In this document: in pieces, positions 1 to 23,245 of the stretch
Position numbering within the stretch: the stretch's first letter is position 1
How the letters are laid out: every line of letters begins with the position of its first letter
Virus record (IMG/VR): IMGVR_UViG_2718217709_000004
Direction: 5' to 3' (one strand)
DNA length: 23,245 nucleotides
Source: a virus
Lineage: Duplodnaviria; Heunggongvirae; Uroviricota; Caudoviricetes
Program-made: the position numbers and the translations under genes
The notes under the pieces: generated by a model
The model's input: only the letters and a program-made list of their open reading frames with translations
What the model was told of the DNA's origin: nothing
Databases searched by the model: none

Positions 1-68
1 TCTCTTTTAACTGATTTGTTGTGCGAGCATTATGTGCAGTTAACGGCTCACTAGCTAGTGAGAGTTCC

Positions 69-103
69 AAAAAGAAACCCCGCAGTTTTTACGCTGCGGG
101 GTT
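69..103 (-). terminator. rho-independent terminator downstream of the hok-like gene
   Basis: GC-rich 10-bp stem aaccccgcag (76-85) / ctgcggggtt (94-103) with an 8-nt loop; on the minus strand it is followed by a T-rich run. Confidence 0.6.
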
Positions 104-189
104 GTTATTCATGCCTATGAGATAGGGTGCCTTATCGGCCTTACCCCGGCAACCGATTGACGGGGAGTTGCCTCCCCGTCGCGGTTTCC

Positions 190-330
190 TTACTGCTTAC
201 ACTGTAAGAACGCCGCAAACTCCGCTCCCCAGAAGCTCATCCGTATTTCACACAGCGAACCGTGCAGCATCCAGATGATGAGGATTACCGTCACGCAGAA
301 CGTGATGGCCGTAAGCGATTTTTGCGACAT
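190..330 (-). CDS. hok: Hok/Gef-family type I toxin-like membrane peptide (46 aa)
   Basis: Hand translation of the minus strand gives MSQKSLTAITFCVTVILIIWMLHGSLCEIRMSFWGAEFAAFLQCKQ: one hydrophobic helix, then the SLCE(I/L) motif and an AAFLxCK tail as in HokA. AAGGAG RBS lies 6 nt upstream inside an inverted repeat that could sequester it. Too short to appear in the ORF track. Confidence 0.7.
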   Translation of the reverse strand: MSQKSLTAITFCVTVILIIWMLHGSLCEIRMSFWGAEFAAFLQCKQ

Positions 331-519
331 AGCGCTTGCTCCTTTGTTGGAGAGGCGCTAACCTATCACTTGCTAGGTTGACGGGTTAGGGCCTCGGTTA
401 AACAGAAATGTTTTCCGGGGCCTTTCCACATCCGGCCTTCGGGTATTCCCTCCGACCATCAGCCGAAAGGCACCCGCACGTAATCTATCGCTTTTTTGTT
501 ACTCCGGCAATTCTGCCTG

Positions 520-780
520 TTAATTCTGAGGTAAAGGCAAGCTCATCTGATTGTTTCCCCTGTGTGAAGCTGGCAGTTCATGCCACGGGATACCTTCTGA
601 AGAGTGAACGCCGGAGGCGTGTTTCGATGTGAATTTATGGAAAGCTTCCAGTGTTGAGAAGCATACGCCGCATTCCAGGTTGTTACACTGGTAATACTTT
701 TGCCGCACGGTGTTTGAATCATTTTCCGGACGACTGGTGCGGATACGGGCAGATGCGCCACAAAGCGGACAACGGAACAT
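520..780 (-). CDS. ogr: Ogr/Delta-type zinc-finger late gene activator
   Basis: 86-aa ORF beginning MFRCPLCGASARIRTSR...YYQCNNLEC, matching the P2 Ogr pattern MFHCPLC...HQCQNVNC (CxxC...CxxxxC). GGAGG RBS upstream of the ATG. Confidence 0.85.
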   Translation of the reverse strand: MFRCPLCGASARIRTSRPENDSNTVRQKYYQCNNLECGVCFSTLEAFHKFTSKHASGVHSSEGIPWHELPASHRGNNQMSLPLPQN

Positions 781-822
781 AGCGACCTCCCTTAACGTGG
801 TGCTGCCGCTATTCTAAGTTGC

Positions 823-1932
823 TCACTCTGTTTCCGCTATCCATTCCGGGATTTTTGCCTCAAGCTCAAGCTGCGTGGTAAAGCCGCTGTTATCAATAGT
901 GTGCTCGGCTTTTGCAATGATCCAGTCCTGATTATCAATCTCGCTTTTAAATCCTGTTACCGTACCATGCATTTCGGGGTAGAGTTCTGCACGTCCACGC
1001 GCCAGCGTGATGGAGAATGATGCGGCTCCGCGTTGTAGCTGCTGCCACTTTGCCGCCGCTGCGCGTCTTGCTGCCTGTTCGTTCTGATAGGTCTTGCGTA
1101 ACACAAACACATTGCCTTCCGCGCCTTCCATATAATCACCTTCACGGCTGCTGCTTTTCTCCTTTTTGGGTTTTGGCGGTTTGCGGCGTTTCACGCTGAC
1201 TTTTTTCTTTTTCCCGTAATTAAGATCAAGCCAGTAAGCGCGTACCCCCGTATACGCTTCGCGGTCAGCAATGCGGAACTGATGGCGATCGCCACTGCTG
1301 CGCGTGATGGCGAACGAGGGCAACGGCTGGCCCTGTGCGTTCACGCCACCGCCTGGCATGATGAATAACAGATTACCGCTTTTTACCGTAGTGATTGCGC
1401 CCAGCATTTCCGCCATGCGCGTAAGGAAGGACATGTCGCTTTCTTCGGTCTGGTCGGCGTGGTCGATTTCGATATCCATCAGCATTTCGCTGATTTGCGG
1501 TTTCAGACCATACCGATGAGCGATGGCGGATACCACACGCTCAACGGTCACATCATGCCAGGACACCTCACGTTTAACGTTAAATTCATCCCGAAAATCT
1601 GCGCTTCTGGCTGAAACAGTCAGCCTGTCCGGCGGTCCTTCGTGAGCGATTTCATCAACAATGTAAGTGCCTTTTTCTGTCAGCGGTTCTCCCTTCCAGC
1701 CAATGAGAACCGTCAGGCGCGCGCCCCGTGGCGGTAGCTGCAACTGACCATCCGCATCATCCAGCGTGATGGTGAGCTGGTCCGCCTCAAATCCCCGGTT
1801 GTCGGTCAGTGACAGGCTCATCAGGCGCTCTGCCACGCCTGACAGCGTTTTACCCTCCGCGAGAATATCAAAATCCGGCATTTTTACGGGGTCTGTGCCC
1901 TGACTGAGCAATTGCATGGTGGTGTCGGTCAT
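823..1932 (-). CDS. D: P2 gpD-like tail protein (late control gene D)
   Basis: Contains the conserved RLMSLSLTDNRGFEADQL block typical of gpD. Start placed at MTDTTMQLL (ATG 1930-1932) because a GGGAGG RBS precedes it; the ORF-track start at 2064 would add an R/S/T-rich leader. An internal start at MPDFDIL is possible. Confidence 0.8.
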   Translation of the reverse strand: MTDTTMQLLSQGTDPVKMPDFDILAEGKTLSGVAERLMSLSLTDNRGFEADQLTITLDDADGQLQLPPRGARLTVLIGWKGEPLTEKGTYIVDEIAHEGPPDRLTVSARSADFRDEFNVKREVSWHDVTVERVVSAIAHRYGLKPQISEMLMDIEIDHADQTEESDMSFLTRMAEMLGAITTVKSGNLLFIMPGGGVNAQGQPLPSFAITRSSGDRHQFRIADREAYTGVRAYWLDLNYGKKKKVSVKRRKPPKPKKEKSSSREGDYMEGAEGNVFVLRKTYQNEQAARRAAAAKWQQLQRGAASFSITLARGRAELYPEMHGTVTGFKSEIDNQDWIIAKAEHTIDNSGFTTQLELEAKIPEWIAETE

Positions 1933-2089
1933 CTGCTCCCTCCCTGTGCGGCATGGTCGCATGTGCGTGCGGAGGGGGTTACTGCTTTTTGTTGTCGCCG
2001 TGGCGAGAGAACGGCGCAGGGGTGAGATTACGCGCGTGGTGGGTGATGATTGTTGCCGAATCATTTAACGGATACAAGGGGCTGAAGCT

Positions 2090-3274
2090 ATGAGTGAAAC
2101 TCGTTTTCATGGTGCCCGTGTTACGGAAAATACCGACCTGGTAACAGCGATTAACGATGTTGATTCCAGCGTTATCGGTATCGTGGCAACGGCGGATGAT
2201 GCGGACGCGAAGCTGTTCCCGCTGAACAAGCCCACACTGCTGACCCGCGTCAATGACGTGCTGGGAAAATGCGGGACAACGGGGACGCTTTATCGTGCGC
2301 TTAAGGCCATCGCAGACCAGGTGAGTACAAAGGTGATCGTCGTTCGCGTGGCTGAACACAAAGAAGAAGACGGAAAAACGCAGGATCAACTGGTTATCGG
2401 TGGTTCTGAATCTGACGGCAGCTATACGGGGATGTATGCGCTGCTTGTTGCAGAGCAGGATGAAAGCATCGGATACCGTCCGCGTATTCTGGCCGCGCCG
2501 GAGCTGGACACGGAGGCGGTAACAAAATCCCTGTGCGTGATTGCGGGTAAACTGCGCGCGTTTGTGTATGCCTCATGTCACGGCTGTAACACGATGGCTG
2601 AGGCGATTACCTACCGCCAGAAATTCAACGAACGTGAGGTGATGCTCTTATGGCCGGACTTCATCGCCTACAACCCGAAAAGTGGCAAAAACGAAACGTT
2701 CCCCGCGCCTGCCTATGCGTGCGGCCTTCGTGCGTACATTGACCATGAGCAGGGTTGGCACAAATCGCTGTCCAACGTTCCGGTTAAAAATGTGCTGGGG
2801 ATGTCCAGGCATGTGTTCTGGTCGTTGCAGGCCGAAGACAGTGATGCCAACAGCCTCAACAACAAAGAAATCACGACCATTATTCGTCGCAACGGGTTCC
2901 GCTTCTGGGGCAACCGCACACCGGAAACGAACGCCTACATCTTTGAGGTGTATACCCGAACCGCACAGGTGCTGGCTGATTCAATTGCGGAAGCGCAGTT
3001 TGAAACCATCGATAGTCCACTGACGCCTGCGAACGTGAAGGATGTTATCAGTGCCATCAGGGCAAAACTGGATTCACTGGTGACTGCCGGGAAACTGATT
3101 GGGGCGTCGTGCTGGTATGACGTGGTGGATAACAGCACCACGAATTTACGTCAGGGGCGTGTGCGTATTCGCTACAAATATACGCCCGTTCCTCCGCTGG
3201 AAGACATGGAGCTTTACCAGTCGTTTACTGATGAATTCTTTGGTCCCGCATTTGCGGTGCTGGGAGGTGCCTGA
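2090..3274 (+). CDS. FI: tail sheath protein (P2 gpFI-like)
   Basis: 394-aa ORF of P2 FI size, immediately followed by tube, chaperone and tape measure genes; the stop overlaps the FII start (ATGA). Confidence 0.85.
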   Translation: MSETRFHGARVTENTDLVTAINDVDSSVIGIVATADDADAKLFPLNKPTLLTRVNDVLGKCGTTGTLYRALKAIADQVSTKVIVVRVAEHKEEDGKTQDQLVIGGSESDGSYTGMYALLVAEQDESIGYRPRILAAPELDTEAVTKSLCVIAGKLRAFVYASCHGCNTMAEAITYRQKFNEREVMLLWPDFIAYNPKSGKNETFPAPAYACGLRAYIDHEQGWHKSLSNVPVKNVLGMSRHVFWSLQAEDSDANSLNNKEITTIIRRNGFRFWGNRTPETNAYIFEVYTRTAQVLADSIAEAQFETIDSPLTPANVKDVISAIRAKLDSLVTAGKLIGASCWYDVVDNSTTNLRQGRVRIRYKYTPVPPLEDMELYQSFTDEFFGPAFAVLGGA

Positions 3275-3786
3275 TGGCTGTACCAAAACATCTTCGCTTT
3301 TTTACGCTGTTTGTGGATGGTGAAAACGAAGTGGGTAAGGTGACGTCCGTCACCCTGCCTAAACTGACGCGCAAAACCGACAGCTACCGGGGTGGTGGCA
3401 TGATGGGTGCGGTAAGTATTGATCTCGGTCTGGACGACTCCGCGCTTGATGCGAGCTTTGTCATGGGGGGCGCAGTTCGTGAGCTGTTCCTTAAGTATGG
3501 CGGCACGATTGACGGCACGCTACTGCGTTTTGCGGGTGAATACTACACCGATGCAGAAAGCGACCTGTATGAAGTCGAAATGCGCGGACGCGTGACGGAA
3601 ATTGATATGGGGGAAGCCAAACAGGGCGAAGCCACATCACACACTTACGCCATTAAAAACACCTACTACAAGCTGAGTGTTAACGATCGTCCGTTGTGGG
3701 AGATTGACCTGCTGAACTTCATTTACCGGAAGGACGGCAAGGACATTGTGCCCGATCGCATCCGTTCCGCGCTTGGGCTTGGCTGA
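3274..3786 (+). CDS. FII: tail tube protein (P2 gpFII-like)
   Basis: 170-aa ORF translationally coupled to FI; size and position match gpFII. Confidence 0.85.
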   Translation: MAVPKHLRFFTLFVDGENEVGKVTSVTLPKLTRKTDSYRGGGMMGAVSIDLGLDDSALDASFVMGGAVRELFLKYGGTIDGTLLRFAGEYYTDAESDLYEVEMRGRVTEIDMGEAKQGEATSHTYAIKNTYYKLSVNDRPLWEIDLLNFIYRKDGKDIVPDRIRSALGLG

Positions 3787-3840
3787 TAAGTAATATGCAG
3801 GCGGCGCAGTGCGTCGCCTCTGACTGAAAGGAGTTTCCTG

Positions 3841-4206
3841 ATGAAAGAGACGAAAAACATCGATACCGAAAACACGGTAGTTGCTGACACTGTGAAAGAA
3901 ACCAGTGAGCGTGGCGTAAAACTTACCCAACCAATTGAGCGAGGCGGCGAAAAAATCACGTATGTGGAGATCACCGGGGCTATTGAGCAGGCTGGATCTC
4001 TGCGAGATTTGTCGCTGTCTGATGTGCTGAATCTGAAAGCGGAATCCATGTTTACGCTGCTGTCACGAGTGACATCACCGCGACTGGATGAAGTGACGAT
4101 CAAAAAAATGGCATCCCGTGACTTTATTCAGTTATGTGTGGTTGCCGTAAATTTTTTGAGCGGTGCGGACTCTGGCGGGAAGAACGAACAGGCGACGGAA
4201 GCCTGA
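3841..4206 (+). CDS. E: tail assembly chaperone (P2 gpE-like)
   Basis: 121-aa acidic protein between tube and tape measure genes; carries a slippery TTTTTTG near its 3' end. Confidence 0.8.
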   Translation: MKETKNIDTENTVVADTVKETSERGVKLTQPIERGGEKITYVEITGAIEQAGSLRDLSLSDVLNLKAESMFTLLSRVTSPRLDEVTIKKMASRDFIQLCVVAVNFLSGADSGGKNEQATEA

Positions 4207-4370
4207 TCACGGTTGTGTGCTTTGAGCACATAGAAGACTTTGTGGCAGATATTGCCGTTATTTTTAACTGGTCGCCCGCCGAAATCTTCATGATGACGCC
4301 CGGCGAAGTGGTTAGCTGGCGTGAGCGGGCGGCACTTCGCAGCGGGAATGCAGACAATGAAGACTCTTGA
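3841..4370 (+). CDS. E+E' frameshift product (programmed -1 frameshift)
   Basis: Slippery heptamer T TTT TTG at 4152-4158 in the E frame; the -1 frame stays open to 4370 (same frame as track ORF 4134..4370) and ends overlapping the T start. This is the conserved chaperone frameshift arrangement. Confidence 0.65.
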
Positions 4371-7164
4371 TATCCGGGTCGCTTTCAGCGCCGTTGACAG
4401 GCTGACCCAGCCTGCCGAAAACGCCCGCCGCCTGATGGGGCAGTTTGGTGACTCCATCCAGCGAACGCAGGGGGCGATCAAAAATCTCGAGCGTCAGGCG
4501 CGTTCATTTGAGCGCGCCCGCGACGCTGTCAGTAAAGCGGATGCGGGTATCGTGAAAGCACGACGCCAGCTTAACGCCCTTAATCAGTTACAACGCACGG
4601 GTACAGTGCTCAGCGAAAAACAACAAAAGCTGATGCAGCAGTTAAGCACCCGGCTTGAACGCCTGAATGAATCGCGCACGCGGGAAATTCAGAAAATGCG
4701 GGAGCTTGGCGGAGAGCTGAAACGCCACGGCATTTCCCTGACAGGCAGCGATAACACCATCCAGCAGGCCATCAGACGCACCGAACAGTACAACAATCAG
4801 CTTGAACGCGAACGGCAGGCGCTTGCGCGTGTAACGCGGGCGCGTGAGCGGTATTCGCGCGCGCAGGAAACAGCGGGAAAACTGAAAACAGGTGGTGCAC
4901 TGGCAATTGGTGCGGCAGCGGCGGGCGGCTATGCTGCCGGGCGTTTTTTGCAGCCTGCGATCGGGTTCGGGAAAGAGATGTCCCGCGTTCAGGCACTGAC
5001 GCGAATCGACCAGAACAGCCCGCAGTTTAAGGCGCTGCGTGAGCAGGCGTTAAAACTTGGCTCTGAAACGCAGTTCACCGCAGGCGATGCCGCCAGTGGG
5101 CAGGCATTTCTGGCAATGGCTGGCTTCACACCGCAGGCCATTCAGGCTGCGCTTCCCGGCGTGCTGAGCATGGCAACGGCTGGCGGTATGGACCTTGGCG
5201 AGACGGCAGATATTGGCTCAAATATCCTGACGCAGTTCGGCCTCTCCGCTGACCAGATGGACCGGGTCGGTGACACGCTTACAGCAGTGTTTACCCGTAC
5301 TAACACTGACCTTCGCGCACTGGGCGAAACCATGAAATATGCAGGTCCGGTGGCGGGTAAGCTGGGAATATCGCTGGAGCAGGCCGCAGCGATGGCGGGC
5401 GTGCTGGCGAATATGGGTATCAGAGGGAGTGATGCCGGGACGGCAATGCGTGCCAGCCTGGCTCGTCTGGCATCACCGCCAAAGGCGGCAGCAGAAGCGC
5501 TGAAAGAGCTGGGTGTGTCCGTCTCTGATGCGAACGGCAAAATGCGCCCGATGGAAGATGTGCTGGCCGACCTTTATAAAGCCACCCGTAAATACGGGGA
5601 AGTTGACCGGGTATCGTTCTTTAAGGACATTGCCGGGGAAGAGGCTTTCACGTCGTTTATGGCTCTCGTTGATGCGGCGGGTGACGGCTCCCTGCCCAAA
5701 CTGAGAAAAGAACTTGAGGGCGCACGCGGTGAGGCTGAACGCACGGCAAAGGTTATGGCCAATAACCTTGATGGCGACCTGAAATCACTCGGCAGTGCAT
5801 GGGAAGGGCTGCGTATCCGCATTGCAGATCTGATTGATGGTCCGCTGCGTTCTGTCACGCAGTGGCTCACGCGGGTGGTCTCAAAGGTGACGGCGCTGGC
5901 ACAGGCCCATCCGGTACTGACGCGCCAGTTACTGATAGCAGGCGGTGCGCTGCTGGCAATGACTGCAACGGTTGGCTCGTTGTCGCTGGTTATTGGAGTG
6001 CTTCACGGGAAGCTGGCCACGTTGCGTCTTGGTTTTTCTCTCCTGACCGGATCAATGAATGCTGTCAGGCTCCTGCCAGCACTATGGGGAATGGTGACGG
6101 GTTCCGTTTCGTTACTGGGGGGCGCTATCGGGGCGCTGTTCAGCCCGGTCGGATTGATTGCTGCTGCGTTTGTGGCTGCGGCAGTTCTCATCTGGAAATA
6201 CTGGGAACCCATCAAGGCGTTTTATGCCGGGGTGTTCAGCGGGATTATGGAGCGGCTGGCCCCGTTACGCGAAACCTTTGAACGGTTTGGTCCTGTTTTT
6301 GACGCAATCGGAAGCGGGATAAGTCAGGTGTTTAACTGGTTTAAATCGTTGCTGTCACCGATGGAGTCCAGCAAGGAAACGCTGGATAAATGTACCAGTG
6401 CTGGCGAGATATTCGGTAACGTTCTTGGCGGTGCGTTACAGCTTGTTCTGACGCCCGCAAAAATGTTGCTGGATACGCTGGCGTGGATACTTGAAAAACT
6501 CGGTGTGCTTCCGGATGAAGCGGAAAGGGCGAGAAAGAAAATCGAAGACGCACAGCGTGCGGCCATTCTTCAGGACAAGGTTGCTCTGTTTCAGGGAGAC
6601 ATTGCGAAAATCAATCCGCCGAAGTCTGCGGAAAATGGCAATGGCACCGGAGGTGATAAACCCAAAGACAATAAACCGCTCACAGACAGCAATACCGGTA
6701 CGCTACGCAGACTCAGCAAAATTGCTGATAACACAGGTAAGCTGGTTGATGAGACGAAAAAACGTATTGGCCCCGGCGATATTGTCTTTAAGAACCTGCC
6801 CCGCGCACTTGCCGTTCGTGGGGAGTGGCAGGAGCGGAAGATTGTGCAGGTCAGTAAGCCTGCCCCCGCAATTAATATCACACCCGTGGTCCCGGCTCCG
6901 CTGCCTCCGGCGCTGGTCCCTGTTGTTGCGGCCAGCTCCCGCCCGGTGGCGGAGGCCATACGATCTCCAGTGGCATCAGTTCCTGTAACTTCCCGTAACC
7001 GGGAGCCTGTTGCCTCCGGATTTGGTGGTGAAATTCATGTTCATCTGCATAACGTTGTTACGCAGAATCCCCGCGAACTGGCGAAACTGGTCGGTGAAAT
7101 GGTCAGGGCAGAAATGGAACGGCGCGCCCGTGCCGGGCGTGGCAGTTTTTACGATAAAGATTGA
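4357..7164 (+). CDS. T: tail tape measure protein (P2 gpT-like)
   Basis: Long ORF (about 940 aa) with an N-terminal coiled-coil region, central hydrophobic/Gly-Ala-rich segments and a Pro-rich C-terminus. Start is uncertain between 4321, 4348 and 4357; 4357 (MKTLDIRV) overlaps the E' stop. Confidence 0.85.
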   Translation: MKTLDIRVAFSAVDRLTQPAENARRLMGQFGDSIQRTQGAIKNLERQARSFERARDAVSKADAGIVKARRQLNALNQLQRTGTVLSEKQQKLMQQLSTRLERLNESRTREIQKMRELGGELKRHGISLTGSDNTIQQAIRRTEQYNNQLERERQALARVTRARERYSRAQETAGKLKTGGALAIGAAAAGGYAAGRFLQPAIGFGKEMSRVQALTRIDQNSPQFKALREQALKLGSETQFTAGDAASGQAFLAMAGFTPQAIQAALPGVLSMATAGGMDLGETADIGSNILTQFGLSADQMDRVGDTLTAVFTRTNTDLRALGETMKYAGPVAGKLGISLEQAAAMAGVLANMGIRGSDAGTAMRASLARLASPPKAAAEALKELGVSVSDANGKMRPMEDVLADLYKATRKYGEVDRVSFFKDIAGEEAFTSFMALVDAAGDGSLPKLRKELEGARGEAERTAKVMANNLDGDLKSLGSAWEGLRIRIADLIDGPLRSVTQWLTRVVSKVTALAQAHPVLTRQLLIAGGALLAMTATVGSLSLVIGVLHGKLATLRLGFSLLTGSMNAVRLLPALWGMVTGSVSLLGGAIGALFSPVGLIAAAFVAAAVLIWKYWEPIKAFYAGVFSGIMERLAPLRETFERFGPVFDAIGSGISQVFNWFKSLLSPMESSKETLDKCTSAGEIFGNVLGGALQLVLTPAKMLLDTLAWILEKLGVLPDEAERARKKIEDAQRAAILQDKVALFQGDIAKINPPKSAENGNGTGGDKPKDNKPLTDSNTGTLRRLSKIADNTGKLVDETKKRIGPGDIVFKNLPRALAVRGEWQERKIVQVSKPAPAINITPVVPAPLPPALVPVVAASSRPVAEAIRSPVASVPVTSRNREPVASGFGGEIHVHLHNVVTQNPRELAKLVGEMVRAEMERRARAGRGSFYDKD

Positions 7165-7176
7165 GGAGTCATGGCC

Positions 7177-7665
7177 ATGATGATGATCTACGGCATGTTT
7201 GTTTTTGAGCTGCGCACGCTGCCGCATCAGCAGTTACAGCAAAACAAAAGCTGGCGGCATGTGAAAAATGAACGCGTTAACCGTTCAGCAAGCTGGCAGT
7301 ATATCGGTGCAGGTGATGATCGCATCGTTCTTTCTGGTGTGCTTTATCCTGAAATTACAGGTGGCGAAGTGTCGCTGTCGCTGCTGACCACGCAGGCGTA
7401 TACAGGACGACCCTGGCCTTTGATTGATGGCGTCGGGCAGATTTACGGCATGTATGTCCTGACCGGAACGAACACGACCCGTTCCGAGTTTGATCGCTAC
7501 GGTAAGGCGAAAAAGATAGAATTTTCACTGACCCTTGAACGCTGTGATGAGGATTTGCGGGAGCGCCTGCAATCCTCATCGTTCAGCGATATGCTGTCCG
7601 GCTTCAAAGATAAAGTGACATCATCCCTTAACAGCGCGGCCAGTTCAGTTAAAGGGCTGTTCTGA
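7177..7665 (+). CDS. U: tail protein gpU-like
   Basis: Motifs VLSGVLYPEITGG and WPLIDG...IYGMYV parallel P2 gpU. Start chosen at the second or third ATG (7177) for spacing from the GAGGAG RBS at 7163-7168. Confidence 0.8.
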   Translation: MMMIYGMFVFELRTLPHQQLQQNKSWRHVKNERVNRSASWQYIGAGDDRIVLSGVLYPEITGGEVSLSLLTTQAYTGRPWPLIDGVGQIYGMYVLTGTNTTRSEFDRYGKAKKIEFSLTLERCDEDLRERLQSSSFSDMLSGFKDKVTSSLNSAASSVKGLF

Positions 7666-7682
7666 TTTAATGCTGGCCACTC

Positions 7683-7714
7683 ATACCTGGTAATAAGTGG
7701 CCAGTCTTAACACT
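7683..7714 (+). terminator. hairpin downstream of U (possible terminator)
   Basis: 9-bp stem ctggccact / agtggccag with a 14-nt loop; the downstream tract is only weakly T-rich. Confidence 0.35.
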
Positions 7715-7827
7715 CACCATTTGATTGCACCCGCGTTAACGATTTGTTACTGGGTATCAGACATGCTGGATAGCCAGTAGAAACATACCATTAAAATTAT
7801 TACAATAATTGGTCACATGATTATCTT

Positions 7828-8391
7828 ATGCTGAATAATAGAGATATGAATATTAATGAACTTAAAGACTGTATTCACTATGAAGTAATCGGTAGCGAGC
7901 GTCCTTTCTCCTGGCGAAAGGCAATTGTTCGCGCAATAAAACATAGAAGACTTCGTTATTTATTTTGGTGGCGCATAGCCAAATACCTTTTTGATAAAGG
8001 CGGATACTGCCGGAAGATTGCGGGGAAAATAGAACGTTTCATTCTTGATAAATATAATGTAACAGTCCCTTTAACTGTAAATATAGGGAAAGGCTTTGAT
8101 ATTTCTTATCTCAACAGTGTTGTTATCGGTCACAAAGTAACAATCGGTGAAAATTGTTCAATAAAACCGGGGGTAACTATTGGGCTACGTGGTGATTTTA
8201 ATGATATGGATATTGTTATAGGACATAATGTGACCATTGGTTGTAATGCCACCATTCTTGGTGGCAAAGTGCGTATAGGAAACAATGTCACAATAGGTGC
8301 TCATGCATTGGTATTGCATGATATTCCTGATGATTCAACATTCATCACTAAATTTCAGTCTGAAGTTATCTGCTCGTCCTCCCGCACATAA
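7828..8391 (+). CDS. hexapeptide-repeat (left-handed beta-helix) acetyltransferase, serine acetyltransferase/WcaB-like; cargo gene
   Basis: Repeated [LIV]-G-x-x-x-x hexads ([21 protein letters not shown]...[34 protein letters not shown]) and an N-terminal [13 protein letters not shown] segment typical of this acetyltransferase class. The region 7680-8400 is markedly AT-rich against GC-rich phage flanks. Start codon uncertain (7828 or 7846). Confidence 0.75.
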
Positions 8392-8972
8392 CCCTGATTC
8401 ATCAGCTCTGGCCATACGATATCCGGAGCTGTACTGGTGTCAATTCTACTCACTAATACTCTGTATTTTCTCCAGGAATCCAGTTGTGAATTTTCCTCGT
8501 TTGTTGCTATTTCAAGATTAACTGCATCCTGCAGAATTGCGATGTTATCTGTTGCCTCCTGGATCAACCTTGCCTTTTTCTCTTCCGCTTCCCGTATCCG
8601 AAACAGCTTTTCTGCTTCCTCATCCTTCACCCAGGATACGCCGTCCCACTTCTGATATTCCCCTGCTGGCGACAACCAGGTGACATTCTCTGGTAGCGGT
8701 CCGGGTTCAGAAATAAACAACGCGTCCCCCGATGCCACGTCATAGACCGTTTTACCACGATGGTCTTCAACAATATTCCACGATTCATTTTCACTGTTAA
8801 AAATTGCCACAAAGCCAGCAGGAATTTCCGGTGGGGCGATATCTGTAGAATTAGCTGGCAGCCCTGTATGAGGTGGAATATATGCGTCACCTTCACCAAT
8901 AAACTCATTAGTTCCGGCCAGCAGGTTATAAATTTTTACAGTACGTGATTGTTCACTCATTCTGAATGCCAT
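8355..8972 (-). CDS. G: tail fibre assembly chaperone (P2 gpG / Tfa-like)
   Basis: 205-aa ORF directly downstream of the tail fibre gene with the C-terminal [23 protein letters not shown] signature. Its last ~12 codons overlap the acetyltransferase gene in antisense. Confidence 0.8.
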
Positions 8973-11629
8973 TATGCAAGCCTCACAATATAATTAAATG
9001 CGATGTTTTTAACGGTGTTTTCCGCGTTACCAGCAGCGTTAACGGTGATGGTATGTCCATGTGAACCAATCGCAACAGAGTGCGTATGAGCGCCAATACC
9101 AACAGTGTGTGCATGTGCCCCAGCACTTGTAGCGGTACCTGATACTGAGTGGGTATGTGCGCCAGAAGAAGGCACAGTTCCATTCCCCACCACCGTGCCA
9201 CTTGATGCACCATCCAGCCAGTCGAAATTCATACCGCCACTGTTTGGTCTCCTTAATGGAACGGTATGAGTATGTGCGCCAGCACTATTTGCAGTACCAG
9301 ATACATTGTGGGTATGTGCACCTGTGTTATTCGTTGATTTAGTACCGTAATCAAACGAAGATGTGGTTTTCGTACCCAAATCCGTATTGGATGCGCTGGC
9401 GCTGTGGGTGTGCGATTTAATGCCATCCTGTTCCAGAGACAATACGTCCCGACCACTGGCGGGTTTGCCCTTGATTGTCCAGCCACGCATATCCGGGATC
9501 ACGCCTGACGGATAAGCGGCTGCAAGTTTCGGGTATGCAGATTTGTCAAAAGTCTGTCCCTGCATCAGGGCGTAACCAGACGGCACAGTATCTGATGGCC
9601 ACGGCAGCGGAACACCTGGCGGAAACGCTTCAATATTTGCCGAGCCGTCAAATTTTACGCCGTTAATTGTCCTTGCCGTTTTCAGCTTTGTTGCTGTAGC
9701 AGCATTGCCGGATAGTTCGCCTGAAAGACCACCGCTGAATGTCTGTTTCGCCGCCCATGTCTGAGCTTCGTCGATAATTGGCACACGTCTTGTCGTAATC
9801 GTGCGGCTTCCCGGATTTCCTGAAATGCGAACCATAAAAAAGCGGTAATTCGCTTTACTTACAGTGCTGCGCCATACATGCATTGAGCGCCCCGTACCAG
9901 AATCATCACTCGGACCAACTGCGATGTTTATCAGGTTGCCATCAATGACGCCCCAGTCCATACCGTCGGGAATATTGGTCATGTTATCAAGCCGAACGGT
10001 TATCAGACTGCCCGGCACAAAATCGTAGGTCTGCCAGTCCAGGCTGGTGAGTTTTGCCACTGCGCCACCGATACCCAGATTCAGGGGAAGTGAATAAGAT
10101 GTGTAAACTTCCCGCCATTCGCTCCACGAGCTGCCGGTATAAACGCGCTCAAACGTGCGACCTTTAAGGGTTGCACCTGTTCCGGCGGTTGTATAACGTT
10201 GCCATACGTTAACGCCATCAAAGCGCCTCAGCACTTCCAGAATACCGAGTACAGTCACGCCGTTTCCGTCCAGTATTGGACCATTGGTCGCTTTACCTGT
10301 AACGCTGTAAATACCTGGTGAGGTTACATCATTCAAATCACCGTCGTAATAACGGCTTTCTGACTGGTAGCCCACTCTTGACCACGGCTCCCATTGTGGG
10401 TTCTCTGCATCCCACGAGGCCGAAAGACAGCGAACATAAACATTTCCACGGCGGGTCGTGTAACGCTGCGTTCGCGAGTAACCACCACCTTCAAGAACTT
10501 CAAGGAGTCCCTGACCATAACTTCCTTCTTCCGGATAGTTGCGGTCAAATGAAGCGATTGAGCCACTACTGTTTCGCCATAAACCAAGATGCTCTGCGCC
10601 TCCGAGCGTGTTCAGGTCAATGGTTGTGCTCAGGGGGCGTGTTGCAGACTGAACCTGACGCCAGTAACTCCACGGACCGTCTGAACCATTCCATGTGCCA
10701 GAAAGGTTGCGCATATAAACATTGCCTGTTCTGGTGGTGTAACGCTGCATTCCTGCAAAATTACCGCCATTGAATACCTCCAGTACACCGACTGCACCGT
10801 CTTCAGGGAAATTTTTAGCAGCCGTCGCGTTAGTGGATGTAGCTTTAGACCAGACGCCAAGATAAGCCTTAACGGGACCAAATGTATTCAAGTCAGCATC
10901 AAGCGGCATTTCGCCATTGTTTTTCATAAACGTCAGGCTGGTAACGCCAACATTGTCCAGAAAAGCGCCCTTATCTGGAATATCGTCACCGTTCTGGTCT
11001 TTCTGCATACGTTTTTCAGCATTGTCATAGGCTGCTTTTACTGCCTTTGGCGTTGCCGCCAGCTCTTCACTGGTGCTGTTTGTTGCGCTACTTAACTGAG
11101 TAAAACCTTTTTCTGTCAGCGTGGCGTCAGGATGGCGGCGGGATTGCTCATGCTCTGCGATTTTGTCATCGACGTAATCCTGCGTCGCCATCACTGTGCT
11201 GGCATCAATACTCAGCTCAACGGACGCTACGTTGCTGACAGTAATAACCATGCGGCAGGTCTGCGCGCGCCCGGAGCCTTCAGCGAGTTCAGGCTTATAG
11301 CTTTCCGCCATGTTAGCGACCGCAATCAGTGTTCCGGCATCGTCATACAGACCCAGCTCACGCATCCAGAAGCCGCCCACTTCTGGCGGTACAACCAGTT
11401 CAGCCACGATATAGTTTTTATTCTTGTTATCCACGCTGACTTTATTCAGAGCGTGACGCCAGACCTCATGCACCAGTTTCGTCTGACCGGCATCCGGCAC
11501 CGGCAATTTGCCATTACCGTCACCCACGGCCATTGCAGACAGAGTTACTTTTTTCCCGCCGGGGACAGTGGCGGCTGCCAGCTTCGCGGCTCCGGCAGTA
11601 GTGATAGCGGTTTTAAATTTCGTGCTCAT
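8972..11629 (-). CDS. H: tail fibre protein (P2 gpH-like)
   Basis: 885-aa ORF with a conserved P2-type N-terminal region, three internal repeat units (QRYTTRxGNVY...W..W) and a C-terminal region with iterated GAHTHxV HxH motifs, followed by a Tfa gene. Confidence 0.85.
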
Positions 11630-11639
11630 TGTTTCTCAC

Positions 11640-12167
11640 TTATCCGGGATAAACAGTAATAACATCACCATCACAGACCACACCGCCTGTATACAGATAG
11701 CCGGGAATGTCCTGGATAATGTTCAGGCCGATAAGGTGGCGACTTGCGGGTTTGGCATCGGCAATCAGCCGTTCCATTTCCAGATACATTTCCTCGGTCA
11801 CACCACTGTCCAGCGTGCCAACATCAACCTTGAATGTTCCGGGTTCGCCGTCGAACTCCCACCACTCAGACACGCGAATGAGGTATCCCAGCGGCTCAAT
11901 GGCCCGGCGCAGTGCGCTGATGGTCCCTTTGTGTCGGTGTATCAGCCATGCATCACGAATAACCTGTCGCTTTGTCTCTTCCGGCCAGTTGCGATCCCAG
12001 CGGTCAACGGAAAATGCCCAGGCGAGATAAGGCAGCAGATGCACCGGGCAGGTGTCCGGTGACCACAGCGTGTTGAGGTCTACCGGGATGTTTGTAATGC
12101 GCGCTCCGACAGCTTCGGCGCAACGCATGAAATTGCTGGCTGATGGTGGTAACAGTGAATTACTCAT
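11640..12167 (-). CDS. I: baseplate assembly protein gpI-like
   Basis: 175 aa from MSNSLLPP; the ATG overlaps the stop of the upstream J fragment. Size and position match gpI. Confidence 0.8.
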   Translation of the reverse strand: MSNSLLPPSASNFMRCAEAVGARITNIPVDLNTLWSPDTCPVHLLPYLAWAFSVDRWDRNWPEETKRQVIRDAWLIHRHKGTISALRRAIEPLGYLIRVSEWWEFDGEPGTFKVDVGTLDSGVTEEMYLEMERLIADAKPASRHLIGLNIIQDIPGYLYTGGVVCDGDVITVYPG

Positions 12168-12474
12168 TACGCCCACCTTCGCTGATGGTGAATGACTCAC
12201 AGCGCGCCGCCTGTATGTCGCTGATGGCCATATTCTGTGTGGGTTCGATTATCTCCACGCGTTGCACACCGTGCACATGCAGTGCGGCAGCAATGGCGGA
12301 CAACGCCACGTCCTGACCGATAAGCCCCTGCTCAGCCAGCCACTTCCTGAACGACGATTCAGCCGCAGCCAGAATAGGTTCGGATTCCGGGCCGGGATAA
12401 AAGTACAGTTTTGCATTCAGCCGCCATGTCACGATTCTGGCGCTCTGACGGGCATGGCGAGAGATAGTGCTCAA
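12160..12474 (-). pseudogene. J: baseplate gpJ C-terminal fragment (5'-truncated)
   Basis: Only about 100 codons remain of a ~300-aa protein (...ILAAAESSFRKWLAEQGLIGQDVALSAIAAALHVHGVQRVEIIEP...). No J N-terminus, W, V, S or R genes lie upstream. Confidence 0.7.
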
Positions 12475-12619
12475 CGTTCACGCGGGCAGCGTAAACATCC
12501 GGGTTGAAGTTCTCGGCGGCTTCACGCAGATGTACCGGGCTGATTTCGCGGCCATCAACAGTTGATCCGGAGACAGCCACGCGAAACTTTTTGCGGGATG
12601 TCTTTTTTTCATTAGCCAT
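12359..12619 (-). pseudogene. O: capsid scaffold gpO N-terminal fragment fused out of frame to the J remnant
   Basis: MANEKKTSRKKFRVAVSGSTVDGREISPVHLREAAENFNPDVYAARVNVEHY parallels the P2 gpO N-terminus; GAGGGG RBS upstream. After about 50 codons the frame runs through J-derived sequence and stops at 12359. Confidence 0.7.
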
Positions 12620-12773
12620 AGTTTTTGCCCCTCTGACTGGTTCTTCAGTCATGATGGCAAAGCGTAACAGGCTGATACAAAGGGCTTTTGTTGTAAGAAA
12701 ACGGCCAGAACAGGGGGTTAAGGAGAACGGTTTCGCGCGCGGGTAATCTTCCTGTAATTACTCAGGGGGAGCA

Positions 12774-14036
12774 ATGATTCAGGACGCTTTTGTGCGCCAG
12801 CGTGCGCGGCAACTTTACTGGCAGGGTTATCCGCCCGCAGAAATATCACGTCTGATGGGAATAAACCCGAACACGATTTATGCGTGGAAAAAACGCGACC
12901 AGTGGGATGAAACGCCCCCCGTGCAGCGTGTCACGCAGTCCATCGATGCGCGCCTCATCCAGCTTACTGAAAAACAGAATAAAACAGGCGGTGACTTTAA
13001 GGAAATAGACCTGCTGACCCGGCAGCTTAAAAAGCTGCATGATGGCCAGCCGGATGTGATGGCCGCAGGAAAGAAAGGCCGGGCGAAAAAACTTAAAAAT
13101 CATTTCACGCCGGAACAGATTGCCGCACTGCGGGAAAAAATCATCAGCAGGCTGGAGTGGCATCAGCGGGGCTGGTTTGACTCCCTGACACTTTGCAGGG
13201 AAGCCGGGATACGTAACAGGATGATCCTGAAATCCCGACAGATTGGGGCGACCTGGTATTTTGCACAGGAAGCTCTGCTGATGGCGCTGCGTGACGATGT
13301 GGCGCAACCTTACCAGCGTAACCAGATTTTTTTGTCTGCGTCGCGTCGTCAGGCGTTCCAGTTTAAAAGCATTATTCAGAAGGTCGCGGCTGAAGTTGAT
13401 GTGGAGCTGAAAGGGGGCGATAAAATCATCCTCTCCAACGGCGCAGAGCTGCATTTTCTCGGCACTTCTGCTGCGTCGGCACAGTCCTATACGGGCAATT
13501 TTTATTTTGATGAATTTTTCTGGGTCAGTCGCTTTGCTGAACTGCGCAAGGTGGCTGGCGCTATGGCAACCCTCAGCGGACTGCGGCGCACCTACTTCTC
13601 CACGCCATCCACCGAAACGCACGAGGCGTACGCCTACTGGAACGGCGACCGCTGGAACGAGAAAAAGGCCTCGCATAAACGCCAGCGTTTTTCTGTGGAC
13701 TGGAAAACGCTGCATAACGGGCTTATCTGCCCTGACCGGACTTGGCGGCAAATTGTCACGCTGGAAGATGTGGTTAATCACGGCTGGAAACACACCGATA
13801 TCGACGAAATTCGTGATGAAAACACCGAAGACGAGTTCCTCAATCTCTATATGTGTGAGTTTGTCCGCGAAGGGGAATCGGCATTTAACCTGAATATCCT
13901 GATTGGCTGCGGTGTTGACGGATACGACGACTGGAAAGACTGGAAACCTTTTGCTCCCCGCCCGATGGGGAATCGTCCGGTATGGATTGGGTATGACGCA
14001 AACGGCAGCAGTGGCAACGGCGACATGCCAGCTTGA
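12774..14036 (+). pseudogene. P: terminase large (ATPase) subunit gpP, 3'-truncated
   Basis: N-terminal two-thirds of a P2-type large terminase (MIQDAFVRQRARQLYWQGYPPAEISRLMGINPNTIYAWKKRDQWDE...). The ORF ends at 420 aa and the A gene stop is only about 110 bp away, so no portal Q or cos can follow. Confidence 0.8.
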
Positions 14037-14101
14037 TGTTGGTGGAGCCGTCGTCGATACAAATTTTCATGTCGCTTTTCCTTATGTTGATTAATTAATC
14101 G

Positions 14102-14137
14102 TTTACGGGATTCTGAAATCCCGTTTTTGCCTGTTTT
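14102..14137. repeat. hairpin-containing direct repeat, copy 1 (intergenic, P remnant / A junction)
   Basis: tttacgggattctgaaatcccgtttttgcctgtttt: 7-bp stem acgggat / atcccgt followed by a T-run, acting as a plus-strand terminator-like element. Confidence 0.6.
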
Positions 14138-14146
14138 ATGCGCGCT

Positions 14147-16969
14147 TCATATATCGCGGCGCGTTTTTTGCTCATTTACGGGATTTGTGAATCCCGTTTC
14201 TGTCTGTTTTTTGTTTCCACTGGTCAGGCCACCCCGCAGCAGGTCTGCTTTGCGGTGGGCGCGTTCAGTTGTTTCACTGATTCTCTGTGCGTGCTCTGCG
14301 TCGCGGATGGCGCGCAGCATGTCAGAAAGTACGGTAACGGGTGTTTTCATGGTGTTCTGGTCTTGCTGAAGTGTGGATGCCAGGCGTGCGGCGGCTTCAT
14401 GGTCTGATGCCCTTAGTTGTTCCAGATAGCCGGCGACCGGGTTATGGCGGATCTCCGTGCTGCTTACGCCGTGATTACGGCTCAGGCGCTGCCAGAGCTG
14501 CGTGATTCGGCTGTCCGGGCGGGTATCCGGTTTGCGTACAATTTCAAATCCCTGCGGTGCAATGATGCTGCCGTCAACGTACAGGCTGCCGCCCCGTAAC
14601 AGGTGCTGCATCTGCTGTTCACCGATATGCAGGCCGAGAGATTCGGCAGATTCCCGCCATTCTTTAGCGAGTAATTCGTGGTTATCAGGCAAAGGCCGCT
14701 GCTGTTTGCGGCTCTGTGTCCAGCTCTGCATTTCATCACTGCTGTTTTTTGCCTGTTTGTCACGCAGCGAACGCATCAGCGCCCGGCGTTCGTGCCGTTT
14801 CAGTGAGCGCATCCAGTCATCCACATCAACGCCGTCAGGAAGCTGCGGCCACAGTGCTGGCCGTTCTTCCGGCTGTTCTGTCCCGTTGTTGTCCGTTTCC
14901 TGTACACGGGGACAGTTATTGCCACGAGTCCAAGGGGCGGCAGGGCCGCCCTGAAGGTCAAAACCATTTTCGTGGGCGTTGTCTTCCGGTTCTGGTTTAC
15001 GTCTTACCAGCTTCCAGTTATCCGGATGCGTGCACACACGGGAGGATTCCCCGATGAGTGGTGACCAGATCCCGTAAATCTGTACGCTCTGTTCGCCGTA
15101 ATCGTTCAGCTCATCTGCGAGGTCGTAGGCGGTGCGAATCAGGTAGTCCTTGCGTGGAACAAGCACGCCACCCTGTTTTTCAATGTAGGTGGCAAAACAC
15201 CCGGCATCGGCGGCAGCGAGTACCGCATCCATTGCATCATCTTTCAGCCGTTGCGGGCCTTCCGGATTGCGTGCCATCTGGCTGGCAAGGCGGCGCAGTT
15301 CACGCCACACCTGACGGGAGGGGATGCCAAAGAACTGGAACTGACGGACCCGGTGAAGGCGCGCCCAGCCGATGGCGCGCTCCACGCTCTCGGCCATTGA
15401 TTTTCCGGTTTCGTGGTCAACGCGTGGCTTGCCCGTTTTCGGGTCGATGCCATCCACGGCGCGGCTGTCCAGGTTCTTTCCGATGTAGGTGGCGATGTAG
15501 CTGGTTGGTGTGCCTTTTGAGCCGTCGACATACTCCGCCTTAAAACGCGGAGTTATGTCATCGCCCAGCTCGTGGCGGTCCTCCTGAATGGCAATATCGC
15601 AGACGTGGGACACGATGGTTTCAATCTCGTCCGGATGTGCAAAGACCATCATATGCCAGTGCACAGTGCCGTCATGGTGAGGCTCCACCGTGCGGATGCC
15701 ATACCAGCGCAGGCCGTCGCGGTTCAGTTTTTTGCGGACCGCCGCAAAAAACGTGTTAACCAGGTAATCGCTGGAGTCGCGCATGGTGGCCCCGTTCCAT
15801 TTGGGGTTCGGATGACCGTTCTCCGTTGTTGCGTGGTATTTTGACGGGCAGGTGACGGTCAGAAACACCGCTCTGTCGCCACGGGCTTCGGCCAGAAGTT
15901 CCAGTCCCTTCATGGTGGCCATCATTTCTGCCTTACGGTGAACCGGGTTACTTACTCCCGCGTAATACACCGTCTCGAGATCAATCGTGAACCCGTCTTC
16001 ATTTTCCAGCATGAAACTTTTCAGGAAATCGCGTGTTTTCTCGCGCTGTGCGCGAAACTCGCTTAACGCGTCCTGGCTCAGATAGGGGGATGTTTTTCTG
16101 GAAACCAGACAGGCGGCGCGGAGTTGTTCTTCCCGCCACTCACAACGTAACAGCCACAGTTTGCGTTTCCACCATTCCGCACAGGTCAGGCGAAGGATTG
16201 CGCCCGGCAGCAGCTCCGTGTCCGGTTCGTTCCTCCGGTCTTTGTCTGTTGTCAGTGCGTCATAATGTGGAGGCATGGCGTGCAGGTGTAACGCCATGCG
16301 GGCCAGCATCTGATAAGCCTTCAGCGTTACATCCATGGTCAGCTCGCCATCAGTCGCGCCAAAGCCATCGCAGAGTTTTTCGAAGGTGCTGCTGAACATC
16401 GCCGCCGTCATGGTGGCCAGCGTCTGTATCTGGTGTTTGTTGAGCTGCGGCAGGTAAAGCAAATCATCCAGGCGTTCGCGTCCGGCAAGGGAGCGATAAC
16501 CCGGTGTCAGCCAGCGGTGGTCGGTGCGGTCCAGACGTTCGAATATTTTGCGCAGGGTTCCGCACGCGTAGCGTTCAGCCTGCCAGCTCTTGTTGCCTTT
16601 CCGGCGATCGGCTTCCTGTTTTTTGCGCAGGAAGGAGAGGTGGCGAATAAGCGGATCGCGCAGATAGGACGGCAGCAGGCGCAGCGAGGCCATGGCTTCA
16701 TCCACCGCGCCACGTGCCTGTTTTCTGGCGTCTCCTGCCAGTGTGATGGTTTTGTCCTGTTTTTCCTGTGCGTCCAGGCTTTTATTAATCAGGTTGCCCA
16801 GCGGCGTGGCGGAGAACGCCGCATCAGCCATTTCCTGGCGGCGCTCGTTCTCTGCCCGGTAGGCATCCAGCCAGGAGGAAAGCGCGGATTCAGGAGCGGG
16901 GATCCCCGTTCCTTCACGCCCCACTGCGTGGCGCGGTTGTTGCCAGTCCCTGATGTACTCTGCCGTCAT
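14147..16969 (-). CDS. A: replication initiation endonuclease gpA (rolling-circle initiator)
   Basis: 940-aa ORF with the conserved YGIRTVEPHHDGTVHWHMMVF and YIATYIGKN catalytic-region motifs of P2/186 A proteins. It is longer than P2 A, so the C-terminal extension may be junction-derived. Confidence 0.85.
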   Translation of the reverse strand: MTAEYIRDWQQPRHAVGREGTGIPAPESALSSWLDAYRAENERRQEMADAAFSATPLGNLINKSLDAQEKQDKTITLAGDARKQARGAVDEAMASLRLLPSYLRDPLIRHLSFLRKKQEADRRKGNKSWQAERYACGTLRKIFERLDRTDHRWLTPGYRSLAGRERLDDLLYLPQLNKHQIQTLATMTAAMFSSTFEKLCDGFGATDGELTMDVTLKAYQMLARMALHLHAMPPHYDALTTDKDRRNEPDTELLPGAILRLTCAEWWKRKLWLLRCEWREEQLRAACLVSRKTSPYLSQDALSEFRAQREKTRDFLKSFMLENEDGFTIDLETVYYAGVSNPVHRKAEMMATMKGLELLAEARGDRAVFLTVTCPSKYHATTENGHPNPKWNGATMRDSSDYLVNTFFAAVRKKLNRDGLRWYGIRTVEPHHDGTVHWHMMVFAHPDEIETIVSHVCDIAIQEDRHELGDDITPRFKAEYVDGSKGTPTSYIATYIGKNLDSRAVDGIDPKTGKPRVDHETGKSMAESVERAIGWARLHRVRQFQFFGIPSRQVWRELRRLASQMARNPEGPQRLKDDAMDAVLAAADAGCFATYIEKQGGVLVPRKDYLIRTAYDLADELNDYGEQSVQIYGIWSPLIGESSRVCTHPDNWKLVRRKPEPEDNAHENGFDLQGGPAAPWTRGNNCPRVQETDNNGTEQPEERPALWPQLPDGVDVDDWMRSLKRHERRALMRSLRDKQAKNSSDEMQSWTQSRKQQRPLPDNHELLAKEWRESAESLGLHIGEQQMQHLLRGGSLYVDGSIIAPQGFEIVRKPDTRPDSRITQLWQRLSRNHGVSSTEIRHNPVAGYLEQLRASDHEAAARLASTLQQDQNTMKTPVTVLSDMLRAIRDAEHAQRISETTERAHRKADLLRGGLTSGNKKQTETGFTNPVNEQKTRRDI
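14175..14210. repeat. hairpin-containing direct repeat, copy 2 (inside the 3' end of A)
   Basis: tttacgggatttgtgaatcccgtttctgtctgtttt: same stem as copy 1 with a different loop, about 29/36 nt identical. It encodes the last residues of the A ORF (TETGFTNPVNEQK). Confidence 0.6.
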
Positions 16970-16975
16970 AGTGAT

Positions 16976-17341
16976 TTACTTCGTCATGCCATTCAGGGTG
17001 TCGCGGCAGACTGTAGCCAGCCGCTGAATTTCCAGCACGGTGTCTTCTGTGTCGGCATGGCGATGTGTGATGCGGATGCTGTCGGCAATCACATCGACGA
17101 TTGCAGAGGATGGGCGCTGGTAAATGCCAATAACGGACGGGGTGCCACCTTCAATGCGGTAAAGCCTGTAATTTCCCTCGTGGCTGTCAATCATGTAGCG
17201 ACCATCAATAACAATCTTTCCGTCAGCGAGCTGCGGTACAGGCAGGGATTTCAGGTACATGTCATAACGATCACGCACGCGAGCGGCAAGATCTCGTTCT
17301 GTGTTGAGCAGGTATTCAAGAAAGTCGTTGGCGAGAATCAT
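16976..17341 (-). CDS. hypothetical early protein (121 aa) immediately upstream of A
   Basis: Intact ORF whose stop lies 6 nt before the A start; family not recognised. Confidence 0.5.
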   Translation of the reverse strand: MILANDFLEYLLNTERDLAARVRDRYDMYLKSLPVPQLADGKIVIDGRYMIDSHEGNYRLYRIEGGTPSVIGIYQRPSSAIVDVIADSIRITHRHADTEDTVLEIQRLATVCRDTLNGMTK

Positions 17342-17413
17342 TGCGGCAATCCTCTTGTTACAGATGTGCGAAGGCCTCCCGCCGCAAGGTGCAGGAAAGG
17401 CCCGGAACAGGAA

Positions 17414-17644
17414 TTAATGGAGTTTGTTTTGCTGCTGGATGAGCTGTTGAAGCTCGTGCAGATCATCCGCCAGATAGCTGAAAACAGAGGCGGAATAAAT
17501 GTTTGATAGTGCGTGGCTGCGCTCATGCAGCATATTGATGTGCATGATTTGCGCGACGCGTGATGCGCGGGAAAGTCTGTGGTTGATTTCAGTCTGGATG
17601 TGACGACGCTCCGCGATAGTGCGGTGCTGTTTGCGGTCTGCCAT
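17414..17644 (-). CDS. hypothetical small early protein (76 aa)
   Basis: AAGAGG RBS about 7 nt upstream of the ATG; charged, helix-rich sequence; preceded by a structured leader. Confidence 0.5.
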   Translation of the reverse strand: MADRKQHRTIAERRHIQTEINHRLSRASRVAQIMHINMLHERSHALSNIYSASVFSYLADDLHELQQLIQQQNKLH

Positions 17645-17819
17645 GGTGTGGCCTCTTTGCTCGGTGATAGAAATAACTCACCATCCAGAGTTGAGAATCT
17701 CGGGGTGGCGAGACGTACAGGGTTCTCAACACCGGAGAGCAAAGAATCCGGCCCGACCGAAGTCGGCCCCGTACGCCCCGCCATAATTCTGACGCGAAAA
17801 AGACGTGGCAATACAGTGC

Positions 17820-17842
17820 GCACAAAAAAACCGCTTGCGCGG
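17820..17842 (-). terminator. rho-independent terminator within the early region (minus strand)
   Basis: On the minus strand: aaccgc-gcaa-gcggtt stem-loop (GNRA-type loop) followed by a run of seven T. Confidence 0.5.
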
Positions 17843-17966
17843 TTATGCGCTTTGCTCTGTATCGGGTTGAGAATCCCGGCACCCGTTTTATGAGCTGCAG
17901 CGGAAATGTAACCTGACCGATTGAGGCATGGCAAGCGGTTTTTTTGTGTGTGCATGTTCTGGTTTC

Positions 17967-18266
17967 TTACTGGTTCAGAAAAAAATCAAAAACGTTATCG
18001 ATGCGTTGCAGCAGCTCTTGCTGCATTGCTTCCGGCGTTTCCGGTTCGCCAGGTGCCCCCAGCGTTGCGCAGAAATCAGCGATTTCATGATGGAGCGTGA
18101 GGCGAATGGCAGGAGCCGTGGTTCTGGCGTGCTCCAGCTGATCCAGCAGTGCCAGCACAGCAGACGGCGAGAGCATTGCGCGAAATGCCAGTAATTTTTG
18201 AGGCGTTGCCATTCGTTGCAGGGCAAATGCCAGTTCGCGTAGCTTCTGGTGGTTGATGGTGCTCAT
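17967..18266 (-). CDS. hypothetical early protein (99 aa)
   Basis: ORF translationally coupled to the upstream gene; family not recognised. Confidence 0.5.
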   Translation of the reverse strand: MSTINHQKLRELAFALQRMATPQKLLAFRAMLSPSAVLALLDQLEHARTTAPAIRLTLHHEIADFCATLGAPGEPETPEAMQQELLQRIDNVFDFFLNQ

Positions 18267-18529
18267 GCTCTGGCTTCCTTCAGTAGCTGGTTAAACATGT
18301 GAGTAAGTGGATTGCTACACCCGAACAGCATCGGGTTTACGTGGTAAGAAGCCTGGCCTCCTGTTTTGCGAGCGCGACCACCTGTGCTGCGGTTTGTTCT
18401 GATGACTAAGCCGCCGCGCCAAAGTCGGCGTAACTCAGCATTAATGGCTGTGGTTGGGGTATTCAGTGCTGCGGCGATCTCTCCGCCGCTACACCCCGGA
18501 TGAGTAGCGATGTAGTCCAGAATGGTCAT
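18263..18529 (-). CDS. small winged-helix-like DNA-binding protein (88 aa)
   Basis: GGEIAAALNTPTTAINAELRRLWRGGLV resembles a winged-helix recognition helix plus wing; start and stop overlap the neighbouring genes. Confidence 0.5.
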   Translation of the reverse strand: MTILDYIATHPGCSGGEIAAALNTPTTAINAELRRLWRGGLVIRTNRSTGGRARKTGGQASYHVNPMLFGCSNPLTHMFNQLLKEARA

Positions 18530-18729
18530 CTGCGTGGCTCCTGTACCTGTCGGATAAGATTCACCCGCGCCACGTTGGTGGCGCAGAAGTAAGTGCCGTC
18601 AGTGAGGTAGATGTGGTGTGCATCCTTTTCCGAACGATGTTTGTCGATAGTGGTAATCAGGCGTTCGTCGACCTCGTATTCGCGCCCTCTGGAGGTAAAG
18701 CGAACGACGGGAAAATGCTTAATTGCCAT
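18526..18729 (-). CDS. hypothetical early protein (67 aa)
   Basis: AAAGGGGG RBS upstream of MAIKHF; stop overlaps the next start. Confidence 0.5.
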   Translation of the reverse strand: MAIKHFPVVRFTSRGREYEVDERLITTIDKHRSEKDAHHIYLTDGTYFCATNVARVNLIRQVQEPRR

Positions 18730-18752
18730 TGCGCCCCCTTTGTCCAGTAACC

Positions 18753-18944
18753 CTATGCGTTAAATACGGCACATTGCGCGTCATCAATGAATACAGCTTG
18801 AGAGCGTTCTATCAGGCGGAGATTTGTCAGAAGCTCTGACTCTTTTGTGTGGTAAGGCGTTATCAGGTATTTGCCGTGCAGTTCGGCAATAATGGTGTAT
18901 TGCAGCATCATTGCTGAACCAAGAATATAAAATGCAGCGTCCAA
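18753..18944 (-). CDS. hypothetical small protein (63 aa), possibly the 3' part of a frameshifted gene
   Basis: ORF overlaps the distal part of the 19170 ORF in another frame; no clear RBS. Confidence 0.3.
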   Translation of the reverse strand: MDAAFYILGSAMMLQYTIIAELHGKYLITPYHTKESELLTNLRLIERSQAVFIDDAQCAVFNA

Positions 18945-18949
18945 TGCTG

Positions 18950-19170
18950 GACGGATTCATGGCTGCAACTGTTGACTGTGTTTTAAGAGTGTCGATTTCT
19001 TTGCTCTGTTCCTCAATAACTTTGGCTGCTTCAGAGGCGGCTATTGCGATGGTCAGTGCGTAAAGCGCTGCCATATGTTGATTATCTTTCTGGGCTGCCC
19101 TGGACAGCTTGTCTTGCTCTGCTGACACTATTTTTAATGTATTGATAATATTTTTTTCTTTTGCGTTCAT
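18950..19170 (-). CDS. hypothetical coiled-coil protein (N-terminal ~70 codons of track ORF 18784..19170)
   Basis: The N-terminal part is helical and protein-like; beyond about 18950 the same frame becomes low-complexity and overlaps the 18753..18944 ORF, suggesting a frameshift or an early natural stop. Confidence 0.3.
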
Positions 19171-19262
19171 TTTATATCTCCGTTATTTACGTGTGCGAAT
19201 ACCTCCGCGAATGCGGATAGTTTTCAGGTTTTCGGGTTTAATCTGGTGTTTTGTTTAAGCTG

Positions 19263-19376
19263 TTATTTGTCAGTAAAAAAGCGTTCAATCTTTTTTACTG
19301 AATGAATAATTCGCATAATCCCAATGGCGCAGGCCACCGAAATAATCAGAACAAGCCATGAGATAAATATACTCAT
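19263..19376 (-). CDS. small single-pass membrane peptide (37 aa)
   Basis: Hand translation gives MSIFISWLVLIISVACAIGIMRIIHSVKKIERFFTDK; the ATG overlaps the stop of the upstream gene (ATGA). Below the ORF-track size cutoff. Confidence 0.45.
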   Translation of the reverse strand: MSIFISWLVLIISVACAIGIMRIIHSVKKIERFFTDK

Positions 19377-19615
19377 GCGATATTCCCCAGCTTATACGGT
19401 TCAATGTGTTCCCCGCATTCTGCGGCACAGATCAGCTCGGAAAGTTCGTTAAGTGCATCCAGATCATCAGCGTAAAAAGCAACGTCATACAAACTCCGGA
19501 TTGCCCTGGTCAATGAGTCACGGGCTGCATGTTCAGCATGAGCGCCTGATGCACTTAAGCGAAAATAAAATCGTTCAAGTGCTTTGTTAATGAGAGTTTT
19601 ATATTCTTTGCCCAT
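19373..19615 (-). CDS. hypothetical early protein (80 aa)
   Basis: Intact ORF in the early operon; family not recognised. Confidence 0.5.
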   Translation of the reverse strand: MGKEYKTLINKALERFYFRLSASGAHAEHAARDSLTRAIRSLYDVAFYADDLDALNELSELICAAECGEHIEPYKLGNIA

Positions 19616-19626
19616 CGCAACGCCCT

Positions 19627-19905
19627 TTAATCTGCTTTCTGAATTTCAGCTTCTGAATCCATACAAATAATTTCGATATAGGGTTCATCGCCATTAACCT
19701 GACGTGCCTTTTCAGCTTCGCTAATGATTTCTCGTACGGTCTGGTACGGAAGCTCCACAGTCAGGCGCGTACCGTTCAGATAAACGTAAGTAGTTGCGTT
19801 TTTTTCGGATGGAACAACTCCGTCAATGGCTGATGCGCGTAATAACAGTTCACCGCGAAAATCAATAAAACGGATAAATACACCTTGTGCATGCTCTTTG
19901 GTCAT
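19627..19905 (-). CDS. hypothetical early protein (~92 aa)
   Basis: Start placed at MTKEHAQG (ATG 19903-19905), 10 nt after the upstream stop; the longer track ORF would overlap the preceding gene. Confidence 0.45.
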   Translation of the reverse strand: MTKEHAQGVFIRFIDFRGELLLRASAIDGVVPSEKNATTYVYLNGTRLTVELPYQTVREIISEAEKARQVNGDEPYIEIICMDSEAEIQKAD

Positions 19906-19915
19906 AAAGCACCTG

Positions 19916-20266
19916 TTATAAATCAGCCTGTTTAATAAAACTTTGCCCGCGAAGCAGACGATCAACCGTGCGAAGTGCTTCGTATAATGTGAAATCCTGC
20001 CCGAAGTGATTGTCGCCGCAGTTCAATGCAAAAATGCGGTTTCCGGTAAACGGATTGCGTGGGCATTTGTGGATCACGATTCCAGCTTTCTCAATCAGCC
20101 AGGCATGCTCGCCGATTTGTTTTACAGCGTGGCCATCCGGTGTTGCGTGCGTCTCGTTCAGGTTATAGCGACTGTTACTACGTGATGCACTGGTAGCGAC
20201 GTGGTGTACATGGCGTTCTACGCTATTACGAAATTTGGAGTATGGATTATTAGCGTTTTTTTTCAT
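19916..20266 (-). CDS. hypothetical early protein (116 aa)
   Basis: Intact ORF; family not recognised. Confidence 0.5.
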   Translation of the reverse strand: MKKNANNPYSKFRNSVERHVHHVATSASRSNSRYNLNETHATPDGHAVKQIGEHAWLIEKAGIVIHKCPRNPFTGNRIFALNCGDNHFGQDFTLYEALRTVDRLLRGQSFIKQADL

Positions 20267-20287
20267 GATGGTGCTCTGTTCATTGTT

Positions 20288-20491
20288 TTAGCTGTTAGCC
20301 AAAGCGTCTTTTAACATCGCCACAAGGTTTACTTCAGGCTTTTCCATTTTGGCGCGTTTGGGGCGGATAATAATTCGACCGTCAGCCAACATCTTTTTGC
20401 ATGTATTAAGAGGGATACCTGTTATCTCTGCATATTTCTGCAGGGATACATAGGGGGCATTCACATTGATATTGATGGTTATACCTGACAT
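20288..20491 (-). CDS. small DNA-binding protein, Cox/Apl-like (possible excisionase / switch regulator)
   Basis: 67 aa; YVSLQKYAEITGIPLNTCKKMLADGRI resembles the helix-turn-helix of P2 Cox-type proteins; second gene of the lytic-side operon. Confidence 0.45.
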   Translation of the reverse strand: MSGITININVNAPYVSLQKYAEITGIPLNTCKKMLADGRIIIRPKRAKMEKPEVNLVAMLKDALANS

Positions 20492-20507
20492 CCCACTAGC
20501 CTCCTGA

Positions 20508-20714
20508 TCAGGAAGATTTGTTTTGTTCTTTCTGGGTTAGCTCTAGGCCGCGAAGGAAGATCATGCGCGCCATGTTAGAGGATGAGCGTTGTTCTTTAGC
20601 TGCCATTTCATCAATGACGGCTCGCTCCTCGAGGGACAGCCGAAGTGCCAGTCTTGGACCTGTGGCGGTGTTACGCGGAATGCGTGATCTGGTATCGTGA
20701 AGAACTTGTTTCAT
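20508..20714 (-). CDS. ribbon-helix-helix (Arc/CopG-like) regulator, first gene of the lytic-side operon
   Basis: ALRLSLEERAVIDEMAAKEQRSSSNMARMIFLRGLE fits the beta-strand / helix / helix pattern of RHH proteins; transcribed divergently from the repressor gene. No obvious RBS. Confidence 0.5.
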   Translation of the reverse strand: MKQVLHDTRSRIPRNTATGPRLALRLSLEERAVIDEMAAKEQRSSSNMARMIFLRGLELTQKEQNKSS

Positions 20715-20756
20715 AGTGGTATATTGTGATCATCTAATAGCTCGTGAAATCATTTT

Positions 20757-20774
20757 GGTATCAAAAAAGATACC
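20757..20774. promoter_or_regulatory. palindromic candidate operator in the divergent switch region
   Basis: Perfect inverted repeat ggtatc-aaaaaa-gatacc between the divergent RHH and XRE genes; a second ggtat half-site and a tgatca palindrome lie at 20718-20732. Confidence 0.4.
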
Positions 20775-20790
20775 TGTCAAGGTTTTTTGT

Positions 20791-21195
20791 ATGAAAAATG
20801 ATATTGGTCAGCGGTTGCGTGAGGAAAGGGAAAGATTGGGACTTAGTCAAGTTGCCATGAGCGACATTGGTGGAGTCAAAAAGCTAACTCAGCTTAGATA
20901 TGAGAAAGGAGATAGCTTTCCTGATGCTGCGTATTTGGCAGCGCTGTCTCGTTTTGGCCTTGATGTTCAGTATGTTGTGTTGGGAATTCACTCACCTGAA
21001 ACTTATAACGATGATGAGCAGGAGTTGATTACTCGCTTTCGAGCAGCTTCGTTAGATGTGAAAAACGCGGTGATTGGGGCTTTAAAAGGTGCGATCAGTG
21101 AAAAGGAAACTCAGCCATCAGGACGTGAGTTAAATATTTCTGGTGGTAATAACCGTATCGCTGGTCGTGACTATAACGAAACTAAGGGTAGGTGA
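20791..21195 (+). CDS. XRE-family helix-turn-helix repressor (CI-like immunity repressor candidate)
   Basis: IGQRLREERERLGLSQVAMSDIGGVKKLTQLRYEKGDSFPDAAYLAALSRFGLDVQYVVLG is a classic Cro/CI-type HTH; divergent from the lytic operon and co-directional with int. Start taken at ATG 20791 (MKNDIGQ), possibly leaderless, rather than the upstream GTG at 20716. Confidence 0.7.
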   Translation: MKNDIGQRLREERERLGLSQVAMSDIGGVKKLTQLRYEKGDSFPDAAYLAALSRFGLDVQYVVLGIHSPETYNDDEQELITRFRAASLDVKNAVIGALKGAISEKETQPSGRELNISGGNNRIAGRDYNETKGR

Positions 21196-21210
21196 TAGTA
21201 GGGAGGTGAC

Positions 21211-21861
21211 ATGGCCGTCAACTCAAACGGTTCAAACAATCGCGTTGCTGGGCGTGATTTTCACGAAAAGAATATTCAGATAGAGCGATATGATGGTTCT
21301 CATACCGTCAATATCGCAATCCCTTCGAATAATGATGATGACGATCGCCCTTTGCTTAAGGCTCAGCGTAAGGAGCTAAATAGCTTGGTTGCTGCTATTG
21401 CAGAAGCTAGCAATACTGAAGCGTTTATTATTTGGCAAAAAGTACATGCGGAGATTGGTGTAGCTGGTATTGATGATATGACAGTAAATCAATATAAAAC
21501 AGCGGAGAGTTTTCTGCATGCAATGCTTGAGCGATGTAAAGATCATGATGCCTGTAAGGCTCTTGTAAGTTTATTACTACGTAACAGTGAAGACTGTGGA
21601 CTTCGACAAAAACTTCTGCGGTATTGCCATATCAATTTCGGTACAGGACGTTTAAACGATCTTACTCGTTCTCAGTTACAGTCTGCATTGTCGTGGTTAG
21701 AGCAACAATCGGCATCAAGCCACACAGAGAGTTCGACCTTACCAGAAGTCCGACTTCGTGCTTCAGAATTAATCCGACTTTATCCAAAAGAAATAATATT
21801 CTTTATCTGCGTAGGGGTTTTGGTAGGCGGTGTCATTTCTAGGGCGTTTTTTAATTTGTAA
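21211..21861 (+). CDS. tail-anchored membrane protein of unknown function (216 aa)
   Basis: Strong GGGAGG RBS; soluble N-terminal domain with a DDDD tract and a C-terminal hydrophobic helix IIFFICVGVLVGGVI. Its N-terminus repeats the C-terminal motif of the upstream repressor. AT-rich. Confidence 0.6.
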   Translation: MAVNSNGSNNRVAGRDFHEKNIQIERYDGSHTVNIAIPSNNDDDDRPLLKAQRKELNSLVAAIAEASNTEAFIIWQKVHAEIGVAGIDDMTVNQYKTAESFLHAMLERCKDHDACKALVSLLLRNSEDCGLRQKLLRYCHINFGTGRLNDLTRSQLQSALSWLEQQSASSHTESSTLPEVRLRASELIRLYPKEIIFFICVGVLVGGVISRAFFNL

Positions 21862-21890
21862 TCTTACTTGAGCTAAATTGAGGTAATGAT

Positions 21891-22238
21891 ATGAAAGTAA
21901 AAAAGGTTCAACTATTAGTTACTTTTTTATCTATGTTTTCTTTTTCCGCCGTCGCAATGCCTTTTAAAACTATTGAACGTGAGAGTTTCAATGGGGTATG
22001 GCCATTTAATACTGATGAGGTTCAATTACAGTGTCTTGATGGTAATCCTTATGTGATGAATTTTGACGATAATAAGTTATATGCACTTACAGGTTTGGCT
22101 CGAATAAAAGGTAAAACATTTGGTGCGTTACCGTTAGATAACAATAATCCATTTTGGCTAGATAATGATGCCGCCCCAGGGTTAAAAAAGAGCCTGGGGG
22201 ATGTCACTAAGGCTGCATTTGATTTATGTGATAAGTAA
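21891..22238 (+). CDS. secreted small protein with a Sec signal peptide, DUF2511 (YebY)-like
   Basis: N-terminal MKVKKVQLLVTFLSMFSFSAVA signal peptide, two Cys, WPF and YALTG motifs; GAGGTAA RBS. The family assignment is from memory, not a search. Confidence 0.55.
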   Translation: MKVKKVQLLVTFLSMFSFSAVAMPFKTIERESFNGVWPFNTDEVQLQCLDGNPYVMNFDDNKLYALTGLARIKGKTFGALPLDNNNPFWLDNDAAPGLKKSLGDVTKAAFDLCDK

Positions 22239-22243
22239 CTAAA

Positions 22244-23245
22244 ATGTCGGTTCGTAAGATTCCATCAGGTAAATGGCTTTGCGAATGTTATCCCTACGGG
22301 GCATCGGGAAAACGCATTCGTAAACAGTTTGCGACAAAAAGTGAGGCGCTCTCTTATGAGCGCCGTTTAATGAATAGTAGAGTTGGAGACGAGTTTCAAG
22401 ATGGTTCTGGTCCTCGTCTTTCTGAGTTGATTGCTCGTTGGTTTGAGATGTACGGTAAAACCTTGTCCTCTGGTGCAGAGCGCAAAGTCAAACTTGAGGC
22501 GATTTGTTCCAGGCTGGGAGATCCATTTGCTTCTCAGTTTGACAAAAATATGTTTGCCACTTATCGGGAAAGAAGGTTATCAGGAGAGTGGAATCCCAAG
22601 GGGAAGAAAAAACTTAGTGAAGCAACCGTTAATCGCGAGCAGTCATATCTACATGCTGTTTTTGCCGAACTGAAGCGCCTTGGGGAGTGGTCTGGTGAAA
22701 ACCCCCTGACTGGTATTCGCAAGTTTCGTGAGGAAGAAAAGGAACTGGCGTTTCTGTATGTAGATGAGATTGAACGCCTTCTGATTGCGTGTGATGAGTC
22801 ACGGAATAAAGATTTGGGGGTTGTTGTCCGTATTGGGCTTGCGACTGGTGCTCGGTGGAGTGAAGCAGAAGGGTTAAAGCAATCTCAAGTACTGCCCGGT
22901 CGAATCACATTTGTTAAAACTAAAGGAAAGAAGAACCGCACTGTACCGATTTCACCTCAATTGCAGGCTATGCTTCCCAAAAAACGAGGAGCGCTATTTT
23001 CACCATGTTATGAGGCTTTTGACGCTGCAATTAAGAGAGCGAAGATCGAGCTTCCTGATGGGCAATTAACTCATGTGCTACGTCACACGTTTGCCAGTCA
23101 TTTTATGATGCGGGGCGGAAATATTCTTGTGTTGCAAAAAATACTGGGGCATAGCGATATAAAAATGACTATGCGTTATGCGCATTTTGCTCCAGGTCAT
23201 TTAGAGGCTGCTGTTGAATTGAACCCTTTTGACAATAGAGGGTAA
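22244..23245 (+). CDS. int: P2-type tyrosine integrase
   Basis: 333 aa; N-terminal GKRIRKQF...KSEA and C-terminal ...HVLRHTFASHFMMRGGNILVLQKILGHSDIKMTMRYAHFAP (catalytic R, H-x-x-R and Y) parallel P2 Int. The stop is at the window edge; att is expected beyond it. Confidence 0.85.
   Translation: MSVRKIPSGKWLCECYPYGASGKRIRKQFATKSEALSYERRLMNSRVGDEFQDGSGPRLSELIARWFEMYGKTLSSGAERKVKLEAICSRLGDPFASQFDKNMFATYRERRLSGEWNPKGKKKLSEATVNREQSYLHAVFAELKRLGEWSGENPLTGIRKFREEEKELAFLYVDEIERLLIACDESRNKDLGVVVRIGLATGARWSEAEGLKQSQVLPGRITFVKTKGKKNRTVPISPQLQAMLPKKRGALFSPCYEAFDAAIKRAKIELPDGQLTHVLRHTFASHFMMRGGNILVLQKILGHSDIKMTMRYAHFAPGHLEAAVELNPFDNRG

Follow-up and report, generated by a model that had tools for sequence, protein, structure and literature searches.

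A probable hok/Sok-type toxin–antisense RNA module, apparently lacking the mok frame, beside ogr in a defective P88-like prophage

The window, by which we mean the whole 23,245-nt stretch of viral DNA analysed (IMG/VR record IMGVR_UViG_2718217709_000004), carries near its first position, adjoining an ogr-like gene, a minus-strand open reading frame of 46 aa (190–330; MSQKSLTAITFCVTVILIIWMLHGSLCEIRMSFWGAEFAAFLQCKQ) whose product contains the strings SLCEIR and AAFLQCK. The initial annotation had assigned this ORF to the Hok family from its architecture (a single transmembrane helix, SLCEIR, and an AAFLxCK tail), and this was borne out by (i) a match to the Pfam family HOK_GEF (PF01848; 30.1 bits against a gathering threshold of 22, E = 3.7e-7, with residues 7–44 on positions 5–42 of the 42-position profile), (ii) a match to phrog_251, "MokW-like host killing" (82.8 bits, E = 2.5e-23), and (iii) a single hydrophobic stretch at residues ∼4–27 (Kyte-Doolittle 19-residue means of 1.5–2.15 over residues 1–30, a measure of hydropathy only). 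The peptide is identical to RefSeq WP_000078920.1, "Hok/Gef family protein", and contains all the residues of the Hok logo, namely C12, T14, L26, C27, E28, and E37 (C16, T18, L30, C31, E32, and E41 in the numbering of bioRxiv 10.1101/2025.08.07.668861); among these, C12, T14, C27, and E28 are invariant when the peptide is aligned with HokA and R1 Hok. Variability at codon positions 1, 2, and 3 was 0.256, 0.134, and 0.325, respectively, among 18 homologues, the pattern of a coding gene, which, as judged from these alignments, shows purifying selection on hok. The NCBIfam scores fell below the curated cutoffs for both the HokA equivalog NF007290 (35.8 versus 89) and the Hok subfamily NF007279 (23.6 versus 73), so the window Hok belongs to neither the HokA nor the R1-type subfamily; a PADLOC search returned no match. 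A peptide that differs from the window Hok at V15A alone (72_1621) was among 45 homologues tested for toxicity, and the three constructs named there as non-toxic do not include it (bioRxiv 10.1101/2025.08.07.668861); a one-residue variant of the window Hok is, according to that 2026 preprint, toxic.

The whole hok module (Table 1) runs along the minus strand from about 510 to 67, beyond the 190–520 originally assigned to it. The strong terminator that had been noted after hok does exist, but its stem lies at 103–76, so the earlier limits omit a 3' UTR with functional parts, namely a stem-loop (186–151), an fbi element (140–125), and the terminator itself. An Rfam search at the gathering threshold gave no hok/sok match, and at that threshold the Rfam sok model misses this common Hok subfamily. 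In an E-value search, the covariance-model check suggested for this locus, RF01794 did align over its full length (model positions 1–157) to 475–320 on the minus strand with E = 2.6e-9, but at 47.3 bits, below its gathering threshold of 59. Folding of 475–70 gave a minimum free energy (MFE) of −178.4 kcal/mol (z = −6.5 versus shuffles). Across the 18 homologues, 87.7% of the cells in the hok mRNA structure were paired, versus 40–44% with the partners slid, and double changes occurred at 20 pairs, a number equalled by none of 500 shuffles.

Table 1. Features of the predicted module, with window coordinates and basis of assignment
Feature	Coordinates	Strand	Basis or remark
hok promoter, predicted	482–510; −35 TTGCCG (510–505), 17-nt spacer, −10 TAGATT (487–482)	−	Positional homology
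Full-length hok mRNA, predicted +1 at G475, 3' end past the terminator	70–475	−	Rfam alignment and fold; ends predicted
tac element GGGUGCCUUUCGGCU (mRNA nt 1–15)	461–475	−	Pairs with 140–125 in the full-length MFE structure
Leader ORF MWKGPGKHFCLTEALTRQPSK, 21 codons from AUG +45	366–431	−	Probably not a conserved gene
ucb-like box GGAAAGGCCCC (nt 49–59)	417–427	−	Pairs with tac in the truncated fold
Sok-like antisense RNA, predicted, ∼56 nt	371–426	+	∼18-nt single-stranded 5' tail, GC-rich hairpin 388–424, UUUCC; ends predicted
GAGG at the position of the R1 mok Shine-Dalgarno sequence	392–395	−	Aligned to RF01794 GaGGC
Hypervariable loop (nt 91–110) of the hairpin that Sok is predicted to target	366–385	−	Variability profile
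Sok-like promoter, predicted	336–364; −35 TTGCTC (336–341), 17 nt, −10 TAACCT (359–364)	+	Positional homology
hok SD-sequestering hairpin	330–360; anti-SD CUCC 352–349, SD GGAG 342–339, A of AUG 330	−	MFE and alignment
hok CDS, 46 aa	190–330; stop TAA 192–190	−	HOK_GEF and phrog_251 matches; WP_000078920.1
3' stem-loop directly after the stop codon	151–186; core hairpin 180–159	−	Helix 15
fbi element ...GGCCGAUAAGGCACCC (nt 336–351)	125–140	−	Pairs with tac
Intrinsic terminator of hok mRNA	67–103; stem 103–76, tail UUUCUUUUU, U tail to ∼67	−	Also a hairpin on the plus strand

The candidate hok promoter was not called by a generic sigma-70 scan of window positions 1–900, which found no promoter on either strand, because just 8 of its 12 consensus positions match. 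Its −10 nevertheless keeps the form TANNNT in all homologues (TAGATT, TAAATT, TACAGT, TAGAAT, or TACATT), though their upstream contexts differ, and ends 6 nt ahead of G475, a geometry that matches TATGAT-GTGCCC-G in R1, where the hok −10 box is named in PMC9841398.

The hok ribosome-binding site had been described as buried in an inverted repeat, and both GGAG and A330 indeed fall inside the MFE hairpin. This is helix 8 of the hok mRNA, whose 11 pairs are formed in 94.9% of cells across the 18 homologues, with wobble-compatible changes only. The two ends of the message are brought together in silico by 15 tac–fbi pairs, which close the full-length MFE structure, recur in the MFE structure of all 18 homologues, and are formed in 92.3% of cells. 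Within them, AAGGCACCC of fbi complements GGGUGCCUU perfectly over 9 nt, and GGGUG of tac is invariant; the 18 homologues show no double compensatory change in this pairing, only invariance and wobble changes. Homology to the Stx-phage copies stops at the edge of fbi (window 125).

The AAGGCCCCG portion of the ucb-like box is invariant in the homologue alignment. In the full-length fold, the GCCCC part of this box pairs with the GAGG region, and in the MFE structure computed for a truncated RNA (nt 1–325), nt 1–11 of tac pair with nt 49–59 (427–417); G2 pairs with nt 57–58 in 14 of the 18 truncated homologues. The window MFE had also suggested that removal of fbi alone would expose the hok SD through GAGGC–GCCUC pairing. 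We dropped this mechanism because the ensemble unpaired probabilities are nearly unchanged, the mean for the SD over 18 homologues moving from 0.24 to 0.29 on truncation and returning to 0.24 when the footprint of Sok is blocked. Helix 15 of the 3' stem-loop has 9 pairs, of which 4 are changed on both sides, and is 99.4% paired; it corresponds to the protective last stem-loop of the truncated R1 hok mRNA (PMC9841398).

Within the leader, non-coding variability peaks in the loop of the hairpin that Sok is predicted to target (mean pairwise difference 0.32–0.41, against 0.08–0.10 in its nearly invariant flanks). This loop and the 5' tail of the candidate antisense RNA are complementary. We infer a Sok-like gene at about 336–426 on the plus strand. 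In the interval in which an antisense promoter had been anticipated (plus strand, 330–420), the candidate occupies the place that TTGCGC-17-TATCCT takes on the antisense strand in an R1-type locus, but it matches the consensus at only 6 of 12 positions and was missed by the generic scan. Its −10, TAACCT, is kept in 16 of the 16 homologues listed, and its −35 reads TTGCTC, TTGACT, or TTGCCT at 17–18 nt in 15 of these 16; the mRNA complement AGGTTAG is invariant (18 of 18). Since the structure of the mRNA places constraints on these conserved bases as well, conservation alone cannot prove the promoter, and positional homology is what both promoter predictions (hok and Sok-like) rest on. The antisense RNA folds at −24 kcal/mol (z about −3.0). 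Folded singly, 16 homologues each gave a 55–61-nt antisense RNA with its own hairpin and differing upper-stem sequences. These single folds tell more than a joint RNAalifold structure for the 17 distinct sequences, in which indels put the upper stem out of register and only a poor consensus (−9.4 kcal/mol, one covarying pair) resulted.

Mok and sok had not been resolved by eye: a Sok-like candidate could be placed, whereas an ORF scan of the 18 homologues found mok absent. In the window, no ORF beginning with ATG, GTG, or TTG crosses the hok ATG, and such ORFs were found in only 5 of the 18 homologues, at differing starts. No allele has any of these start codons 5–9 nt past GAGG, where the window reads CCCUAAC-CCG; as a positive control, the same script locates mok at ATG +112 in the R1-type locus. 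K-12 hokA was uninformative on this question because IS150 splits the locus. We therefore file the locus as hok/Sok-type without mok, not as hok/mok/sok, because no frame crosses the hok ATG. As far as these alignments can tell, a conserved mok frame is missing from this 46-aa Hok subfamily, its sole departure from the R1 paradigm.

The module is similar to hok/mok/sok (parB) of plasmid R1 in (i) its toxin, which is of the same Pfam family; (ii) the tac–fbi end pairing, the ucb-like box, GAGG, and a dcb/anti-SD region that overlaps the antisense −10 (PMC9841398); (iii) the 3' order of protective stem-loop, fbi, and terminator (PMC9841398); (iv) the position of the candidate antisense promoter, TTGCTC-17-TAACCT in the window against TTGCGC-17-TATCCT in R1; and (v) a predicted hok −10 of the form TANNNT lying 6 nt ahead of a G start. 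It differs from R1 in that the window Hok is only 33% identical and has 46 rather than 52 aa, no mok frame follows GAGG, and the GGAG–AUG spacing of hok is 8 nt, versus 11 nt in the R1-type sequence. Moreover, the window module is phage-borne, whereas that of R1 is plasmid-borne, and its Rfam score is below gathering.

A hok/Sok type I system carried by a prophage is also represented by hokW–sokW of the Stx2 prophage Sp5 (E. coli O157 Sakai), for which toxicity and neutralization by a cis-antisense RNA with a promoter of its own have been shown. That system depends in part on RNase III and Hfq; once the prophage is induced, it makes lysis faster and raises phage release twofold (PMC8621323). 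HokW, however, is another paralogue, with 51 aa (MKQQKAM...) and a leader that starts GGGTGCTTGAGGCTATCTG; the preprint assigns it to the HokD-like cluster 35. We rejected the identification of the Stx-phage homologue as hokW, since the primers in PMC8621323 place hokW at a different locus; the Sp5/VT2-Sakai copy homologous to the window, with 81% identical DNA, lies downstream of lom as a second locus that has no name and is unannotated in AP000363. The Chuche and Stx-phage alleles are the "cluster 72" peptides 72_1621 (V15A relative to the window) and 72_1589, respectively. Their cluster is one of high abundance, and both were cloned to assay toxicity under arabinose induction, neither being among the three constructs named as non-toxic, by Escalera-Maurer et al. 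(bioRxiv 10.1101/2025.08.07.668861), whose study covered the coding sequence only and explicitly excluded Mok, Sok, and mRNA structure.

P88 gp52 and Chuche CDS0012 ("MokW-like host killing") are the same gene as the window hok, lying directly after an ogr-like regulator in DNA that is 95–97% identical. The P88 gp52 peptide is identical to the window Hok, whereas the Sok-target loop reads ATATCTACCTTAAGC in P88 and CCCGTCAACCTAGC in the window. Homology to both phages stops at 67–69, the end of the terminator, beyond which Chuche has com and a DNA methyltransferase and the window's genome has an unrelated 93-aa ORF. HokA of E. coli K-12, the best NCBIfam match (NF007290), shares the pattern W-M...SLCE...AAFLxCK at 41% identity, but the window peptide scores far below the equivalog cutoff, and the K-12 locus is split.

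The locus is most probably an ordinary addiction module that pairs a Hok-family toxin with a predicted antisense RNA, and its toxin gene already has annotations in RefSeq and GenBank phage records; the enrichment of Hok in prophages has been reported previously, and a near-identical peptide has already been assayed for toxicity. We consider it very probable that ∼510–67 on the minus strand constitutes a complete hok/Sok-type type I module, which a defective P88-like prophage integrated at leuZ carries as accessory cargo, with ogr on one side and its att end on the other. In the mechanism that we propose, a weak promoter would give rise to a hok mRNA of ∼400 nt from G475, in which, according to the in silico folds and their conservation, tac would pair with fbi and which would be inert because its ribosome-binding site and start codon are held in a hairpin. 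By analogy with R1, 3' trimming to the stem-loop at 186–151 would remove fbi, upon which the 5' end would refold onto the GGAAAGGCCCC box and expose the hypervariable-loop hairpin, as the truncated-RNA fold supports. A short, unstable plus-strand RNA (∼371–426) would bind this loop by its 5' tail and extend the duplex, after which, as in R1 and hokW–sokW, RNase III would cleave the mRNA and it would be lost. Should antisense synthesis end, through prophage loss or host transcription shut-off, the stable mRNA would be translated into a 46-aa inner-membrane peptide that would kill or arrest the cell. We think that hok is initiated directly through its own GGAG (8 nt from AUG) after the hairpin opens, with no overlapping mok, unlike in R1. 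The benefit to the phage would likely be prophage retention; keeping other phages out, or quicker lysis upon induction, may add to it. We further propose, tentatively and at somewhat less than even chances, that the 46-aa "cluster 72" Hok represents a widespread, mok-independent hok/Sok variant in which Sok would act on a toxin having its own Shine-Dalgarno sequence solely via mRNA refolding and/or RNase III cleavage, leader-peptide coupling being dispensed with, and in which the hypervariable loop and the matching Sok 5' tail would form a specificity code that would allow up to nine copies per genome without cross-talk.

Translation of hok could alternatively be coupled to the leader ORF at 431–366, acting as a displaced, non-overlapping equivalent of mok, such that a ribosome ending at UGA 368–366 would unwind the SD hairpin (360–330) at its base and Sok would block or cleave within the ORF; we regard this as unlikely. 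An AUG at about +45, with GAAGG before it, is present in 16 of the 18 homologues, the window ORF stops 8 nt short of the SD hairpin, and its codons 2–21 are covered by the predicted antisense RNA. Further, R1 requires mok translation only as far as the hok SD (PMC9841398), and the leader ORF spans the hok ATG in 2 of the 18 alleles. This share, however, is about that expected by chance for one open frame in three, and the ORF ranges from 1 to 78 codons in varying frames, with the AUG directly followed by a stop in 3 alleles and missing in 2. In the Stx-phage alleles the ORF stops 57–78 nt before the hok ATG; no frame is conserved, because leader lengths differ by non-multiples of 3; and the SD spacing of the leader ORF is only 4 nt. 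The AUG, moreover, lies inside the conserved tac/ucb stem, which could by itself account for its conservation, and the leader ORF is probably not a conserved gene.

The element that carries the module is, judging from its Pfam matches (Ogr_Delta, the zinc-finger late activator, 52.4 bits, next to Phage_GPD, 62.7 bits; the P2-type tail family Tail_P2_I, 176.6 bits) and its nucleotide identity of 95.5–96.7% to P88 and P884B11 over 69–820, a P2-like (Peduoviridae, P88-like/Xuanwuvirus) prophage. It is heavily deleted, with most of its head and packaging genes gone, so the module could be silent in this prophage. Such decay would fit a view of the locus as an inactive relic, unexpressed or non-toxic, that hitch-hikes like the K-12 chromosomal hok loci, which have been inactivated by IS elements or mutations; hokA of K-12 is disrupted by IS150, and the homologues in E. 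albertii pEA5_1 and in Stx2_EH2011 are degenerate, with deletions in the CDS. We nonetheless find a relic quite improbable: the ORF, SD, tac, fbi, 3' stem-loop, and terminator are all intact in the window, the peptide is that of the free phage P88, and the DNA has the stated identity of 95–97% to the functional phages P88 and Chuche. The codon-position variability likewise indicates purifying selection, and toxicity has been reported for the one-residue variant.

In P2, ogr is usually the last gene before att. The initial annotation had allowed for either prophage cargo at the ogr-proximal end or an adjacent host locus, with the att junction at roughly 340–520. The former was upheld by the ogr–hok order in the free phages P88, Chuche, and Xuanwuvirus P884B11 (95–97% identity), an arrangement that is also found in prophages at other integration sites, beside serS and flk. 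In the chromosome of E. coli B2C, which is 100% identical to window 1–11941, the att direct repeat comprises the 3' half of the leuZ tRNA-Leu gene plus the 3'ETS, with the copy on the ogr side ∼754–877 bp beyond the left end of the window (nearer end ∼754). A host origin of the ORF, plausible a priori from its place beyond ogr, gained no evidence in its favour and is refuted, given that the att repeat lies outside the window and not at 340–520, and that the module occurs within free phages and moves with ogr to other integration sites. The uninfected leuZ site of K-12 is without this hok locus. For annotation, the module limits are corrected to ∼510–67, a predicted and so far unannotated antisense gene is placed, and the prophage edge is set at leuZ.

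The same DNA module is present in 1749 of 5426 complete E. coli genomes, where it is annotated as "Hok/Gef family protein"; a mok-less subfamily in about one-third of E. coli genomes offers a small, testable point to the field of type I toxin regulation. An alignment-based search of genome contigs gave five loci, three of which are labelled as a Planococcaceae MAG, Vagococcus, and Xanthomonas pisi and which we take to be contaminating E. coli DNA.

The 46-aa ORF that had been read as a Hok/Gef-like toxin matches Pfam HOK_GEF (30.1 bits, E = 3.7e-7; threshold 22) and phrog_251, 'MokW-like host killing' (82.8 bits), and scores under the curated cutoffs of both the NCBIfam HokA and Hok models. 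By hydropathy, the peptide contains a single hydrophobic helix, and it retains all of the residues conserved across Hok peptides in the published logo, namely Cys12, Thr14, Leu26, Cys27, Glu28, and Glu37. Codon-position variability among 18 homologues was highest at the third position (0.325) and lowest at the second (0.134), as expected of a coding gene. Many E. coli chromosomes match window bases 1-820 at 100% identity, and in them the ORF is annotated as WP_000078920.1, 'Hok/Gef family protein'. Taken together, the family matches, conserved residues, codon pattern, and existing annotation establish that the Hok observation is real and already annotated.

The initial annotation had offered two origins for the locus, prophage cargo or an adjacent host locus with an att junction at roughly 340-520. 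Identity to E. coli B2C is 100% over window 1-11941 and 99.99% over window 14024-23245, and the window end coincides exactly with the phage integrase stop. The B2C element is flanked on both sides by a direct repeat (295-418 and 29256-29382 of chromosomal locus L017) that covers the 3' half of leuZ tRNA-Leu and its 3'ETS, and the empty site is present in K-12. Because this repeat brackets the element, the ogr-side junction lies ∼754-877 bp left of window position 1; comparison with the uninfected site thus places att outside the window and removes the proposed junction. Further, the free phages P88, Chuche, and Xuanwuvirus P884B11 carry the module directly after an ogr-like gene (95-97% identity), and it stays with ogr in prophages that have integrated next to serS and flk. 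Stx phages also have it downstream of lom, and other lambdoid prophages have it between gpJ and the tail-fibre genes. These contexts rule out the host-locus option and show that the module is phage cargo (a moron). The module occurs in 1749 of 5426 complete E. coli genomes, and a single genome can hold as many as nine copies.

What lies between the hok terminator and att varies. In B2C it is a 93-aa ORF lacking a Pfam match (WP_071529678.1; L017 890-1171), next to window position 1 on its left; in phage Chuche and strain 8479 it is com with a DNA methyltransferase; and in strain 4/1-1 hok is the final gene before host serS. In the L017 stretch 29256-31572 of B2C, a further integrase (30373-31572) and a further island follow directly past the integrase-side repeat, so leuZ seems to be occupied by two elements in tandem.

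Homology shared among genomic contexts runs from ∼window 496 to exactly 125, and the unit is therefore larger than the 190-520 first assigned, which covered the hok ORF and left out the 3' third of the locus. The predicted hok -10 keeps its TANNNT form in every context and has the same geometry as the TATGAT of plasmid R1 hok (6 nt before G). The Rfam sok model (consensus starting with GGGUGC and ending in AUG) recognises the hok leader: the covariance search suggested earlier gave a full-length alignment on the hok strand at 475-320 (E = 2.6e-9), with a score of 47.3 bits, under the gathering threshold of 59.

Features of the hok locus and other prophage elements (window positions)
Feature	Position	Strand	Remarks
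hok ORF	190-330	minus	46 aa, MSQKSLTAITFCVTVILIIWMLHGSLCEIRMSFWGAEFAAFLQCKQ
Predicted hok -10	487-482	minus	TAGATT; TANNNT form, 6 nt before G475 (predicted +1)
hok SD hairpin	360-330	minus	Predicted fold; buries GGAG (342-339) and A of AUG
3' stem-loop	186-151	minus	GC-rich, after stop codon
Intrinsic terminator	103-76	minus	Predicted
Predicted Sok-like promoter	336-341, 359-364	plus	TTGCTC, 17-nt spacer, TAACCT; positional match to R1-type locus
C4 antisense RNA	17701-17788	minus	Rfam 78.5 bits, above gathering
isrK Hfq-binding RNA	17824-17898	minus	Rfam 59.5 bits, above gathering
Hexapeptide-repeat acetyltransferase	7828-8391	plus	Between tail genes and tail-fibre assembly gene

In silico, the RNA from 475-70 folds at -178.4 kcal/mol (z = -6.5), with the 5' end (tac, nt 1-15) paired to the 3' element fbi (nt 336-351) through a perfect GGGUGCCUU/AAGGCACCC match. 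The buried RBS and the terminator noted by eye both recur in the predictions (table). Across the 18 homologues, 87.7% of alignment cells were paired, versus 40-44% with partners slid, with values of 99.4% for the 3' stem-loop (four compensated pairs), 94.9% for the SD hairpin, and 92.3% for tac-fbi (changes only invariant or wobble), the paired percentage being inflated because the tested structure came from the window sequence. Both-sided changes occurred in 20 pairs, a number reached by none of 500 shuffles. In RNA truncated before fbi (nt 1-325), the minimum free energy (MFE) fold has the 5' end paired instead with GGAAAGGCCCC (nt 49-59), a predicted refolding like the R1 tac/ucb switch, with G2 paired to nt 57-58 in 14 of the 18 homologues. 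The MFE fold of the truncated window RNA hints at GGAG exposure; the ensemble calculation did not support exposure by truncation alone, the unpaired probability rising only from 0.24 to 0.29 across the 18 homologues.

In R1, GAGG followed by AUG opens mok, and Hok is made only if mok is translated as far as the hok SD (PMC9841398). Here, the GAGG (395-392) is conserved, and no ATG, GTG, or TTG was found after it; nor does any window ORF with a standard start cross the hok ATG. Applied to an R1-type locus, the same script located mok, with its ATG at +112. Crossing ORFs occur in 5 of the 18 homologues, with three different kinds of start, and an AUG at ∼+45, within the conserved tac/ucb stem, is present in 16, where the ORFs it opens vary in frame and in length (1 to 78 codons). 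From these patterns, we conclude that this Hok subfamily lacks a conserved mok; the frame expected upstream, which had escaped detection by eye, is absent from the window. The window hok has a GGAG of its own, 8 nt from the AUG, compared with 11 nt in the R1-type sequence. In the window allele, a leader ORF stops 8 nt upstream of the SD hairpin and could possibly help to open it.

The sok RNA, likewise not made out by eye, can be placed tentatively on the plus strand, where we infer both its position and its ends. The R1-type locus has TTGCGC-17-TATCCT at the same position as the window promoter candidate, a position that overlaps the dcb region and the sequence complementary to the hok SD; the R1 Sok promoter mutation also falls in dcb (NAR 2023; PMC9841398). 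A generic scan, as proposed for 330-420, called no promoter on either strand of 1-900; the candidate matches only 6 of 12 consensus positions and was identified by position. TAACCT is present in 16 of 16 homologues among the matches listed, and its complement is invariant in all 18. The predicted RNA (∼56 nt, starting ∼7 nt past TAACCT) starts with an open 5' tail of ∼18 nt, followed by a strong hairpin (388-424) and UUUCC. Each of 16 homologues, folded singly, gave a predicted 55-61-nt RNA with its own hairpin, the upper stems differing in sequence. Within the leader, non-coding variability peaks in the predicted tail and its target (385-366), which differ between the window and P88 despite identical Hok peptides, a pattern consistent with selection for non-cross-reacting copies.

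By analogy, the locus probably works like R1 hok/sok and like hokW-sokW of the Stx2 prophage Sp5. The hokW-sokW pair has been shown to be toxic, to be neutralised by its antisense RNA, to depend partly on RNase III and Hfq, and to play a role in lysis after induction (PMC8621323). Identity with hokW was rejected, since HokW has 51 aa, is HokD-like, and follows a different leader. The Sp5 (VT2-Sakai) homologue of the window locus is a second one, distinct from the published hokW-sokW: a 46-aa Hok downstream of lom, unannotated in AP000363 (L004 2501-2875). In a 2026 preprint, Escalera-Maurer et al. (bioRxiv 10.1101/2025.08.07.668861) catalogued Hok peptides, found them enriched in prophages, and set aside Mok, Sok, and mRNA structure. 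Their 'cluster 72' holds the Stx-phage allele as well as that of Chuche, which differs from the window by V15A. The set of 45 tested included both, and its only non-toxic constructs were three others. The window locus is a genuine, complete-looking Hok/Sok-type module, ordinary and already annotated, with the lack of mok as its only mildly unusual feature. Hok ORFs with 74-100% amino acid identity to the window peptide and E. coli-like flanks also occur in assemblies labelled Planococcaceae MAG UBA3378, Vagococcus sp. WN89Y, and Xanthomonas pisi DSM 18956 (L018, L019, and L021), most likely through E. coli DNA contamination.

Elsewhere, C4 and isrK adjoin each other upstream of a 121-aa ORF and a gpA-like replication endonuclease (14147-16969), and make up an RNA immunity element of the P1/P7/P4 type within a P2-like prophage. 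This prophage is defective (window 11640-14070). Tail protein I (11640-12200) adjoins a short gpO scaffold fragment (12359-12652), and the terminase large-subunit ORF (12774-14036) is cut at the next deletion, which leads straight into the replication region. Relative to B2C, itself deleted, the window lacks a further ∼4 kb, including portal and ParM-like genes. The acetyltransferase, annotated in B2C as a serine acetyltransferase, is probably another moron.

Follow-up and report, generated by a model that had tools for sequence, protein, structure and literature searches.

A very recently damaged P88-like prophage at leuZ of ETEC-type Escherichia coli and its retained regulatory and replication genes

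Genes and features of the prophage

The window, i.e., the whole stretch of 23,245 nt that was analysed, has 100% identity to the chromosome of two ETEC-type E. coli strains, 254D-1 and 360D-1. The prophage that contains it is P88-like (Xuanwuvirus, P2 family) and integrated at the tRNA-Leu gene leuZ; both of its att copies, a 124-nt repeat of the tRNA-Leu 3' end, are present in the source genome. DNA identity to the phages P88, PhiR44_2 and 520873 is 94–96% across 68–77% of the window. Judged by these comparisons, the element is a defective P88-like prophage of an ETEC-type E. coli lineage, and the window is its interior. The phage type is ordinary and common in E. coli; the present copy is very recently damaged. 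The tail, late and cargo genes retained are as follows.

190..330, minus: hok/gef-family type I toxin gene at the ogr-proximal prophage end (PF01848, phrog_251, PGAP)
520..780, minus: ogr late-gene activator (Ogr/Delta zinc finger), intact (PF04606; 100% amino acid identity to PhiR44_2, 631, O145 and O111)
823..1932, minus: gpD tail gene, 369 aa, intact (99.2–99.7% amino acid identity, full length, to P88, PhiR44_2 and 631)
1989..2012, plus: late-promoter-like motif TTGTTGT-N12-AGAAC 5' of FI, putative Ogr-dependent PF promoter (motif match)
2090..7665, plus: tail operon FI to U, intact (PGAP), with the next six genes
2090-3274, plus: FI, full length, gapless
3274-3786, plus: FII, full length, gapless
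3841-4206, plus: E, full length, gapless
4215-4370, plus: E', intact by PGAP annotation only
4357-7164, plus: T, full length, gapless
7177-7665, plus: U, full length, gapless
7846..8391, plus: hexapeptide-repeat acetyltransferase cargo gene, low G+C (about 0.40; PF00132, phrog_2154)
8355-8972, minus: tail fibre assembly gene G (PGAP; full length, gapless vs strain 631)
8972-11629, minus: tail fibre gene H (PGAP; full length, gapless vs strain 631)
11640-12167, minus: gpI (PGAP; full length, gapless vs strain 631)
12688..12711, plus: second late-promoter-like motif, 5' of P', putative PP promoter (motif match)

The hok/gef gene, found in P88 and in every copy examined, sits just outside the span (520–23,245) to which an earlier, sequence-only reading of this DNA referred. 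Every retained gene has its full length and, in one or more comparisons with a functional phage or full-length copy, aligns without gaps; dN/dS is 0–0.3. By this measure ten tail/late genes (D, FI, FII, E, T, U, G, H, I and the acetyltransferase gene) are as intact as the core. FI, FII, E, T and U have 97–100% amino acid identity to P88 and PhiR44_2; the gpD alignment is gapless to PhiR44_2 and 631 and has three gap positions against P88. A 266-aa 'VgrG/Pvc8' call at gpD in B2C is an annotation difference only, the DNA being identical. The motif TTGTTGT-N12-AGAAC matches twice in the window, against 0.10 matches expected; both sites lie upstream of late operons and recur in PhiR44_2, and they may function as Ogr-dependent promoters.

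The replication, early, immunity and integration genes occupy the rest of the window.

14147..16969, minus: gene A replication endonuclease, 940 aa, intact (PF05840, E = 1.7e-129)
16976..17341, minus: early ORF, 121 aa, of a family without known function (phrog_3237)
17414..17644, minus: P4 epsilon-like 'derepression protein', putative antirepressor (PF25738, phrog_3688)
17701..17788, minus: C4-type antisense RNA (RF01695, 78.5 bits vs gathering score 45)
17824..17898, minus: isrK-type small RNA (RF01394, 59.5 bits vs gathering score 50)
17967..18729, minus: early ORFs orf99, MarR-like winged-helix protein (18263-18529) and orf67 (annotation and profile matches)
18753..19170, minus: frameshifted early ORF of a family without known function (phrog_9338; +1 T insertion near 18932)
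19263..20266, minus: early ORFs orf37, DUF4754, orf92 and DUF4761 (annotation and profile matches)
20288-20491, minus: Cox-like excisionase/repressor (phrog match; phrog_575 and phrog_3431 for the pair 20288..20714)
20508-20714, minus: Arc-like protein (phrog match, same pair)
20715..20790, no strand: switch region (sequence motifs)
20791..21195, plus: immunity repressor, 134-aa HTH protein without peptidase domain (HTH_31/HTH_3, phrog_8/4/3)
21211..22238, plus: two cargo ORFs of low G+C that separate the repressor gene from int, one for a 216-aa and one for a DUF2511 protein (profile matches)
22244..23245, plus: tyrosine integrase, 333 aa, intact (PF24624, PF00589; HxxR and catalytic Tyr region aligned)

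The description of int, A and ogr as intact holds: each is full length and matches proteins of full-length copies or of inducible phages. A is 98% identical to A of the inducible phage P88 with no gaps over all 940 aa, its HUH-type (HWHMMVF) and YIATY motifs are visible, and it has one private substitution, K126N. The integrase (WP_001300279.1) is the same protein in 631, EDL933, O145, 24AR0142 and H10407, and the Int, Cox-like, Arc-like, HTH repressor and Ogr proteins are 100% identical to those of full-length copies. Stops or frameshifts in int, A or the repressor, which would speak against an intact core, were looked for and none were found. The repressor is likewise full length, but it is the 134-aa HTH protein, which has a weak match to the P22 C2 HTH domain and is identical in the 631 and O111 copies, and not the 216-aa ORF. 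The latter (21211-21861) was rejected as the CI-like repressor, as it belongs to an uncharacterised family (phrog_5825) with a weak membrane-protein match and is called 'membrane protein' in the PGAP annotation of some copies.

The switch region, too, keeps its original sequence, except that this lineage alone has an extra T (+1) at 20783-20788, in the interval that separates the Shine-Dalgarno sequence of the repressor gene from its ATG. It contains a -35/-10 match for a leftward early promoter (20780-20752) and a palindrome, GGTATC-N6-GATACC (20757-20774), which may serve as promoter and operator; the early operon starts with the Cox-like and Arc-like genes. The statement that all early ORFs are intact fails at 18753-19170, where the frameshifted ORF fits its family only across residues 1–80 of 138. 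Exactly 10 genomes carry this frameshift allele.

The isrK and C4 antisense RNAs form a previously unannotated pair upstream of the epsilon-like gene, for the product of which a role has been proposed in the O157 prophage Sp13 (PMC2669165). Read from the sequence, the C4 loop UCUUUGCUC is complementary to the ribosome-binding site region of the derepression gene, GAGCAAAGA, and also to a site in isrK. The modules of P1 immI (C4 RNA - icd/ant) and P4 (CI RNA - epsilon) similarly have a C4-family RNA 5' of an antirepressor-type gene, with a loop complementary to the ribosome-binding site of that gene and to an upstream site. Unlike these, the present module belongs to the early operon of a P2-family element and has an isrK-type RNA beside it; its regulatory action is deduced from sequence.

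Two deletions and the truncated genes

With PhiR44_2 as reference, exactly two internal deletions are found in the window, of 7,253 and 5,366 bp, in agreement with the large deletions claimed for the virion and lysis modules.

12160..12447, minus: gpJ baseplate fragment (J'), C-terminal 95 aa only (PGAP pseudogene; 100% amino acid identity to PhiR44_2 J, without stops)
12447/12448: deletion junction 1, J' fused to O', 7,253 bp gone, imperfect microhomology TG(T)ACGG (PhiR44_2 comparison)
12449..12619, minus: gpO scaffold fragment (O'), N-terminal 57 aa (PGAP; out of frame with J' by coordinates and ORFs 12359-12652 and 12160-12474)
12774..14024, plus: terminase large subunit P fragment (P'), N-terminal 417 of 583 aa (PGAP pseudogene; 98.3% amino acid identity, without stops, dN/dS 0.11)
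14024/14025: deletion junction 2, P' fused to the 3' flank of A, 5,366 bp gone, 2-nt microhomology (PhiR44_2 comparison)

The larger deletion extends between O and J: O has lost its C-terminal part and J its N-terminal part, and N, M, L, X, holin, endolysin, LysB/C, R, S, V and W are gone. The smaller one took the C-terminal end of terminase P along with portal Q, the cargo genes and ParM/ParR. Microhomology at both junctions is only 2–6 nt, and the two deletions are illegitimate and random-looking. By P2 synteny (the P2 cos is 186 bp past Q), cos was almost certainly lost within the 5.37-kb deletion; a P88-type cos was searched for and not located. Neither stops nor frameshifts are present in J', O' and P'. 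Comparison of dN/dS between retained and degraded genes, as the sequence-only reading had proposed, gives 0–0.13 for these fragments, the range of the intact genes.

The ancestor would have been a full-length temperate phage of about 36.7 kb, which shed about 12.6 kb via two illegitimate, microhomology-mediated deletions. The functions lost in this way comprise capsid, scaffold, small terminase, part of the large terminase, portal, head completion, tail completion, baseplate proteins and the entire lysis cassette.

Relatives and sister copies

P88, which is mitomycin-inducible and plaque-forming (PMC5285337), and PhiR44_2 have 95.6% DNA identity to the window across 68–73% of it. They share its gene order, with the FI-to-U operon opposite to D and ogr, and the same A (98% amino acid identity for P88), hok/gef and epsilon-like genes. 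In contrast to the window element, they are complete phages with a different immunity region and integrase (39% amino acid identity), and P88 has an invertible tail-fibre segment in place of the acetyltransferase gene. Full-length prophages of the same immunity type are found in E. coli 631, O145 RM8988-C1, O111:H11 88-19539, 24AR0142 and ETEC H10407. These five occupy the same att site, and their Int, repressor, Cox, Arc-like protein and ogr match those of the window exactly or almost so, but they keep all late genes and measure 36–38 kb; the H10407 prophage carries IS30 in D and IS1 near Q.

Sp13 of O157:H7 Sakai (CP-933T of EDL933) is a defective P2-like prophage that shares both phage type and integration site (leuZ-yecA) with the window element. 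Its Int (WP_001300279.1), Cox and DUF2511 are identical to those of the window, its repressor is near-identical, and it has the same early ORFs, epsilon-like gene and A. Like the window element, it has lost head, packaging and lysis genes and kept those for integration, regulation and replication. The damage is nonetheless independent: IS30 took ogr and most of D, an IS3-associated deletion extends from H through Q, and T is frameshifted. Sp13 keeps ParM/ParR, whereas the window lacks these and has ogr, D, T and H. Although devoid of morphogenesis genes, Sp13 is mitomycin-C inducible, circularises and is amplified about 30-fold (Asadulghani et al. 2009, PMC2669165). Inducibility is thus a measured property of Sp13 and a prediction for the window element.

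The lineage marked by the shared frameshift comprises 10 genomes, which are one substitution apart over the sequence shared with the window (up to about 23 kb); one has an extra 1-nt insertion in the P' pseudogene. Four deletion architectures occur among the 10. In 5,426 complete genomes, the J'-O' junction is present in two and the P'-A junction in eight. The deletions of the sister copies differ and are partly independent. For example, E2386, one of the 10, has lost the tail genes, the acetyltransferase gene and, via IS1, DUF4754 through cox, the repressor, cargo genes and int; the acetyltransferase gene is IS1-split in five genomes (E8-type copies); and ogr is gone from the O157 copies. The B2C-type and E8/window-type copies have lost the lysis cassette, R, S and part of V through independent deletions. 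Conservation of the element across strains is of a qualified kind: it recurs, but only as a decaying series.

A smaller remnant offers a further comparison. Slettan et al. reportedly found in 1992 that the cryptic P2 remnant of E. coli K-12 retains a functional ogr. In both P2-family remnants a regulatory gene outlasts structural genes, but that of K-12 is tiny and old, and the window element, at 24 kb, is recently damaged.

Decay, chance and selection

The element is probably a recently decayed prophage, the intact core of which reflects too little time rather than demonstrable selection. Because the damage is very recent, the undeleted parts keep their original sequence. This applies to int, repressor, switch, A and ogr, but equally to the genes for sheath, tube, tape measure and fibre, and the truncated pseudogenes are no exception. 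The proposed contrast between a kept core and a lost remainder is correct in that head, packaging, baseplate and lysis functions are gone, but it does not extend to the ten tail/late genes, which are equally intact. When two non-overlapping deletions of the observed sizes were placed randomly in the element, ogr and A-to-int were spared with p = 0.31. Among about eight deletion events the core was touched by one, against 2.4 expected (P(≤1 of 8) = 0.26 by chance). Simple recent decay is the only one of the four readings offered earlier that has support.

It is unlikely that selection on the host lineage instead favoured the loss of lysis and packaging, which are lethal, along with retention of the repressor (for superinfection immunity), ogr or cargo, that is, the acetyltransferase, 216-aa protein, DUF2511 and hok/gef genes. 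Such domestication would account for the fact that B2C-type and E8/window-type copies independently lost the lysis cassette, R, S and part of V, for Sp13 having likewise kept its core without lysis and head genes, and for core proteins identical to those of full-length copies. However, one substitution among ten genomes leaves no post-deletion divergence on which selection can be measured, pseudogene fragments are as conserved as genes, and the distribution of the deletions fits chance. Moreover, every candidate benefit was lost somewhere: the acetyltransferase in five genomes, the cargo ORFs and the whole repressor-to-int module in E2386, and ogr in O157, which argues against cargo, repressor-mediated immunity and ogr-dependent interactions alike. 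No known defence gene was found with PADLOC.

Considerably less probable still is a semi-autonomous mobile element, which would excise and replicate and be packaged by other prophages, or act on satellites via Cox, Ogr and the epsilon-like protein. The intact int, cox, A and att sites and the retained epsilon-like gene and C4 RNA are compatible with it, and Sp13 DNA is excised, amplified and found in particles despite the lack of head genes (PMC2669165). On the other hand, cos is almost certainly missing, and 254D-1 has a single matching place, so that a further P2-like prophage of close kinship was not detected there. The J'-O' form is limited to two near-identical genomes, which indicates vertical inheritance and not spread. 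An R-type tailocin is scarcely credible: the genes for sheath, tube, tape measure, U, D, the fibre and its chaperone have survived intact, but V, W, X, R, S, the whole lysis cassette and the V-to-G operon promoter are gone, J is reduced to its C-terminal 95 aa, and E2386 has no tail genes left.

A recently decayed prophage may still be partly competent. The 134-aa HTH repressor would silence the early operon, and cells with the element would be expected to be immune to phages that share its immunity type. Relief of repression would probably come through the epsilon-like antirepressor under control of the C4-type antisense RNA, whereupon the element could leave the chromosome and replicate by means of Cox, Int and A, as was shown for Sp13. 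The remnant alone would form no particles and would not lyse the cell.

As a counterpoint, the lysis and head region was lost while A, early genes and int were kept in three independently degraded lines (O157 Sp13, ETEC B2C-type and ETEC E8/window-type). This pattern is what selective removal of lethal functions, i.e., selection against lysis genes, would give. Similarly, E. coli lineages that differ greatly from one another share an immunity and int module of 99.2–100% identity, which could mean constraint as well as recent spread.

Identity of the element and its two deletions

The entire 23,245-base window is matched at 100% identity (megablast) by the E. coli chromosomes of 254D-1 and 360D-1, both isolates from human diarrhoea. 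The Peduoviridae phages 520873, PhiR44_2 and P88 (genus Xuanwuvirus) are 94–96% identical to it across 68–77% of its length, and the P88-type genomes align with it in collinear blocks except for two deletions. The gpA of the window matches PF05840 (rolling-circle replication endonuclease; E = 1.7e-129), and its Ogr/Delta late activator matches PF04606 (E = 5e-14). The inverted FI-to-U operon, relative to D and ogr, was rejected as a rearrangement; this orientation is native to Xuanwuvirus.

In 254D-1 the element lies between tRNA-Leu (leuZ) and a second integrase island. An att direct repeat of 124 nt (tRNA-Leu 3' end and terminator) occurs at 5124–5247 and 29352–29473 of the 254D-1 locus; the window corresponds to 6001–29245 of that locus, and both att copies fall outside it. 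The gene set of a viable phage is incomplete, with O, P and J truncated and with N, M, L, X, holin, endolysin, LysB/C, R, S, V, W and Q missing. Flanking att repeats together with the loss of genes for particle formation identify a defective (cryptic) prophage. Elements of this kind are known, and a near-identical one has been characterised.

The loss of packaging and lysis functions, noted in the sequence-only reading, is borne out by alignment to PhiR44_2 and to full-length chromosomal copies, in which there are exactly two internal deletions.

Deletion junctions in the window
12447/12448: junction 1, 7,253 bp gone (most of O, N, M, L, X, holin, endolysin, LysB/C, R, S, V, W and most of J); imperfect microhomology, TG(T)ACGG
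14024/14025: junction 2, 5,366 bp gone (last 166 codons of P, portal gene Q, cargo and ParM/ParR); microhomology of 2 nt

At junction 1 the J stub (C-terminal 95 aa) meets the first 57 codons of O in a frame that disagrees, and at junction 2 the 3' flank of A is fused to terminase gene P. Among 5,426 genomes, the J'-O' junction is found in two and the P'-A junction in eight, and both serve as lineage markers for these ETEC strains. The P2 cosL sequence has no match in the window or in any complete P88-type genome, and the P88 paper names no cos site (PMC5285337). By synteny with P2, where cos adjoins Q, cos most probably lay inside the second deletion (5.37 kb).

Completeness of the retained genes

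The int, repressor, A and ogr genes are indeed intact, as had been claimed. Int, the HTH repressor and Ogr, as well as the Cox-like, Arc-like, DUF2511 and 216-aa proteins, are 100% identical to the proteins of full-length copies, and A aligns with P88 A over all 940 residues without a gap (98% identity), with its HUH-type and YxxxY motifs present. The repressor described as CI-like is, however, the 134-aa HTH protein at 20791–21195 and not the adjacent 216-aa ORF, which belongs to a family without known function and is a "membrane protein" in some records. The further claim that all early ORFs are intact does not hold. The ORF at 18753–19170 (-) is frameshifted by an additional T in a T-run near 18932 in comparison with strain 631, and its PHROG family is matched over residues 1–80 of 138 only. 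Another additional T (T5 to T6), private to the lineage, is located at 20783–20788, between the Shine-Dalgarno sequence (AAGG) and the ATG of the repressor gene and just upstream of the -35 element of the divergent early promoter; it is not found in the 631, O145, O157 and O111 copies.

Intactness is also not special to the core of regulatory and replication genes. The tail genes D, FI, FII, E, T, U, G, H and I, and with them the acetyltransferase cargo gene, are full length and gapless like those of the core, and E' is called intact in the PGAP annotation. The contrast drawn in the sequence-only reading is therefore largely correct but incomplete, as it misses the frameshifted early ORF and the intact tail genes. 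A truncated D in B2C and 631 was rejected, because the 266-aa "VgrG/Pvc8" product is an annotation difference and the DNA is identical or full length.

Other features retained in the window
190–330 (-): hok/gef-family gene for a type I toxin, at the end of the prophage nearest ogr
7846–8391 (+): hexapeptide acetyltransferase cargo gene, low G+C
9101–9322: imperfect 63-nt direct repeat (78% identity, 159 nt apart) in tail fibre gene H
17414–17644 (-): P4 epsilon-like derepression gene, 76-aa putative antirepressor
17701–17788 (-): C4 antisense RNA, RF01695, 78.5 bits against a gathering threshold of 45, full model covered
17824–17898 (-): isrK-type small RNA, RF01394, 59.5 bits
21211–22238 (+): low-G+C ORFs between repressor and int, encoding the 216-aa protein (phrog_5825) and the DUF2511 protein, of unassigned function

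P88 and all copies examined, apart from that of O157:H7 EDL933, keep the hok/gef gene, which could stabilise the remnant; no Sok-type RNA scored above the Rfam gathering threshold. The slot of the acetyltransferase gene is occupied in P88 and in the O145 and H10407 copies by a DNA invertase and alternative tail-fibre cassette, and the gene is split by IS1 in five sister genomes, with a 9-bp target duplication at 8039–8047. The repeat in H probably reflects a structural motif that recurs in the fibre. The 216-aa and DUF2511 proteins are strongly conserved across all copies. No defence systems were found among the cargo and early proteins in a PADLOC scan.

The isrK and C4 RNAs, neither of which is annotated by PGAP, are located directly upstream of the derepression gene. 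Two sites are complementary to the C4 loop UCUUUGCUC: one is GAGCAAAGA, overlapping the ribosome-binding site of the derepression gene 8 nt before its ATG, and the other is in isrK. From these complementarities the three elements look like an RNA-controlled antirepressor module, in the same style as the control exerted by P1 immI and P4 CI. Mitomycin inducibility is a puzzle in P2-like prophages of the Sp13 type; the RNA pair may explain it and gives a concrete line to follow. A 205-aa ORF at 17338–17955 (-), with a protein annotation in PhiR44_2, overlaps both RNA genes and, in another frame, the derepression ORF, and contains a terminator-like hairpin (17844–17829). Its weak, sub-threshold "Ash family" match coincides with, and is accounted for by, the isrK/C4 RNA region. 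The ORF probably does not encode a real protein, and an Ash-like regulator was rejected in favour of the two RNAs and the 76-aa gene.

Decay or selection in a ten-genome lineage

The population comparison proposed in the sequence-only reading was carried out on 5,426 complete genomes, with the early-ORF frameshift allele as the lineage marker. The allele is present in exactly ten genomes. Within the sequence they have in common with the window (up to ~23 kb), these differ by a single substitution, at 16592, which is nonsynonymous (K126N in A), and by one homopolymer indel, in the P' fragment of E2386. The near-identical genomes nevertheless carry four architectures.

Architectures of the prophage in the ten genomes
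B2C type (B2C, 2014EL-1346-6): I'-M and N'-P' deletions; Q through ParM kept
E8 type (E8, E54, E1648, E1654, LR883050): P'-A deletion, V'-N' deletion and IS1 in the acetyltransferase gene
Window type (254D-1, 360D-1): P'-A and J'-O' deletions
E2386: P'-A, O'-M' and M-FII' deletions, the latter two removing the tape measure and fibres; IS1-mediated deletion of DUF4754 through int

The IS1-mediated deletion in E2386 takes cox, the repressor gene and int along with DUF4754. Segments present in all ten genomes are window 1–3665 and 12828–19420, of which the second includes the P' pseudogene. The I'-M deletion of B2C (13440/13441 in its locus, L007) and the FII'-M deletion of E2386 (13826/13827 in L008) share one endpoint to the nucleotide. 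This is the gpM stop codon, in a GTTAAC palindrome beside a small hairpin; the intact site is near 21928 in the 631 locus (L002). Simple nesting of deletions does not account for the shared endpoint, which may reflect a break hot spot or recombination between variants. In a globally spread ETEC lineage with almost identical copies, about eight deletions and IS events have led to four different remnants. The finding, of limited importance, illustrates the speed with which a circulating temperate phage becomes a remnant.

When two non-overlapping deletions of the observed sizes were placed randomly on a reconstructed 36.7-kb ancestor, ogr and the 9.1-kb A-to-int block were spared in 31% of trials; the pattern is not more than chance. 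The core was touched by 1 of ~8 deletion events; uniform placement would give 2.4 (P = 0.26 for one or fewer), and selection is not supported by this difference. The dN/dS values of retained genes relative to P88, PhiR44_2 or 631 are 0–0.3, and those of the J', O' and P' fragments are in the same range (0–0.13), with no stops in the 417 codons of P'. As a selection test dN/dS was rejected, because it measures the long-term evolution of the living phage and not selection after inactivation, the divergence since the deletions being essentially nil and the pseudogene fragments giving equal values. With one substitution in the sequence common to the window and the ten genomes (up to ~23 kb), there is no power to detect purifying selection after inactivation.

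Recent decay, the null hypothesis of the sequence-only reading itself, is therefore the best interpretation, given one substitution among ten genomes and pseudogene fragments as clean as genes. Domestication is reportedly used by Bobay and colleagues (2014) in the sense of a prophage under purifying selection. It entails vertical persistence with accumulated substitutions, dN/dS below 1 in retained genes, and a retained module in all descendants. Here the retained module has not been kept by every descendant: E2386 is without DUF4754 through int, and the acetyltransferase gene is disrupted in five genomes. That selection favoured the loss of lysis and head genes, or the keeping of immunity or cargo, is unlikely. 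Three independently degraded lines are all without the lysis region, which speaks for it, but each proposed benefit is missing from some copy and the divergence on which to test selection is absent. It is similarly doubtful that the repressor/switch/Cox/Int/A core and the putative C4-RNA-controlled antirepressor gene form a selectively maintained, still inducible module, and that the repeated lysis and head losses in ETEC and O157 lines represent convergent domestication of one widespread phage type. If this were true, the maintained core would confer immunity and would let mitomycin trigger excision and amplification, as in Sp13. An intact core beside deleted structural genes should not be equated with selection where there is no divergence to test, because "conservation" here is equal in the pseudogene fragments and in the intact genes.

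A mobilisable element is unlikely, as cos is most probably gone and no other related prophage of P2 type was detected in 254D-1. A P4-like satellite would carry an alpha primase-helicase and sid/psu/delta and need a helper for all structural genes. In contrast, the element has a P2-type gpA as its replication gene and ten tail genes, and its likeness to P4 is confined to the epsilon-like gene and the C4-type RNA. An R-type tailocin, which the retained tail genes might suggest, has sheath, tube, baseplate and fibre genes and a lysis cassette without head genes, and is excluded by the deletion of baseplate genes V and W and of the lysis cassette and by the reduction of J to a C-terminal 95-aa fragment.

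Distribution of the phage type and predicted behaviour of the remnant

The immunity and int module (window 20233–23245) is present at a coverage of at least 80% in 515 of the 5,426 genomes, mostly with at least 99% identity, and the attL-proximal arm is present in 572. The sampled copies of O145 RM8988-C1, O111:H11 88-19539, 24AR0142 and 631 are full length with every late gene, and that of ETEC H10407 is nearly full length, with IS30 in D. Therefore, the phage type is now circulating.

CP-933T of O157:H7 EDL933 (Sp13 of Sakai) occupies the same site with an identical Int protein and has been degraded independently. In it, IS30 removed ogr and most of D, neither of which is lost in the window; H through Q were lost by an IS3-associated deletion, and T is frameshifted, while A, the early genes and the immunity region are kept. 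Sp13 retains integration, excision, regulation and replication functions and is without morphogenesis and lysis functions (Asadulghani et al., PMC2669165), so the pattern seen in the sequence-only reading has already been published for this very phage type. The Sp13 repressor has no peptidase motif, yet the prophage is mitomycin-C inducible; it circularises, amplifies ~30-fold and even occurs in particles (PMC2669165).

The 76-bp switch region of the window contains a sigma-70-like early promoter and an adjoining palindrome. No LexA box (CTGT-N8-ACAG, 0–1 mismatch) is found near the early or antirepressor promoters, the sole exact match being inside A. The P2-type late-promoter dyad TGT-N12-ACA was rejected, being neither enriched nor at promoters. 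A TTGTTGT-N12-AGAAC motif upstream of FI and P' is only suggestive, as it was drawn from those two promoter regions themselves.

From this gene content, the HTH repressor, lacking an S24 peptidase domain, would silence a leftward early operon of the Arc-like and Cox-like genes, small ORFs, the epsilon-like gene and A. Derepression would lead to excision by Cox and Int, and then to A-dependent rolling-circle replication from an origin presumed to lie inside A, as in P2. Two late-promoter-like sites remain, upstream of FI and of P', and may still be open to activation by Ogr. Induction is expected to be abortive, because capsid, terminase, portal, baseplate and lysis proteins could not be made and cos is most probably lost. 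The remnant may still give immunity to phages of the same type, and may excise on induction like its O157 relative.

The 631 copy (L002 4071–5210) and the O111 copy (L012 3885–6362) have an extra "YecA family protein" gene between ogr and D, interrupted in O111 by ISVsa5, an insertion that the window does not have. To the right of the window, a second integrative island (29352–35245 of the 254D-1 locus) follows in tandem after the attR copy of the tRNA-Leu 3' end, with genes for a site-specific integrase, DUF2787 and DUF726. It is absent from 631, EDL933 and O111 and present in H10407, and in E2386 type I restriction-modification genes are located further on.

Follow-up and report, generated by a model that had tools for sequence, protein, structure and literature searches.

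The late genes I, H, G, FI, FII, E, T, U, D and ogr all lie on one strand in the annotated record of phage P2. In the window (the whole stretch of 23,245 nucleotides of viral DNA analysed here, IMG/VR record IMGVR_UViG_2718217709_000004), the block from FI to U is inverted relative to that map, as the sequence-only reading had pointed out. The locus thus raises two questions: whether this orientation is an anomaly of this particular DNA, and which promoter could serve D once it is detached from its P2 operon. The genes concerned are the following.

190-330, minus strand: hok/gef-family toxin gene (Pfam HOK_GEF, E 3.7e-7; Hok/Gef family protein in strains 631 and E8)
520-780, minus strand: ogr, late-gene activator with a CX2C-X24-CX4C zinc finger (Pfam Ogr_Delta, E 5e-14)
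823-1932, minus strand: D, tail/baseplate hub protein, 369 aa (phrog_52, E 3e-167; Pfam Phage_GPD)
1933-2089: D-FI divergent intergenic region, 157 bp, with conserved blocks across genera
2090-3274, plus strand: FI, tail sheath (phrog_23, E 6.5e-126)
3274-3786, plus strand: FII, tail tube (phrog_55, E 8e-60; 'phage major tail tube protein' in PGAP)
3841-4206 and 4215-4370, plus strand: E and E', tail assembly chaperone pair (phrog_103; 'tail protein' and 'GpE family phage tail protein' in PGAP, strain E8)
4321/4357-7164, plus strand: T, tape measure (phrog_28, E 1.8e-213; longest ORF from 4321, PGAP and P88-equivalent start 4357)
7171-7665, plus strand: U, tail protein, final gene of the plus-strand block (Pfam Phage_P2_GpU, E 1.5e-38)
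8355-8972, minus strand: G, tail fibre assembly protein (Pfam Caudo_TAP, E 1.6e-39; phrog_105)
8972-11629, minus strand: H, tail fibre (phrog_295, phrog_381)
11640-12200, minus strand: I, baseplate/tail protein (phrog_48, E 5e-93; PGAP-equivalent start 12167)

Every gene gave strong family matches, and the strands and gene identities first read from the letters were borne out: FI-U (2090-7665) is on the plus strand, while ogr and D (520-1932) and G, H and I (8355-12200) are on the minus strand. D diverges from FI, and G converges on a cargo gene with which it shares a 37-bp 3' overlap, again as proposed. The longest ORF of D reaches 2064; the start at 1932 was preferred because of a GGGAGG ribosome-binding site and the NCBI PGAP start in strain E8. 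The phrog_55 family matched by FII is labelled 'head closure' in the PHROG library. The hok/gef toxin gene lies at the attR-proximal end of the prophage, outside the inverted block.

P2 (Peduovirus) and the window share the same late-gene set, with homologous proteins at 36-68% identity (36% for Ogr, 45% for FI, 48% for D and 68% for I), an Ogr activator and a divergent O/P promoter pair. The difference lies in the arrangement. The P2 genes FI-FII-E-T-U-D make up one operon that shares its strand with V-W-J-I-H-G and ogr; in the window FI-U is turned round, leaving D with only ogr beside it. The cargo slot, which is between G and FI in P2, is found here between G and U.

By its alignments, the window is a decaying P88-like prophage (Xuanwuvirus, Peduoviridae) of E. 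coli. Positions 69-7670 align with P88 as a single collinear segment at 96.8% identity that includes the D|FI junction, and P88 and its relatives (PhiR44_2, Citrobacter phiSM and P884B11) match positions 400-7670 at 95-97.5% nucleotide identity. P88 homology stops at 7670, just past U, and is found again at 12441-14025 (97.8%) and 14024-17948 (96.5%), while the fibre genes and some early genes differ from P88 or match it at 80-91%. At the protein level, the identity to P88 is 97% for D, 98% for FI and 100% for U. The ICTV genus criterion is about 70% identity over the full length. The retained parts of the window clearly place it in the P88 group, as judged from these matches, whole-length identity being no yardstick for a prophage with deletions. 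About 11.6 kb of P88 is missing from the window, running from within J through most of O and including also the C-terminal region of P, as well as Q and the par genes: one deletion of 7.3 kb fuses O to J at 12441-12447 and another of 4.4 kb fuses P to A at 14024/14025. The prophage of strain 631 is near-intact and carries neither deletion. The window agrees with P88 in gene order and strand for ogr, D, FI, FII, E, T and U, and the two also have in common the O-P region, the replication gene A and early genes, but its H and G are of another fibre type. P88 and its relative phiSM have been described as inducible or spontaneously active phages (PMC6456863, PMC5285337).

The inverted layout extends well beyond this prophage. 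In the P88 annotation, I, H and G are on the plus strand, U, T, E, FII and FI on the minus strand, and D on the plus strand. Comparison of strands by tblastn gave the same result for the window, P88, strain 631 and members of other genera: ogr-D diverge from FI-U, and FI-U converges on G-H-I. This order is present in four ICTV genera (Xuanwuvirus, Reipivirus, Senquatrovirus and Reginaelenavirus) and in Serratia phage KSP20. Klebsiella phages of Reipivirus and Reginaelenavirus, Salmonella phages of Senquatrovirus (SEN4/SEN5) and KSP20 have other hosts and other cargo between U and the fibre genes, and their proteins are just 55-75% identical to those of the window, yet they keep the order. We also surveyed the 80 Enterobacterales loci most similar to the query alignment. 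D diverged from FI in all 61 classifiable loci whose D was closest to that of the window (more than 25 genera), U was followed by D in all 18 loci whose D was closest to P2 D, and the remaining locus was degraded. Among 5426 complete E. coli genomes, 1115 contain a contiguous D|FI junction. The sequence-only reading had named related genomes in the canonical collinear order as the sign of an artefact; an artificial collinear U-D junction built from the window sequences had no match in the same 5426 genomes.

We therefore hold with high confidence that this FI-U orientation is the normal, ancient architecture of the P88-like lineage, and not a local rearrangement, a misassembly or a programmed invertible segment. 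Because D similarity and gene order agree perfectly, a single ancient inversion, later fixed, is the most likely origin; one of its breakpoints would have lain on the upstream side of pF and the other between U and D. In the literature searched on P88, SEN4/SEN5 and Xuanwuvirus we found no explicit description of the inversion. The P88-type order is nevertheless already known, in that it is visible in deposited annotations, though undiscussed in the texts searched.

The sequence-only reading had presented the block as a rearrangement at this locus, an anomaly requiring read-level checks, and this does not agree with P88, the other genera, the 61 loci or the 1115 genomes. That an assembler placed FI-U in the wrong orientation was suggested only by the difference from P2, and nothing in favour of it was found. 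Against it, the full-length window is 100% identical in several independently assembled complete E. coli chromosomes, and D and FI are contiguous in independently sequenced phage genomes as well as in the 1115 chromosomes; we give this explanation practically no credence. A recent inversion during the decay of a defective prophage would be in keeping with the O-J and P-A deletions elsewhere in the window and with the IS1 element that has entered the cargo gene in a sister strain. However, the near-intact prophage of strain 631 and phage P88 have FI-U in the same orientation, and so do phages at just 55-70% protein identity, which leaves a recent event with next to no plausibility.

A programmed inversion, with the segment flipped by a serine invertase of the Gin/Hin/Cin type, is suggested by P88 itself, where a DNA invertase gene adjoins the U end, so that one ancestral breakpoint would lie beside an invertase locus. 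In P88, however, this enzyme is placed to flip the neighbouring fibre cassettes (G'/H') and not FI-U. None of the window ORFs examined is an invertase gene, and the neighbour of U is a hexapeptide transferase. The absence of obvious inverted repeats at the two breakpoints, reported earlier, was confirmed by a general and by a junction-to-junction search. The best reverse-complement match between 1880-2140 and 7600-8420 scored 10, a chance-level value equalled by 19 of 100 shuffles, and among the 25 longest inverted repeats no pair spans both junctions. Moreover, when both orientations were sought in the 5426 E. coli genomes only the D|FI form appeared, and the 61 related loci likewise show a single orientation. 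We consider programmed inversion very improbable.

The region between U and G contains two features.

7672-7705, plus strand: hairpin (10-bp stem) at which the FI-U transcript may end (-19.8 kcal/mol, z -2.1; no clear T-tract)
7828-8391, plus strand: cargo gene, hexapeptide-repeat acyl/acetyltransferase (Pfam Hexapep, E 1e-12; phrog_2154)

The size (187 aa) and position of the cargo product had made it a candidate invertase, which was ruled out by the Pfam match to hexapeptide transferases. Its gene has a low GC content (about 40%) and is split by IS1 in sister strain E8. Instead of an acetyltransferase, P88 has a DNA invertase together with alternative tail-fibre cassettes at this position. 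In this layout the FI-U and V-G operons converge, with the variable cargo sitting between their ends.

The second question concerns D. It had been claimed that D is separated from its operon promoter, and this is right insofar as the FI operon no longer ends with D. D is nevertheless probably served by a conserved dyad with flanking hexamers in the D-FI spacer. The relevant elements are listed here.

1993-2010: predicted Ogr-type activator dyad TGTCGCCGTGGCGAGAGA, TGT-N12-AGA, one mismatch to TGT-N12-ACA
2045-2050, plus strand: predicted FI (pF-like) -10 hexamer GATGAT, +43.5 to +48.5 from the dyad centre, predicted start about 2057
1953-1958, minus strand: predicted D -10 hexamer GACCAT, mirroring the FI hexamer about the dyad at -48.5 to -43.5, inferred, predicted start about 1946
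12692-12709 (extended 12688-12711): second dyad copy TTGTTGT-N12-AGAAC, in the O-P divergent intergenic region

The consensus of the P2 activator site is TGT-N12-ACA (PMC3931495). In the window the centre of the spacer dyad is 88.5 nt before the FI ATG and 69.5 nt away from the D ATG, and the pF site in the P2 record lies 83 nt upstream of FI. A search of the window for perfect TGT-N12-ACA returned four matches, none of them in the D-FI spacer, and the number of one-mismatch matches across the window is that expected by chance. The spacer dyad is convincing because of where it lies and because relatives conserve it. In 44 of 47 related loci a dyad with at most one mismatch is present 74.5-88.5 nt ahead of the FI start codon, about half of these dyads being the perfect TGT-N12-ACA, and this perfect form occurs at the position matching TGT-N12-AGA of the window. 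In Reipivirus, Reginaelenavirus, Senquatrovirus and KSP20 the spacer is similar in length and the dyad is placed as in the window.

Further support was provided by an anchored consensus of 44 distinct sequences. On the FI side, GAttAT is conserved at +43.5 to +48.5, a geometry that agrees with the late promoters annotated in P2, where 55-59 nt separate the centre of the site from the transcription start. On the D side, the A, T and T columns at -48.5, -47.5 and -44.5 are conserved, giving AAnCAT on the minus strand. A simple sigma-70 scan of the spacer found no promoter in either direction, a result that is uninformative for activator-dependent promoters. The window dyad motif occurs exactly twice without mismatch, as it does in P88, each time between divergent late genes. 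The copy at 12692-12709 is the counterpart of the shared pP/pO activator site of P2. In the P2 record pO and pP have one site between them, with its centre 55-56 nt away from either transcription start. The D-FI spacer resembles pP/pO in having a single dyad between divergent late genes with mirror-placed elements. The pP and pO starts, about 55 nt from the centre, were mapped experimentally, whereas those of D and FI are predicted from sequence. The window encodes Ogr (Pfam Ogr_Delta), and Ogr dependence of its late promoters is likewise predicted.

D thus probably retains a promoter, to judge from the conserved Ogr-type dyad and the -10-like hexamers on both sides of it. A likely explanation of why the arrangement works is that the inversion took pF along and so brought its dyad-symmetric Ogr site back to back with D. 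A single symmetric site of this kind can drive two divergent promoters, as is annotated for P2 pP/pO. D, and probably ogr downstream, would then be transcribed leftward from a mirror-image promoter sharing the dyad, and FI-U rightward. We lean somewhat towards the hypothesis that the inversion gave rise to a fifth late transcription unit (D or possibly D-ogr) on the single dyad of pF, the spacer becoming a second bidirectional late promoter in addition to pP/pO, and that this reuse of a symmetric site made the 5.6-kb inversion viable and allowed its fixation across a large clade of Enterobacterales phages. No description of the D-FI spacer as a shared bidirectional late promoter was found in the literature searched.

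Alternatively, the order could be lineage-wide but with D-ogr on an ordinary sigma-70 or early promoter, or with another role for the conserved left block. The predicted D -10 hexamer GACCAT is weak and its leader would be only about 13 nt; P2 ogr has its own activator-independent promoter, and the null sigma-70 scan fits this explanation too, though it is equally expected for activator-dependent promoters. On the other hand, the left half of the spacer is conserved at fixed distances from the dyad and mirrors the FI side. D is a structural late protein, needed along with FI-U, and P2 pP/pO provides a precedent for one site driving two divergent late promoters. We regard a separate promoter for D as rather doubtful, although it retains some weight. 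The shared-site hypothesis is simple and testable in phage P88.

In summary, our results advise caution in annotation, as P2 is the wrong template for some P2-like prophages. The P88-type order is present in about one in five complete E. coli genomes, so that departure from the P2 map should not be taken for rearrangement or misassembly. The regulatory interest is modest: an operon was split by inversion, and the new arrangement was apparently kept because P2-type late promoters have a symmetric activator site that can work in both directions.

The window carries a P2-related prophage with its late genes mainly on the minus strand. ORF listing and family searches gave the following features, and the coordinates and strands of the sequence-only reading proved accurate.

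Features of the prophage (coordinates, strand, description)
190-330, minus, hok/gef toxin
520-780, minus, ogr
823-1932, minus, D
2090-3274, plus, FI (sheath)
3274-3786, plus, FII (tube)
3841-4206 and 4215-4370, plus, E and E'
4321 or 4357-7164, plus, T (tape measure)
7171-7665, plus, U
7828-8391, plus, hexapeptide-repeat transferase (the cargo gene), about 40% GC
8355-8972, minus, G
8972-11629, minus, H
11640-12200, minus, I
beyond I, C-terminal fragment of J fused to N-terminal fragment of the scaffold gene O
12774-14036, plus, terminase gene P, truncated
14147-16969, minus, replication gene A, followed by early genes
22244-23245, plus, integrase, at the right edge of the window

The hok/gef-family toxin (46 aa) lies between ogr and the prophage end, as it does in P88 and in the near-intact prophage of E. 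coli strain 631.

The P2 annotation and a tblastn strand table confirmed that the FI-U block is inverted relative to P2. One strand carries I, H, G, FI, FII, E, T, U, D and ogr in that annotation, where FI to D form a single operon from pF, the FI promoter. P2 was likewise collinear in the strand table, while FI and U of the window lie on the strand opposite to D, ogr, G and I.

This layout is not peculiar to the locus and is found in related phages. In a megablast of window positions 400-9100 against phage genomes, query 1-7271 (window 400-7670), covering ogr, D, the divergent D|FI junction and FI-U, aligned as a single piece at 95-97.5% identity to several genomes, Escherichia phages P88 and PhiR44_2 and Citrobacter phage phiSM among others. 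The RefSeq annotation of P88 reads V-W-J-I-H-G (plus), G'-H' (minus), DNA invertase (plus), U-T-E'-E-FII-FI (minus) and D (plus), the same relative layout as in the window. E. coli K88 yielded P88 by induction, and this phage can lyse many E. coli strains (PMC6456863); phiSM is spontaneously active (PMC5285337). The layout is therefore that of working phages. When the D|FI junction alone (window 1250-2800) was searched at higher sensitivity, the divergent junction also turned up, at 66-71% DNA identity, in Serratia phage KSP20, in Klebsiella phages (Reipivirus and Reginaelenavirus) and in Salmonella phage SEN5 (Senquatrovirus). Peduovirus records, among them P2, WPhi and L-413C, gave matches to just one half of the query.

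A D protein alignment supplied 80 genome loci, which were retrieved with 10-kb flanks and mapped for FI, FII, U, ogr and I. All 61 classifiable loci with a D nearest that of the window (61-99% identity) have FI directly upstream of D on the opposite strand. They come from more than 25 Enterobacterales genera, including Salmonella, Serratia, Erwinia, Pantoea, Klebsiella, Enterobacter, Xenorhabdus, Photorhabdus, Providencia, Yersinia, Morganella and Hafnia, and one additional degraded locus fits the divergent order. In the loci with a D nearest that of P2 (18 of 18), U is followed directly by D on the same strand. D sequence clade and gene order agreed without exception in this sample. The simplest reading of these comparisons would be one old inversion, later fixed; a single event is here suggested from an unrooted comparison.

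The sequence-only reading had raised the possibility of misassembly, to be recognized by the canonical order in relatives. Of 5426 complete E. coli genomes, 1115 contain the 1551-bp D|FI junction in one uninterrupted piece. An artificial collinear junction of P2 type (D 1250-1950 joined to the reverse complement of 6990-7690) was found in one place in none of the 5426, its halves always matching apart; there is therefore no sign that these genes occur in the canonical order or flip, and no support for misassembly. Several chromosomes that were assembled independently, including one of type O6:H16, contain the entire window at 100% identity. The contig NZ_JBQPOM010000071.1, labelled Vagococcus sp. 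WN89Y, also carries a P88-like prophage, whose proteins match those of the E. coli prophage at 96-100% identity; its filing under a Gram-positive genus most likely stems from contamination or a mislabelled assembly.

No inverted repeat beyond chance links 1880-2140 with 7600-8420, either in a general search or in a targeted comparison (best junction-versus-junction score 10 against a shuffle mean of 8.65, with 19 of 100 shuffles equally high), which bears out the lack of repeats seen on first inspection. None would be expected given so much divergence. If, as inferred, pF moved along with FI, the ancestral left breakpoint has to be upstream of this promoter. The right breakpoint is between U and D, two genes that share one base in the P2 record; consistent with this, D residues 1 to about 18 do not align with P2 D (tblastn). 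Homology to P88 ends at 7670, five bases past the U stop codon, and a hairpin with a 10-bp stem lies just beyond (7672-7705). A 23-nt inverted repeat, 83% complementary, joins 7799-7821, just upstream of the cargo gene, with 8225-8247 inside it, and is probably due to chance.

The inversion makes the FI-U operon run towards the V-G operon, and the gene content between U and G varies: it is the hexapeptide transferase in the window and strain 631, whereas P88 has an invertase with alternative G'/H' cassettes, a Klebsiella Reipivirus phage has a DUF262 protein plus a second ORF, and SEN5 has almost nothing. The P2 counterpart of this gap is the Z/fun slot between G and FI. The cargo gene overlaps the G 3' end by 37 bp and encodes a hexapeptide-repeat acyl/acetyltransferase. 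A homologue is named serine acetyltransferase in one phage record, and PGAP labels the gene fragments wcaB-like and DapH/GlmU-related; the cargo could be a surface-polysaccharide modifying (lysogenic conversion) gene.

The strain 631 prophage, near-intact, sits between a tRNA-Leu gene and yecA. Compared with it, two stretches are missing from the window. The first (7.3 kb) takes in the N-terminal part of J, the C-terminal part of O and everything between them; at its joint, 12441-12447, the flanking alignments overlap by 7 bp. The second (4.4 kb) extends from the C-terminal part of P to parM, with parM and the portal gene included; its joint, 14024/14025, connects the truncated P to sequence upstream of A. 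A sister defective copy in strain E8 (L088, 10346-11668 and 16684-17329) shares the P-A joint and has a smaller V-N deletion inside the O-J deletion of the window; its transferase cargo gene contains an IS1. The two appear to be different decay stages of one element. The prophage cannot make particles, as capsid, lysis and baseplate genes are lost, and this decay by deletions and IS1 is unrelated to FI-U orientation. The otherwise intact strain 631 prophage carries a 1.8-kb insert between ogr and D with a "YecA family protein" gene (L004 2571-3710), and its D is annotated only as an 801-nt ORF (L004 4110-4910), although tblastn aligns all 369 residues (99.7%).

These comparisons give no support for regarding the orientation as an anomaly. 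Published phages with annotated genomes have this order, as does a fifth of complete E. coli genomes, so that it is known already in the form of deposited data; a literature search found no text discussing it.

It had also been proposed that D is separated from its promoter. D does lie outside the FI operon, but the D-FI spacer is predicted to hold a late promoter for D. The P2 late promoter consensus is TGT-N12-ACA (PMC3931495); in the P2 record such activator sites are centred 55-59 nt from mapped starts, and one site serves both divergent promoters, pP and pO. The 157-bp spacer (1933-2089) holds TTGTTGT-N12-AGAAC at 1989-2012, including TGT-N12-AGA at 1993-2010. The window has a single further copy of this exact motif, in the O-P spacer (12688-12711), and exact matches in P88 are at the same two sites only. 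The dyad is conserved in a spacer alignment of six phages (four ICTV genera and the unassigned KSP20), where KSP20, Reginaelenavirus and SEN5 show it in the perfect form TGT-N12-ACA. Among 47 genome loci, 44 have the dyad, with 0-1 mismatch, at 74.5-88.5 nt upstream of the FI ATG, compared with 83 nt for the pF site of P2.

When 44 distinct spacer sequences were anchored on the dyad centre, GAttAT was conserved at +43.5 to +48.5 (GATGAT in the window, 2045-2050), which would place the FI transcription start near 2057. The columns conserved at the mirror position (-48.5 to -43.5) read AAnCAT on the minus strand (GACCAT in the window, 1953-1958); the D start predicted from them, near 1946, is directly ahead of the GGGAGG ribosome-binding site and 14 nt upstream of the D ATG. 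A strongly conserved CA-GCGCGCG block (1960-1973, -41 to -30) separates the dyad from the predicted D hexamer. Similar CGCGCGC runs directly precede the predicted P -10 hexamer in the O-P spacer (12734-12742) and flank the P2 pP/pO site on its P side. By analogy with pP/pO, whose geometry the D-FI spacer copies, we lean towards a predicted late promoter, using the same activator site as pF, from which D would be transcribed, probably together with ogr, 42 nt further downstream. In the inversion, pF would have travelled with FI, and its activator site would serve D in the opposite direction. This predicted bidirectional D/FI late promoter would be the sole point of remaining interest in the layout.

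Follow-up and report, generated by a model that had tools for sequence, protein, structure and literature searches.

A serine acetyltransferase-like gene beside the tail fibre tip of a P88-like prophage is a candidate glycan-modifying moron

The window, a 23,245-nucleotide stretch of Caudoviricetes DNA (IMG/VR record IMGVR_UViG_2718217709_000004), derives from a decayed P88-like Escherichia coli prophage that is a non-inducible remnant. Between the tail gene encoding gpU and the tail fibre assembly gene tfa lies a cargo slot, and it is occupied by a single gene specifying a hexapeptide, left-handed beta-helix (LbH) protein (Table 1). Public records call this gene "serine acetyltransferase," "transferase," or "LbetaH domain-containing protein." The initial annotation of this DNA had described an AT-rich cargo gene adjoining tfa, and both its position between gpU and tfa and its GC content of 0.377 (GC3 0.30) bear this out. 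The accompanying claim of GC-rich flanks holds in part. Specifically, GC is 0.36-0.38 across 7600-8350 in 300-nt windows, so the AT-richness of the gene is real, but its closest flanks are merely moderately GC-rich (gpU 0.52 and tfa 0.46-0.48, with 0.50-0.60 farther away).

Table 1. Features of the cargo slot and the adjoining tail fibre genes, with positions in the window
Feature	Coordinates	Strand	Evidence or description
gpU tail gene, which closes the P88-like FI-FII-E-T-U operon and borders the cargo slot on the left	7171-7665	+	Pfam Phage_P2_GpU, E 1.5e-38
Stem-loop just past the gpU stop	7667-7710	+	18-nt inverted repeat arms; RNA fold -19.8 kcal/mol, z -1.84
Upstream conserved cassette region	7758-7845	+	Homology to P1-like and lambdoid copies
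Hexapeptide (LbH) protein gene	7846-8391	+	546 bp, 181 aa; Pfam Hexapep, PHROG 2154
Convergent LbH/tfa overlap	8355-8391	both	37 bp; C-terminal tail of the LbH protein, modelled at low confidence, against part of a 15-aa Tfa extension
Tail fibre assembly (chaperone) gene tfa, lambda-type	8355-8972	-	205 aa; Pfam Caudo_TAP, E 1.6e-39
Tail fibre gene H, mosaic (P88-like N-terminus plus cassette tip)	8972-11629	-	885 aa; Pfam Phage_tail_fib, Phage_fiber_2, Collar; BLASTP
C-terminal receptor-binding fibre tip, residues ~655-885 (Collar plus His-rich repeats)	8975-9667	-	Pfam Collar, Phage_fiber

DNA homology to P88 and further Xuanwuvirus phages stops at 7670. Homology to other copies of the LbH gene and its surroundings begins at 7758 for a P1-like copy and at 7777 for a lambdoid copy. 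By these alignments, the real left junctions map to about 7670 and to 7758-7777, and the spacer at 7666-7757 is part of neither P88 nor the cassette. The stem-loop that follows the gpU stop could possibly terminate the operon; with its modest z score and no U tract, support for a clear intrinsic terminator is weak. P88 itself fills this slot with a DNA invertase plus an alternative fibre segment. In phage P2, the Z/fun cargo site downstream of G is termed "moron position 2" (PMC3573123). The initial annotation had likened the locus to this site, and the topology is indeed the same, but the backbone here is P88-like and the other neighbour is gpU. Features expected of a moron site are present: the slot lies between gpU and tfa, and its gene has low GC3, a promoter-like match, and no counterpart in P88.

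The longest reading frame for the LbH gene spans 7828-8391(+) and encodes 187 aa. The ATG at 7828 is missing from an 85%-identical copy, the second Met is the first residue in homologues, and the RefSeq annotation of the gene is 546 bp. We therefore place the start at the ATG at 7846 and reject 7828. Upstream, a sigma-70-like match, TAGAAA-17-TACAAT, lies at 7778-7806, and its -10 element reads TATAAT in both other cassette copies that were compared. A weak candidate ribosome-binding site, AGAGA, precedes the ATG. Region 7758-7845 would supply the gene with its own promoter and ribosome-binding site.

At its other end, the LbH gene converges on tfa. An overlap of about 37 bp with the tfa 3' end had been noted previously, and it is exactly 37 bp; its reading as an insertion junction fails. 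Homology among cassette copies continues straight through the overlap in three phage backbones, and the overlap itself is explained by a small deletion in tfa. Specifically, in the L008 copy Tfa ends ...WPEL-TGA, 10 bp past the LbH stop codon. Relative to that copy, a 2-bp deletion took out the tfa stop and added the 15-aa extension to Tfa in one sublineage. From 8471 onward, tfa shows about 82% nucleotide identity to lambda tfa, and the Tfa protein is 85-98% identical to the tfa products beside other LbH copies.

The colinear unit extends beyond tfa into the fibre gene. The similarity of gpH to P88 is confined to residues 4-204, and its tip is 75% identical to a lambdoid Stf tip and 64.5% identical to the fibre of Citrobacter phage phiNP, both of whose genes are likewise followed by tfa and then by an LbH gene. 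P88-like, lambdoid, and P1-like elements, together with a 47-kb phage-plasmid, all carry the LbH gene, tfa, and the fibre tip in colinear order, and an LbH gene also faces tfa in Hafnia phage yong2 and in phiNP. Among 80 related IMG/VR viral loci, 56 carry a convergent tfa within 62 bp of an LbH homologue that is 36-100% identical. By comparison, none of 80 LbH-family loci in one-genome-per-species bacterial contigs has a tfa within 4 kb. Linkage to tfa therefore characterises the phage copies and does not extend to the family as a whole. Because chromosomal relatives of similar identity exist without an adjoining tfa, the family is not intrinsically phage-specific. We found no Din-type crossover core in the window and neither an invertase nor an alternative tip at the slot, which rules out the remnant of an invertase crossover site.

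Carriers of the LbH gene number 183 of 5426 complete E. coli genomes (about 3%). Disruption in close relatives, which the initial annotation had raised as a counterargument, does occur, but only a minority of copies show it: at least six enterotoxigenic (ETEC) genomes have IS1 within the ORF, and truncation affects a few copies; most remain intact. In the clade to which the window's copy belongs, dN/dS is 0.075 at a dS of 0.68, a value that reflects strong purifying selection; together with the intact ORF in most of the 183 genomes, it rules out a decaying pseudogene. The ORF in the window is likewise intact, although the prophage that hosts it lacks baseplate, head, and lysis genes.

The fold of the LbH protein is clear. 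Pfam Hexapep (PF00132) matches at 47.5 bits in two stretches (cutoff 27), and PHROG 2154, annotated as "unknown function," matches over its full length (E 7.2e-79; residues 5-186 to profile positions 2-184 of 185). An AF2 monomer model (pLDDT 91.9, pTM 0.83) has helices over about the first 70 aa and a left-handed beta-helix after them; its pLDDT drops at the C-terminus, first to 72 and then to 46. In Foldseek, the top 50 PDB matches are all LbH serine acetyltransferases (SATs; probability 1.00, TM ~0.7). The protein lies outside the curated families, as every NCBIfam match falls under its cutoff. The EpsC-type model NF041874 is best, at 81 bits over residues 30-173 against a cutoff of 150. 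The WcaB models TIGR04016 and PRK10191 give 59.8 and 61.9 bits (cutoffs 194.65 and 196), and the CysE models TIGR01172 and PRK11132 give 70.6 and 44.4 bits (cutoffs 210.65 and 397), the last match beginning only at profile position 112. The helical N-terminal domain spans about 70 aa versus about 140 in SAT, and Pfam finds no SATase_N domain in the protein. The earlier label of a CysE/WcaB-like acetyltransferase consequently survives at the level of fold and superfamily, but membership in CysE, WcaB, or EpsC is ruled out by these cutoffs and by key residues. The product is presumably a soluble, cytoplasmic, trimeric LbH acyltransferase of a short "serine-acetyltransferase-like" subfamily that occurs in polysaccharide gene clusters.

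Those key residues include the catalytic dyad. In SAT, His158 is the general base and Asp143 is its partner (PMC8786284). In our alignment to SATs, these positions are occupied by Tyr88 and Thr73 in the LbH protein, a replacement that the initial annotation did not anticipate. Tyr occurs at the His158 position in all eight members of the window's clade and nowhere else in the alignment; 84 of 95 aligned family members, and the sister clade, retain His. The Tyr clade spans 53-100% identity, carries T, K, or V at the Asp143 position, possesses no alternative His conserved across its eight members, and has further clade-specific substitutions at P108, D122, and T130. The serine-binding loop is altered as well, with GDRHPK of SAT, in which Arg192-His193 form the serine-binding pair, aligning with FNDMDI. 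Because His158 and Asp143 align with Tyr88 and Thr73, canonical O-acetyl transfer may be lost or changed in the Tyr clade. The clade-wide change from His to Tyr provides a natural experiment on LbH catalysis.

Clues to function come from the company that relatives keep. Three relatives (31-32% identity) reside inside polysaccharide biosynthesis clusters among genes for glycosyltransferases, a flippase, NeuB, and a polysialyltransferase. A closer relative, 40% identical and from Leminorella grimontii, resides in the LPS-core (waa) locus, between waaY/GT8 and the O-antigen ligase gene. Of the roles offered by the initial annotation, modification of a surface polysaccharide is thus the best supported. 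Our literature searches found no study of this LbH family.

Because the gene is linked to tfa in phages and has relatives in polysaccharide clusters and in the waa locus, the best reading, to which we assign a probability of about one-half, is a moron of the lysogenic-conversion kind whose product acylates a precursor of an envelope glycan. The notion is that the LbH gene is a single-gene moron and stands last in a mobile host-range cassette made up of fibre tip, Tfa chaperone, and LbH gene. Its low GC3, its conserved promoter-like site, and its orientation opposite to the late genes are moron traits. It would be transcribed from its candidate promoter toward the end of the late tail fibre operon, and because it has that promoter and is oriented against the late operon, expression in the lysogen is probable. 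At the cytoplasmic face of the membrane, the enzyme would transfer an acyl group from acyl-CoA to a sugar of a glycan precursor. The leading candidate acceptor is the LPS core or O-unit, with colanic acid, ECA, and capsule as alternatives; O-acylation of such an acceptor would have to proceed with Tyr in place of His. The altered lysogen surface would in turn alter adsorption of phages that use that glycan, with serotype conversion or exclusion of superinfecting phages as the outcome. The phage's own receptor would not necessarily be masked, because fibre tips of the lambda Stf/T4 gp37 type can bind protein (OmpC) instead of glycan. Also counting against the glycan-acylation reading are the loss of the dyad, the alleles that are truncated or disrupted by IS1, and the chromosomal relatives that lack tfa.

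The dyad gives rise to the alternative that fares best, although we judge it improbable: the Tyr-clade protein would act without Asp-His catalysis, in a non-canonical or even non-catalytic manner. A remodelled site (Tyr88, Asp122, and Pro108) or base-free acylation of an amine could preserve enzymatic activity. Alternatively, the protein might bind a glycan precursor, or co-assemble with and poison a host LbH trimer such as WcaB. According to the report of the NeuO structure, a catalytic histidine is common to all crystallised LbH family members (PMC3046976), and the Tyr clade departs from this rule. Consistent with a coordinated change, the loss of His and the relaxation of the Asp position occur together across the clade, accompanied by the further clade-specific residues, while most of the family and the sister clade keep His. 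The low dN/dS argues that this dyad loss is not decay. Some LbH sugar N-acetyltransferases, QdtC and WlbB among them, lack a catalytic base. Against this alternative, His-type homologues, in phiNP and at many IMG/VR loci, occupy the identical place beside a homologous tfa and tip; because both types share that place, we argue for one shared role that a His-type enzyme could catalyse. In its fullest form, the idea is that selection maintains a SAT-fold protein without the Asp-His dyad as a dedicated third partner to tip and Tfa in a mobile host-range cassette, endowed either with new chemistry (a Tyr/Asp site or base-free acylation) or with the capacity to bind or poison the host glycan pathway. 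We consider that form rather doubtful. If it is correct, the Tyr clade remodels the surface in a manner distinct from NeuO, Oac, Gtr, and NeaT.

A cytoplasmic antiphage defence or abortive infection factor, residing at a cargo hotspot and acting independently of the cell surface, is very unlikely. The P2 G/FI region and the int-adjacent region are cargo sites, the His-type homologue of phage ESSI2_ev040 adjoins a gene for an "abortive infection family protein," and that of phiNP adjoins hicAB. Searched against the defence models of PADLOC-DB 2.0, however, the LbH protein matches none of the families at E <= 0.1, which removes a match to a known defence system and speaks against the antiphage function put forward in the initial annotation. 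Moreover, the gene is small, stands alone with an enzyme fold, and has no nuclease, NTPase, or sensor partner, and all informative contexts of relatives are those of glycan biosynthesis.

About as unlikely is an accessory role in virion assembly, in which the protein, during lytic growth, would modify the tail fibre or Tfa or assist in their folding. Such a role would account for the tight linkage to tfa and the tip, which is very consistent across diverged phages, and Streptococcus thermophilus 987-group phages do carry a distant LbH homologue in mid-genome. But the gene is convergent to the late operon and has its own promoter-like site, it is AT-rich unlike structural genes, and it is intact in remnants that are unable to make virions or that have a pseudogene fibre. 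Furthermore, relatives sit in chromosomal glycan loci, and P88 and lambda build fibres without it. Finally, a genuine serine O-acetyltransferase serving auxiliary cysteine metabolism, as the RefSeq name and the closest solved structures would have it, is almost certainly not what the gene encodes, given the CysE scores, the replaced Asp-His dyad and serine-binding loop, and the short N-terminal domain without a SATase_N match.

Carriers of the gene include ETEC lineages, P1-like phage-plasmids, and lambdoid and P2-like prophages. If acylation of LPS or another envelope glycan is correct, an unrecognised factor converting serotype and phage susceptibility is spreading together with a receptor-binding tip, with a bearing on host-range prediction in phage therapy and on O/K-antigen typing. 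The trio of tip, chaperone, and modifier represents a testable model of a phage that carries a key together with the means to change the lock.

Known systems provide both precedents and contrasts. With respect to gene order, one comparison is to the invertible host-range segments of P88, P1, and Mu, which comprise a DNA invertase, an alternative tip, and tfa. Such segments take the position held here by the LbH gene, at the 3' end of the fibre-tfa operon, where P88 and P1 carry the invertase, and both arrangements are exchangeable host-range modules. By contrast, tip and tfa are fixed here, and the LbH gene comes next, with no invertase. With respect to the protein, WcaB, which functions in colanic acid production, and EpsC (NF041874) share a length of about 160-190 aa and a short helical N-terminus preceding the LbH domain. 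They are the best curated matches (60-62 and 81 bits, respectively), yet these lie far under the equivalog cutoffs (195 and 150). The LbH gene resides in a phage fibre cassette and not in a glycan cluster, and the family His is Tyr here. CysE is the closest solved fold (TM about 0.7), but the LbH protein lacks its Asp143-His158 dyad, serine-binding Arg-His pair, long N-terminal domain, and C-terminal tail.

In the biology that we propose, the LbH gene appears analogous to neuO and neaT, and not homologous in detail to either. NeuO is the polysialic acid O-acetyltransferase of the E. coli K1 prophage CUS-3 and protects against K1 phage (PMC3046976, PMC9659370). Like the LbH gene, neuO specifies a prophage-borne LbH acyltransferase and is cargo next to the end of the phage that binds the receptor (tailspike or fibre). 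NeuO itself is a soluble trimer; its modification of a surface polysaccharide makes the cell resistant to phages using that polysaccharide. It belongs to another LbH subfamily, with catalytic His147 and Trp171, and is phase-variable via a 5' heptanucleotide VNTR (poly-psi); the LbH protein has the SAT fold, an N-terminal helical domain, and Tyr at the SAT catalytic position. No NeuO/OatWY-type polysialate O-acetyltransferase is among the 54 PDB sequences that match at E <= 0.001, and no tandem repeats occur in 7500-8600 at a score of at least 30, which rules out NeuO-like phase variation. NeaT is an acyltransferase of a P2-like prophage, encoded at its G/FI moron site by an AT-rich gene (30% GC) (PMC3573123). 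In an arrangement that the LbH gene resembles, this single gene follows G, which serves in tail fibre assembly, and runs against the tail genes from its own promoter; NeaT affects surface-related behaviour and virulence. NeaT differs in being an integral membrane protein of the Acyl_transf_3 family (PF01757), unrelated to the LbH protein in sequence and fold.

The window corresponds to a P88-type E. coli prophage (Xuanwuvirus, Peduoviridae). It contains no baseplate J/W/V, lysis, capsid, or portal genes, and is thus a remnant. RefSeq annotation of a related strain places both hok and ogr beside a tRNA-Gly/Cys/Leu cluster.

Features of the P88-type prophage remnant
Feature	Coordinates	Strand	Remark
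hok/gef toxin gene	190-330	-	left end of remnant
ogr late-gene activator	520-780	-	left end of remnant
gpD	823-2064	-	
sheath, tube, E, tape measure, gpU	2090-7665	+	
LbH gene	7846-8391	+	between gpU and tfa
tfa	8355-8972	-	
fiber H	8972-11629	-	
gpI	11640-12200	-	
gpO scaffold	12359-12652		N-terminal fragment only, profile positions 2-52 of 268
terminase	12774-14036		truncated at 420 aa; abuts replication gene A
replication gene A, repressor-like HTH gene, integrase			in this order after terminase

The LbH gene encodes a left-handed beta-helix (hexapeptide) protein. The initial annotation described an AT-rich hexapeptide acetyltransferase gene here, and both the ORF and its composition are borne out: the hexapeptide repeats exceed the Pfam threshold, and the gene (GC 0.377, GC3 0.30) lies in a trough of 0.36–0.38 GC versus ~0.46–0.60 around it. 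We rejected a start at 7828 in favor of ATG 7846 (181 aa) because the 7828 ATG is absent from an 85%-identical copy, homologs begin at the second Met, and the RefSeq annotation is 546 bp long. The gene runs against the late operon, and a promoter-like site, TAGAAA-17-TACAAT (7778–7806; TATAAT in other copies), is conserved. Within the promoter/5′ UTR, positions 7799–7821 form a 23-nt imperfect inverted repeat (83% complementary) with mid-ORF positions 8225–8247, and a second pair links 7784–7797 with 8195–8208; such pairing may be chance or regulatory.

The protein’s best curated matches, all scoring well below the family cut-offs, are serine O-acetyltransferases of the EpsC type (score 81 versus a cut-off of 150) and CysE (70.6 versus 210.65), along with the colanic-acid acetyltransferase WcaB (60–62 versus 195). 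It belongs over its full length to PHROG 2154, annotated “unknown function.” The AlphaFold model, built with 95 homologs, is confident (pLDDT 91.9): four N-terminal helices spanning ~70 aa lead into a left-handed beta-helix, and the C-terminal tail is floppy. Every top PDB match to the model is a serine acetyltransferase (SAT; TM ~0.7), consistent with the sequence search. By inspection, the sequence has no signal peptide or membrane segment, so the protein should be cytoplasmic.

The catalytic center differs from that of SAT, in which His158 serves as general base, partnered by Asp143 (PMC8786284). Specifically, pairwise alignments to SAT structures and family alignments place Tyr88 and Thr73 at these positions. 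Among 95 aligned relatives, the residue at the His158 position is His in 84, Tyr in 8, and Asn in 3. All eight Tyr members together are exactly the window’s clade (53–100% identical, Hafnia phage yong2 among them), in which the Asp position drifts between T, K, and V. The sister clade (38–49% identical, Citrobacter phage phiNP included) retains Asp/Glu and His. Pro108, Asp122, and Thr130 are likewise specific to the window’s clade. Decay does not account for the dyad replacement, because dN/dS is 0.075 when the window copy is compared with one at dS 0.68. The alignments likewise show no counterpart of SAT’s serine-binding Arg-His loop. With dyad replaced and loop missing, the RefSeq name “serine acetyltransferase” is unjustified, and canonical His-based O-acetyl transfer by the window’s clade is in doubt.

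The LbH gene and the 3′ end of tfa, the tail fiber assembly chaperone gene, overlap by exactly 37 bp (8355–8391). The proposal that this overlap is an insertion junction does not survive comparison, as colinear alignment runs straight through it in different elements. Specifically, P88 homology ends at 7670, just past gpU, and from 7758 or 7777 rightward the upstream region, LbH gene, tfa, and fiber tip are colinear with copies in a P1-like prophage and P1-like phage-plasmids (93–98% nucleotide identity), a lambdoid prophage at prfC (85%), and a 47-kb RepA plasmid whose tail genes are P2-like. Tfa of the lambdoid copy terminates at ...WPEL-TGA, 10 bp past the LbH stop. A 2-bp deletion at this point in the window and in the P1-like copies destroys the TGA, and Tfa gains 15 C-terminal codons antisense into the LbH 3′ end (8355–8402 region). 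Given this 2-bp loss, the overlap is a small derived mutation within a pre-existing gene pair. Viral contigs show both alleles, overlapping and 14 bp apart. Copies of the P88-like, P1-like, and phage-plasmid kinds share the Tfa-extension allele, which is also the more frequent of the two in IMG/VR. Immediately 3′ of the gpU stop, a 10-bp GC-rich stem-loop without a U tract (7667–7710, z −1.84) sits in a 90-bp spacer matching neither P88 nor the colinear segment.

Fiber tip, tfa, and LbH gene form a cassette. Fiber H is a mosaic: residues 4–204 resemble P88 gpH, and residues ~655–885 are a Collar domain with His-rich repeats. This tip is 75% identical to a lambdoid Stf tip and 64.5% to the phiNP fiber, which are followed by related tfa genes (85% and 53% identical, respectively) and then LbH genes (~90% and 39%). 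The annotated phages yong2 and phiNP share the LbH-tfa arrangement. Across 80 retrieved IMG/VR loci (relatives 34–100% identical), a convergent tfa lies ≤62 bp downstream or overlaps in 56, namely 34 of 35 Tyr-type, 19 His-type, and 3 untyped loci, while several of the others stop too near a contig edge to judge. Quadragintavirus phages carry a His-type homolog at another cargo site, after int. On bacterial chromosomes (one genome per species), tfa never occurs within 4 kb of relatives 35–45% identical.

In phage P88 (locus L002, 6102–8250), the gpU-tfa slot is occupied by a DNA invertase together with an alternative, invertible fiber/tfa segment. A P1-like plasmid (L186, 3977–5001) carries the LbH cassette, which in P1-like phage-plasmids occupies the place taken in P1 by cin and the C segment. 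Thus, the fixed cassette and host-range switching by an invertase seem to be alternatives; the window retains no Din-type crossover core. The 47-kb RepA plasmid pSCU-204-5 (L185) carries the cassette alongside P2-like baseplate, gpI, and fiber genes; it appears to be a phage-plasmid whose tail module is of P2 type. At least five plasmids of 47–49 kb are among the matches listed, all with 97.3% identical gene copies. Two features merit follow-up: the gene keeps a fixed partnership with fiber tip and Tfa in many phage backbones, and its dyad replacement is conserved.

The Tyr-type gene occurs in 183 of 5426 complete E. coli genomes, ETEC O6:H16 lineages included, at 157 chromosomal places and 58 on plasmids (80–100% nucleotide identity). 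Disruption in close relatives, which the initial annotation would have counted against the gene, affects only a minority: at least six ETEC genomes carry IS1 within the ORF, and truncation is seen in a few copies. On NZ_LR883050.1 and five other ETEC chromosomes, IS1 splits an otherwise 100%-identical ORF into two annotated fragments. Our literature search found no paper on this LbH family; for the Citrobacter rodentium phiNP homolog, PMC6456863 gives no more than a listing as “fitness” cargo.

Outside phages, the gene neighborhoods of relatives point toward envelope glycans. Three such relatives (31–32% identical) belong to polysaccharide clusters that also encode glycosyltransferases, a Wzx-type flippase, NeuB, a CMP-sugar synthetase, and a polysialyltransferase. 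In Leminorella grimontii (L027, 1405–5836), the waa LPS-core locus includes a His-type relative (40% identical), which follows a GT8 glycosyltransferase and WaaY, precedes a convergent O-antigen ligase gene, and offers a lead to the family’s acceptor. In Enterobacteriaceae bacterium BIT-l23 (L021, 5001–6697), a 49%-identical His-type relative is the first of three tandem hexapeptide-repeat genes, in surroundings neither phage nor obviously glycan-related. The window gene has several hallmarks of a moron: it is AT-rich, has a conserved promoter-like site, runs counter to the late operon, and has survived in a prophage that no longer forms particles.

These contexts, the moron features, and the precedents below lead us to rank first, at a probability of about 0.5, a lysogenic-conversion enzyme that acylates a glycan precursor and alters phage adsorption or serotype. 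The acyl group would be put onto LPS (core or O-unit) or another glycan precursor in the cytoplasm, and the acylated glycan would alter adsorption or serotype. We infer the path from a tfa-linked, SAT-fold protein through glycan acylation to blocked adsorption. The initial reading stands in part, on the cargo, the family, and the likely role, but errs on the junction. Loss of the dyad under strong constraint would also fit a Tyr-clade protein that acts non-canonically or non-catalytically, a possible but less favored reading given that His-type homologs fill the identical niche. We consider a post-adsorption defense factor improbable: no PADLOC defense model matches the protein, and there is no partner gene. 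Slightly less probable still is a virion-assembly accessory, which orientation, composition, retention in remnants, and chromosomal relatives in glycan loci all speak against. A genuine CysE is highly improbable, as every defining feature tested fails.

Our preferred reading, glycan acylation, has two precedents. NeuO, an LbH O-acetyltransferase encoded by prophage CUS-3, adds acetyl groups to the K1 capsule and guards against K1 phages (PMC3046976, PMC9659370); a prophage-borne LbH protein in this role fits the candidate function. NeaT, an acyltransferase that a P2-like prophage encodes at its G/FI moron site (PMC3573123), shares both AT-richness and opposite orientation with the window gene. 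By kind, then, the window gene is a previously uncharacterized candidate within a known class, the prophage-borne glycan acyltransferase morons.

Follow-up and report, generated by a model that had tools for sequence, protein, structure and literature searches.

The prophage remnant described here has its closest intact relatives in the phages P88 (NC_026014) and PhiR44_2 (PV340564), both of Xuanwuvirus (Peduoviridae). Reduced elements of P2 type have also been described. For instance, R-type tailocins (bacteriocins derived from P2 tails, such as R-pyocins) encode a P2-type sheath, tube, tape measure and fibres but no head, and they retain a complete baseplate, the tail-completion genes and a lysis cassette. 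The cryptic P2 remnant of E. coli K-12 (ogrK and a fragment of gpD) is likewise a P2-family prophage that deletions have eroded to pseudogene fragments. Its erosion has gone much further, down to a couple of genes, as compared to the roughly 26.5 kb, with many intact genes, that remain of the element reported here. Sp13 of E. coli O157:H7 Sakai is, like our element, a P2-family prophage that has lost most of its morphogenetic genes; it keeps its early, replication and integration functions together with a derepression gene resembling P4 epsilon (Asadulghani et al. 2009, PMC2669165), is inducible by mitomycin, and experiments have shown its excision, replication and packaging (PMC2669165). Deletional decay of prophages is well documented (PMC2669165, PMC6379469). 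We found no published description of the present locus: it is absent from the ETEC genome papers (PMC8085198, PMC13212926), of which the reference-genome paper listed only prophages scored as “intact” by PHASTER and excluded the others (PMC8085198), and the L2 paper (PMC13212926) does not mention the strains that carry this locus.

The stretch of DNA that we analysed, called the window below, is 23,245 bp long and is 100% identical to the reverse complement of positions 2010405-2033649 of the chromosome of E. coli 254D-1 (NZ_CM180503.1), a strain isolated in Nicaragua from human diarrhoeal stool; its lineage is best read as enterotoxigenic-type E. coli. In this strain the element is bounded on one side by tRNA-Leu (preceded by pgsA, tRNA-Gly and tRNA-Cys) and on the other by a phage integrase gene, that is, on the chromosome with the integrase at one end and the host locus adjoining, as in P2-family integration. 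Its genes follow the P2-type order int-early-A...Q P/O N M L...V W J I H G...FI FII E T U D ogr, and matches to the Pfam families Phage_GPO, Tail_P2_I and Terminase_5 support the same class. By BLAST the window is collinear with both P88 and PhiR44_2 except for two gaps, at 80-99.6% identity across its length, and gene order and orientation are as in these phages, whose FI, FII, U, I and D proteins are identical or near-identical to those of the window. Identity to P88 is 96.8% over the tail block, 97.8% over the P'-O' block and 96.5% over the replication block; to PhiR44_2, the intact phage that serves best as reference on either side of the junction considered here, it is 97-99.6% around that junction, with 99.6% over H-I-J' and 98.2% over O'-P'. 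The window and PhiR44_2 differ in that the phage contains the intervals 15223-22493 and 8277-13644 of its own genome, both of which the window lacks. The sequence thus identifies the element as a P88-like prophage (Xuanwuvirus, Peduoviridae, P2 family). An earlier note on this DNA had read it against P2 gene order; the proper comparator is a P88-like phage rather than P2 itself.

That note had described, at 12160-12652, a deletion scar in which the conserved start of gpO, with its ribosome-binding site, runs for about 50 codons and then reads out of frame through DNA that encodes the C-terminus of gpJ. The reading frames, the ribosome-binding site and the homology are all found at these positions, and only the length calls for correction, the true figure being 58 codons (12619..12446), after which 28 codons are read from J DNA in a frame 2 nt away from that of J itself. 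The limits 12160 and 12652 are the outer ends of two overlapping minus-strand ORFs (12359..12652 and 12160..12474). Translation of the homologous gpO begins at the ATG at 12619 and not at the upstream ATG at 12652; residues 1-58 show 100% identity both to PhiR44_2 gpO and to that of the sister strain E8, and they match positions 2-52 of the 268 in Phage_GPO (E=8e-18). Codon 58 of gpO is joined out of frame to codon 204 of gpJ, and the fused frame stops at 12359-12361. On the other side, J' is without the 203 N-terminal codons of the gene. The J' protein is identical to the C-terminal 95 aa of E8 gpJ, and tblastn aligns residues 200-298 of PhiR44_2 J to it at 97% identity; because a Pfam search with the J' fragment alone returned no match, we identify J' by its nucleotide and protein identity to full-length J. 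The coordinates of these and neighbouring features are collected in Table 1.

Table 1. Features at and around the two deletion junctions of the window (feature, position, strand, basis).
gpI, intact; start overlaps the end of J'	11640..12167	-	100% identical to PhiR44_2 gpI; Pfam Tail_P2_I, E=2.5e-52
gpJ' pseudogene (last 95 codons and stop of baseplate gene J)	12160..12447	-	identity, tblastn, PGAP
Fusion ORF, 86 aa (58 gpO residues and 28 out-of-frame residues from J DNA)	12359..12619	-	translation, ORF table
gpO' pseudogene (first 58 codons, capsid scaffold/protease)	12446..12619	-	100% identity, Pfam, PGAP
Junction 1, 2-bp microhomology (TG on +, CA on -)	12446..12447	.	three-way alignments against PhiR44_2 and E8
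RBS of gpO, GAGGGG, 8 nt upstream of ATG 12619	12628..12633	-	sequence reading
Divergent P/O intergenic region, retained	12620..12773	.	within the block 12441..14025, 97.8-98.2% to P88/PhiR44_2
Terminase large subunit P', about 417 of 583 codons	12774..14036	+	Pfam, tblastn, PGAP pseudogene
Junction 2, 2-bp TG microhomology, P' to parM'	14024..14025	.	three-way alignment against PhiR44_2
parM' remnant, first 15 codons	14026..14070	-	tblastn, parM residues 1-15 100% identical; alignment
Replication endonuclease (gpA-like), intact, adjoins junction 2	14147..16969	-	940-aa ORF; PGAP; 88% to PhiR44_2 gpA

The breakpoint of the O'/J' junction (junction 1), which the earlier note had proposed to pin by alignment together with any microhomology, falls on a dinucleotide. 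Read on the minus strand, the match to O stops at 12446 and that to J starts at 12447; TG/CA at 12446-12447 is all that the parental O and J sequences share there, and the nucleotide identity of 98-100% to intact phages on either side ends abruptly at one position. We rejected mosaic replacement by foreign DNA and IS-mediated deletion as origins, there being no extra bases and no IS remnant at either of the two junctions of the window. RefSeq (PGAP) annotates O' in 254D-1 and in a second isolate, 360D-1, as a pseudogene, “GPO family... missing C-terminus”, and J' likewise as “baseplate assembly protein... missing N-terminus”. The preferred reading, to which we give a probability of about 0.93, is that O'/J' is a real deletion scar in the late region of a prophage, made by illegitimate deletion at a short microhomology. 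The scar is one of ordinary prophage decay, and the O', J' and P' fragments are flagged already as pseudogenes in RefSeq.

The DNA missing at junction 1 corresponds to PhiR44_2 15223-22493, or 7,271 bp. It holds O codons 59-278, N, M, L, an X-like and a holin-like gene, a peptidoglycan hydrolase gene (P88 has at the endolysin position a gene annotated as Peptidase M15), one hypothetical gene, R, S, V, W and J codons 1-203; the losses thus fall on the capsid (N, M, L and the remainder of O), on lysis (the whole cassette), on tail completion (R and S) and on the baseplate (V, W and most of J). When the late proteins of PhiR44_2 were searched against the window by tblastn, none of the deleted genes gave a match, and D, FI, FII, E, T, U and I were found at full length, as was the replication gene A. 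The list of losses that the earlier note had drawn up, from the rest of O through to the J N-terminus, is therefore essentially right.

A second deletion, absent from that note, lies at 14024/14025, where 5,368 bp (PhiR44_2 8277-13644) are missing. Gone with it are the portal gene Q, a partition gene, a number of small ORFs, the C-terminus of the terminase large subunit and the rest of parM, whose place is immediately downstream from the replication gene. P' keeps its ATPase domain and has lost about 166 C-terminal residues: only Terminase_5 and Terminase_6N are found in it by Pfam, and tblastn covers P residues 1-420 of 583. Between the two deletions an island of 1.58 kb, comprising P', the promoter region and O', has been left stranded. 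Since junction 2 independently removes the portal and the terminase C-terminus, the loss of head formation and packaging does not depend on junction 1 alone. If synteny in the P2 family is a guide, the second deletion probably took the cos region beside Q as well. The P2-type 19-nt cos, searched with up to 4 mismatches, had no match in the window, P88 or PhiR44_2, and as the intact references are likewise negative this probe is uninformative for P88-like phages; nor did the P/O intergenic region (12600-12790) contain an exact Ogr-type TGT-N12-ACA motif. With neither motif located, both the loss of cos and read-through from the late promoter are drawn from P2-family synteny, on which late transcription from the O-proximal region would run through the junk ORF into an untranslatable J' and then into I-H-G.

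With regard to mechanism, perfect microhomology at the six junctions that we examined, in this prophage and its relatives, measures 2, 2, 4, 2, 2 and 4 bp, some of these being scored against a reference of 97% identity. Among 200,000 junctions simulated in PhiR44_2 the probability of 2 bp or more at a random junction was 0.16, so that a single 2-bp junction is not significant by itself and any mechanistic claim has to be made on all six. As a group they point to illegitimate recombination at short homologies that is independent of RecA, either by slippage or by microhomology-mediated joining. As to sequence of events, the 5,368-bp deletion came first, removing parM, Q and the terminase C-terminus, and the O'/J' deletion is a later step, from which two pseudogenes remain and, downstream of the still intact RBS of gpO, a junk ORF of 86 aa.

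This order comes from the sister strains. Junction 2 is common to eight E. coli genomes (E925, E8, E54, E1648, E1654, E2386, 254D-1 and 360D-1), and junction 1 occurs among isolates in 254D-1 and 360D-1 only, which makes junction 2 the older. The sister strains carry the prophage at one and the same site, and its retained DNA is 99.9-100% identical among them. In E925 (the reference of ETEC lineage L1), E8, E54, E1648 and E1654, O is intact, the N-terminus of N is fused to the C-terminus of V, and intact W, J, I, H and G follow; this N'/V' junction has 4 bp of microhomology and marks a deletion of about 5 kb (PhiR44_2 ~16190-21166), with the scar at 11604-11885 / 11240-11608 of the extracted E8 locus and at the same coordinates in E925. 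E2386 has taken another path: O' (47 codons) is fused to M and M to FII' (11486-12744 of its extracted locus), the second of its late-region deletions having removed the FII C-terminus, E, T, U and the fibre genes, and its integrase end is further eroded. The comparison describes a stepwise, branching decay, in which a shared first deletion was followed by at least three alternative paths through the late region, the window representing the third.

A related prophage, with intact P, Q and parM, has undergone an O'/J deletion of its own in the pig strain P15-25 (E. coli O139:H1); its junction has a 4-bp GTTA microhomology (12848-13225 and 12001-12906 of the extracted locus). The left endpoints of the independent deletions, at PhiR44_2 15189, 15222, 15403 and 16190, lie in O or early N. 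We did not adopt a left-endpoint hotspot, as ascertainment by the O-proximal probe and selection against the lethal genes downstream can explain the clustering.

The earlier note had held that one junction accounts for the whole loss. The deletion scar itself stands, but in view of N'/V' in five sisters one junction need not equal one event. O'/J' might be the last of two nested deletions, N'/V' (about 5 kb) having come first and a deletion of about 2.3 kb having then swallowed it, a history that we regard as a serious though less probable contender. In its favour, N'/V' is present in five sister genomes whose retained prophage DNA is 99.9-100% identical, the N'/V' deletion falls wholly inside the O'/J' deletion, and relative to E8 the window is short of only about 2.3 kb. 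On the other hand, E2386 keeps most of M, so the ancestor with junction 2 still had M and N'/V' is not ancestral to all eight carriers; 254D-1 also lacks the IS1 seen in the acetyltransferase gene of E8 and E925. Both histories take two events, and the SNPs of the prophage are too few to resolve the tree. Under either, the decay of this prophage can be followed through the locus and its sister genomes as a clean and datable series in a single ETEC lineage. The junctions could be of use in marking lineages, or as a modest natural collection of illegitimate recombination events in E. coli.

By its gene content the element is to be classed as a textbook defective prophage, a decaying remnant, with virion-essential genes lost or truncated relative to an intact close relative (PhiR44_2) and with PGAP pseudogene flags. 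Judged from that content it should be unable to make capsids or heads, to package DNA, to lyse the cell or to build a baseplate. By annotation, int, the repressor region, the derepression gene, the replication endonuclease gene, ogr and hok/gef are intact, and because the integrase, regulators, derepression gene and replication gene remain, the element may, on the model of Sakai Sp13, retain the capacity to excise or replicate and yet spare the cell. The parallel has its limits, in that the behaviour of Sp13 was shown experimentally in a different strain with a different insertion history.

This leads to the question of whether such losses are favoured. Three junction sets in one ETEC lineage and the separate O'/J deletion of P15-25 show recurrent loss of head, lysis and baseplate genes, and most carriers keep int, the regulators, the derepression gene, the replication endonuclease, hok/gef and the sheath, tube and fibre genes. 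It is conceivable that this recurrence reflects positive selection for a non-lethal, inducible, replicating element rather than neutral decay; we consider it unlikely. If it were so, the element might be kept for immunity, for its cargo (acetyltransferase, Hok/Gef) or for prophage-prophage interactions of the kind seen with Sp13. On the preferred reading, ordinary decay, the practical upshot is that the locus should be annotated as a defective prophage with O', J' and P' as pseudogenes, and it has little significance beyond annotation.

A stronger proposal would make the junction part of a design, the element being a functional derivative, either a headless particle of tailocin type or a helper-dependent satellite. 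The sheath, tube, tape measure, U, D, I, fibre H and its chaperone are all intact, as are ogr, int, the replication gene and the regulators; deletions of the O-to-W block have recurred independently; and in Sakai Sp13, a prophage likewise P2-like and defective, induction and even packaging still occur (PMC2669165). A contractile particle, however, requires V, W, J, R, S and a lysis cassette, all of which are missing or truncated here: tblastn found no V, W, R or S in the window and only residues ~204-298 of J, so that the complete tail module of an R-type tailocin is wanting, and no holin or endolysin match that could supply a lysis cassette of its own. Tailocins have all of these. The breakpoints moreover lie inside codons and leave out-of-frame fragments, and E2386 has lost still more of the tail (FII C-terminus, E, T, U and fibres). 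As to a satellite of P4 type, defined by a cos site that a helper's terminase recognises and by helper-manipulating genes (sid, psu, delta, alpha primase), the gene content is that of a P88-like phage and not of P4, the cos region next to Q would by P2-family synteny fall in the second deletion, and at blastn sensitivity the chromosome holds no P2-like head genes that could act as helper. We infer that the element is not a tailocin and probably not a satellite, and hold a functional derivative to be very improbable.

The distribution of junction 1 bears on whether it is real. A 301-bp probe spanning it found a full match in only 2 (254D-1 and 360D-1) of the 5,426 complete E. coli genomes; its O half and its J half had separate matches in more than 1,000 others. 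The metagenome contig ERZ1106915 NODE_1895 also contains an exact 24-mer that spans the junction, and it aligns to window positions 1-13923 in one piece at 99.7%, albeit with a coverage of only about 3x; an exact 36-mer had no match among the IMG/VR viral_contigs. The earlier note had also called for a search for the missing genes elsewhere in the genome. A chimeric probe made of the J'-O'-P' block and 800-nt segments of capsid gene N and portal gene Q hit a single place, the locus itself, on each of the 254D-1 and 360D-1 chromosomes, so that at the sensitivity of blastn with word size 11 (about 65-70% identity or better) neither chromosome has a second copy of N, Q, P or O. That junction 1 is an assembly artefact, a collapse or a chimeric join with the late genes really present, is the least credible of the alternatives: the record is a chromosome-level WGS entry, and the two isolates have adjacent accessions (CM180503, CM180504), both come from Nicaraguan diarrhoeal stool and may share a project or pipeline, but the junction is identical in both isolates and in a metagenome contig that was assembled independently (one 13.9-kb alignment), which argues against misassembly, as do the absence, at that sensitivity, of the deleted genes elsewhere on either chromosome, the fact that the breakpoint offers no repeat above 2 bp on which an assembly might collapse, and the other clean deletions in the same prophage of sister genomes.

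Several further features of the prophage deserve mention. Between gpU and the fibre-assembly gene, where P88 by comparison has an invertase and an alternative fibre cassette, the window carries as cargo a hexapeptide-repeat acetyltransferase gene (“serine acetyltransferase”, 7846-8391, +); it is intact here, and in E8 and E925, the two sisters inspected, it is split by an IS1 with a 9-bp target duplication. At the D-proximal end the prophage has kept a Hok/Gef family toxin gene (~190-330, -), a module that might help to stabilise the remnant, and a gene for an Ogr/Delta zinc-finger late activator (520-780, -). An intact gene for a “derepression protein” (17414..17644, -) lies beside the intact replication and regulatory genes and has its published parallel in the P4 epsilon-like gene of Sp13. 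Further along the early region, a hypothetical gene (18753-19170, -) is split into two ORFs and is annotated by PGAP as “frameshifted” in 254D-1, E8, E925 and E2386.

The immunity region sets the window apart from its intact relatives, in that neither P88 nor PhiR44_2 gives a BLAST match to the window beyond ~20233. The regulatory genes at 20233-22240, upstream of int, encode an HTH protein, a 216-aa protein and a DUF2511 protein, and the lack of a match over this stretch in the two phages indicates a mosaic exchange of the immunity module. Outside the window, a second site-specific integrase gene and a pseudogene adjoin the prophage integrase in 254D-1 (27352-29369 of the extracted locus), which suggests a tandem island at the same locus.

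Follow-up and report, generated by a model that had tools for sequence, protein, structure and literature searches.

A deletion scar beside the native leader, with putative ParR boxes, of a lost parMR cassette in a P88-like E. coli prophage undergoing decay

Partition loci of plasmids and the A–Q hotspot of P2-like phages

Type II parC sites consist of repeats upstream of parM. The site of plasmid R1 is divided into two parts by the promoter, and its binding protein is the ribbon-helix-helix (RHH) protein ParR, which also acts as a repressor (PMC5016525). Around a quarter of the P2-like phages of E. coli carry a putative plasmid partition system at the A–Q hotspot (Rousset et al. 2022, PMC9122126), an interval that is cos-proximal (PMC9122126). 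On ParM in P2-like phages, a one-sentence remark in that paper (PMC9122126) was all that was found in the literature.

The stretch of DNA analysed here, referred to as the window, is 23,245 nucleotides long (IMG/VR record IMGVR_UViG_2718217709_000004) and is an E. coli prophage of the P2 family, P88-like (Xuanwuvirus) and defective. Its positions 69–7670, 12441–14025, and 14024–17948 are collinear with Escherichia phage P88 (NC_026014; Xuanwuvirus, Peduoviridae) at 96.5%–97.8%. P88 is ordered A–parM–parR–small ORFs–Q–P, and the junction described below is flanked on both sides by DNA that shares 96%–98% nucleotide identity with it. The intact relatives resemble the parMRC locus of plasmid R1 in being ordered repeats–parM–parR, with the repeats lying within approximately 180 bp upstream of parM, in two sites; their ParM proteins are 46%–52% identical to plasmid ParMs, and their ParR belongs to PF10784. 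They depart from R1 in having two 16–20-bp palindromic boxes 73 bp apart rather than ten 11-bp direct iterons, and in being carried by an integrating P2-like phage, where the upstream half of the locus overlaps the 3′ end of the replication gene. The P2 A–Q (tin/old) hotspot occupies the same place, between replication gene A and portal gene Q and near cos, and alternative cargos are also seen here; unlike the hotspot as described, however, the interval is mostly deleted in the window, and the cassette border falls within the A open reading frame (ORF).

The reading preferred here, to which a probability of roughly 0.6 is given, is a joint one: a deletion scar in a P88-like prophage, next to repeats that are the native leader of parMR and hold putative ParR boxes.

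The terminase–parM deletion junction

The features on the terminase side of the locus, together with gene A, are as follows.

12774..14036, + strand: terminase large subunit (gpP) ORF of 420 aa, in which codons 1–417 of the native 583 occupy 12774..14025
14024..14025, no strand: deletion junction, at which the terminase and parM flanks share 2 bp ('CA') of microhomology, placed by BLAST and by three-way alignment with both P88 flanks
14026..14036, + strand: ORF tail derived from the junction (…M-P-A-stop), antisense of parM, from sequence and alignment
14147..16969, − strand: replication gene A, an intact ORF of 940 aa (Phage_GPA, E = 1.7e-129; 96.5% nucleotide identity to P88)

An earlier note on this DNA had described a terminase ORF that stops at 420 aa without its C-terminus and a gene A that ends some 110 bp away on the opposite strand, and both observations hold. 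The ORF keeps 417 of 583 codons; Pfam matches Terminase_5 and Terminase_6N in it, and Terminase_6C, the RNaseH-like nuclease domain at residues 405–566 of the 583-aa P88 gpP, is absent. The ORF list places the gap between terminase and A at 14037–14146, which is 110 nt. The two genes do not, however, meet through the repeats, as had been proposed: the breakpoint is at 14024/14025, inside parM codon 16 and 75 nt to the left of the first repeat. BLAST boundaries at the junction are 1–426 and 425–1101, for a query starting at window position 13600. To the left, window 12441–14025 corresponds to P88 14483–12900 at 97.8% identity, and alignment to both P88 flanks joins P88 12900 to P88 8902 with the 2-bp 'CA' overlap. 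The flanks are thus collinear with far-apart P88 positions and abut with only 2 bp of homology, and the same junction is present in 8 of 5,426 complete E. coli genomes. The junction is an ordinary deletion scar, left in this decaying P88-like E. coli prophage by a single event of illegitimate recombination, which fused the terminase gene P at codon 417 with parM at codon 16.

The deletion measures approximately 4.0 kb (3,997 bp) against P88, a length to be read with the proviso that the cargo of the true ancestor may differ slightly downstream of parR. Relative to P88, the genes removed are parM from codon 16, parR, the small ORFs gp19–22, portal gene Q, and the 3′ end of P. The portal is therefore missing, as the earlier note had it, along with the remaining A–Q interval; the claim that the post-A cargo locus is gone stands for most of that locus, with the exception of 221 bp of the parMR cassette (14026–14246), including 15 parM codons. 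Loss of cos, whose presumed place in P88 (10863–11353) is inside the deleted interval, is accepted on synteny and the literature only, because the P2 cos 19-mer has no match in P88 or the window with up to five mismatches allowed. Nucleotide comparison finds no match in the window to P88 8903–12899, and with Terminase_6C also absent, the packaging module is incomplete and the element defective; since both Q and the terminase nuclease domain are deleted, it is unable to package.

The repeats and the left end of the parMR cassette

Between the junction and the conserved part of A lie the following features.

14026..14246, − strand: surviving left end of the parMR cassette, 221 bp, comprising a 176-bp parC-like leader at 14071–14246, equivalent to P88 8680–8855, and 45 nt of parM
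14026..14070, − strand: parM remnant, the first 15 codons (MKICIDDGSTNIKLA), matching StbA_N over residues 1–17 (E = 2.6e-4) and identical to the 5′ end of P88 parM
14071..14146, − strand: native A–parM intergenic region with the ribosome-binding site AAGGAAAAG, from alignments
14099..14140, no strand: repeat copy near parM, with the palindrome ACGGGATT-CTGA-AATCCCGT at 14105–14124; candidate ParR box 2, 52 nt upstream of the parM ATG
14141..14163, no strand: GC-rich inverted repeat (CGCGC…GCGCG) between the boxes, spanning the A stop; P88 lineage only
14172..14213, no strand: repeat copy within the 3′ end of A, with the palindrome ACGGGATT-TGTG-AATCCCGT at 14178–14197; candidate ParR box 1, 125 nt upstream of the parM ATG

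The window contains one family of 42-nt direct repeats, whose two copies (14099–14140 and 14172–14213) are 81% identical and lie 73 nt apart. Each copy forms a hairpin with an 8-bp stem, and the loops differ (CTGA and TGTG). The earlier description of two direct repeats as hairpins with a shared stem and different loops was accurate in all but length, given there as about 36 nt. It was also right that one copy is intergenic while the other encodes the C-terminal end of A: translation of 14172–14213 gives …KQTETGFTNPVNEQ… close to the A C-terminus. In the window, the pattern ACGGGATT-N4-AATCCCGT is present exactly two times, where 0.09 occurrences are expected, a count reached by none of 100 shuffles. 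The search for further copies that the earlier note had suggested turned up no additional copy in either the window or P88, and the cargo region of P88 contained no other repeat arrays. The inverted repeat at 14141–14163 folds at −10.5 kcal/mol with a z-score of −0.8, which is not significant.

The position of the repeats, 75–190 nt from a real deletion junction, might suggest that they are a recombination scar or duplication left by the terminase–A deletion. This has next to no probability, given that intact P88 and 154 of 154 IMG/VR relatives that keep this stretch have both copies, equally spaced and in the same surroundings, and that the breakpoint maps elsewhere. In P88 and these relatives, parM continues normally past the repeats and is full length, whereas in the window only its first 15 codons remain and parR is deleted; P88 gp17 is a full ParM (StbA_N and ParM_N) and gp18 is ParR/StbB (PF10784, E = 1.6e-24). 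The hairpin repeats are the native leader of the lost parM/parR cassette, not a scar. Native repeats had been expected by the earlier note to appear in intact relatives as one copy followed by tin/old-like genes; the repeats and the A C-terminus are indeed native, but it is two copies that are found, followed by parM and parR.

Two P88-like prophages with other cargo (Dam and an AAA ATPase in one, three unrelated ORFs in the other) place the border of the cassette. Homology to them ends at P88 8679/8680, which corresponds to window position ~14246, and neither has hairpins like the repeats at its left border; the repeats are therefore part of the parMR cassette rather than of A. Of the A protein, a core of approximately 908 aa is conserved, and the cassette supplies a tail of 32 aa and the stop. 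The A frame runs on into the parMR leader as far as the first stop, which is why one repeat copy 'encodes' the A C-terminus. Since the border of the cargo lies inside the A ORF, the C-terminal tail of A (the last 7–39 residues) varies with cargo, A being 940 aa long with parMR and 947 and 915 aa long with the two other cargos. The length of 940 aa, previously described as unusual, is native and identical in P88, only the last 32 codons coming from the cassette.

The same border bears on the idea that the hairpins are recombination signals for exchange of cargo cassettes at the A–Q hotspot, in the manner of integron attC hairpins. They do stand exactly at the left edge of a cassette that can be swapped, and the break in homology is 33 nt upstream of the first copy. 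At the left edge of the other cassettes in this hotspot, however, such hairpins are missing, no copy is present to the right of the cassette or elsewhere in P88, and the boxes follow the subtype of ParR; cassette exchange is accordingly a very improbable role for them.

A further candidate was considered and rejected, in which the intergenic copy provides an alternative A C-terminus through a +1 frameshift at an A6 run. Read in the +1 frame, which is open, the protein would terminate in …KQAKTGFQNPVND*. An open stretch of 11 codons is not improbable, though, and other lineages have no such coding relation; nor are the 31-nt spacers after the two copies related, which leaves both a frameshift and a 73-bp tandem duplication unsupported.

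Candidate ParR boxes

The two palindromes share the core CGGG-N10-CCCG, in two copies 73 bp apart (about seven helical turns), with in-phase A-tracts. Pairs of GGG-N10-CCC at −125 to −131 and at −52 to −59 relative to parM, with a spacing of 72–73 bp, are found at parMR loci of E. coli, Plesiomonas, and Hafnia, among which ParM identity is 62%–63%, ParR identity is 39%–43%, and the surrounding DNA has diverged. In Hafnia, both boxes lie within a different upstream ORF, yet they stand at −128 and −55 from parM. An ATTAAT(T/C)AA element in the A–parM intergenic region is likewise conserved in Plesiomonas and Hafnia. The background of GGG-N10-CCC is 0.22 motifs per kb, with one chance pair at the box spacing in 346 kb. 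One extra pair with 73-bp spacing, at 5193/5266 of L205, was set aside as unrelated GC-rich sequence.

The box pair accompanies every locus whose ParR begins with TRR(I/V)SFYL and none of 29 loci with another ParR N-terminal motif, a co-occurrence that represents three independent lineages only. The genome scan used N-terminal patterns only and returned few intermediate relatives; in IMG/VR, the Hafnia ParM query gave no loci and the Plesiomonas ParM query gave one. ParR proteins of a second subfamily (NRKISFYL) go with an inverted repeat of their own, 19 bp long, in this position, as co-evolution of the repeats with ParR would predict. Because the pair occurs upstream of parM only with a TRR(I/V)SFYL ParR, the repeats are most likely ParR boxes of a parC-like centromere/operator, as judged from these sequence comparisons.

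Under this reading, ParR, as a ribbon-helix-helix adaptor, would bind both palindromes, and the site would be a parC-like centromere that doubles as an operator in the parM promoter region. Box-bound ParR would, in the intact phage, couple the DNA of the phage to filaments of ParM and would place parMR under autoregulation. No consensus sigma-70 promoter was found in the repeat region. Characterised parC sites comprise 4–10 tandem iterons, whereas the boxes detectable here number only two and are palindromic. As a parallel, the region upstream of a plasmid ParM of 52% identity was rejected, since it has T-rich iterons of about 10 bp and not palindromes; the partial resemblance between GTTTTTGTCTGT and GTTTTTGCCTGT in that comparison is on the other strand with respect to parM and was put down to low-complexity coincidence.

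Alternative roles of the hairpins in RNA

The hairpins could instead be intrinsic terminators on the + strand of the window (antisense to A and parM). As such, they would stop read-through of the convergent late P–Q operon before it reached the early replication operon and, in the remnant, would end the truncated terminase transcript. A T-rich tract follows each hairpin on the + strand only (TTTTTGCCTGTTTT and TTCTGTCTGTTTTT), with TTTTTG after 14105–14124 and a weaker TTCTGT after 14178–14197; a third GC hairpin followed by TTTTTT lies between the two copies; and a terminator scan flagged both copies, with hairpin energies of −10.2 kcal/mol. The scan count, however, is not above that of shuffles (2 found versus 1.0 ± 1.0), and the hairpins are missing from P88-like phages with other cargo, though the same insulation would be needed there. 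In Plesiomonas and Hafnia, the stems are only 3–4 bp with 10-nt loops and no T-run, and fold z-scores are insignificant or modest. Furthermore, a frequent variant in the P88 lineage (GCGGGATT…AATCCTGT; 27 of 154 loci, in two loop variants) cuts the antisense hairpin to −3.3 kcal/mol. Termination is thus an unlikely function for the repeats.

More doubtful still is a role in the sense A–parM mRNA, where the hairpins would stabilise the 3′ end of the A message, serve as RNase processing sites, or modulate parM translation. The sense-strand folds are more stable than shuffles (z-scores of −2.3 and −4.6), and common variants of the intergenic copy retain G·U pairs on the sense strand, but variants of the copy within A favour the opposite strand, so that the variants point to neither strand consistently, and compensatory double changes are absent. 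Stem covariation among the 154 close relatives has no discriminating power, comprising single-sided transitions only, on opposite strands in the two copies. Plesiomonas and Hafnia have kept the outer GGG/CCC and the 72–73-bp spacing but not the stems, a pattern that fits recognition as DNA better than RNA folding.

Implications for the remnant

As ParR boxes, the two palindromes would be an orphan relic in the window, which lacks both ParM and ParR. It is conceivable, though improbable, that P88-type parMR uses a minimal two-box centromere in the 3′ end of A and that the orphan copy is still active, by titrating ParR or by parC-type incompatibility. If so, orphan boxes would act against incoming P88-like phages or plasmids that share the ParR specificity, and the relic would be kept for function rather than by neglect.

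As a whole, the locus is ordinary prophage decay and not a new element. What might be annotated as a 'terminase domain-containing' pseudogene and an ORF-free 110 nt beside A is a deletion scar and an orphan partition-cassette leader, and the gain is mainly one of correct annotation. Two by-products are a candidate centromere/operator for P2-like parMR systems (CGGG-N10-CCCG, twice), tied to a TRR(I/V)SFYL ParR, and the placing of the A–Q cargo hotspot border inside the A reading frame.

Cryptic P2-like prophages decay through stepwise deletion, with loss of packaging and head genes and short microhomology, as here, and their decay states are nested among related strains. The window shares with P88 the 940-aa A, the two repeats, the start of parM, and an unusual orientation of the FI–U tail genes relative to H–G; an inversion of these tail genes peculiar to the remnant was considered and rejected because intact P88 is arranged alike. 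It differs from P88 in having a second deletion (O'-'J) and a different tail-fibre C-terminus, in carrying an acetyltransferase in place of the invertase and invertible segment, and at its immunity/integrase end. Gene A and the tail sheath, tube, and tape-measure genes are still present in the window as open reading frames.

The truncated terminase and the hairpin repeats

The region of the terminase large-subunit gene (P) and the replication gene (A) contains the following ORFs, taken from the ORF list, and direct repeats, recovered by repeat search:

12774-14036, plus strand: 420-aa ORF, truncated terminase
14147-16969, minus strand: 940-aa ORF, A
14099-14140 and 14172-14213: direct repeats of 42 nt each, 81% identical and 73 nt apart

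The two ORFs are separated by a gap of 110 nt. Pfam assigns a gpP-type HTH (Terminase_5) and an ATPase domain (Terminase_6N) to the 420-aa ORF, in which the same domain search finds no nuclease domain, and identifies the 940-aa ORF as a Phage_GPA replication endonuclease. Both repeats contain the palindrome ACGGGATT-N4-AATCCCGT, with differing loops; the window has two occurrences where 0.09 would be expected, a count that none of 100 shuffles attained. One copy is intergenic, and the other codes for …KQTETGFTNPVNEQ… close to the end of A. The earlier note, made from the sequence alone, had described the sequence correctly.

A deletion in a P88-like prophage

Megablast searches of phage and E. 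coli collections show each half of the region aligning to a separate place in P88-like phages (Xuanwuvirus, Peduoviridae), the match changing at query position 425/426. Window 12441-14025 corresponds to 14483-12900 of Escherichia phage P88 (NC_026014) at 97.8%, and window 14024-17948 to P88 8902-4978 at 96.5%. In P88, A (940 aa) is followed by parM, parR, four small ORFs, the portal gene Q, and finally terminase P (583 aa); gp17 is a complete ParM and gp18 a ParR/StbB protein (PF10784). An inversion of the window's tail genes was rejected, since P88 natively has the same arrangement.

In a three-way alignment the breakpoint falls at window 14024/14025, where the two flanks share a 2-bp microhomology, 'CA'. 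The terminase frame keeps 417 native codons and then reads M-P-A-stop; the opposite strand retains parM codons 1-15 (MKICIDDGSTNIKLA, 14070→14026), which match StbA_N. Relative to P88, 3,997 bp (8903-12899) are missing, comprising parM from codon 16, parR, gp19-22, Q, and the final 166 codons of P, in which nearly all of the RNaseH-like nuclease domain (residues 405-566) is encoded. The A-Q interval is a cos-proximal hotspot in P2-like phages (PMC9122126), and because this interval is deleted, cos has almost certainly been lost as well; cos was not located by direct search. The event is a microhomology deletion of the ordinary kind, and the P88-like prophage that bears it is cryptic. The loss of the terminase C-terminus and Q proposed in the earlier note is borne out, but the repeats do not lie at the breakpoint; the post-A cargo that the note described as gone has indeed lost parR and parM from codon 16, although 15 parM codons and the cassette leader survive.

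The repeats belong to the cargo cassette

Both repeat copies lie at the same places in P88 and are present in 154/154 IMG/VR relatives keeping this stretch (159 loci with the A C-terminus or ParM were fetched, one of which has a deletion junction identical to that of the window). These intact relatives refute the proposal that the repeats originated as a scar or duplication.

The P88-like prophages ETEC4088 and ATCC 43896 carry other cargo after A: the former has a Dam methylase and an AAA ATPase, the latter three unrelated ORFs that lie on the opposite strand. Their homology to P88 ends at P88 8679/8680 and 8663, respectively, just upstream of the first repeat, and the hairpins are absent from both. 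The cassette border therefore lies at approximately window 14246, which makes A's final 32 codons, both repeats, and the parM start all cassette DNA. The border of the A-Q hotspot falls inside the A frame, the C-terminal residues of A being set by the resident cassette (6200-6303 in the compared locus L164 and 6184-6225 in L165, versus window 14147-14246), and A is 940, 947, or 915 aa long according to cargo. What had appeared to be an unusually long A owes its length mostly to a native core of ~908 aa, with only the last 32 codons encoded by the cassette. Absence of the hairpins from other cassettes also makes a role as cassette-exchange signals unlikely. The two repeats are the leader, now orphaned, of cargo of a known kind, a parMR partition cassette at the A-Q hotspot.

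Candidate ParR boxes upstream of parM

The post-A position also carries parM-parR in other genera, namely in P2-like prophages of Plesiomonas, Hafnia, and Serratia, as well as on a sequencing-run contig with an Enterobacter ludwigii-type ParM and on one IMG/VR contig. Identity to P88 in Plesiomonas and Hafnia is 62-63% for ParM and 39-43% for ParR, and although the upstream DNA is largely diverged, two GGG-N10-CCC motifs are kept. Relative to the parM ATG, these lie at -131/-59 in Plesiomonas (72 bp), -128/-55 in Hafnia (73 bp), and -125/-52 in P88 (73 bp); in Hafnia, both are inside a different upstream ORF, not A. Across 38 loci compared, the pair is found wherever ParR starts …TRR(I/V)SFYL… and in 0/29 loci with other ParR N-terminal motifs. 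The TRR(I/V)SFYL segment is presumed to be the DNA-reading β-strand of a ribbon-helix-helix (RHH) fold. The motif background is 0.22 per kb, and 346 kb contain just a single unrelated pair with this spacing.

Type II parC consists of repeats upstream of parM that are bound by RHH ParR, which is also a repressor; in R1, they form two groups flanking the promoter (PMC5016525). Given this precedent, and because the pair tracks ParR subtype across diverged loci, the two hairpin repeats are most likely boxes for ParR within a parC-like centromere/operator. As candidates they are a small, testable addition to knowledge; none of the findings would surprise specialists.

Could the hairpins instead be antisense terminators, acting on the window's plus strand? 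A T-rich tract follows each on that strand and a terminator scan flags both; however, the scan count is not above that of shuffles, the elements are missing from phages with other cargo, stems and T-runs are unconserved in Plesiomonas and Hafnia, and a common P88-lineage variant cuts the antisense hairpin to -3.3 kcal/mol, all of which weakens this explanation. Action of the hairpins in sense-strand RNA finds no consistent support.

Returning to the candidate ParR boxes, an NRKISFYL ParR subgroup has a 19-bp inverted repeat in place of the GGG-N10-CCC pair at the same position, probably the centromere/operator of that subtype:

L169 (Serratia locus) 4882-4947, upstream of parM: AGGAACGAAATAGAAAAAT, 28-nt spacer, reverse complement; perfect in L169, imperfect in loci L203 and L207

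Stepwise decay of the prophage

The identical P'-parM' junction is present in 8/5,426 complete E. coli genomes. The element in NZ_LR883050, the only one of the eight inspected, adjoins Gly-Cys-Leu tRNA genes downstream of pgsA. Its acetyltransferase gene is split by an IS1 with a 9-bp TCATTCTTG duplication; the window lacks this IS1 and has the target as a single copy (8039-8047). The window carries a second deletion junction:

~12441-12459, in ORF 12359-12652, minus strand: the N-terminal end of scaffold gene O (~60 codons) joined to the 3' end of baseplate gene J (~300 nt)

This deletion of ~2.3 kb removed the 5' part of J, W, V', N', and the 3' part of O, all still in NZ_LR883050, and its microhomology is only short and imperfect (CGCTCTG versus CGCT-TG). 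Because the O-J junction occurs in only 2/8 genomes sharing the terminase-parM junction, the terminase-parM deletion must have come first, with later decay stepwise.

Chimeric ORFs in the protein database combine ParM fragments with other phage domains, e.g., tail protein I and scaffold GPO (database proteins P0007, P0009, P0011, P0012, and P0014), which suggests that other decaying P88-like prophages have undergone independent deletions ending in parM.

Other parts of the window and other assemblies

At the place taken in P88 by a DNA invertase with an invertible tail-fibre segment, the window has an intact hexapeptide-repeat acetyltransferase gene (WcaB/DapH-like; 7828-8391, plus strand), flanked by tail gene U and the gene for tail-fibre assembly. 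The 885-aa tail fibre (8972-11629, minus strand) has a tail-collar N-terminus, fibre repeats, and a Collar domain. Similarity to P88 (~80%) is confined to the N-terminal part of the fibre (window 11025-12459), and a different module forms the receptor-binding end. The early/immunity end (~17949-23245), where P88 carries C and int, is mosaic, with patches of 85-91% and no match to P88 beyond ~20218. Going by how the identical locus in E. coli is annotated, this end encodes an HTH protein, a 216-aa protein, a DUF2511 protein, and an integrase cut off by the window end. A 413-aa ORF (823-2064, minus strand) overlaps the equivalent of P88 tail gene D (824-1924; 366 aa in P88); because the identical locus in E. 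coli is annotated with a shorter VgrG/Pvc8-family CDS and a pseudogene fragment, D may start elsewhere and may not be intact.

Enterobacterial-type sequence also occurs in assemblies labelled Firmicutes, namely L171 (a Vagococcus sp. WN89Y contig with a P88-like region, its ParM 98% identical to that of the E. coli phage) and L196 (a Lachnospiraceae MAG contig, parM 51% identical), most likely through contamination or mis-binning. A complete P88-like prophage region with A, parM, parR, Q, P, O, and N is integrated in the 272-kb IncHI2 Salmonella plasmid pS2122_1 (L163; NZ_CP110658), and its ParM is 100% identical to that of P88.

Follow-up and report, generated by a model that had tools for sequence, protein, structure and literature searches.

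A probable IsrK-C4 RNA immunity cassette in the early operon of a P88-like Escherichia coli prophage

The gap at 17645-17966 in the early operon of a P2-family prophage is very probably an IsrK-C4 RNA immunity cassette, which, judging from its sequence, would be read from the minus strand inside an operon of that same strand. It lies in a window of 23,245 nt (the whole stretch of DNA analysed) and is flanked by two genes, one of 99 aa (17967-18266) and one of 76 aa (17414-17644), which bears out an earlier note that had placed it between two small early genes. That note had read the region as a regulated leader, an internal terminator/antiterminator or a small RNA rather than spacer DNA, and all three descriptions fit: two RNAs of curated Rfam families, isrK and C4, are encoded here, an intrinsic terminator (t1) lies between the borders of the region, and so does the leader of the downstream derepression gene. 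Indeed, all five items of the note were found on the minus-strand RNA where it had put them. The cassette is real and very probably functional, and is a member of an already known mechanism class. By sequence comparison its host element is a P88-like (Xuanwuvirus) E. coli prophage of the P2 family, since the records nearest to the window are Xuanwuvirus/P88 and the window encodes a gpA-type replication protein together with P2-type tail fibre, tail and terminase genes. P88 itself was obtained through mitomycin C induction (PMC5285337). The features of the locus, from upstream to downstream, are as follows.

17338..17955, minus strand: ORF205, a 205-codon open frame and candidate analogue of P4 eta (ORF list, conservation, weak Pfam Phage_ASH match, PHROG 'regulator')
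17931..17948, minus strand: 18-nt inverted repeat, upstream arm CACAAAAAAACCGCUUGC, covering the -35 hexamer and the bases before it; candidate antiterminator arm (inverted repeat)
17905..17934, minus strand: P_isrK, predicted sigma-70-like promoter (promoter scan)
17824..17898, minus strand: IsrK-like small RNA, the equivalent of the P4 'seqA RNA' (Rfam RF01394)
17866..17875, minus strand: a1, GAUUCUCAAC, a loop segment in IsrK hairpin 2 that is the complement of C4 a' (motif copy, covariation with a')
17850..17858, minus strand: b1, AGAGCAAAG, a segment of the IsrK linker that is the complement of C4 b' (inverted repeat, covariation)
17822..17844, minus strand: t1, the intrinsic terminator of IsrK (terminator scan, Rfam structure, fold)
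17821..17838, minus strand: 18-nt inverted repeat, downstream arm, made up of the t1 loop, the 3' stem half, the U-tract and GUG (inverted repeat, fold)
17701..17788, minus strand: C4/CI-like antisense RNA (Rfam RF01695)
17736..17745, minus strand: b', UCUUUGCUCU, in the loop of C4 hairpin 2 (inverted repeats, covariation, fold)
17722..17730, minus strand: a', GUUGAGAAC, in the single-stranded C4 junction (Rfam structure, covariation, fold, motif copy)
17690..17699, minus strand: a2, GAUUCUCAAC, first leader target, 2 nt past the C4 match (inverted repeat, covariation, motif copy)
17663..17682, minus strand: small hairpin GGUGA...UCACC between a2 and b2 (read from alignments, no statistical test)
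17652..17662, minus strand: b2, GAGCAAAGA (17662..17654), overlapping the Shine-Dalgarno GAGG (17655..17652) (inverted repeat, covariation)
17414..17644, minus strand: 76-aa P4-epsilon-like derepression protein, the regulated gene (PF25738, epsilon identity)
14147..17341, minus strand: downstream genes in one transcription unit with the cassette, namely a 121-aa ORF (16976-17341) and the gpA replication endonuclease (14147-16969)

The isrK match runs from 17898 to 17824 and covers positions 1-77 of the 77 in the model; its score of 59.5 bits (E=1.2e-10) exceeds the gathering score of 50, and two of its predicted pairs are non-standard. Its layout is that of two hairpins, a linker and an intrinsic terminator, the hairpin of the latter also being seen in the fold. 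This terminator, t1 (AACCGC-GCAA-GCGGUU followed by U7, 17844..17824), is the minus-strand terminator that had been noticed before, and P4 and N15 have the terminator hairpin of their isrK matches in the same place. Upstream, the predicted promoter P_isrK consists of a -35 TTGCCA (17934..17929), an 18-nt spacer and a -10 TACATT (17910..17905); it ends 7 nt before the isrK match, and the start predicted near 17898 coincides with the first base of that match. Its hexamers are invariant in six relatives and nearly invariant in 57, and its position is homologous to that of the promoter-like TTGCCT/TATAGT upstream of the P4 isrK match, hexamers which we take to be PLE. A promoter-like site, a rho-independent terminator and a location just upstream of C4 (35 nt) are what RF01394 leads one to expect. 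Hfq binding is a trait of the isrK family.

The second RNA likewise matches its model over the full length (RF01695, 17788..17701, model positions 1-87 of 87), with 78.5 bits against a gathering score of 45 and E=4e-14. It comprises a long closing stem, a hairpin 1 with a UUCG loop (CCGAC-UUCG-GUCGG, 17766..17753), which the earlier note had already recognized on the minus-strand RNA and which proves to be part of the C4 match, and a hairpin 2 presenting b'. When the C4 stretch is folded alone, the minimum-energy fold, the centroid fold and the Rfam family structure are the same (-47.6 kcal/mol, z -4.06), with b' in the loop of hairpin 2 and a' in the junction, both unpaired. RNase P and trimming of the 3' end cut RNAs of this family out of a longer precursor, and they are stable in the lysogen. 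A dedicated C4 promoter (TTGCCA-17-AATTAT, 17811..17783) was also considered and judged unlikely, its -35 being TCGCCA in many relatives and its -10 falling within the 5' end of C4.

The GTTGAGAA repeats are, as comparison with related phages indicates, the C4 recognition segment a' plus its targets a1 in IsrK and a2 in the leader. Three copies of GTTGAGAAYC had been claimed, and three exact ones were found at 17690-17699 (plus strand), 17721-17730 (minus strand) and 17866-17875 (plus strand), against 0.08 expected, a number reached in 0 of 100 shuffles; with one mismatch allowed, 4 copies against 2.5 expected are not significant. The search of the rest of the element that had been proposed turned up no further exact copies in the 23-kb window. 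The module is clearly conserved in related phages, the point on which the suggestion of a structured region had been made to depend, and the proposed covariation check across homologous prophages uncovered three-way compensatory changes, which make the motif an RNA-RNA recognition element. Six close relatives fall into 4 specificity types, all three copies of both a and b having changed in a compensating manner. In 81 unique modules there are 13 variants of a' and 21 of b', which occur in 29 combinations, and the complementary sites lie at the fixed offsets -83, -68, +12 and +46. Among 57 distinct sequences, C4 and a1/b1 are paired at 95.7%, with 206 double-change cells versus 52 in shuffles and a covariation score of 0.598 versus 0.108 (reached in 0 of 500 shuffles; slid controls at most 0.148), and C4 and a2/b2 are paired at 95.0%, with 193 such cells versus 50 and a score of 0.577 versus 0.120 (again 0 of 500). 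The b1-b' helix (helix 2) is 100% paired with changes on both sides in 7 of 9 pairs, the b2-b' helix 98.6% paired with such changes in 6 of 9, and predicted duplex energies average -24.2 kcal/mol for cognate and -10.4 kcal/mol for non-cognate combinations. The a1/b1 sites are demonstrated by this covariation despite the absence of any match in the window to the c4-a1b1 model RF03163, whether at the gathering threshold or at E up to 10; that model does match some P4-like loci. The hairpin between a2 and b2 occurs at the same place, with other sequence, in relatives and in P4.

Behind b2 lies the gene that the cassette would regulate. Its 76-aa product matches Pfam PF25738 (E=2.2e-8), is 30% identical to P4 epsilon (E=2e-10) and has homologues labelled 'derepression protein' in relatives. 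The prophage repressor against which it would act may be the HTH protein encoded at 20716-21195. Further downstream in the same unit, the gpA replication endonuclease is assigned by PF05840 (E=1.7e-129); homology between the 121-aa ORF and P4 orf151 was not found (E=0.16). No NCBIfam model matched ORF205, the epsilon-like protein or their neighbours, and Icd-like in particular had no match in ORF205, the epsilon-like protein, the 121-aa ORF or the 99-aa ORF, whereas P4 eta/kil matches it (E=1.4e-20). A search for the LexA box CTGT-N8-ACAG with at most one mismatch found none near P_isrK or the early promoter (12 in total, against 7.3 expected), and therefore no link of the cassette to SOS.

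The region had also been called structured and non-coding. The structure holds, but the second half of this description is doubtful, as a conserved 205-codon frame (17955..17338, minus strand) spans the gap. From a start upstream of P_isrK, this ORF205 runs across IsrK, t1, C4, a2 and b2 and, in a different frame, over the epsilon-like gene, and its end forms an ATGA with the start of the next gene. Over isrK and C4 its frame is identical to that of P4 eta, of which it might be an analogue, although this assignment from sequence is uncertain. A translated ORF with an unimportant peptide, as P4 eta, is compatible with the IsrK-C4 explanation.

The cassette is of one kind with P4 seqA-CI-seqC, P1/P7 a1b1-c4-a2b2 and Gifsy-1 isrK. 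It shares with P4 the order of isrK match, C4 match and epsilon-type derepression gene; a promoter-like site at an equal position relative to the isrK 5' end; the succession of seqA, terminator, CI and seqC behind that promoter, with an intrinsic terminator between promoter and C4; a two-part downstream target, the second part of which lies over the Shine-Dalgarno (as read from the P4 sequence), a2 corresponding to P4 seqC or P1 a2; and a long ORF (P4 eta, 214 codons) that runs from upstream of the promoter across the RNAs in the frame of ORF205. Yet P4 is a satellite with alpha primase and sid/psu/delta, whereas the host here is a P2-type helper-like phage with gpA and tail genes; the cassette is without a kil/icd-like gene and has epsilon directly behind b2; IsrK and C4 are 35 nt apart rather than about 108 nt; P4 eta ends in kil, while ORF205 overlaps epsilon out of frame; and the 18-nt long-range repeat of the cassette is absent from P4. 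P4-type immunity operates through CI-dependent premature termination at t1, t4 and timm. In the account that PMC4825925 gives of P4, CI RNA pairs with seqA and seqC, and IsrK is a structural homologue of seqA.

The term 'IsrK-C4 immunity system' has been applied to P4, P1, P7 and N15 (PMC3632133). With the N15 anti-immunity locus, the cassette has in common both Rfam families in tandem with an annotated rho-independent terminator between them, at about 70% nucleotide identity over the RNAs, but N15 is a linear plasmid-prophage with other downstream genes (gp32-gp30). Ravin and co-workers are said to have found that N15 CA RNA controls an anti-repressor operon. For the immI region of P1/P7, Citron and Schuster reportedly described in 1990 a processed antisense RNA with segments a' and b', target sets both upstream and downstream of it, a b2 over the ribosome-binding site of the first gene of the anti-repressor operon, and sequence types that give hetero-immunity. 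Compared with this arrangement (a1 b1 - c4 - a2 b2 - icd - ant), the cassette is without icd, its regulated anti-repressor is epsilon-like and it has its upstream target set within IsrK, a small RNA with a terminator of its own. The c4/ant entry in PMC12197685 agrees with the P1/P7 scheme, as does Rfam clan CL00128 with its member 'c4-a1b1'. In Gifsy-1, IsrK also has its own promoter and a leaky terminator, a C4-like RNA of about 80 nt (STnc1160) is processed downstream from read-through transcripts, an ORF over the C4 region is AUGA-coupled to the next gene, and the regulated product is an anti-repressor inducing the prophage, as is predicted here; providing IsrK in trans turns on translation of the anti-repressor and induction of the prophage (PMC4825925). 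Gifsy-1 differs in being a lambdoid prophage, in having AnrP, described as anti-repressor-like, where the product here is epsilon-like, and in an overlapping ORF of 45 codons that starts after IsrK, whereas ORF205 has 205 codons and starts upstream of the promoter.

By analogy with P4, P1/P7, N15 and Gifsy-1, P_isrK would be active in the lysogen, with most transcripts ending at t1 to give IsrK and read-through transcripts being processed into stable C4 RNA. C4 would then pair with a2/b2 of further read-through transcripts, blocking epsilon translation and causing premature termination, and would so keep the anti-repressor and replication gene A silent. IsrK, through a1/b1, would compete for the C4 segments as an autoregulatory site or decoy, so that a rise in IsrK, or transcription from a derepressed early promoter, might favour epsilon expression and induction. 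Specificity would come from the many a/b types, a resident C4 silencing a matching incoming phage only, as P1 does against P7. In this lineage, an active promoter, processing of C4, termination and the sense of the IsrK effect are all proposed on the model of these better-known systems. Translation may also be part of the mechanism, beyond the antisense model, since the conserved frame crosses everything.

Three other readings of the region were weighed against an IsrK-C4 cassette. Operators for a DNA-binding protein, as which the motif copies had been offered as candidates, might be suspected from three GTTGAGAA copies within 190 bp near a promoter-like site, but one copy reverse-complements the other two, the 23-kb window holds no others, the three change jointly in relatives while keeping Watson-Crick pairing with the C4 segment, and a second set (b) behaves alike with unrelated sequence; the proposal can practically be dismissed. 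That the region is a plain protein-coding gene with incidental RNA features, as labels such as 'transcriptional regulator', 'Ash family' and 'hypothetical protein' elsewhere would have it, is hardly more credible, in spite of a frame that is open in about 90% of related loci, has an in-frame ATG in at least 8 upstream contexts and the ATGA overlap, contains 0 stops in 66 of 66 epsilon-region variants (chance 0.048 in the variant of the window, 0.003 in a divergent one), is covered by PHROG 'regulator' families and a weak Pfam Phage_ASH match, and is an annotated CDS in P88_4B11 and PhiR44_2. The a and b segments vary freely in amino acids yet strictly keep RNA complementarity, two Rfam covariance models score above threshold, and the last 100 codons lie over the epsilon gene, which homology supports, in a different reading frame and encode a low-complexity Ser/Thr/Cys-rich peptide. 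ORF205 is, moreover, not called in the two RefSeq copies inspected, and the 'regulator' label probably derives from a 'cI gene product (AA 1-137)' CDS in the P4 record, whereas the P4 immunity factor is an RNA in the literature as summarized in PMC4825925. A better, though still unlikely, alternative is that the region acts in cis alone, the read-through transcript switching between folds and the C4-like stretch never being freed as a trans RNA: pairing of a'/b' with a2/b2 would close the ribosome-binding site, and pairing with a1/b1 or with free IsrK would open it. Such a switch was proposed for Gifsy-1 isrK-orf45-anrP, where the experiments were taken to show two alternative structures, A and B, that IsrK opens in trans (PMC4825925), and the minimum-energy fold of the 269-nt P_isrK transcript indeed pairs b'-a' with a2-b2 (-108.2 kcal/mol, z -4.5). 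Against it, the stretch matches the full-length C4 model and folds stably by itself, with a conserved closing stem that a cis switch would not need; the processed STnc1160 species was detected in Gifsy-1 and, according to the summary in the same source, P4 CI RNA is made by processing and acts antisense (PMC4825925). The many specificity types fit trans selection between phages, yet cis pairing would also yield covariation.

The distant inverted repeat pointed out earlier is longer than had been stated, being perfect over 18 nt (17821-17838 with 17931-17948), and by a rough estimate about 3e-6 such 18-mers would be expected by chance within 600 nt. It could be a promoter-selective antiterminator: as the upstream arm overlies and precedes the -35, only transcripts from further upstream carry it, and in the modelled fold with the arm an 18-bp helix replaces the t1 hairpin (-51.7 kcal/mol, z -4.5). 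The A-tract of the upstream arm could instead be an UP element. An invertible promoter segment flanked by 18-bp repeats was rejected, as about 115 related loci all have the same orientation relative to C4. We consider it an even call whether the repeat has any RNA function at all or is an A-tract UP element plus -35 and a plain terminator, whose likeness would then have historical causes or come from a weak terminator on the plus strand. Counted from the predicted start, the A7 tract occupies about -47 to -41, which is about where a proximal UP element sits. Both arms are invariant, leaving no variation in which covariation could be scored; the loop position that brings the match to 18 nt varies freely (C, A or T) in relatives, some of which have a shorter A-tract without a shorter U-tract. 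The arm did not recur independently in P4, N15 or other IMG/VR lineages, which have at most 9 nt, mostly A-run, in its place; a Fluviicoccus module has a near-identical terminator but no arm; and a genome-wide C4 pattern scan found an IsrK-type terminator in 9 of 120 matches and the arm in 0 of those 9. On the other side, 8 bases outside the A/U tracts (CCGCUUGC with GCAAGCGG) match in addition to CAC/GUG, which makes chance unlikely, the arm is kept exactly at the mosaic boundary of the module, invariant across at least 8 different upstream contexts, the predicted 18-bp helix displaces the terminator hairpin, and early transcripts must pass t1 for the phage to reach gene A.

More speculatively, then, transcripts from the early promoter may escape the cassette in two ways: by pairing of the 18-nt arm with the 3' half of t1, and by translation from the ORF205 start codon through the whole cassette, as in P4 eta. 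That P88-like phages possess such a promoter-selective bypass, with an RNA antiterminator arm and ORF205 translation with ATGA coupling acting on early lytic transcripts only, is a tentative idea that we think is somewhat doubtful. If true, the RNA immunity of the phage would not act on its lytic transcription toward gene A, with transcripts begun at the internal promoter still subject to it.

At an identity of at least 80%, the module is present in 1102 of 5426 complete E. coli genomes (about 20%). Neither of the two RefSeq copies that were examined carries an RNA or regulatory annotation for it, and some phage records have a 'transcriptional regulator' CDS called across it. Our literature search found no description of the cassette in P2-like phages. 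The mechanism class itself has been known since P1 and P4, and the cassette leaves the kind of system unchanged.

In summary, P2-like prophages of a very common family have a conserved 'gap' in their early operon for which the IsrK-C4 identity accounts, and the cassette is a probable control point of the anti-repressor and therefore of induction. The variation of a'/b', followed by three covarying copies, provides unusually clean material on how RNA-RNA specificity diversifies, and the a/b variants could serve the design of orthogonal antisense regulators. The tie between helper-type phages and the immunity and derepression genes of the P4 satellite is relevant to helper-satellite co-evolution; a P4-type immunity and epsilon cassette in a helper-type phage, with at least 22 specificities, would suggest RNA cross-talk or warfare between helper and satellite.

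The gap at 17645-17966 (322 bp), which the earlier note had read as a regulated leader, internal terminator/antiterminator or small RNA, lies within a series of minus-strand genes and contains two RNA genes with two associated sets of pairing segments.

Features of the gap and its surroundings
18263-18529, minus strand: MarR-like wHTH gene, upstream of the gap
17967-18266, minus strand: 99-aa gene, upstream of the gap
17414-17644, minus strand: 76-aa gene, downstream of the gap
16976-17341, minus strand: 121-aa gene, downstream of the gap
14147-16969, minus strand: 940-aa gpA replication endonuclease, downstream of the gap
20780..20752, minus strand: promoter-like site in the switch region, early-promoter candidate
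17955..17338, minus strand: ORF205, an open frame starting 5 nt ahead of the upstream arm
17948..17931, minus strand: upstream arm (CACAAAAAAACCGCUUGC) of the 18-nt inverted repeat, upstream of and across the -35 hexamer
17934..17905, minus strand: sigma-70-like promoter TTGCCA-18-TACATT (P_isrK), ending 7 nt ahead of the isrK match
17898..17824, minus strand: isrK (RF01394), Rfam full model, 59.5 bits (gathering score 50)
17875..17866, minus strand: a1, loop of IsrK hairpin 2
17858..17850, minus strand: b1 (AGAGCAAAG), in IsrK
17788..17701, minus strand: C4 antisense RNA (RF01695), Rfam full model, 78.5 bits (gathering score 45)
17745..17736, minus strand: b' (UCUUUGCUCU), loop of C4 hairpin 2
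17730..17722, minus strand: a' (GTTGAGAA), single-stranded junction of C4
17699..17690, minus strand: a2, 2 nt past C4
17662..17654, minus strand: b2 (GAGCAAAGA), overlapping the Shine-Dalgarno of the 76-aa gene

By the Rfam isrK and C4 sequence and structure models and by its a1b1/a2b2 architecture, the cassette belongs to the IsrK-C4 class; it did not reach the threshold of model RF03163 in the Rfam search. Folded alone, C4 adopts the family structure (-47.6 kcal/mol, z -4.06). Segments a1 and a2 (GAUUCUCAAC) are complements of a', and a second set, b'/b1/b2, had escaped the earlier note. The elements that it did list are all there: the 23-kb window has exactly three copies of GTTGAGAAYC, every one within the gap (0.08 expected; three or more copies in 0 of 100 shuffles), the UUCG hairpin is present, the minus-strand terminator forms the end of the isrK match, and the distant inverted repeat extends without mismatch over 18 nt (17821-17838 with 17931-17948). 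The arrangement is the a1 b1 - c4 - a2 b2 layout known for P1/P7, and also that of P4 (seqA - CI - seqC).

The pairing is strongly supported by covariation. The module is ~85% identical in the closest phages, against ~92% for its flanks, and the differences cluster in the a and b segments; six phages carry four types, in which all three a copies and all three b copies change together and complementarity is kept. Scanning IMG/VR with the invariant C4 core gave 120 loci, among which 81 unique modules combine 13 a' variants with 21 b' variants in 29 ways, with fixed offsets of the complementary sites. When 57 distinct P88-like modules were aligned, 95.7% of C4:a1/b1 cells were paired, with 206 double-change cells (52 when shuffled) and a covariation score of 0.598 (0.108 shuffled); for C4:a2/b2 the values were 95.0%, 193 (50) and 0.577 (0.120), neither score being reached in any of 500 shuffles. 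Moving the partners by 1-3 columns lowered the C4:a1/b1 score to at most 0.148, and the a2/b2 controls were similarly low. Predicted duplex energies separate cognate from non-cognate partners for both a2+b2 (-24.2 vs -10.4 kcal/mol) and a1+b1 (-21.8 vs -8.4 kcal/mol).

The 76-aa gene encodes a protein of the Derepression family (PF25738, E=2.2e-8), which shares 30% identity (E=2e-10) with epsilon, the 'helper derepression protein' of P4. Its Shine-Dalgarno GAGG is at 17655..17652 and its ATG at 17644. The sequence shows both RNA genes, the promoter-like site, the terminator and both pairing sets, with b2 overlapping the ribosome-binding site. By analogy with known systems, P_isrK would be on in the lysogen and t1 would end most of its transcripts, yielding IsrK, while a stable C4 RNA would be processed out of read-through transcripts. 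Pairing of C4 with a2/b2 would block epsilon translation and cause premature termination, keeping anti-repressor and gene A off, and a1/b1 in IsrK would compete for C4. In P4, the CI RNA, a processing product, terminates transcription by pairing with seqA and seqC, and IsrK is a structural homologue of seqA (summarized in PMC4825925). In Gifsy-1 some transcription passes the IsrK terminator, and the read-through transcript is processed to a ~80-nt species; IsrK supplied in trans raises translation of the anti-repressor ~140-fold and leads to prophage induction (PMC4825925). The term 'IsrK-C4 immunity system' was used for P4, P1, P7 and N15 (PMC3632133); N15 has both Rfam families, as does the window.

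In P4, isrK match, C4 match and epsilon follow one another as in the window, but an Icd-like kil stands between seqC and epsilon; no icd/kil gene was found in the window cassette, which resides in a P2-family prophage and not in a satellite. The cassette would work like the P4 and P1 systems but is not a P4 element. In the P4 record, a CDS labelled 'cI gene product, transcriptional repressor' still covers the CI RNA (locus L127, 4169-4813; record 8168-8812).

The upstream arm of the 18-nt repeat lies across and upstream of the -35 hexamer and is therefore missing from P_isrK transcripts but carried by those from the early promoter. It is complementary to the t1 loop, 3' stem half, U-tract and GUG. 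Without the arm the terminator hairpin forms in predicted folds; with it, an 18-bp helix replaces the hairpin in the minimum-energy structure (-51.7 kcal/mol, z -4.5). Gene A is downstream of t1, so that a bypass would be biologically sensible for early transcripts. In each of at least eight upstream contexts the mosaic boundary falls exactly at the arm, and the repeat is absent from P4, N15 and the other lineages compared. Both arms are invariant, so that they show no covariation, and the A-tract of the arm could simply be an UP element. On its conservation, we give the arm roughly even odds of being an antiterminator.

ORF205 may offer early transcripts another way through. It runs through IsrK, t1, C4, a2 and b2 and then, in the +1 frame, across epsilon, finishing at an ATGA that overlaps the start of the 121-aa gene. 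It is open in ~90% of related loci, and at least eight unrelated upstream contexts each provide an in-frame ATG, 18 or 21 nt ahead of the arm. The variable a/b segments introduce stops into the other two frames at many positions and into that of ORF205 in only 4 of 71 sequences; over epsilon, none of 66 variants has a stop in this frame, against 1-5 in the third. When epsilon was recoded by E. coli codon usage, the probability of a stop-free +1 frame was 0.048 for the window variant and 0.003 for a variant with 59% protein identity. The equivalent frame in P4 is a 214-codon ORF, which we take to be eta, that starts upstream of the promoter, covers the isrK and C4 matches and terminates in the 65-aa Icd-like kil. 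Translation of eta from the upstream PLL promoter reportedly makes transcription insensitive to immunity. The 65-aa C-terminal peptide matches NCBIfam Icd-like (E=1.4e-20), so P4 kil is an Icd homologue, parallel to P1 c4-icd. Gifsy-1 orf45 overlaps the C4-like RNA and is coupled to anrP by AUGA; it is translated, and anrP expression requires it (PMC4825925). By these analogies, an eta-like 'ribosome escort' role for ORF205 is plausible. Its predicted peptide resembles out-of-frame, low-complexity sequence, so it is probably the act of translation, not the product, that matters. The maintained frame would also explain why gene callers sometimes report a 'transcriptional regulator' here, and the matches to PHROG 'regulator' families and, weakly, Pfam Phage_ASH.

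Related loci vary in form. One IMG/VR locus (L030, IMGVR_UViG_2825488710_000003, 1195-2052) has three C4 copies in tandem (1195-1282, 1578-1668, 1965-2052), two of them preceded by isrK matches (1480-1559, 1867-1946); it is an array of RNA-immunity units, possibly of several specificities. A distant gammaproteobacterial module (L224, ~7480-8000, Fluviicoccus sp. MAG) has an IsrK terminator (GACCGCGCAAGCGGTTTTTTTGTGCG) nearly as in the window, a complementary a/b set of its own and a start resembling that of epsilon (MAKPARNP...), without the upstream arm. Scanning genome contigs with a degenerate C4 core pattern gave 120 hits (L130-L249), mostly in Pseudomonas genomes, of which only nine had an IsrK-type terminator within 140 nt upstream; it thus seems that many C4-like RNAs have no IsrK partner of this kind. 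The window a' (GUUGAGAA) resembles the target GUGAGAA of P4 and the P4-like locus L105, and a1/a2 (UUCUCAAC) resemble their a' UUCUCAC, so that polarity looks swapped; the P88 a' GUGGAAA is identical to a1/a2 of another P4-like locus, L015. Pairing between a helper-type C4 and the CI RNA of a satellite is therefore conceivable, although the swapped polarity relative to P4 may be coincidence.

Judged by sequence, the window is part of a P2-family prophage of the P88/Xuanwuvirus type: the gap flanks are ~92% identical to several such phages and the structural genes are of P2 type. The stretch 12359-14147 suggests a rearranged or defective prophage: a 420-aa gpP-like terminase ORF (12774-14036, plus strand) and a 97-aa gpO fragment (12359-12652, minus strand) directly adjoin gpA there; in P88 and PV468777, unlike the window, ParM stands beside gpA. 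The early-operon ORF region 18784-19170 is annotated as a frameshifted pseudogene in RefSeq relatives. The lysis-lysogeny switch region (20288-21195), with a plus-strand 159-aa HTH_31 protein opposite minus-strand 68-aa and 67-aa ORFs, is unlike that of P88, and the same epsilon cassette also occurs in relatives with other repressor types.

We found no description of this cassette in P2-like phages in the literature searched, and the region is unannotated in the two RefSeq copies inspected, although 1102 of 5426 complete E. coli genomes carry the module (17636-17966) at ≥80% identity, some in as many as four copies. The identities show a bimodal distribution (498 records at ≥95%, 597 at 80-90%), consistent with discrete specificity types. 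In P1/P7, the anti-repressor of an incoming phage is silenced by a resident C4 only if the types match, so that new types escape. The many specificity types seen here fit this immunity logic, and promoter-selective bypass and helper-satellite cross-talk are the newer possibilities that the cassette suggests.

Follow-up and report, generated by a model that had tools for sequence, protein, structure and literature searches.

ORF2, the tail-anchored protein encoded next to the XRE-family repressor of this prophage, is most likely a membrane-anchored partner or regulator of that repressor, docked to it through a sequence motif of which each of the two proteins has a copy. The window analyzed here (the whole stretch of phage DNA, 23,245 nucleotides) encodes the repressor, ORF2, a third protein, ORF3, and an integrase, in that order. 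We postulate that these genes make up a three-layer operon in which the repressor and ORF2 would be an immunity pair docked via the motif, a swap slot would hold periplasmic cargo with the YebY fold, and the integrase would form the third layer. We regard the case for this complete arrangement as evenly balanced.

The lysogenic operon of a P2-family prophage

The locus is the lysogenic operon of a prophage of the P2 family (Peduoviridae). In P2 itself, the repressor gene C directly adjoins int. Here, as the initial annotation had it, additional ORFs lie between the two on the same strand. The four + strand ORFs encode the XRE-family HTH repressor (20791-21195, 134 aa), the tail-anchored ORF2 (21211-21861, 216 aa), the exported, two-cysteine ORF3 (21891-22238, 115 aa) and a P2-type tyrosine integrase, int (22244-23245, 333 aa; Int_N, E = 5e-32; Phage_integrase, E = 2.5e-22; phrog_1). 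They are separated by 15, 29 and 5 nt. A scan found no terminator-like site on the + strand between the four ORFs. Their earlier assignment to the lysogenic operon is supported. The two extra ORFs are also AT-rich, as had been noticed, with a GC content of 0.36-0.42 versus 0.44-0.47 for the repressor and int genes and 0.52-0.56 for the structural genes.

The repressor gene is the first gene of the int operon and opposes two genes on the - strand, one for an Arc-like RHH protein (20508-20714; phrog_3431, E = 1e-28) and one for a Cox-like excisionase/repressor (20288-20491; phrog_575, E = 1e-27). The stretch from 20288 to 20714 is the start of the divergent early (lytic) operon. We examined the control region that separates the Arc-like gene from the repressor gene (20715-20790) by promoter scan, repeat analysis and direct reading of the sequence. 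It contains a - strand sigma-70-like promoter identified by consensus match (-35 TTGACA at 20780-20775, -10 at 20757-20752), a palindrome, GGTATC-N6-GATACC, that lies inside the promoter spacer (20757-20774), and direct repeats TCATnnTGGTAT at 20711-20722 and 20750-20761. The palindrome and the direct repeats are candidate operators.

The module is present in 521 of 5426 complete E. coli genomes, and in 480 of those the identity is at least 99%. Escherichia phage 520873 (genus Xuanwuvirus) is 98% identical across the region. A tblastn search of cultured phages with ORF2, ORF3, P0185 and B3 ORF20 as queries found only 520873, three Ralstonia phages, B3 and Ps59, and the module is nearly unsampled in isolated phages. 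Because the prophage in the window is rearranged and probably defective, expression from it can only be inferred. Co-transcription of the repressor gene and the gene downstream in the lysogen is documented for the B3-like phage Fc02 (PMC9936078); homology between that downstream gene, e4, and ORF2 could not be established.

The motif common to the repressor and ORF2

The HTH of the repressor occupies approximately residues 1-65 and matches HTH_31/HTH_3 (Pfam score 23.2 against a gathering threshold of 27; HTH_31, E = 8e-5), PHROG transcriptional-regulator families with E values down to 2.5e-14 (phrog_8) and, in part, RstR/DicA-like NCBIfam models. A putative helical segment, read from the sequence by eye, occupies approximately residues 75-105, and a linker and the C-terminal motif come after it. 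Pfam gave no match in the 134-aa protein to Peptidase_S24, the domain of RecA-dependent self-cleaving repressors of the lambda CI/LexA type. The tail motif LNISGGNNRIAGRDYN (21133-21180, + strand; residues 115-130) is retained while the bodies of related repressors drop to 39-41% identity, and no variation is seen at G118, R122, A124, G125, R126 and D127 across 21 sequences, those of the Pseudomonas type included.

ORF2 begins with its own copy of the motif, VNSNGSNNRVAGRDFHEK (nt 21217-21270, + strand; residues 3-20), in which S5, G7, N10, R11, G14, D16 and E19 are invariant, and a degenerate second repeat follows at approximately residues 27-38. The remainder is a helical Flk_N domain (nt 21343-21723, + strand; approximately residues 45-171) and a transmembrane anchor (nt 21784-21852, + strand; residues 192-214). 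The soluble domain with a single C-terminal transmembrane segment that the initial annotation had described is therefore confirmed: the one strong hydrophobic segment peaks at residues 195-213 of 216 (Kyte-Doolittle 2.36), and AlphaFold places a transmembrane helix at residues 192-214, helices at 50-171 (pLDDT 80-90) and disorder at 1-40. We infer that the bulk of ORF2 is cytoplasmic and is held in the inner membrane by the C-terminal anchor. In some relatives the transmembrane segment is internal and a C-terminal extension follows it, a topology like that of a sensor. ORF2 matches phrog_5825 (E = 4e-103) and, over residues 37-166, part of the NCBIfam Flk model PRK10715 (E = 8.6e-16), and Flk_N (PF27202) is precomputed for nearly all of its homologues. 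A sequence search of the PDB gave nothing significant for ORF2; the structural matches are small helical bundles and are weak as evidence.

The motif in the C-terminal tail of the repressor (NISGGNNRIAGRDY) and that at the N-terminus of ORF2 (NSNGSNNRVAGRDF) are the same, approximately 16-20 residues long and rich in G and N. Translated in all six frames, the 23-kb window contains the core pattern N-R-x-A-G-R-D-Y/F just twice. Since the two coding stretches differ at synonymous sites, the motif is conserved at the level of protein and not of DNA, and the same differences rule out a DNA-level repeat as its origin.

The two copies change together by lineage, as GRDL with GRDL, GHT with GHT, and QQFNG…GD with QQFNG…GD. 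In 43 of 48 unique repressor-partner pairs both proteins carry the same motif class (GRD[YF] in 33, GRDL in 3, GHT in 1 and QQFNG..GD in 6), and established cross-class pairs number zero; the other five pairs reflect parse artefacts or degenerate copies, or have an intervening motif ORF. Because the lineages are not independent, this co-variation amounts to about four independent evolutionary events. Ralstonia phage YO077_2 has a repressor tail ending in NGGSNNVQIGSV (NNVQIG) and a partner with DGNGNVQIGKV (NVQIG), despite convergent genes. Phage B3 ORF20 and Ps59 gp18 are proteins with two transmembrane segments whose match to ORF2 is limited to residues 1-30. The B3 partner is otherwise unrelated to ORF2: the body has changed and the motif alone is kept. 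Ps59 shows a mismatch, with AGQVY in the repressor tail and AGRDF in the partner.

At the junction of the repressor gene and ORF2 (21193-21210, + strand), the in-frame stops TGA TAG TAG are followed by GGAGGTGAC, the Shine-Dalgarno sequence of ORF2. The two genes are in one reading frame, as are 53 of 59 distinct junctions in related loci, where the gaps are 0-18 nt and the stop codon is often followed directly by GTG. An obligatory fusion or readthrough product was rejected, as the frame is broken at six junctions and the stop codon is most often TAA. When the two sequences were joined and searched against 5.8 billion proteins, no natural fusion was found, only separate proteins of approximately 210 aa. 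The bias toward in-frame junctions persists although the fusion product is rejected.

In all the intact related loci that we examined, this repressor type comes with ORF2, both in P2-like prophages of Enterobacterales and in B3-like prophages of Pseudomonas, and the next gene varies. The order XRE, Flk_N, variable gene, int is found in Klebsiella, E. coli, Rosenbergiella, Mixta, Izhakiella, Enterobacter, Hafnia and Citrobacter, in 80 IMG/VR loci and, as a degraded copy, in Arsenophonus. High-GC, B3-like transposable prophages of Pseudomonas have the same XRE/partner pair, with a lysis cassette downstream in place of int. The initial annotation had treated ORF2 and ORF3 as one cargo pair. That claim was not supported, since ORF2 is conserved with the repressor, the gene that follows is variable, and the co-varying motif is common to ORF2 and the repressor tail, all of which argues that ORF2 is part of the immunity module and not cargo. 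Our literature searches covered Flk in connection with prophages, P2 morons located between the repressor and int, and the repressors of B3-like phages, and none of them yielded a description of the repressor-ORF2 pairing.

Possible roles of the repressor-ORF2 pair

We suspect that the two motifs pair as a homotypic beta-strand or beta-arch contact, through which ORF2 would dock the repressor at the membrane in a fixed stoichiometry. ORF2 could then control the availability or stability of the repressor, as a membrane-anchored anti-repressor or co-regulator. It would occupy the position that ImmA has in immR-immA-int operons, with the topology of an anti-sigma factor, and might provide a cell-envelope input for a repressor that has no RecA-cleavable domain. 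One result counts against docking: AlphaFold left the ORF2 motif disordered and not docked on the helical domain. The concerted change could also stem from a third partner common to both proteins, for instance a chaperone or protease, instead of from direct pairing.

The repressor and ORF2 might instead form an amyloid-type signaling pair, similar to Bab/Agp or NLR/Bell, in which a change of state in the repressor, for example through oligomerization or dissociation from DNA, would template the N-terminal double repeat of the membrane protein. The membrane effector would then be switched on, leading to abortive infection or cell death, or the repressor would be inactivated by co-aggregation. 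Hydrophobic residues alternate in the motifs, which are rich in G, N and Q; the NVQIG core of the Ralstonia class resembles the RHIM/BASS3 signature G-phi-Q-phi-G, and the partners are membrane proteins throughout. There are two pseudo-repeats in the membrane partner and one in the repressor, an arrangement that recalls HET-s and NWD2. A motif that recurs at the C-terminus of a protein and at the N-terminus of its neighbor, co-varying by lineage, is the defining genomic signature described for amyloid signaling systems (10.1101/2020.01.06.895854), and Bab/Agp is found in E. coli prophage hotspots (10.1101/2024.11.07.622273). However, charged residues (R, D, E and K) are abundant in the commonest motif class, and the partners are an XRE HTH protein and Flk_N or two-TM proteins, with neither an NLR/STAND or TPR sensor nor a Bell/HeLo-type domain. 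In addition, the partner is made constitutively alongside the repressor, and a simple heterodimeric beta-hairpin would account equally for the data. We consider an amyloid-type pair unlikely. It is a little more doubtful still that an amyloid-like (prion-type) motif, evolving jointly in the repressor and the membrane protein, couples the two and passes the state of the lysis-lysogeny switch to or from the inner membrane by templated assembly. Such coupling, a form of the Bab/Agp and NLR/HET-S mechanism tied to a repressor, would be widespread among Proteobacteria in prophages of the P2-like and B3-like kinds and would serve non-SOS repressors as a trigger of induction or abortive infection.

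Another alternative is that ORF2 is an independent superinfection-exclusion protein, or membrane moron, that is simply linked to the repressor. In this view a third factor would recognize the motif as a tag, which might be a degron or a signal targeting the protein to FtsH or another membrane protease, and the two proteins would compete for that factor or be co-regulated by it without contact. Sie2009 and Ltp are products of exclusion genes located between repressor and int. The position of ORF2 is suggestive, in that genes adjoining the repressor are classic exclusion loci, with rexAB and bstA discussed as such (PMC7067206); ORF2 also matches phrog_6521, labeled 'moron ... membrane protein' (E = 9e-10), and the motif is in disordered termini, as degrons are. 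Yet at least four motif classes shift jointly, and a host factor would have to co-vary with them across Enterobacterales, Pseudomonas and Ralstonia. ORF2 is also non-exchangeable, unlike the true morons of the next slot. This alternative seems improbable to us, and we retain docking of ORF2 to the repressor as the preferred reading.

The slot before int and comparison with known systems

ORF3, at 21891-22238, is predicted to be a small exported periplasmic protein with the YebY/MlbQ fold. The small, exported, two-cysteine, DUF2511-like protein of the initial annotation was recovered in each respect. ORF3 has a signal-peptide-like start (MKVKK...) with AVA at residues 21-23 and a signal peptide of approximately residues 1-23. 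Its cysteines are exactly two, C48 and C113, which align with the disulfide cysteines C48 and C113 of YebY and are invariant across the prophage DUF2511 subfamily. It scores 28.4 bits with Pfam DUF2511 (PF10709), against a threshold of 21, and matches phrog_2950 (E = 9e-40). By sequence it aligns with YebY (7n0j) at E = 0.003, with both cysteines matched. A structure-based search with Foldseek, a route that had been suggested for this ORF, gave YebY 7n0j (prob 1.0, TM 0.75-0.80) and MlbQ (prob 1.0) for the AlphaFold model (pLDDT 75.8).

The neighbors of ORF3 are the Flk_N gene and int, and it is not a member of a yobA-yebZ-yebY copper operon. An ORF3-type gene was placed earlier between a recombinase and a phage repressor (PMC8689200). 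The slot after ORF2 is filled by at least eight unrelated alternative cargo classes, and some loci have no gene there, so the integrase-proximal position is the cargo site that it had been taken for. Recurrence of the originally proposed pair held only for ORF2, which recurs with the repressor; ORF3 is replaced by the other cargos. In Klebsiella prophages that share the pgsA-uvrC insertion site, the slot holds a BRCT-WYL protein in some and YebY in others, and its contents overall include BRCT-WYL, PDC-S48-like and other candidate defense genes. Of ORF2 and ORF3, only ORF3 is swappable cargo. It might be a lysogenic-conversion protein that binds an incoming envelope-active agent in the periplasm, a ligand guessed by analogy with MlbQ, a proposed lantibiotic binder, and with the lipoprotein Ltp, which blocks DNA injection. 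A role of ORF3 in superinfection exclusion or against phages is possible.

Every phage-type DUF2511 gene examined is directly 3' of a Flk_N gene, both products are envelope-associated and the region is AT-rich, as might be expected if ORF2 and ORF3 were a two-gene exclusion or anti-phage cargo system, the original view. However, ORF2 is seen with at least eight other downstream genes or with none, its family comprises 194 clusters versus 18 for that of ORF3, and ORF2 is cytoplasmic save for its anchor whereas ORF3 is periplasmic. PADLOC-DB 2.0 gave no match for ORF2 or ORF3 and only generic HTH matches for the repressor, in line with the initial annotation, which had not recognized the pair as any named system. 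We think a two-gene system very unlikely. Klebsiella is non-flagellate, and an action of ORF2 like that of chromosomal Flk on the flagellar type III export switch, altering flagellation of the lysogen, is scarcely credible despite the homology to the Flk N-terminus and the same tail-anchored topology, and is ruled out as the general function because homologues are plentiful in Klebsiella (one cluster is on 754 contigs); moreover, the domain is present once in ORF2 and twice in Flk, the N-terminal motif is absent from Flk, and the link to the repressor would be left unexplained.

Exit from lysogeny in P2-type and Mu/B3-type prophages is poorly understood because their repressors are without a RecA-cleavable domain. 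A dedicated membrane-anchored partner, conserved across E. coli, Pseudomonas and Ralstonia and tied by a motif to the repressor, is therefore a concrete candidate for the input or output that the switch is missing. If the pairing of the motifs were amyloid-like, templated signaling would reach from immune receptors to phage gene regulation. The conserved immunity pair is now separated from a genuine cargo slot adjoining int; the slot holds candidate defense genes and is therefore a useful site for mining. The prophage YebY subfamily now has a defined context.

Each part of the operon has relatives among known systems. Flk (Fluke/RflH) of Salmonella and E. coli has, like ORF2, a homologous helical Flk_N domain, an inner-membrane C-terminal anchor and a cytoplasmic location. 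However, Flk has approximately 330 aa and two copies of the domain, and the ORF2 type has one (two matching stretches versus one); ORF2, at 216 aa, scores 58 bits with PRK10715, for which the cut-off is 353, and is not a full-length Flk equivalent. ORF2 also differs in having an N-terminal beta-motif and in being prophage-borne, adjacent to a repressor and present in non-flagellate hosts. ORF3 shares its fold, signal peptide and disulfide pair with the DUF2511 proteins YebY, of the E. coli AZY operon, and MlbQ, a lantibiotic self-resistance lipoprotein. In contrast to YebY, to which it is approximately 30% identical, ORF3 is encoded outside a copC/copD operon and falls into a separate subfamily of prophage proteins marked by an invariant YVMNFDDN block of its own. 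Ltp of TP-J34 and Sie2009 of Gram-positive phages are small envelope-exposed products expressed in the lysogen; they have the same position in the lysogeny module as ORF3 without homology to it and are an analogy for ORF3 only.

For terminal motifs that match between neighboring genes, the nearest precedent is amyloid signaling, in the Bab/Agp and NLR/Bell BASS pairs. As in Bab/Agp, the motif copies co-evolve, one partner is membrane-targeting and the genes are prophage-borne. In contrast to Bab/Agp, the pair here includes a DNA-binding repressor and not an NLR or TPR sensor, and ORF2, unlike a Bell-type partner, has a transmembrane anchor and Flk_N. The motif sequence also differs from the BASS pattern with which it was compared, G-phi-Q-phi-G.

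The immR-immA-int operons (ICEBs1 and phi105-type) contain genes for an XRE repressor, a co-transcribed dedicated regulator of that repressor and an integrase, and are divergent from the lytic or transfer operon. The likeness to our locus is in operon order alone: ORF2 is membrane-anchored, and Pfam and NCBIfam found no COG2856/ImmA metalloprotease domain in it. In the C-int operon of P2 and the cI-int operon of 186, repressor and int are co-oriented and oppose the cox/apl early operon, and the orientation here is the same. A variable region near CI and int was described with iLund4u as a third P2-like hotspot (10.1101/2024.10.15.618418). In contrast to P2 C and 186 CI, the repressor of our locus is of the XRE type with a tail motif, and an obligatory partner gene lies between it and the slot.

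The constant unit of repressor and membrane protein

The four same-direction ORFs described in the initial annotation are present on the + strand: an XRE repressor (20791-21195), ORF2 (21211-21861), ORF3 (21891-22238) and the integrase (22244-23245). The intergenic gaps are 15, 29 and 5 nt in order, a terminator scan of the region found no + strand terminator-like sites between the ORFs, and GC content falls to 0.36-0.42 across ORF2 and ORF3. The early operon is on the opposite strand and begins with an Arc-like and a Cox-like gene. The Arc-like RHH gene (20508-20714, - strand; phrog_3431, E 1e-28) is annotated in the record of phage 520873 and unannotated in the RefSeq E. coli record, where a 45-aa ORF is called in its place on the other strand (20563-20700, +). 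Candidate operators at 20711-20774 include direct repeats TCATAGTGGTAT and TCATTTTGGTAT, spaced 39 bp, and a candidate operator palindrome, GGTATC-N6-GATACC, sits within the spacer of the early promoter predicted on the minus strand.

The order XRE repressor, Flk_N protein (the family of ORF2), variable gene and integrase is common to 80 IMG/VR loci. It is also found in contigs of Klebsiella, other E. coli lineages, Rosenbergiella, Mixta, Izhakiella, Enterobacter, Hafnia and Citrobacter, and in degraded form in Arsenophonus. Between cI and int, ORF2 recurs with the repressor, and DUF2511, the family of ORF3, is only one of at least eight contents of the slot before int. At the high-GC loci the prophages are B3-like transposable ones; they carry a Ner-like and a CII-like gene plus a lysis cassette, and their layout is not that of P2. 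The constant unit is a motif-tailed XRE repressor together with a membrane protein that opens with the same motif. We define it by the motif-bearing pair because the partner in phages B3 and Ps59 is unrelated to ORF2 outside the motif; anchoring of the partner in the membrane is constant. Sequenced phage isolates almost never carry this module.

ORF2 is a member of phrog_5825 (E 4e-103) and has a further match in Flk, a flagellar regulator, over the N-terminal part of that protein (NCBIfam E 8.6e-16, far under the equivalog cut-off). The homologues of ORF2 carry Pfam PF27202, Flk_N. Hydropathy and AlphaFold bear out the topology first proposed, with one hydrophobic stretch only, at the extreme C-terminus. 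When 1.84 billion representative proteins were searched exhaustively with an HMM, only 134 clusters came up, and these form three groups. One comprises short tail-anchored proteins (180-230 aa) whose N-terminus has a beta-type motif; a second comprises the true Flk proteins (320-490 aa), which have two domain copies and lack the motif; in the third, an internal TM precedes a C-terminal extension.

The motif shared by repressor tail and partner

The repressor ends in ...LNISGGNNRIAGRDYNETKGR and ORF2 starts with MAVNSNGSNNRVAGRDFHEK, both in disordered termini, and a six-frame translation of the window has no further copy of the AGRD core pattern (N-R-x-A-G-R-D-Y/F). The tail is kept in the repressors of three loci at just 39-41% overall identity, and invariant residues are concentrated in the two motifs in an alignment of 21 sequences that includes Pseudomonas-type pairs. 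The coding stretches of the motifs differ at synonymous positions, and thus conservation acts on the protein.

The two motifs co-vary: tail class equals partner motif class in 43 of 48 unique pairs, reflecting about four independent events. The concordant classes are GRD[YF] with GRD[YF] (33 pairs), VVVQG..GRDL with VDVQG..GRDL (3 pairs), AGHTF with AGHTY (1 pair) and GVGQQFNGPVGSVTSGDVVN with QQFNGAVEQVAAGDIKN (6/6). Parse artefacts, degenerate copies or an intervening motif ORF explain the remaining five pairs, and no cross-class pair could be established among the 48. Ps59 has one mismatched pair, and the commonest form of the motif is charged. The repressor tail of the Ralstonia P2-like phage YO077_2, ...NGGSNNVQIGSV, matches ...DGNGNVQIGKV in its Flk_N protein; the two genes are convergent, and therefore neither adjacency nor translation across the junction accounts for the match.

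In Pseudomonas phages B3 (ORF18, ORF20) and Ps59, the gene after the repressor encodes an unrelated two-TM protein that matches ORF2 over the first 30 residues only, which are the motif. The B3 locus (L227, NC_006548, 3153-4156) has ...GISVTGDGNRTAGRDFHERKE at the end of the repressor ORF18 and VNIEVTGSNNIVAGRDFIENHL in the hypothetical two-TM protein ORF20, and offers a cultivable system in which the pairing can be examined. Two high-GC IMG/VR prophages, L116 (2517-2981) and L114, have an additional motif-starting ORF between the repressor and the Flk_N gene. In L116 the extra ORF has the variant AGHTY, matching the repressor tail AGHTF, and the Flk_N protein retains AGRDF; one repressor thus has two motif-bearing partners.

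Gaps between repressor and partner are 0-18 nt in related loci, frequently with a stop codon and then GTG at once. The same frame is kept at 53 of 59 distinct junctions (L001-L148), with gaps of 0, 3, 9, 15 or 18 nt. The window junction (21193-21210) has three in-frame stops in succession (TGA TAG TAG) and that of the related locus L077 has four. We rejected a required fusion or readthrough product, since a concatenated protein query found no natural repressor-ORF2 fusion and out-of-frame junctions occur. Since there are few junction types and these are related, the frame bias is left without explanation.

The variable slot and the surrounding prophage

The third gene is exchangeable. The slot between the Flk_N gene and int is 336 to 1874 bp long, and its contents fall into at least eight unrelated classes: DUF2511, a 288-aa BRCT-WYL protein, DUF8087, a ~295-aa protein with a partial PADLOC PDC-S48 match and a C-terminal BRCT-like region, a recurrent pair of a zinc-ribbon protein and a tail-anchored coiled-coil protein, membrane proteins of ~243 aa, a secreted protein of 137 aa, and empty slots. 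PADLOC gave no match for ORF2 or ORF3. At one insertion site, pgsA-uvrC, the prophages of Klebsiella have either a BRCT-WYL gene or YebY. Alternative cargos lie before int in other loci (L003, 5647-6513; L069, 4141-5037; L067, L081, L086 and L089), and those with BRCT and WYL, the PDC-S48-like protein and the zinc-ribbon/coiled-coil pair look like defence or damage-sensing proteins.

ORF3 scores over the Pfam DUF2511 threshold and has the expected signal-peptide-like start and two cysteines. It retains the YebY disulfide cysteines, and its AlphaFold model matches YebY and MlbQ (probability 1.0). The family is small (18 clusters versus 194 for ORF2), and a Flk_N gene directly precedes every prophage-type DUF2511 gene checked. 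Our best guess is that ORF3 is a periplasmic binding or immunity-type protein serving as lysogenic-conversion cargo, because of the analogy with MlbQ and because exclusion genes lie at the equivalent position in Gram-positive phages. The YebY paper had earlier recorded homologues of yebY with a XerD-like recombinase on one side and a phage CI repressor on the other (PMC8689200), and a variable region close to CI was previously reported in P2-like phages (10.1101/2024.10.15.618418).

Of 5426 complete E. coli genomes, 521 have the module. E. coli FORC_031 and others carry a chromosomal segment with 100% identity to the entire 23-kb window. The prophage is rearranged and probably defective. Within 1-17000, a 420-aa terminase large-subunit fragment directly adjoins replication gene A, the orientation of tail genes I, H and G is inverted with respect to the sheath/tube/tape-measure block, and no portal, capsid or scaffold ORFs were noticed (examples of the rearranged part are 12774-14036, 8355-12200 and 2090-7665). 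The rearranged order is also 100% identical in FORC_031 and several further genomes. A 187-aa hexapeptide-repeat acyltransferase-like ORF (7828-8391, +), between tail gene U and a tail-fibre assembly gene, may be cargo at a P2 Z/fun-type hotspot. Escherichia phage 520873 (Peduoviridae, Xuanwuvirus) is 98% identical to the window over the repressor-to-int region. In its deposited genome (L002, NC_049344) the unannotated ORF2 and ORF3 homologues at 3998-5020 are each broken into three tblastn pieces and int is split in two, which could be sequencing frameshifts or real decay.

Possible roles of the matched motifs

We see an even chance that the motifs pair with each other. The motif of the repressor tail would contact that of the ORF2 N-terminus, the repressor would be docked on ORF2 at the membrane, and ORF2 would be a dedicated regulator of a repressor without a RecA-cleavable domain. 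In the B3-like phage Fc02, the repressor and the downstream gene, which need not be a homologue of ORF2, are co-transcribed in the lysogen by RNA-seq (PMC9936078). Our literature search found no description of motif pairing between a repressor and a membrane partner.

That the two proteins form an amyloid-type signalling pair is doubtful: the genomic signature is shared with BASS pairs and with Bab/Agp, an abortive-infection system of E. coli prophages, but the partner domains differ. It seems rather improbable that the common motif is a tag read by a third factor. The original proposal, a two-gene cargo of ORF2 and ORF3, is very improbable as a whole; ORF3 is retained as cargo, whereas ORF2 stays with the repressor while the next gene varies. 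A flagellar role resembling that of Flk is unlikely and is at odds with the Klebsiella hosts.

The proposed docking of the repressor on ORF2 can be set beside known systems. ORF2 is at the place of ImmA in immR-immA-int operons, and its topology is that of an anti-sigma factor. Bab/Agp and BASS pairs have a similar matched-motif signature, although it joins domains unlike those of the repressor and ORF2.

What the first reader, a model, noticed from the sequence alone, without database searches (positions are those of the whole stretch)
21157..21268. Peptide motif shared by the repressor C-terminus and the next protein's N-terminus, across a triple in-frame stop
The repressor ends ...GGNNRIAGRDYNETKGR and the next ORF begins ...GSNNRVAGRDFHEKN. 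The two ORFs are in the same frame, separated by TGA-TAG-TAG and a GGGAGG RBS. The DNA copies differ at many synonymous positions while the peptide NNR(I/V)AGRD(Y/F)xE is kept, which argues for selection on the motif in both proteins. This could be a shared interaction or degradation tag linking repressor and downstream effector, or a relic of an ancestral single gene.
Basis: seen in the sequence. Interest (0 to 1): 0.6.

Follow-up and report, generated by a model that had tools for sequence, protein, structure and literature searches.

The report
Repressor tail matches neighbour's N-terminus
A prophage repressor and the membrane-anchored protein encoded right after it carry the same short glycine/asparagine-rich tag, a pairing kept in many unrelated temperate phages, which suggests an undescribed physical link between the lysogeny switch and the cell membrane.

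Summary
The 134-aa XRE repressor of a P2-like E. coli prophage ends in LNISGGNNRIAGRDYNE. The next protein (216 aa) begins VNSNGSNNRVAGRDFHE (BLASTP E=2e-5; 0 of 5000 shuffles reach the score).

The same repressor family in P2-like, BcepMu-like, B3-like and KS10-like phages is followed by a protein, nearly always membrane-anchored, whose N-terminus copies the repressor's tail. The motif differs between lineages but matches within each pair (fixed-window permutation z=10.4, 0 of 20000).

Synonymous sites are saturated (210 identical codons against 224 expected), so selection on the protein, not recent gene conversion, keeps the match. The downstream proteins are not all homologous; only the N-terminal motif and, usually, a transmembrane helix are constant.

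Both motifs are predicted disordered in the monomers. They are rich in N/G/Q/V and poor in L/P/K, the bias reported for bacterial amyloid signalling motifs shared by adjacent genes.

The same frame and the triple stop are incidental, and no fused ORF was found.

Best reading: a homotypic matching tag, possibly amyloid-like, couples the repressor to a membrane partner. The direction and the trigger are inferred only.

The parts
20791..21195 (+). Immunity-repressor gene (134 aa, XRE-type HTH; stop included)
   Evidence: ORF. It matches Pfam HTH_31/HTH_19/HTH_3 below their cut-offs and PHROG_8 'transcriptional regulator' at E=2.5e-14. It lies divergent to the Arc-like and Cox-like genes. The AF2 model has the HTH plus two helices up to residue 106.
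21130..21180 (+). Repressor C-terminal motif LNISGGNNRIAGRDYNE (residues 114-130)
   Evidence: BLASTP alignment. It is conserved in Enterobacterales homologues. It lies in the stretch 106-134 with pLDDT below 50.
21181..21192 (+). Short basic end of the repressor (TKGR) after the motif
   Evidence: K/R-rich ends follow the motif in nearly all repressor lineages and are absent from the downstream copy.
21193..21201 (+). TGA TAG TAG, three in-frame stops
   Evidence: Sequence. The triple stop is specific to this lineage: 2 of 39 junction types.
21201..21206 (+). GGGAGG ribosome-binding site of the downstream gene
   Evidence: Sequence, four bases before ATG 21211.
21211..21861 (+). Gene for the 216-aa tail-anchored membrane protein (Flk_N family, PF27202; phrog_5825)
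   Evidence: It matches NCBIfam Flk at domain level only: E=8.6e-16, 58 bits against a cut-off of 353.
21217..21267 (+). N-terminal motif VNSNGSNNRVAGRDFHE (residues 3-19)
   Evidence: pLDDT is below 50.
21268..21333 (+). Conserved extension of the N-terminal region (residues 20-41, KNIQIERYDGSHTVNIAIPSNN), strand-like pattern, predicted disordered in the monomer
   Evidence: Invariant or near-invariant I24, D28, G29, H31, T32, N34, A36, I37 and P38 in alignment A2. Residues 1-41 have pLDDT below 50.
21358..21729 (+). All-helical Flk_N domain (residues 50-173)
   Evidence: AF2 helices 50-173 with pLDDT 74-93. PF27202 named Flk_N; NCBIfam Flk match over residues 37-166. No significant fold match in the PDB.
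21784..21855 (+). C-terminal transmembrane helix (residues 192-215)
   Evidence: AF2 helix 192-215; hydrophobicity scan.
21891..22238 (+). DUF2511 secreted protein gene (context, same operon)
   Evidence: Pfam DUF2511 at 28.4 bits against a cut-off of 21. No terminator-like site lies between the repressor and int.
22244..23245 (+). Integrase gene (context; reaches the window's last base with no stop codon inside the window, though the identical RefSeq locus annotates a complete 333-aa integrase ending with its stop just beyond)
   Evidence: Pfam Int_N and Phage_integrase; RefSeq annotation of the identical locus L001.
20288..20714 (-). Divergent early genes: Arc-like (20508-20714) and Cox-like (20288-20491)
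   Evidence: PHROG_3431 at E=1e-28 and PHROG_575 at E=1e-27.

Best explanation
**What it is.** The two peptides are the two halves of a matching tag. The tag is a short G/N/Q-rich segment with alternating hydrophobic residues, unstructured in the free monomers. One copy sits at the C-terminal end of the prophage immunity repressor. The other sits at the cytoplasmic N-terminus of the membrane-anchored protein(s) encoded immediately downstream and co-transcribed with the repressor.

**How it most likely works.** I propose that the two copies bind each other directly by like-with-like strand pairing. The most probable form is an in-register beta assembly of the kind used by amyloid signalling motifs. 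This would physically couple the repressor to the inner membrane protein.

**Favoured direction (inferred).**
- The variable membrane protein is the input: a sensor or nucleator.
- The repressor is the output.
- Clustering of the membrane protein nucleates co-assembly with repressor tails. That sequesters or inactivates the repressor, giving a switch-like route to derepression for repressors that have no LexA-type self-cleavage domain.

**Shown.**
- The motif pair is present and conserved.
- It co-varies between lineages.
- The match is kept at the protein level, not the DNA level.
- The downstream architecture is constant: motif, then a variable middle, then usually a transmembrane helix.

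**Inferred.** The direct binding, its amyloid-like nature, and the direction and trigger of the signal.
For: 1. **Both copies are conserved.**

2. **The pair is a mobile two-gene module.** It occurs in P2-like prophages and in Mu-like transposable phages of Gilliamella, Pectobacterium, Pseudomonas, Bordetella, Burkholderia, Aeromonas and others. It is also in the isolated phages BcepMu (gp17/gp18), B3 (ORF18/ORF20) and KS10 (gp13/gp12).

3. **The motif is lineage-specific but matched within each pair.**
   - With fixed windows (last 40 aa against first 45 aa) on 41 dereplicated loci, the sum of own-pair scores has z=10.4 and is reached by 0 of 20000 permutations.
   - Among 17 motif classes other than NRxAGRD, 14 tails match their own partner best.

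4. **The match is where it should be.** An unbiased six-frame search of +/-3 kb puts the best match to the tail on the same strand, 0-170 nt after the stop, in most motif-bearing loci. Motif-less paralogues next to a response-regulator gene give only random hits.

5. **Synonymous sites are saturated.** Over 52 pairs, 513 identical residues use 210 identical codons, with 224 expected. This excludes recent duplication or gene conversion.

6. **Downstream proteins differ in family but not in plan.** Some have Flk_N, and others are 54-341 aa without it, including multi-TM and Cys-rich forms. All carry the motif at residues 0-25 and nearly all have a TM helix. One locus has two successive motif-headed membrane proteins.

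7. **Both motif regions are conserved yet predicted disordered.** AF2 gives pLDDT below 50 for both in the monomers.

8. **The composition fits amyloid signalling motifs.** N is 10.3%, G 15.3%, Q 8.2% and V 10.0%, while L is 1.4%, P 0.8% and K 2.4%. This is the bias reported for bacterial amyloid signalling motifs: enriched in Q, N, G, V, I and depleted in K, P, L; about 25 aa (bioRxiv 10.1101/2020.01.06.895854).

9. **There is a working precedent in E. coli.** The Bab/Agp pair shares a 20-aa amyloid motif at the C-terminus of one protein and the N-terminus of the next (bioRxiv 10.1101/2024.11.07.622273).

10. **The repressor body is much better conserved than the motif.** The body has 19 invariant columns across the 22 sequences of alignment A1, while the motif diverges beyond recognition. 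That fits self-complementary pairing better than docking onto a fixed site.
Against: - No binding was tested.
- Within the NRxAGRD class, position-by-position covariation in 19 pairs is not significant (p about 0.06-0.10). The covariation therefore rests on differences between deep lineages. It could reflect repeated old duplications of the tail onto new downstream genes rather than continuous co-evolution.
- The partner domains are not those of known amyloid signalling systems. There is no NLR/STAND sensor and no Bell/HeLo effector.
- KS10 gp12 has no obvious TM helix, so membrane anchoring is not universal.
- Both proteins are made from one operon in the lysogen. A constitutively active sequestering partner would be counterproductive, so a trigger must be postulated.
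- Generic features such as the N/G/Q bias and disorder also fit non-amyloid linear motifs.
Confidence: 0.55

Rival explanations
1. Same direct coupling, opposite direction. The repressor is the sensor or hub, and the membrane proteins are the effectors. When repressor molecules are brought together or released (for example on many operator copies, or after attack by a foreign antirepressor), their tails template the N-termini of the membrane proteins. The clustered transmembrane helices then block DNA entry or damage the membrane, giving exclusion, abortive infection or lysis timing.
For: - One conserved repressor is paired with variable, sometimes multiple, membrane partners, like one sensor with several effectors.
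- In known amyloid signalling systems the effectors target membranes.
- Minimal partners consist of little more than motif plus a TM helix (L033, 57 aa).
- The downstream N-terminal region is longer than the repressor tail and may hold more than one strand unit.
- In the Mu-like phages the pair lies just upstream of the holin and endolysin genes.
Against: - In the known systems the protein with the C-terminal motif is the effector and the one with the N-terminal motif is the sensor. That maps the repressor to the output side.
- A repressor sitting on operators in every lysogen would be clustered all the time.
- No toxicity or exclusion data exist.
Confidence: 0.25
2. The two motifs do not touch each other. 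Both are recognised by a common third factor such as a protease, adaptor or chaperone. The membrane protein would then act as a decoy or competitor that tunes repressor stability (a shared degron or decoy).
For: - Terminal, disordered, conserved peptides are typical recognition tags.
- Repressor tails end in K/R-rich stretches. From my own knowledge, not tested here, these resemble the basic C-terminal ClpX signal of MuA.
- The prophage carries a gene annotated as a ClpX C4-type zinc finger protein.
Against: - The motif varies by phage lineage rather than by host. Three or more variants occur within Enterobacterales: NRxAGRDYxE, GQFAGNQIINN and QIAGGNIY. This does not fit a conserved host protease.
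- No third gene is consistently linked across P2-like and Mu-like contexts.
- The same sequence sits near a C-terminus in one protein and near an N-terminus in the other. Terminal degrons are not usually read that way.
Confidence: 0.15
3. The similarity is a relic without present function. It would be left over from the fission of one ancestral gene, or from a tandem duplication across the gene boundary.
For: - The two genes are adjacent, and in this lineage they are in the same frame.
- Duplication across the boundary is the simplest origin for the second copy.
Against: - Both copies are among the best conserved parts of their proteins although synonymous sites are saturated.
- The pairing recurs with non-homologous downstream proteins.
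- The frame and the stop count are not conserved.
- No HTH-Flk_N fusion exists among 138 representatives from 1.84 billion proteins.
Confidence: 0.04

Closest known systems
Amyloid signalling motif pairs of adjacent genes: fungal HET-S/NWD2, bacterial BASS1-10 Bell/NLR pairs, E. coli Bab/Agp (BASS11)
   Same: - A motif of about 15-25 aa is shared by the C-terminus of one protein and the N-terminus of the product of the adjacent gene.
- The motif is enriched in N/G/Q/V and depleted in L/P/K.
- It is kept at the protein level and is unstructured in the monomer.
- One partner acts at the membrane.
- The Bab/Agp pair is also carried in E. coli prophage hotspots.
   Different: - The partners here are a phage immunity repressor (HTH) and tail-anchored or multi-TM proteins (Flk_N and others). 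They are not an NLR/STAND or TPR sensor with a Bell/HeLo pore former.
- The hosts are Proteobacterial temperate phages.
- Amyloid formation is untested.
- Sequence membership in BASS1-11 is untested.
Effector-associated domains (EADs) and other homotypic adaptor modules of bacterial conflict systems (recalled from Kaur, Burroughs, Iyer and Aravind; Kaur and colleagues are cited)
   Same: The logic is the same: one small module on two neighbouring gene products couples a core protein to interchangeable partners.
   Different: EADs are folded helical, Death-like domains. Here the module is a short, disordered, strand-prone peptide.
Proteins co-transcribed with a phage repressor that modulate the switch: 434 Hex (PMC3564112, abstract seen); lambda RexA/RexB (own knowledge)
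   Same: The gene is expressed from the repressor transcript in the lysogen. Its proposed action is on repressor inactivation, or on a membrane partner.
   Different: No shared peptide between repressor and partner is described for those systems, and there is no sequence relationship to them.
Flk, the tail-anchored flagellar regulator of Salmonella and E. coli
   Same: The central helical domain is homologous: NCBIfam NF007987 at E=8.6e-16 over residues 37-166, precomputed PF27202 Flk_N. Both have a C-terminal membrane anchor.
   Different: - The score is far below the family cut-off (58 against 353 bits).
- True Flk proteins (MQPxSG..., 330-400 aa) lack the N-terminal motif.
- They are chromosomal and not next to a repressor.
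Mu repressor C-terminal tail, which controls repressor stability through ClpXP (own knowledge, not tested here)
   Same: A short C-terminal tail of a transposable-phage repressor decides the repressor's fate.
   Different: The repressor family is different, and Mu has no downstream protein carrying a copy of the tail.

Membership tests
Amyloid signalling motif (ASM/BASS-type) gene pair | A short motif (about 20-25 aa) shared by the products of adjacent genes, C-terminal in one and N-terminal in the other | tested here: met
   Window pair. Twenty-seven dereplicated pairs with motifs of 9-25 aa. Position confirmed by the six-frame search.
Amyloid signalling motif (ASM/BASS-type) gene pair | Composition bias: enriched in Q, N, G, V, I; depleted in K, P, L; conserved G/N/Q with patterned hydrophobic residues | tested here: met
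   Motif against the rest of the same proteins: N 10.3 vs 3.2%, G 15.3 vs 6.5%, Q 8.2 vs 5.6%, V 10.0 vs 7.0%; L 1.4 vs 11.0%, P 0.8 vs 3.5%, K 2.4 vs 4.9%. I is not enriched (5.9 vs 5.2%).
Amyloid signalling motif (ASM/BASS-type) gene pair | Partners are an NLR/STAND-type or other immune sensor and a Bell/HeLo-type membrane-targeting cell-death domain | tested here: not met
   The partners are an XRE HTH repressor and Flk_N or other TM proteins. PADLOC gives no hit for the downstream protein.
Amyloid signalling motif (ASM/BASS-type) gene pair | The motif forms cross-beta fibrils or prion-like foci, and one partner templates the other | not testable with these tools
   This needs peptides or GFP fusions.
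Amyloid signalling motif (ASM/BASS-type) gene pair | Match to a published BASS/FASS family profile or an ASM predictor (PCFG, asmscan) | not tested
Exact motif strings are absent from the paper library.
Flk (flagella biosynthesis regulator, NF007987) | Whole-protein score above the curated cut-off (353 bits) | tested here: not met
   58.1 bits, matching residues 37-166 only.
Flk_N domain family (PF27202) | Presence of the Flk_N helical domain | tested here: met
   Precomputed PF27202 on the near-identical cluster and on 100+ homologues, named Flk_N. The model is not in the local Pfam copy.
Phage immunity repressor of the XRE/CI type | N-terminal helix-turn-helix domain; gene divergent from the early (cox/cro-like) operon and upstream of int | tested here: met
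   HTH matches, AF2 fold, gene order. Homologues are annotated as the repressors of KS10, BcepMu and Ps59. Repression itself is not tested.
SOS-inducible CI/LexA-type repressor | C-terminal S24 peptidase (self-cleavage) domain | tested here: not met
   The protein is 134 aa with no Peptidase_S24 hit. The model is HTH plus two helices plus a disordered tail.
Antirepressor (Ant/Rha-type) | Homology to Ant/Rha families and binding of the cognate repressor | tested here: inconclusive
   There is a weak PHROG_245 'anti-repressor Ant' hit (E=0.004, residues 49-108). Two Rha/Ant-like proteins carry a Flk_N-like C-terminal domain (P0351, P0372). Binding is not testable here.

The most novel reading that the evidence does not exclude
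Temperate phages of several families (P2-like, BcepMu-like, B3-like, KS10-like) run part of their lysis-lysogeny control through prion-like amyloid templating. A membrane-anchored sensor would nucleate a cross-beta assembly through its N-terminal motif. That assembly would propagate through the matching C-terminal tails of the repressor pool and switch the repressor off, all-or-none. This would be the first amyloid signalling pathway whose output is a transcription factor, and the first used by a virus to decide its own life cycle.
Probability: 0.25. Interest if true: 0.92.

Novelty: new variant of a known kind. Interest (0 to 1): 0.8.

Why it matters
**An open question becomes testable.** Repressors of this family have no self-cleavage domain. 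To my knowledge, how their prophages (BcepMu, B3, KS10, and a P2-like element present in about 10% of complete E. coli genomes) are induced or communicate with the cell is not settled.

**The link is compact.** A conserved, pair-specific peptide tag joining the repressor to a membrane protein is a concrete mechanism that two short peptides can test.

**If the tag works by amyloid-like templating.**
- Amyloid signalling would extend from cell-death immunity to the control of gene expression.
- It would extend to viruses.
- It would offer a compact, orthogonal set of matched tags for synthetic coupling of proteins. At least ten sequence variants exist, each matching its own partner best.

**If it is a simple tether.** It would still define a new class of membrane-anchored partners of phage repressors, and it would give a function to the Flk_N family in phages.

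Tried and rejected
1. **Read-through or fusion of the two ORFs.** The frame and the stop number are not conserved, and no fused protein is in the 1.84-billion-protein library.

2. **Recent duplication or gene conversion.** Rejected by codon identity at chance level.

3. **A DNA- or RNA-level repeat.** Nucleotide identity over the motif is only 48-81%, and no third copy exists in the window.

4. **Structure prediction of the pair.**
   - Only the monomers could be modelled.

5. **Fold search of the 216-aa model against the PDB.** Nothing was significant; the best hit had E=0.87.

6. **Defence-system libraries.** PADLOC gave no hit for the downstream proteins.

7. **Fine covariation within the NRxAGRD class.** Not significant with 19 pairs.

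8. **Literature.**
   - Exact motif strings gave 0 papers.
   - Searches on Flk/prophage/repressor, tail-anchored/prophage, BcepMu gp17/gp18 and amyloid/phage repressor found no description of this pairing.
   - The KS10 genome paper lists gp12 as 'no significant match'.

9. **Isolated phages.** The Flk_N partner is nearly absent: 5 records for the E. coli protein and none for the Pseudomonas one.

10. **Caveat.** The motif segments there were delimited on own pairs, which favours own-pair scores. The unbiased test is.
Full report
**1. What is in the window**

The window is a P2-like prophage of E. coli. The 1.2 kb around the finding is 100% identical to chromosomal loci of many strains. It is found in 519 of 5426 complete E. 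coli genomes, 477 of them at 99% identity or more.

The RefSeq annotation of an identical locus shows tail, capsid, terminase, portal and replication genes and an integrase.

The lysogeny operon lies on the + strand:
- an XRE-type repressor of 134 aa (ATG 20791 to TGA 21193-21195);
- a 216-aa protein (21211-21861);
- a DUF2511 secreted protein (21891-22238);
- the integrase (22244 onwards).

Arc-like and Cox-like genes lie divergently on the other strand. No terminator-like site separates the four + strand genes.

**2.

- The repressor ends ...LNISGGNNRIAGRDYNETKGR.
- The next protein begins MAVNSNGSNNRVAGRDFHEKN.
- The two ORFs are in frame, separated by TGA TAG TAG, then GGGAGG, four bases and the ATG.
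- BLASTP gives 10/17 identities, E=2e-5 for the pair.
- None of 5000 shuffles reaches the Smith-Waterman score of 62 (mean 29.0, sd 4.6, maximum 56).
- Only 4 of the 10 identical residues share a codon, with 4.3 expected by chance.

**3. Both copies are conserved in their families**

- All 120 listed homologues of the downstream protein (E. coli, Klebsiella, Serratia, Enterobacter, Erwinia and others, 60-98% identical) start with xxNSxGxxNRxAGRDFxENxIQI.
- Repressor homologues from E. coli, Yersinia, Salmonella, Klebsiella, Serratia, Dickeya and Pectobacterium end with INVSGxGNRxAGRDYxExKK.
- More distant repressors end differently, for example QIFNGDISGQFAGNQIINNG or NTIRGEGQIAGGNIYTT.

**4. 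The key result: the motif changes between lineages but stays matched within each pair**

Contexts of distant repressors show the same two-gene arrangement inside Mu-like transposable phages, with transposase and MuB-like genes lying divergently and holin and transglycosylase genes downstream. The pairs read:

| Source | Repressor tail | Downstream N-terminus |
|---|---|---|
| Gilliamella | IRGEGQIAGGNIYTT | DNTAEQIAGRDIYNI |
| Pectobacterium | QIFNGDISGQFAGNQIINN | QEFNGTAQGQFSSRDIINI |
| P. aeruginosa | QQFNGPVGTVTSGDVVN | QQFHDRVHQVAAGDIKN |
| Metagenome phage | KQVFHGAVSGGVAARDIINN | MQEFQGNVDGGVAGRDIVNQ |

Scanning one genome per species and IMG/VR with a repressor alignment gave 160 more loci. 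Further variants appear there:

| Source | Repressor tail | Downstream N-terminus |
|---|---|---|
| Bordetella | QVFHGQVGQ | QIFRGQVGQ |
| Burkholderia | QEQVFHGSVGQAVKVEGN | KQEFNKPVGQAIQAGEAN |
| Jeongeupia | TVDYGNAQIGQASAGDIVN | TVSFGGAQIDQAAAGDINN |

Others are listed.

The same holds in three isolated and published phages:
- BcepMu gp17/gp18;
- B3 ORF18/ORF20 (ISVTGDGNRTAGRDFHE against IEVTGSNNIVAGRDFIE);
- KS10 gp13/gp12 (MVASGSGITQVGS against MSASGFGIIQVAG).

**5. Statistics**

- *Fixed-window test.* I compared the last 40 aa of each repressor with the first 45 aa of each called downstream ORF in 41 dereplicated loci, including motif-less ones. The sum of own-pair scores lies 10.4 sd above permuted pairings, and 0 of 20000 permutations reach it.
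- *Six-frame search.* For most motif-bearing repressors, a search of the whole +/-3 kb locus finds the best match to the tail on the same strand, 0-170 nt past the stop. Chromosomal paralogues without the motif, which sit upstream of a response-regulator gene in the P. putida group, give only scattered hits scoring 26-44.
- *Motif classes.* Among 17 classes other than NRxAGRD, 14 tails match their own partner best. In that test the segments were delimited on own pairs, which favours them.
- *Fine covariation.* Within the NRxAGRD class, covariation at single positions is not significant in 19 pairs.

**6. The match is kept at the protein level**

Over 52 distinct pairs, 513 identical residues use 210 identical codons, against 224 expected from local codon usage. 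Recent duplication or gene conversion is therefore excluded.

The own-pair excess requires one of three things:
- co-evolution of the two copies;
- conversion events old enough for synonymous sites to have saturated since;
- repeated old duplications of the tail onto different downstream genes.

Each of these implies selection for having the same peptide on both proteins.

**7. What the downstream proteins share**

- The motif lies at residues 0-25, and nearly all the proteins have one or two transmembrane helices.
- The middle part is a Flk_N domain in many. It is absent in others of 54-341 aa, among them multi-TM and Cys-rich forms.
- KS10 gp12 has a Flk_N-like middle but no obvious TM helix.
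- One Cellvibrio locus has two successive membrane proteins, each headed by a motif that matches the repressor tail.

In a library of 1.84 billion representative proteins, only 138 match the Flk_N profile:
- the phage-type members carry an N-terminal motif;
- true Flk proteins (MQPxSG..., 330-400 aa) do not;
- none is fused to an HTH;
- two Rha/Ant-like antirepressor-type proteins carry a Flk_N-like C-terminal domain.

**8. Structure**

- *The 216-aa protein.* Residues 1-41 have pLDDT below 50 although they are as conserved as the rest. Residues 50-173 form an all-helical domain, and 192-215 form a C-terminal TM helix. The PDB holds no significant fold match.
- *The repressor.* It has an HTH domain and two further helices up to residue 106, then a tail 106-134 with pLDDT below 50.

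Both motifs are thus conserved peptides that are unstructured on their own, as expected for segments that fold on binding. Predictions of the pair were not possible.

**9. Comparison with what is known**

A short motif shared by the C-terminus of one protein and the N-terminus of the adjacent gene's product is the signature by which amyloid signalling motifs were found in fungi and bacteria.
- Those motifs are about 25 aa, enriched in Q, N, G, V, I and depleted in K, P, L (bioRxiv 10.1101/2020.01.06.895854).
- Such a pair (Bab/Agp, BASS11) works in E. coli as an abortive-infection system (bioRxiv 10.1101/2024.11.07.622273).

The 27 dereplicated motif pairs here show the same bias:

| Residue | Motif | Rest of the same proteins |
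|---|---|---|
| N | 10.3% | 3.2% |
| G | 15.3% | 6.5% |
| Q | 8.2% | 5.6% |
| V | 10.0% | 7.0% |
| L | 1.4% | 11.0% |
| P | 0.8% | 3.5% |
| K | 2.4% | 4.9% |

In-register parallel stacking needs like residues on like residues. That would explain why the two copies must stay alike while the motif as a whole is free to drift.

The partner domains are different, however. Here they are a phage repressor and membrane-anchored proteins, not an NLR-type sensor and a Bell/HeLo effector. I therefore do not file the pair as a member of a described BASS family. It works like one in its genomic and compositional signature, and fibril formation is untested.

None of the papers I read mentions a repressor or HTH partner. 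The motif strings occur in no paper of the library. The KS10 genome paper gives no function for gp12.

**10. Mechanism**

*Best supported (confidence about 0.55).* The two motifs bind each other directly and so couple the repressor to the membrane protein. An amyloid-like form of that binding is plausible (about 0.3 overall).

*Direction.* I favour membrane protein to repressor, for three reasons:
- in known pairs the protein with the N-terminal motif is the sensor, and the one with the C-terminal motif is the output;
- the N-terminal-motif proteins are the variable ones;
- these repressors lack a self-cleavage domain, so they need another route to inactivation.

*Rivals.*
- The reverse direction, with the repressor triggering a membrane effector for exclusion, abortive infection or lysis timing, is a serious rival.
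- A common third factor such as a protease or adaptor is less likely. The motif varies with the phage lineage rather than the host, and no third gene is consistently linked.
- A functionless relic is very unlikely.

**11.

The same frame and the triple stop are peculiarities of the E. coli lineage. The frame is the same in 18 of 39 junction types, only 2 have three stops, and 8 have an overlapping stop and start. They play no evident part.

**12. Verdict**

The finding is real, statistically solid and much broader than first seen. As far as the searchable literature shows, it is undescribed. It is a new variant of a known kind of system, namely matched terminal motifs on adjacent gene products. 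It now involves the master regulator of lysogeny, and it can be tested directly with peptides and simple phage genetics.

Noticed in passing
L173 (BcepMu) 2450-3645; L174 (B3) 2444-3447; L175 (KS10) 2501-3559: Three long-published phages carry the same tail/N-terminus match: BcepMu gp17/gp18, B3 ORF18/ORF20 and KS10 gp13/gp12. B3 ORF20 is a multi-TM protein without Flk_N. KS10 gp12 has no obvious TM helix.
   Followed up: partly
L059 3411-3845 and 3861-4628: In a Cellvibrio MAG, two consecutive downstream membrane proteins each begin with a motif matching the repressor tail: HQHFHQPVGVVAGRDV and TQEFNGNVGQVAGGNIYN against QKFHGPVGQVSEGD. This looks like one repressor with two partners.
   Followed up: partly
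window 21181-21192, and the C-terminal ends of repressor homologues (P0121-P0223): After the motif, the repressors of nearly all lineages end in a K/R-rich stretch (TKGR, ENKK, RRRKTK, GKGKKRK). The downstream copy has no such stretch. It could be an aggregation gatekeeper, a DNA contact or a protease signal.
   Followed up: no
P0351, P0372: Two Rha/Ant-type 'antirepressor' proteins carry a Flk_N-like domain at their C-terminus. The window protein also has a weak PHROG_245 (Ant) hit over residues 49-108. The Flk_N domain may therefore belong to a wider phage regulatory-domain class.
   Followed up: partly
window about 6900-8000 (L001 6208-7307): By the RefSeq annotation of the identical locus, a truncated tail protein I gene abuts a truncated small-terminase (gpM) gene. 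The prophage thus looks defective, yet the module is present in 519 of 5426 complete E. coli genomes, 477 of them at 99% identity or more.
   Followed up: no
window about 12399-14070 (L001 11700-13371), minus strand: The prophage carries a gene annotated as a ClpX C4-type zinc finger protein, next to ParM-type plasmid segregation and partition genes. That is unusual cargo for a P2-like element. The zinc-finger gene may bear on repressor proteolysis.
   Followed up: no
window 20711-20722 and 20750-20761; 20752-20780 (minus strand): In the 76-bp divergent control region, a direct repeat TCAT(A/T)(G/T)TGGTAT is spaced 39 bp apart, and a promoter-like site (TTGACA-17-CAAAAT) points towards the Arc-like gene. 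These are candidate operators and the early promoter.
   Followed up: no
L039-L092 (many Pseudomonas loci): A chromosomal paralogue of the repressor lies upstream of a conserved response-regulator gene (MIRVLVVDDHDLVRTG...). I take this to be uvrY/gacA-like from memory, without testing it. The paralogue occurs in the P. putida group and lacks the tail motif, which made it a useful negative control.
   Followed up: partly
window 21891-22238; L174 3592-3978; L175 3552-4160: A secreted or lipoprotein gene often follows the membrane partner: DUF2511 here, the B3 ORF22 lipoprotein, and KS10 gp11 with a lipobox-like LALSAC. It might belong to the module, or it might be an unrelated exclusion gene.
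   Followed up: no
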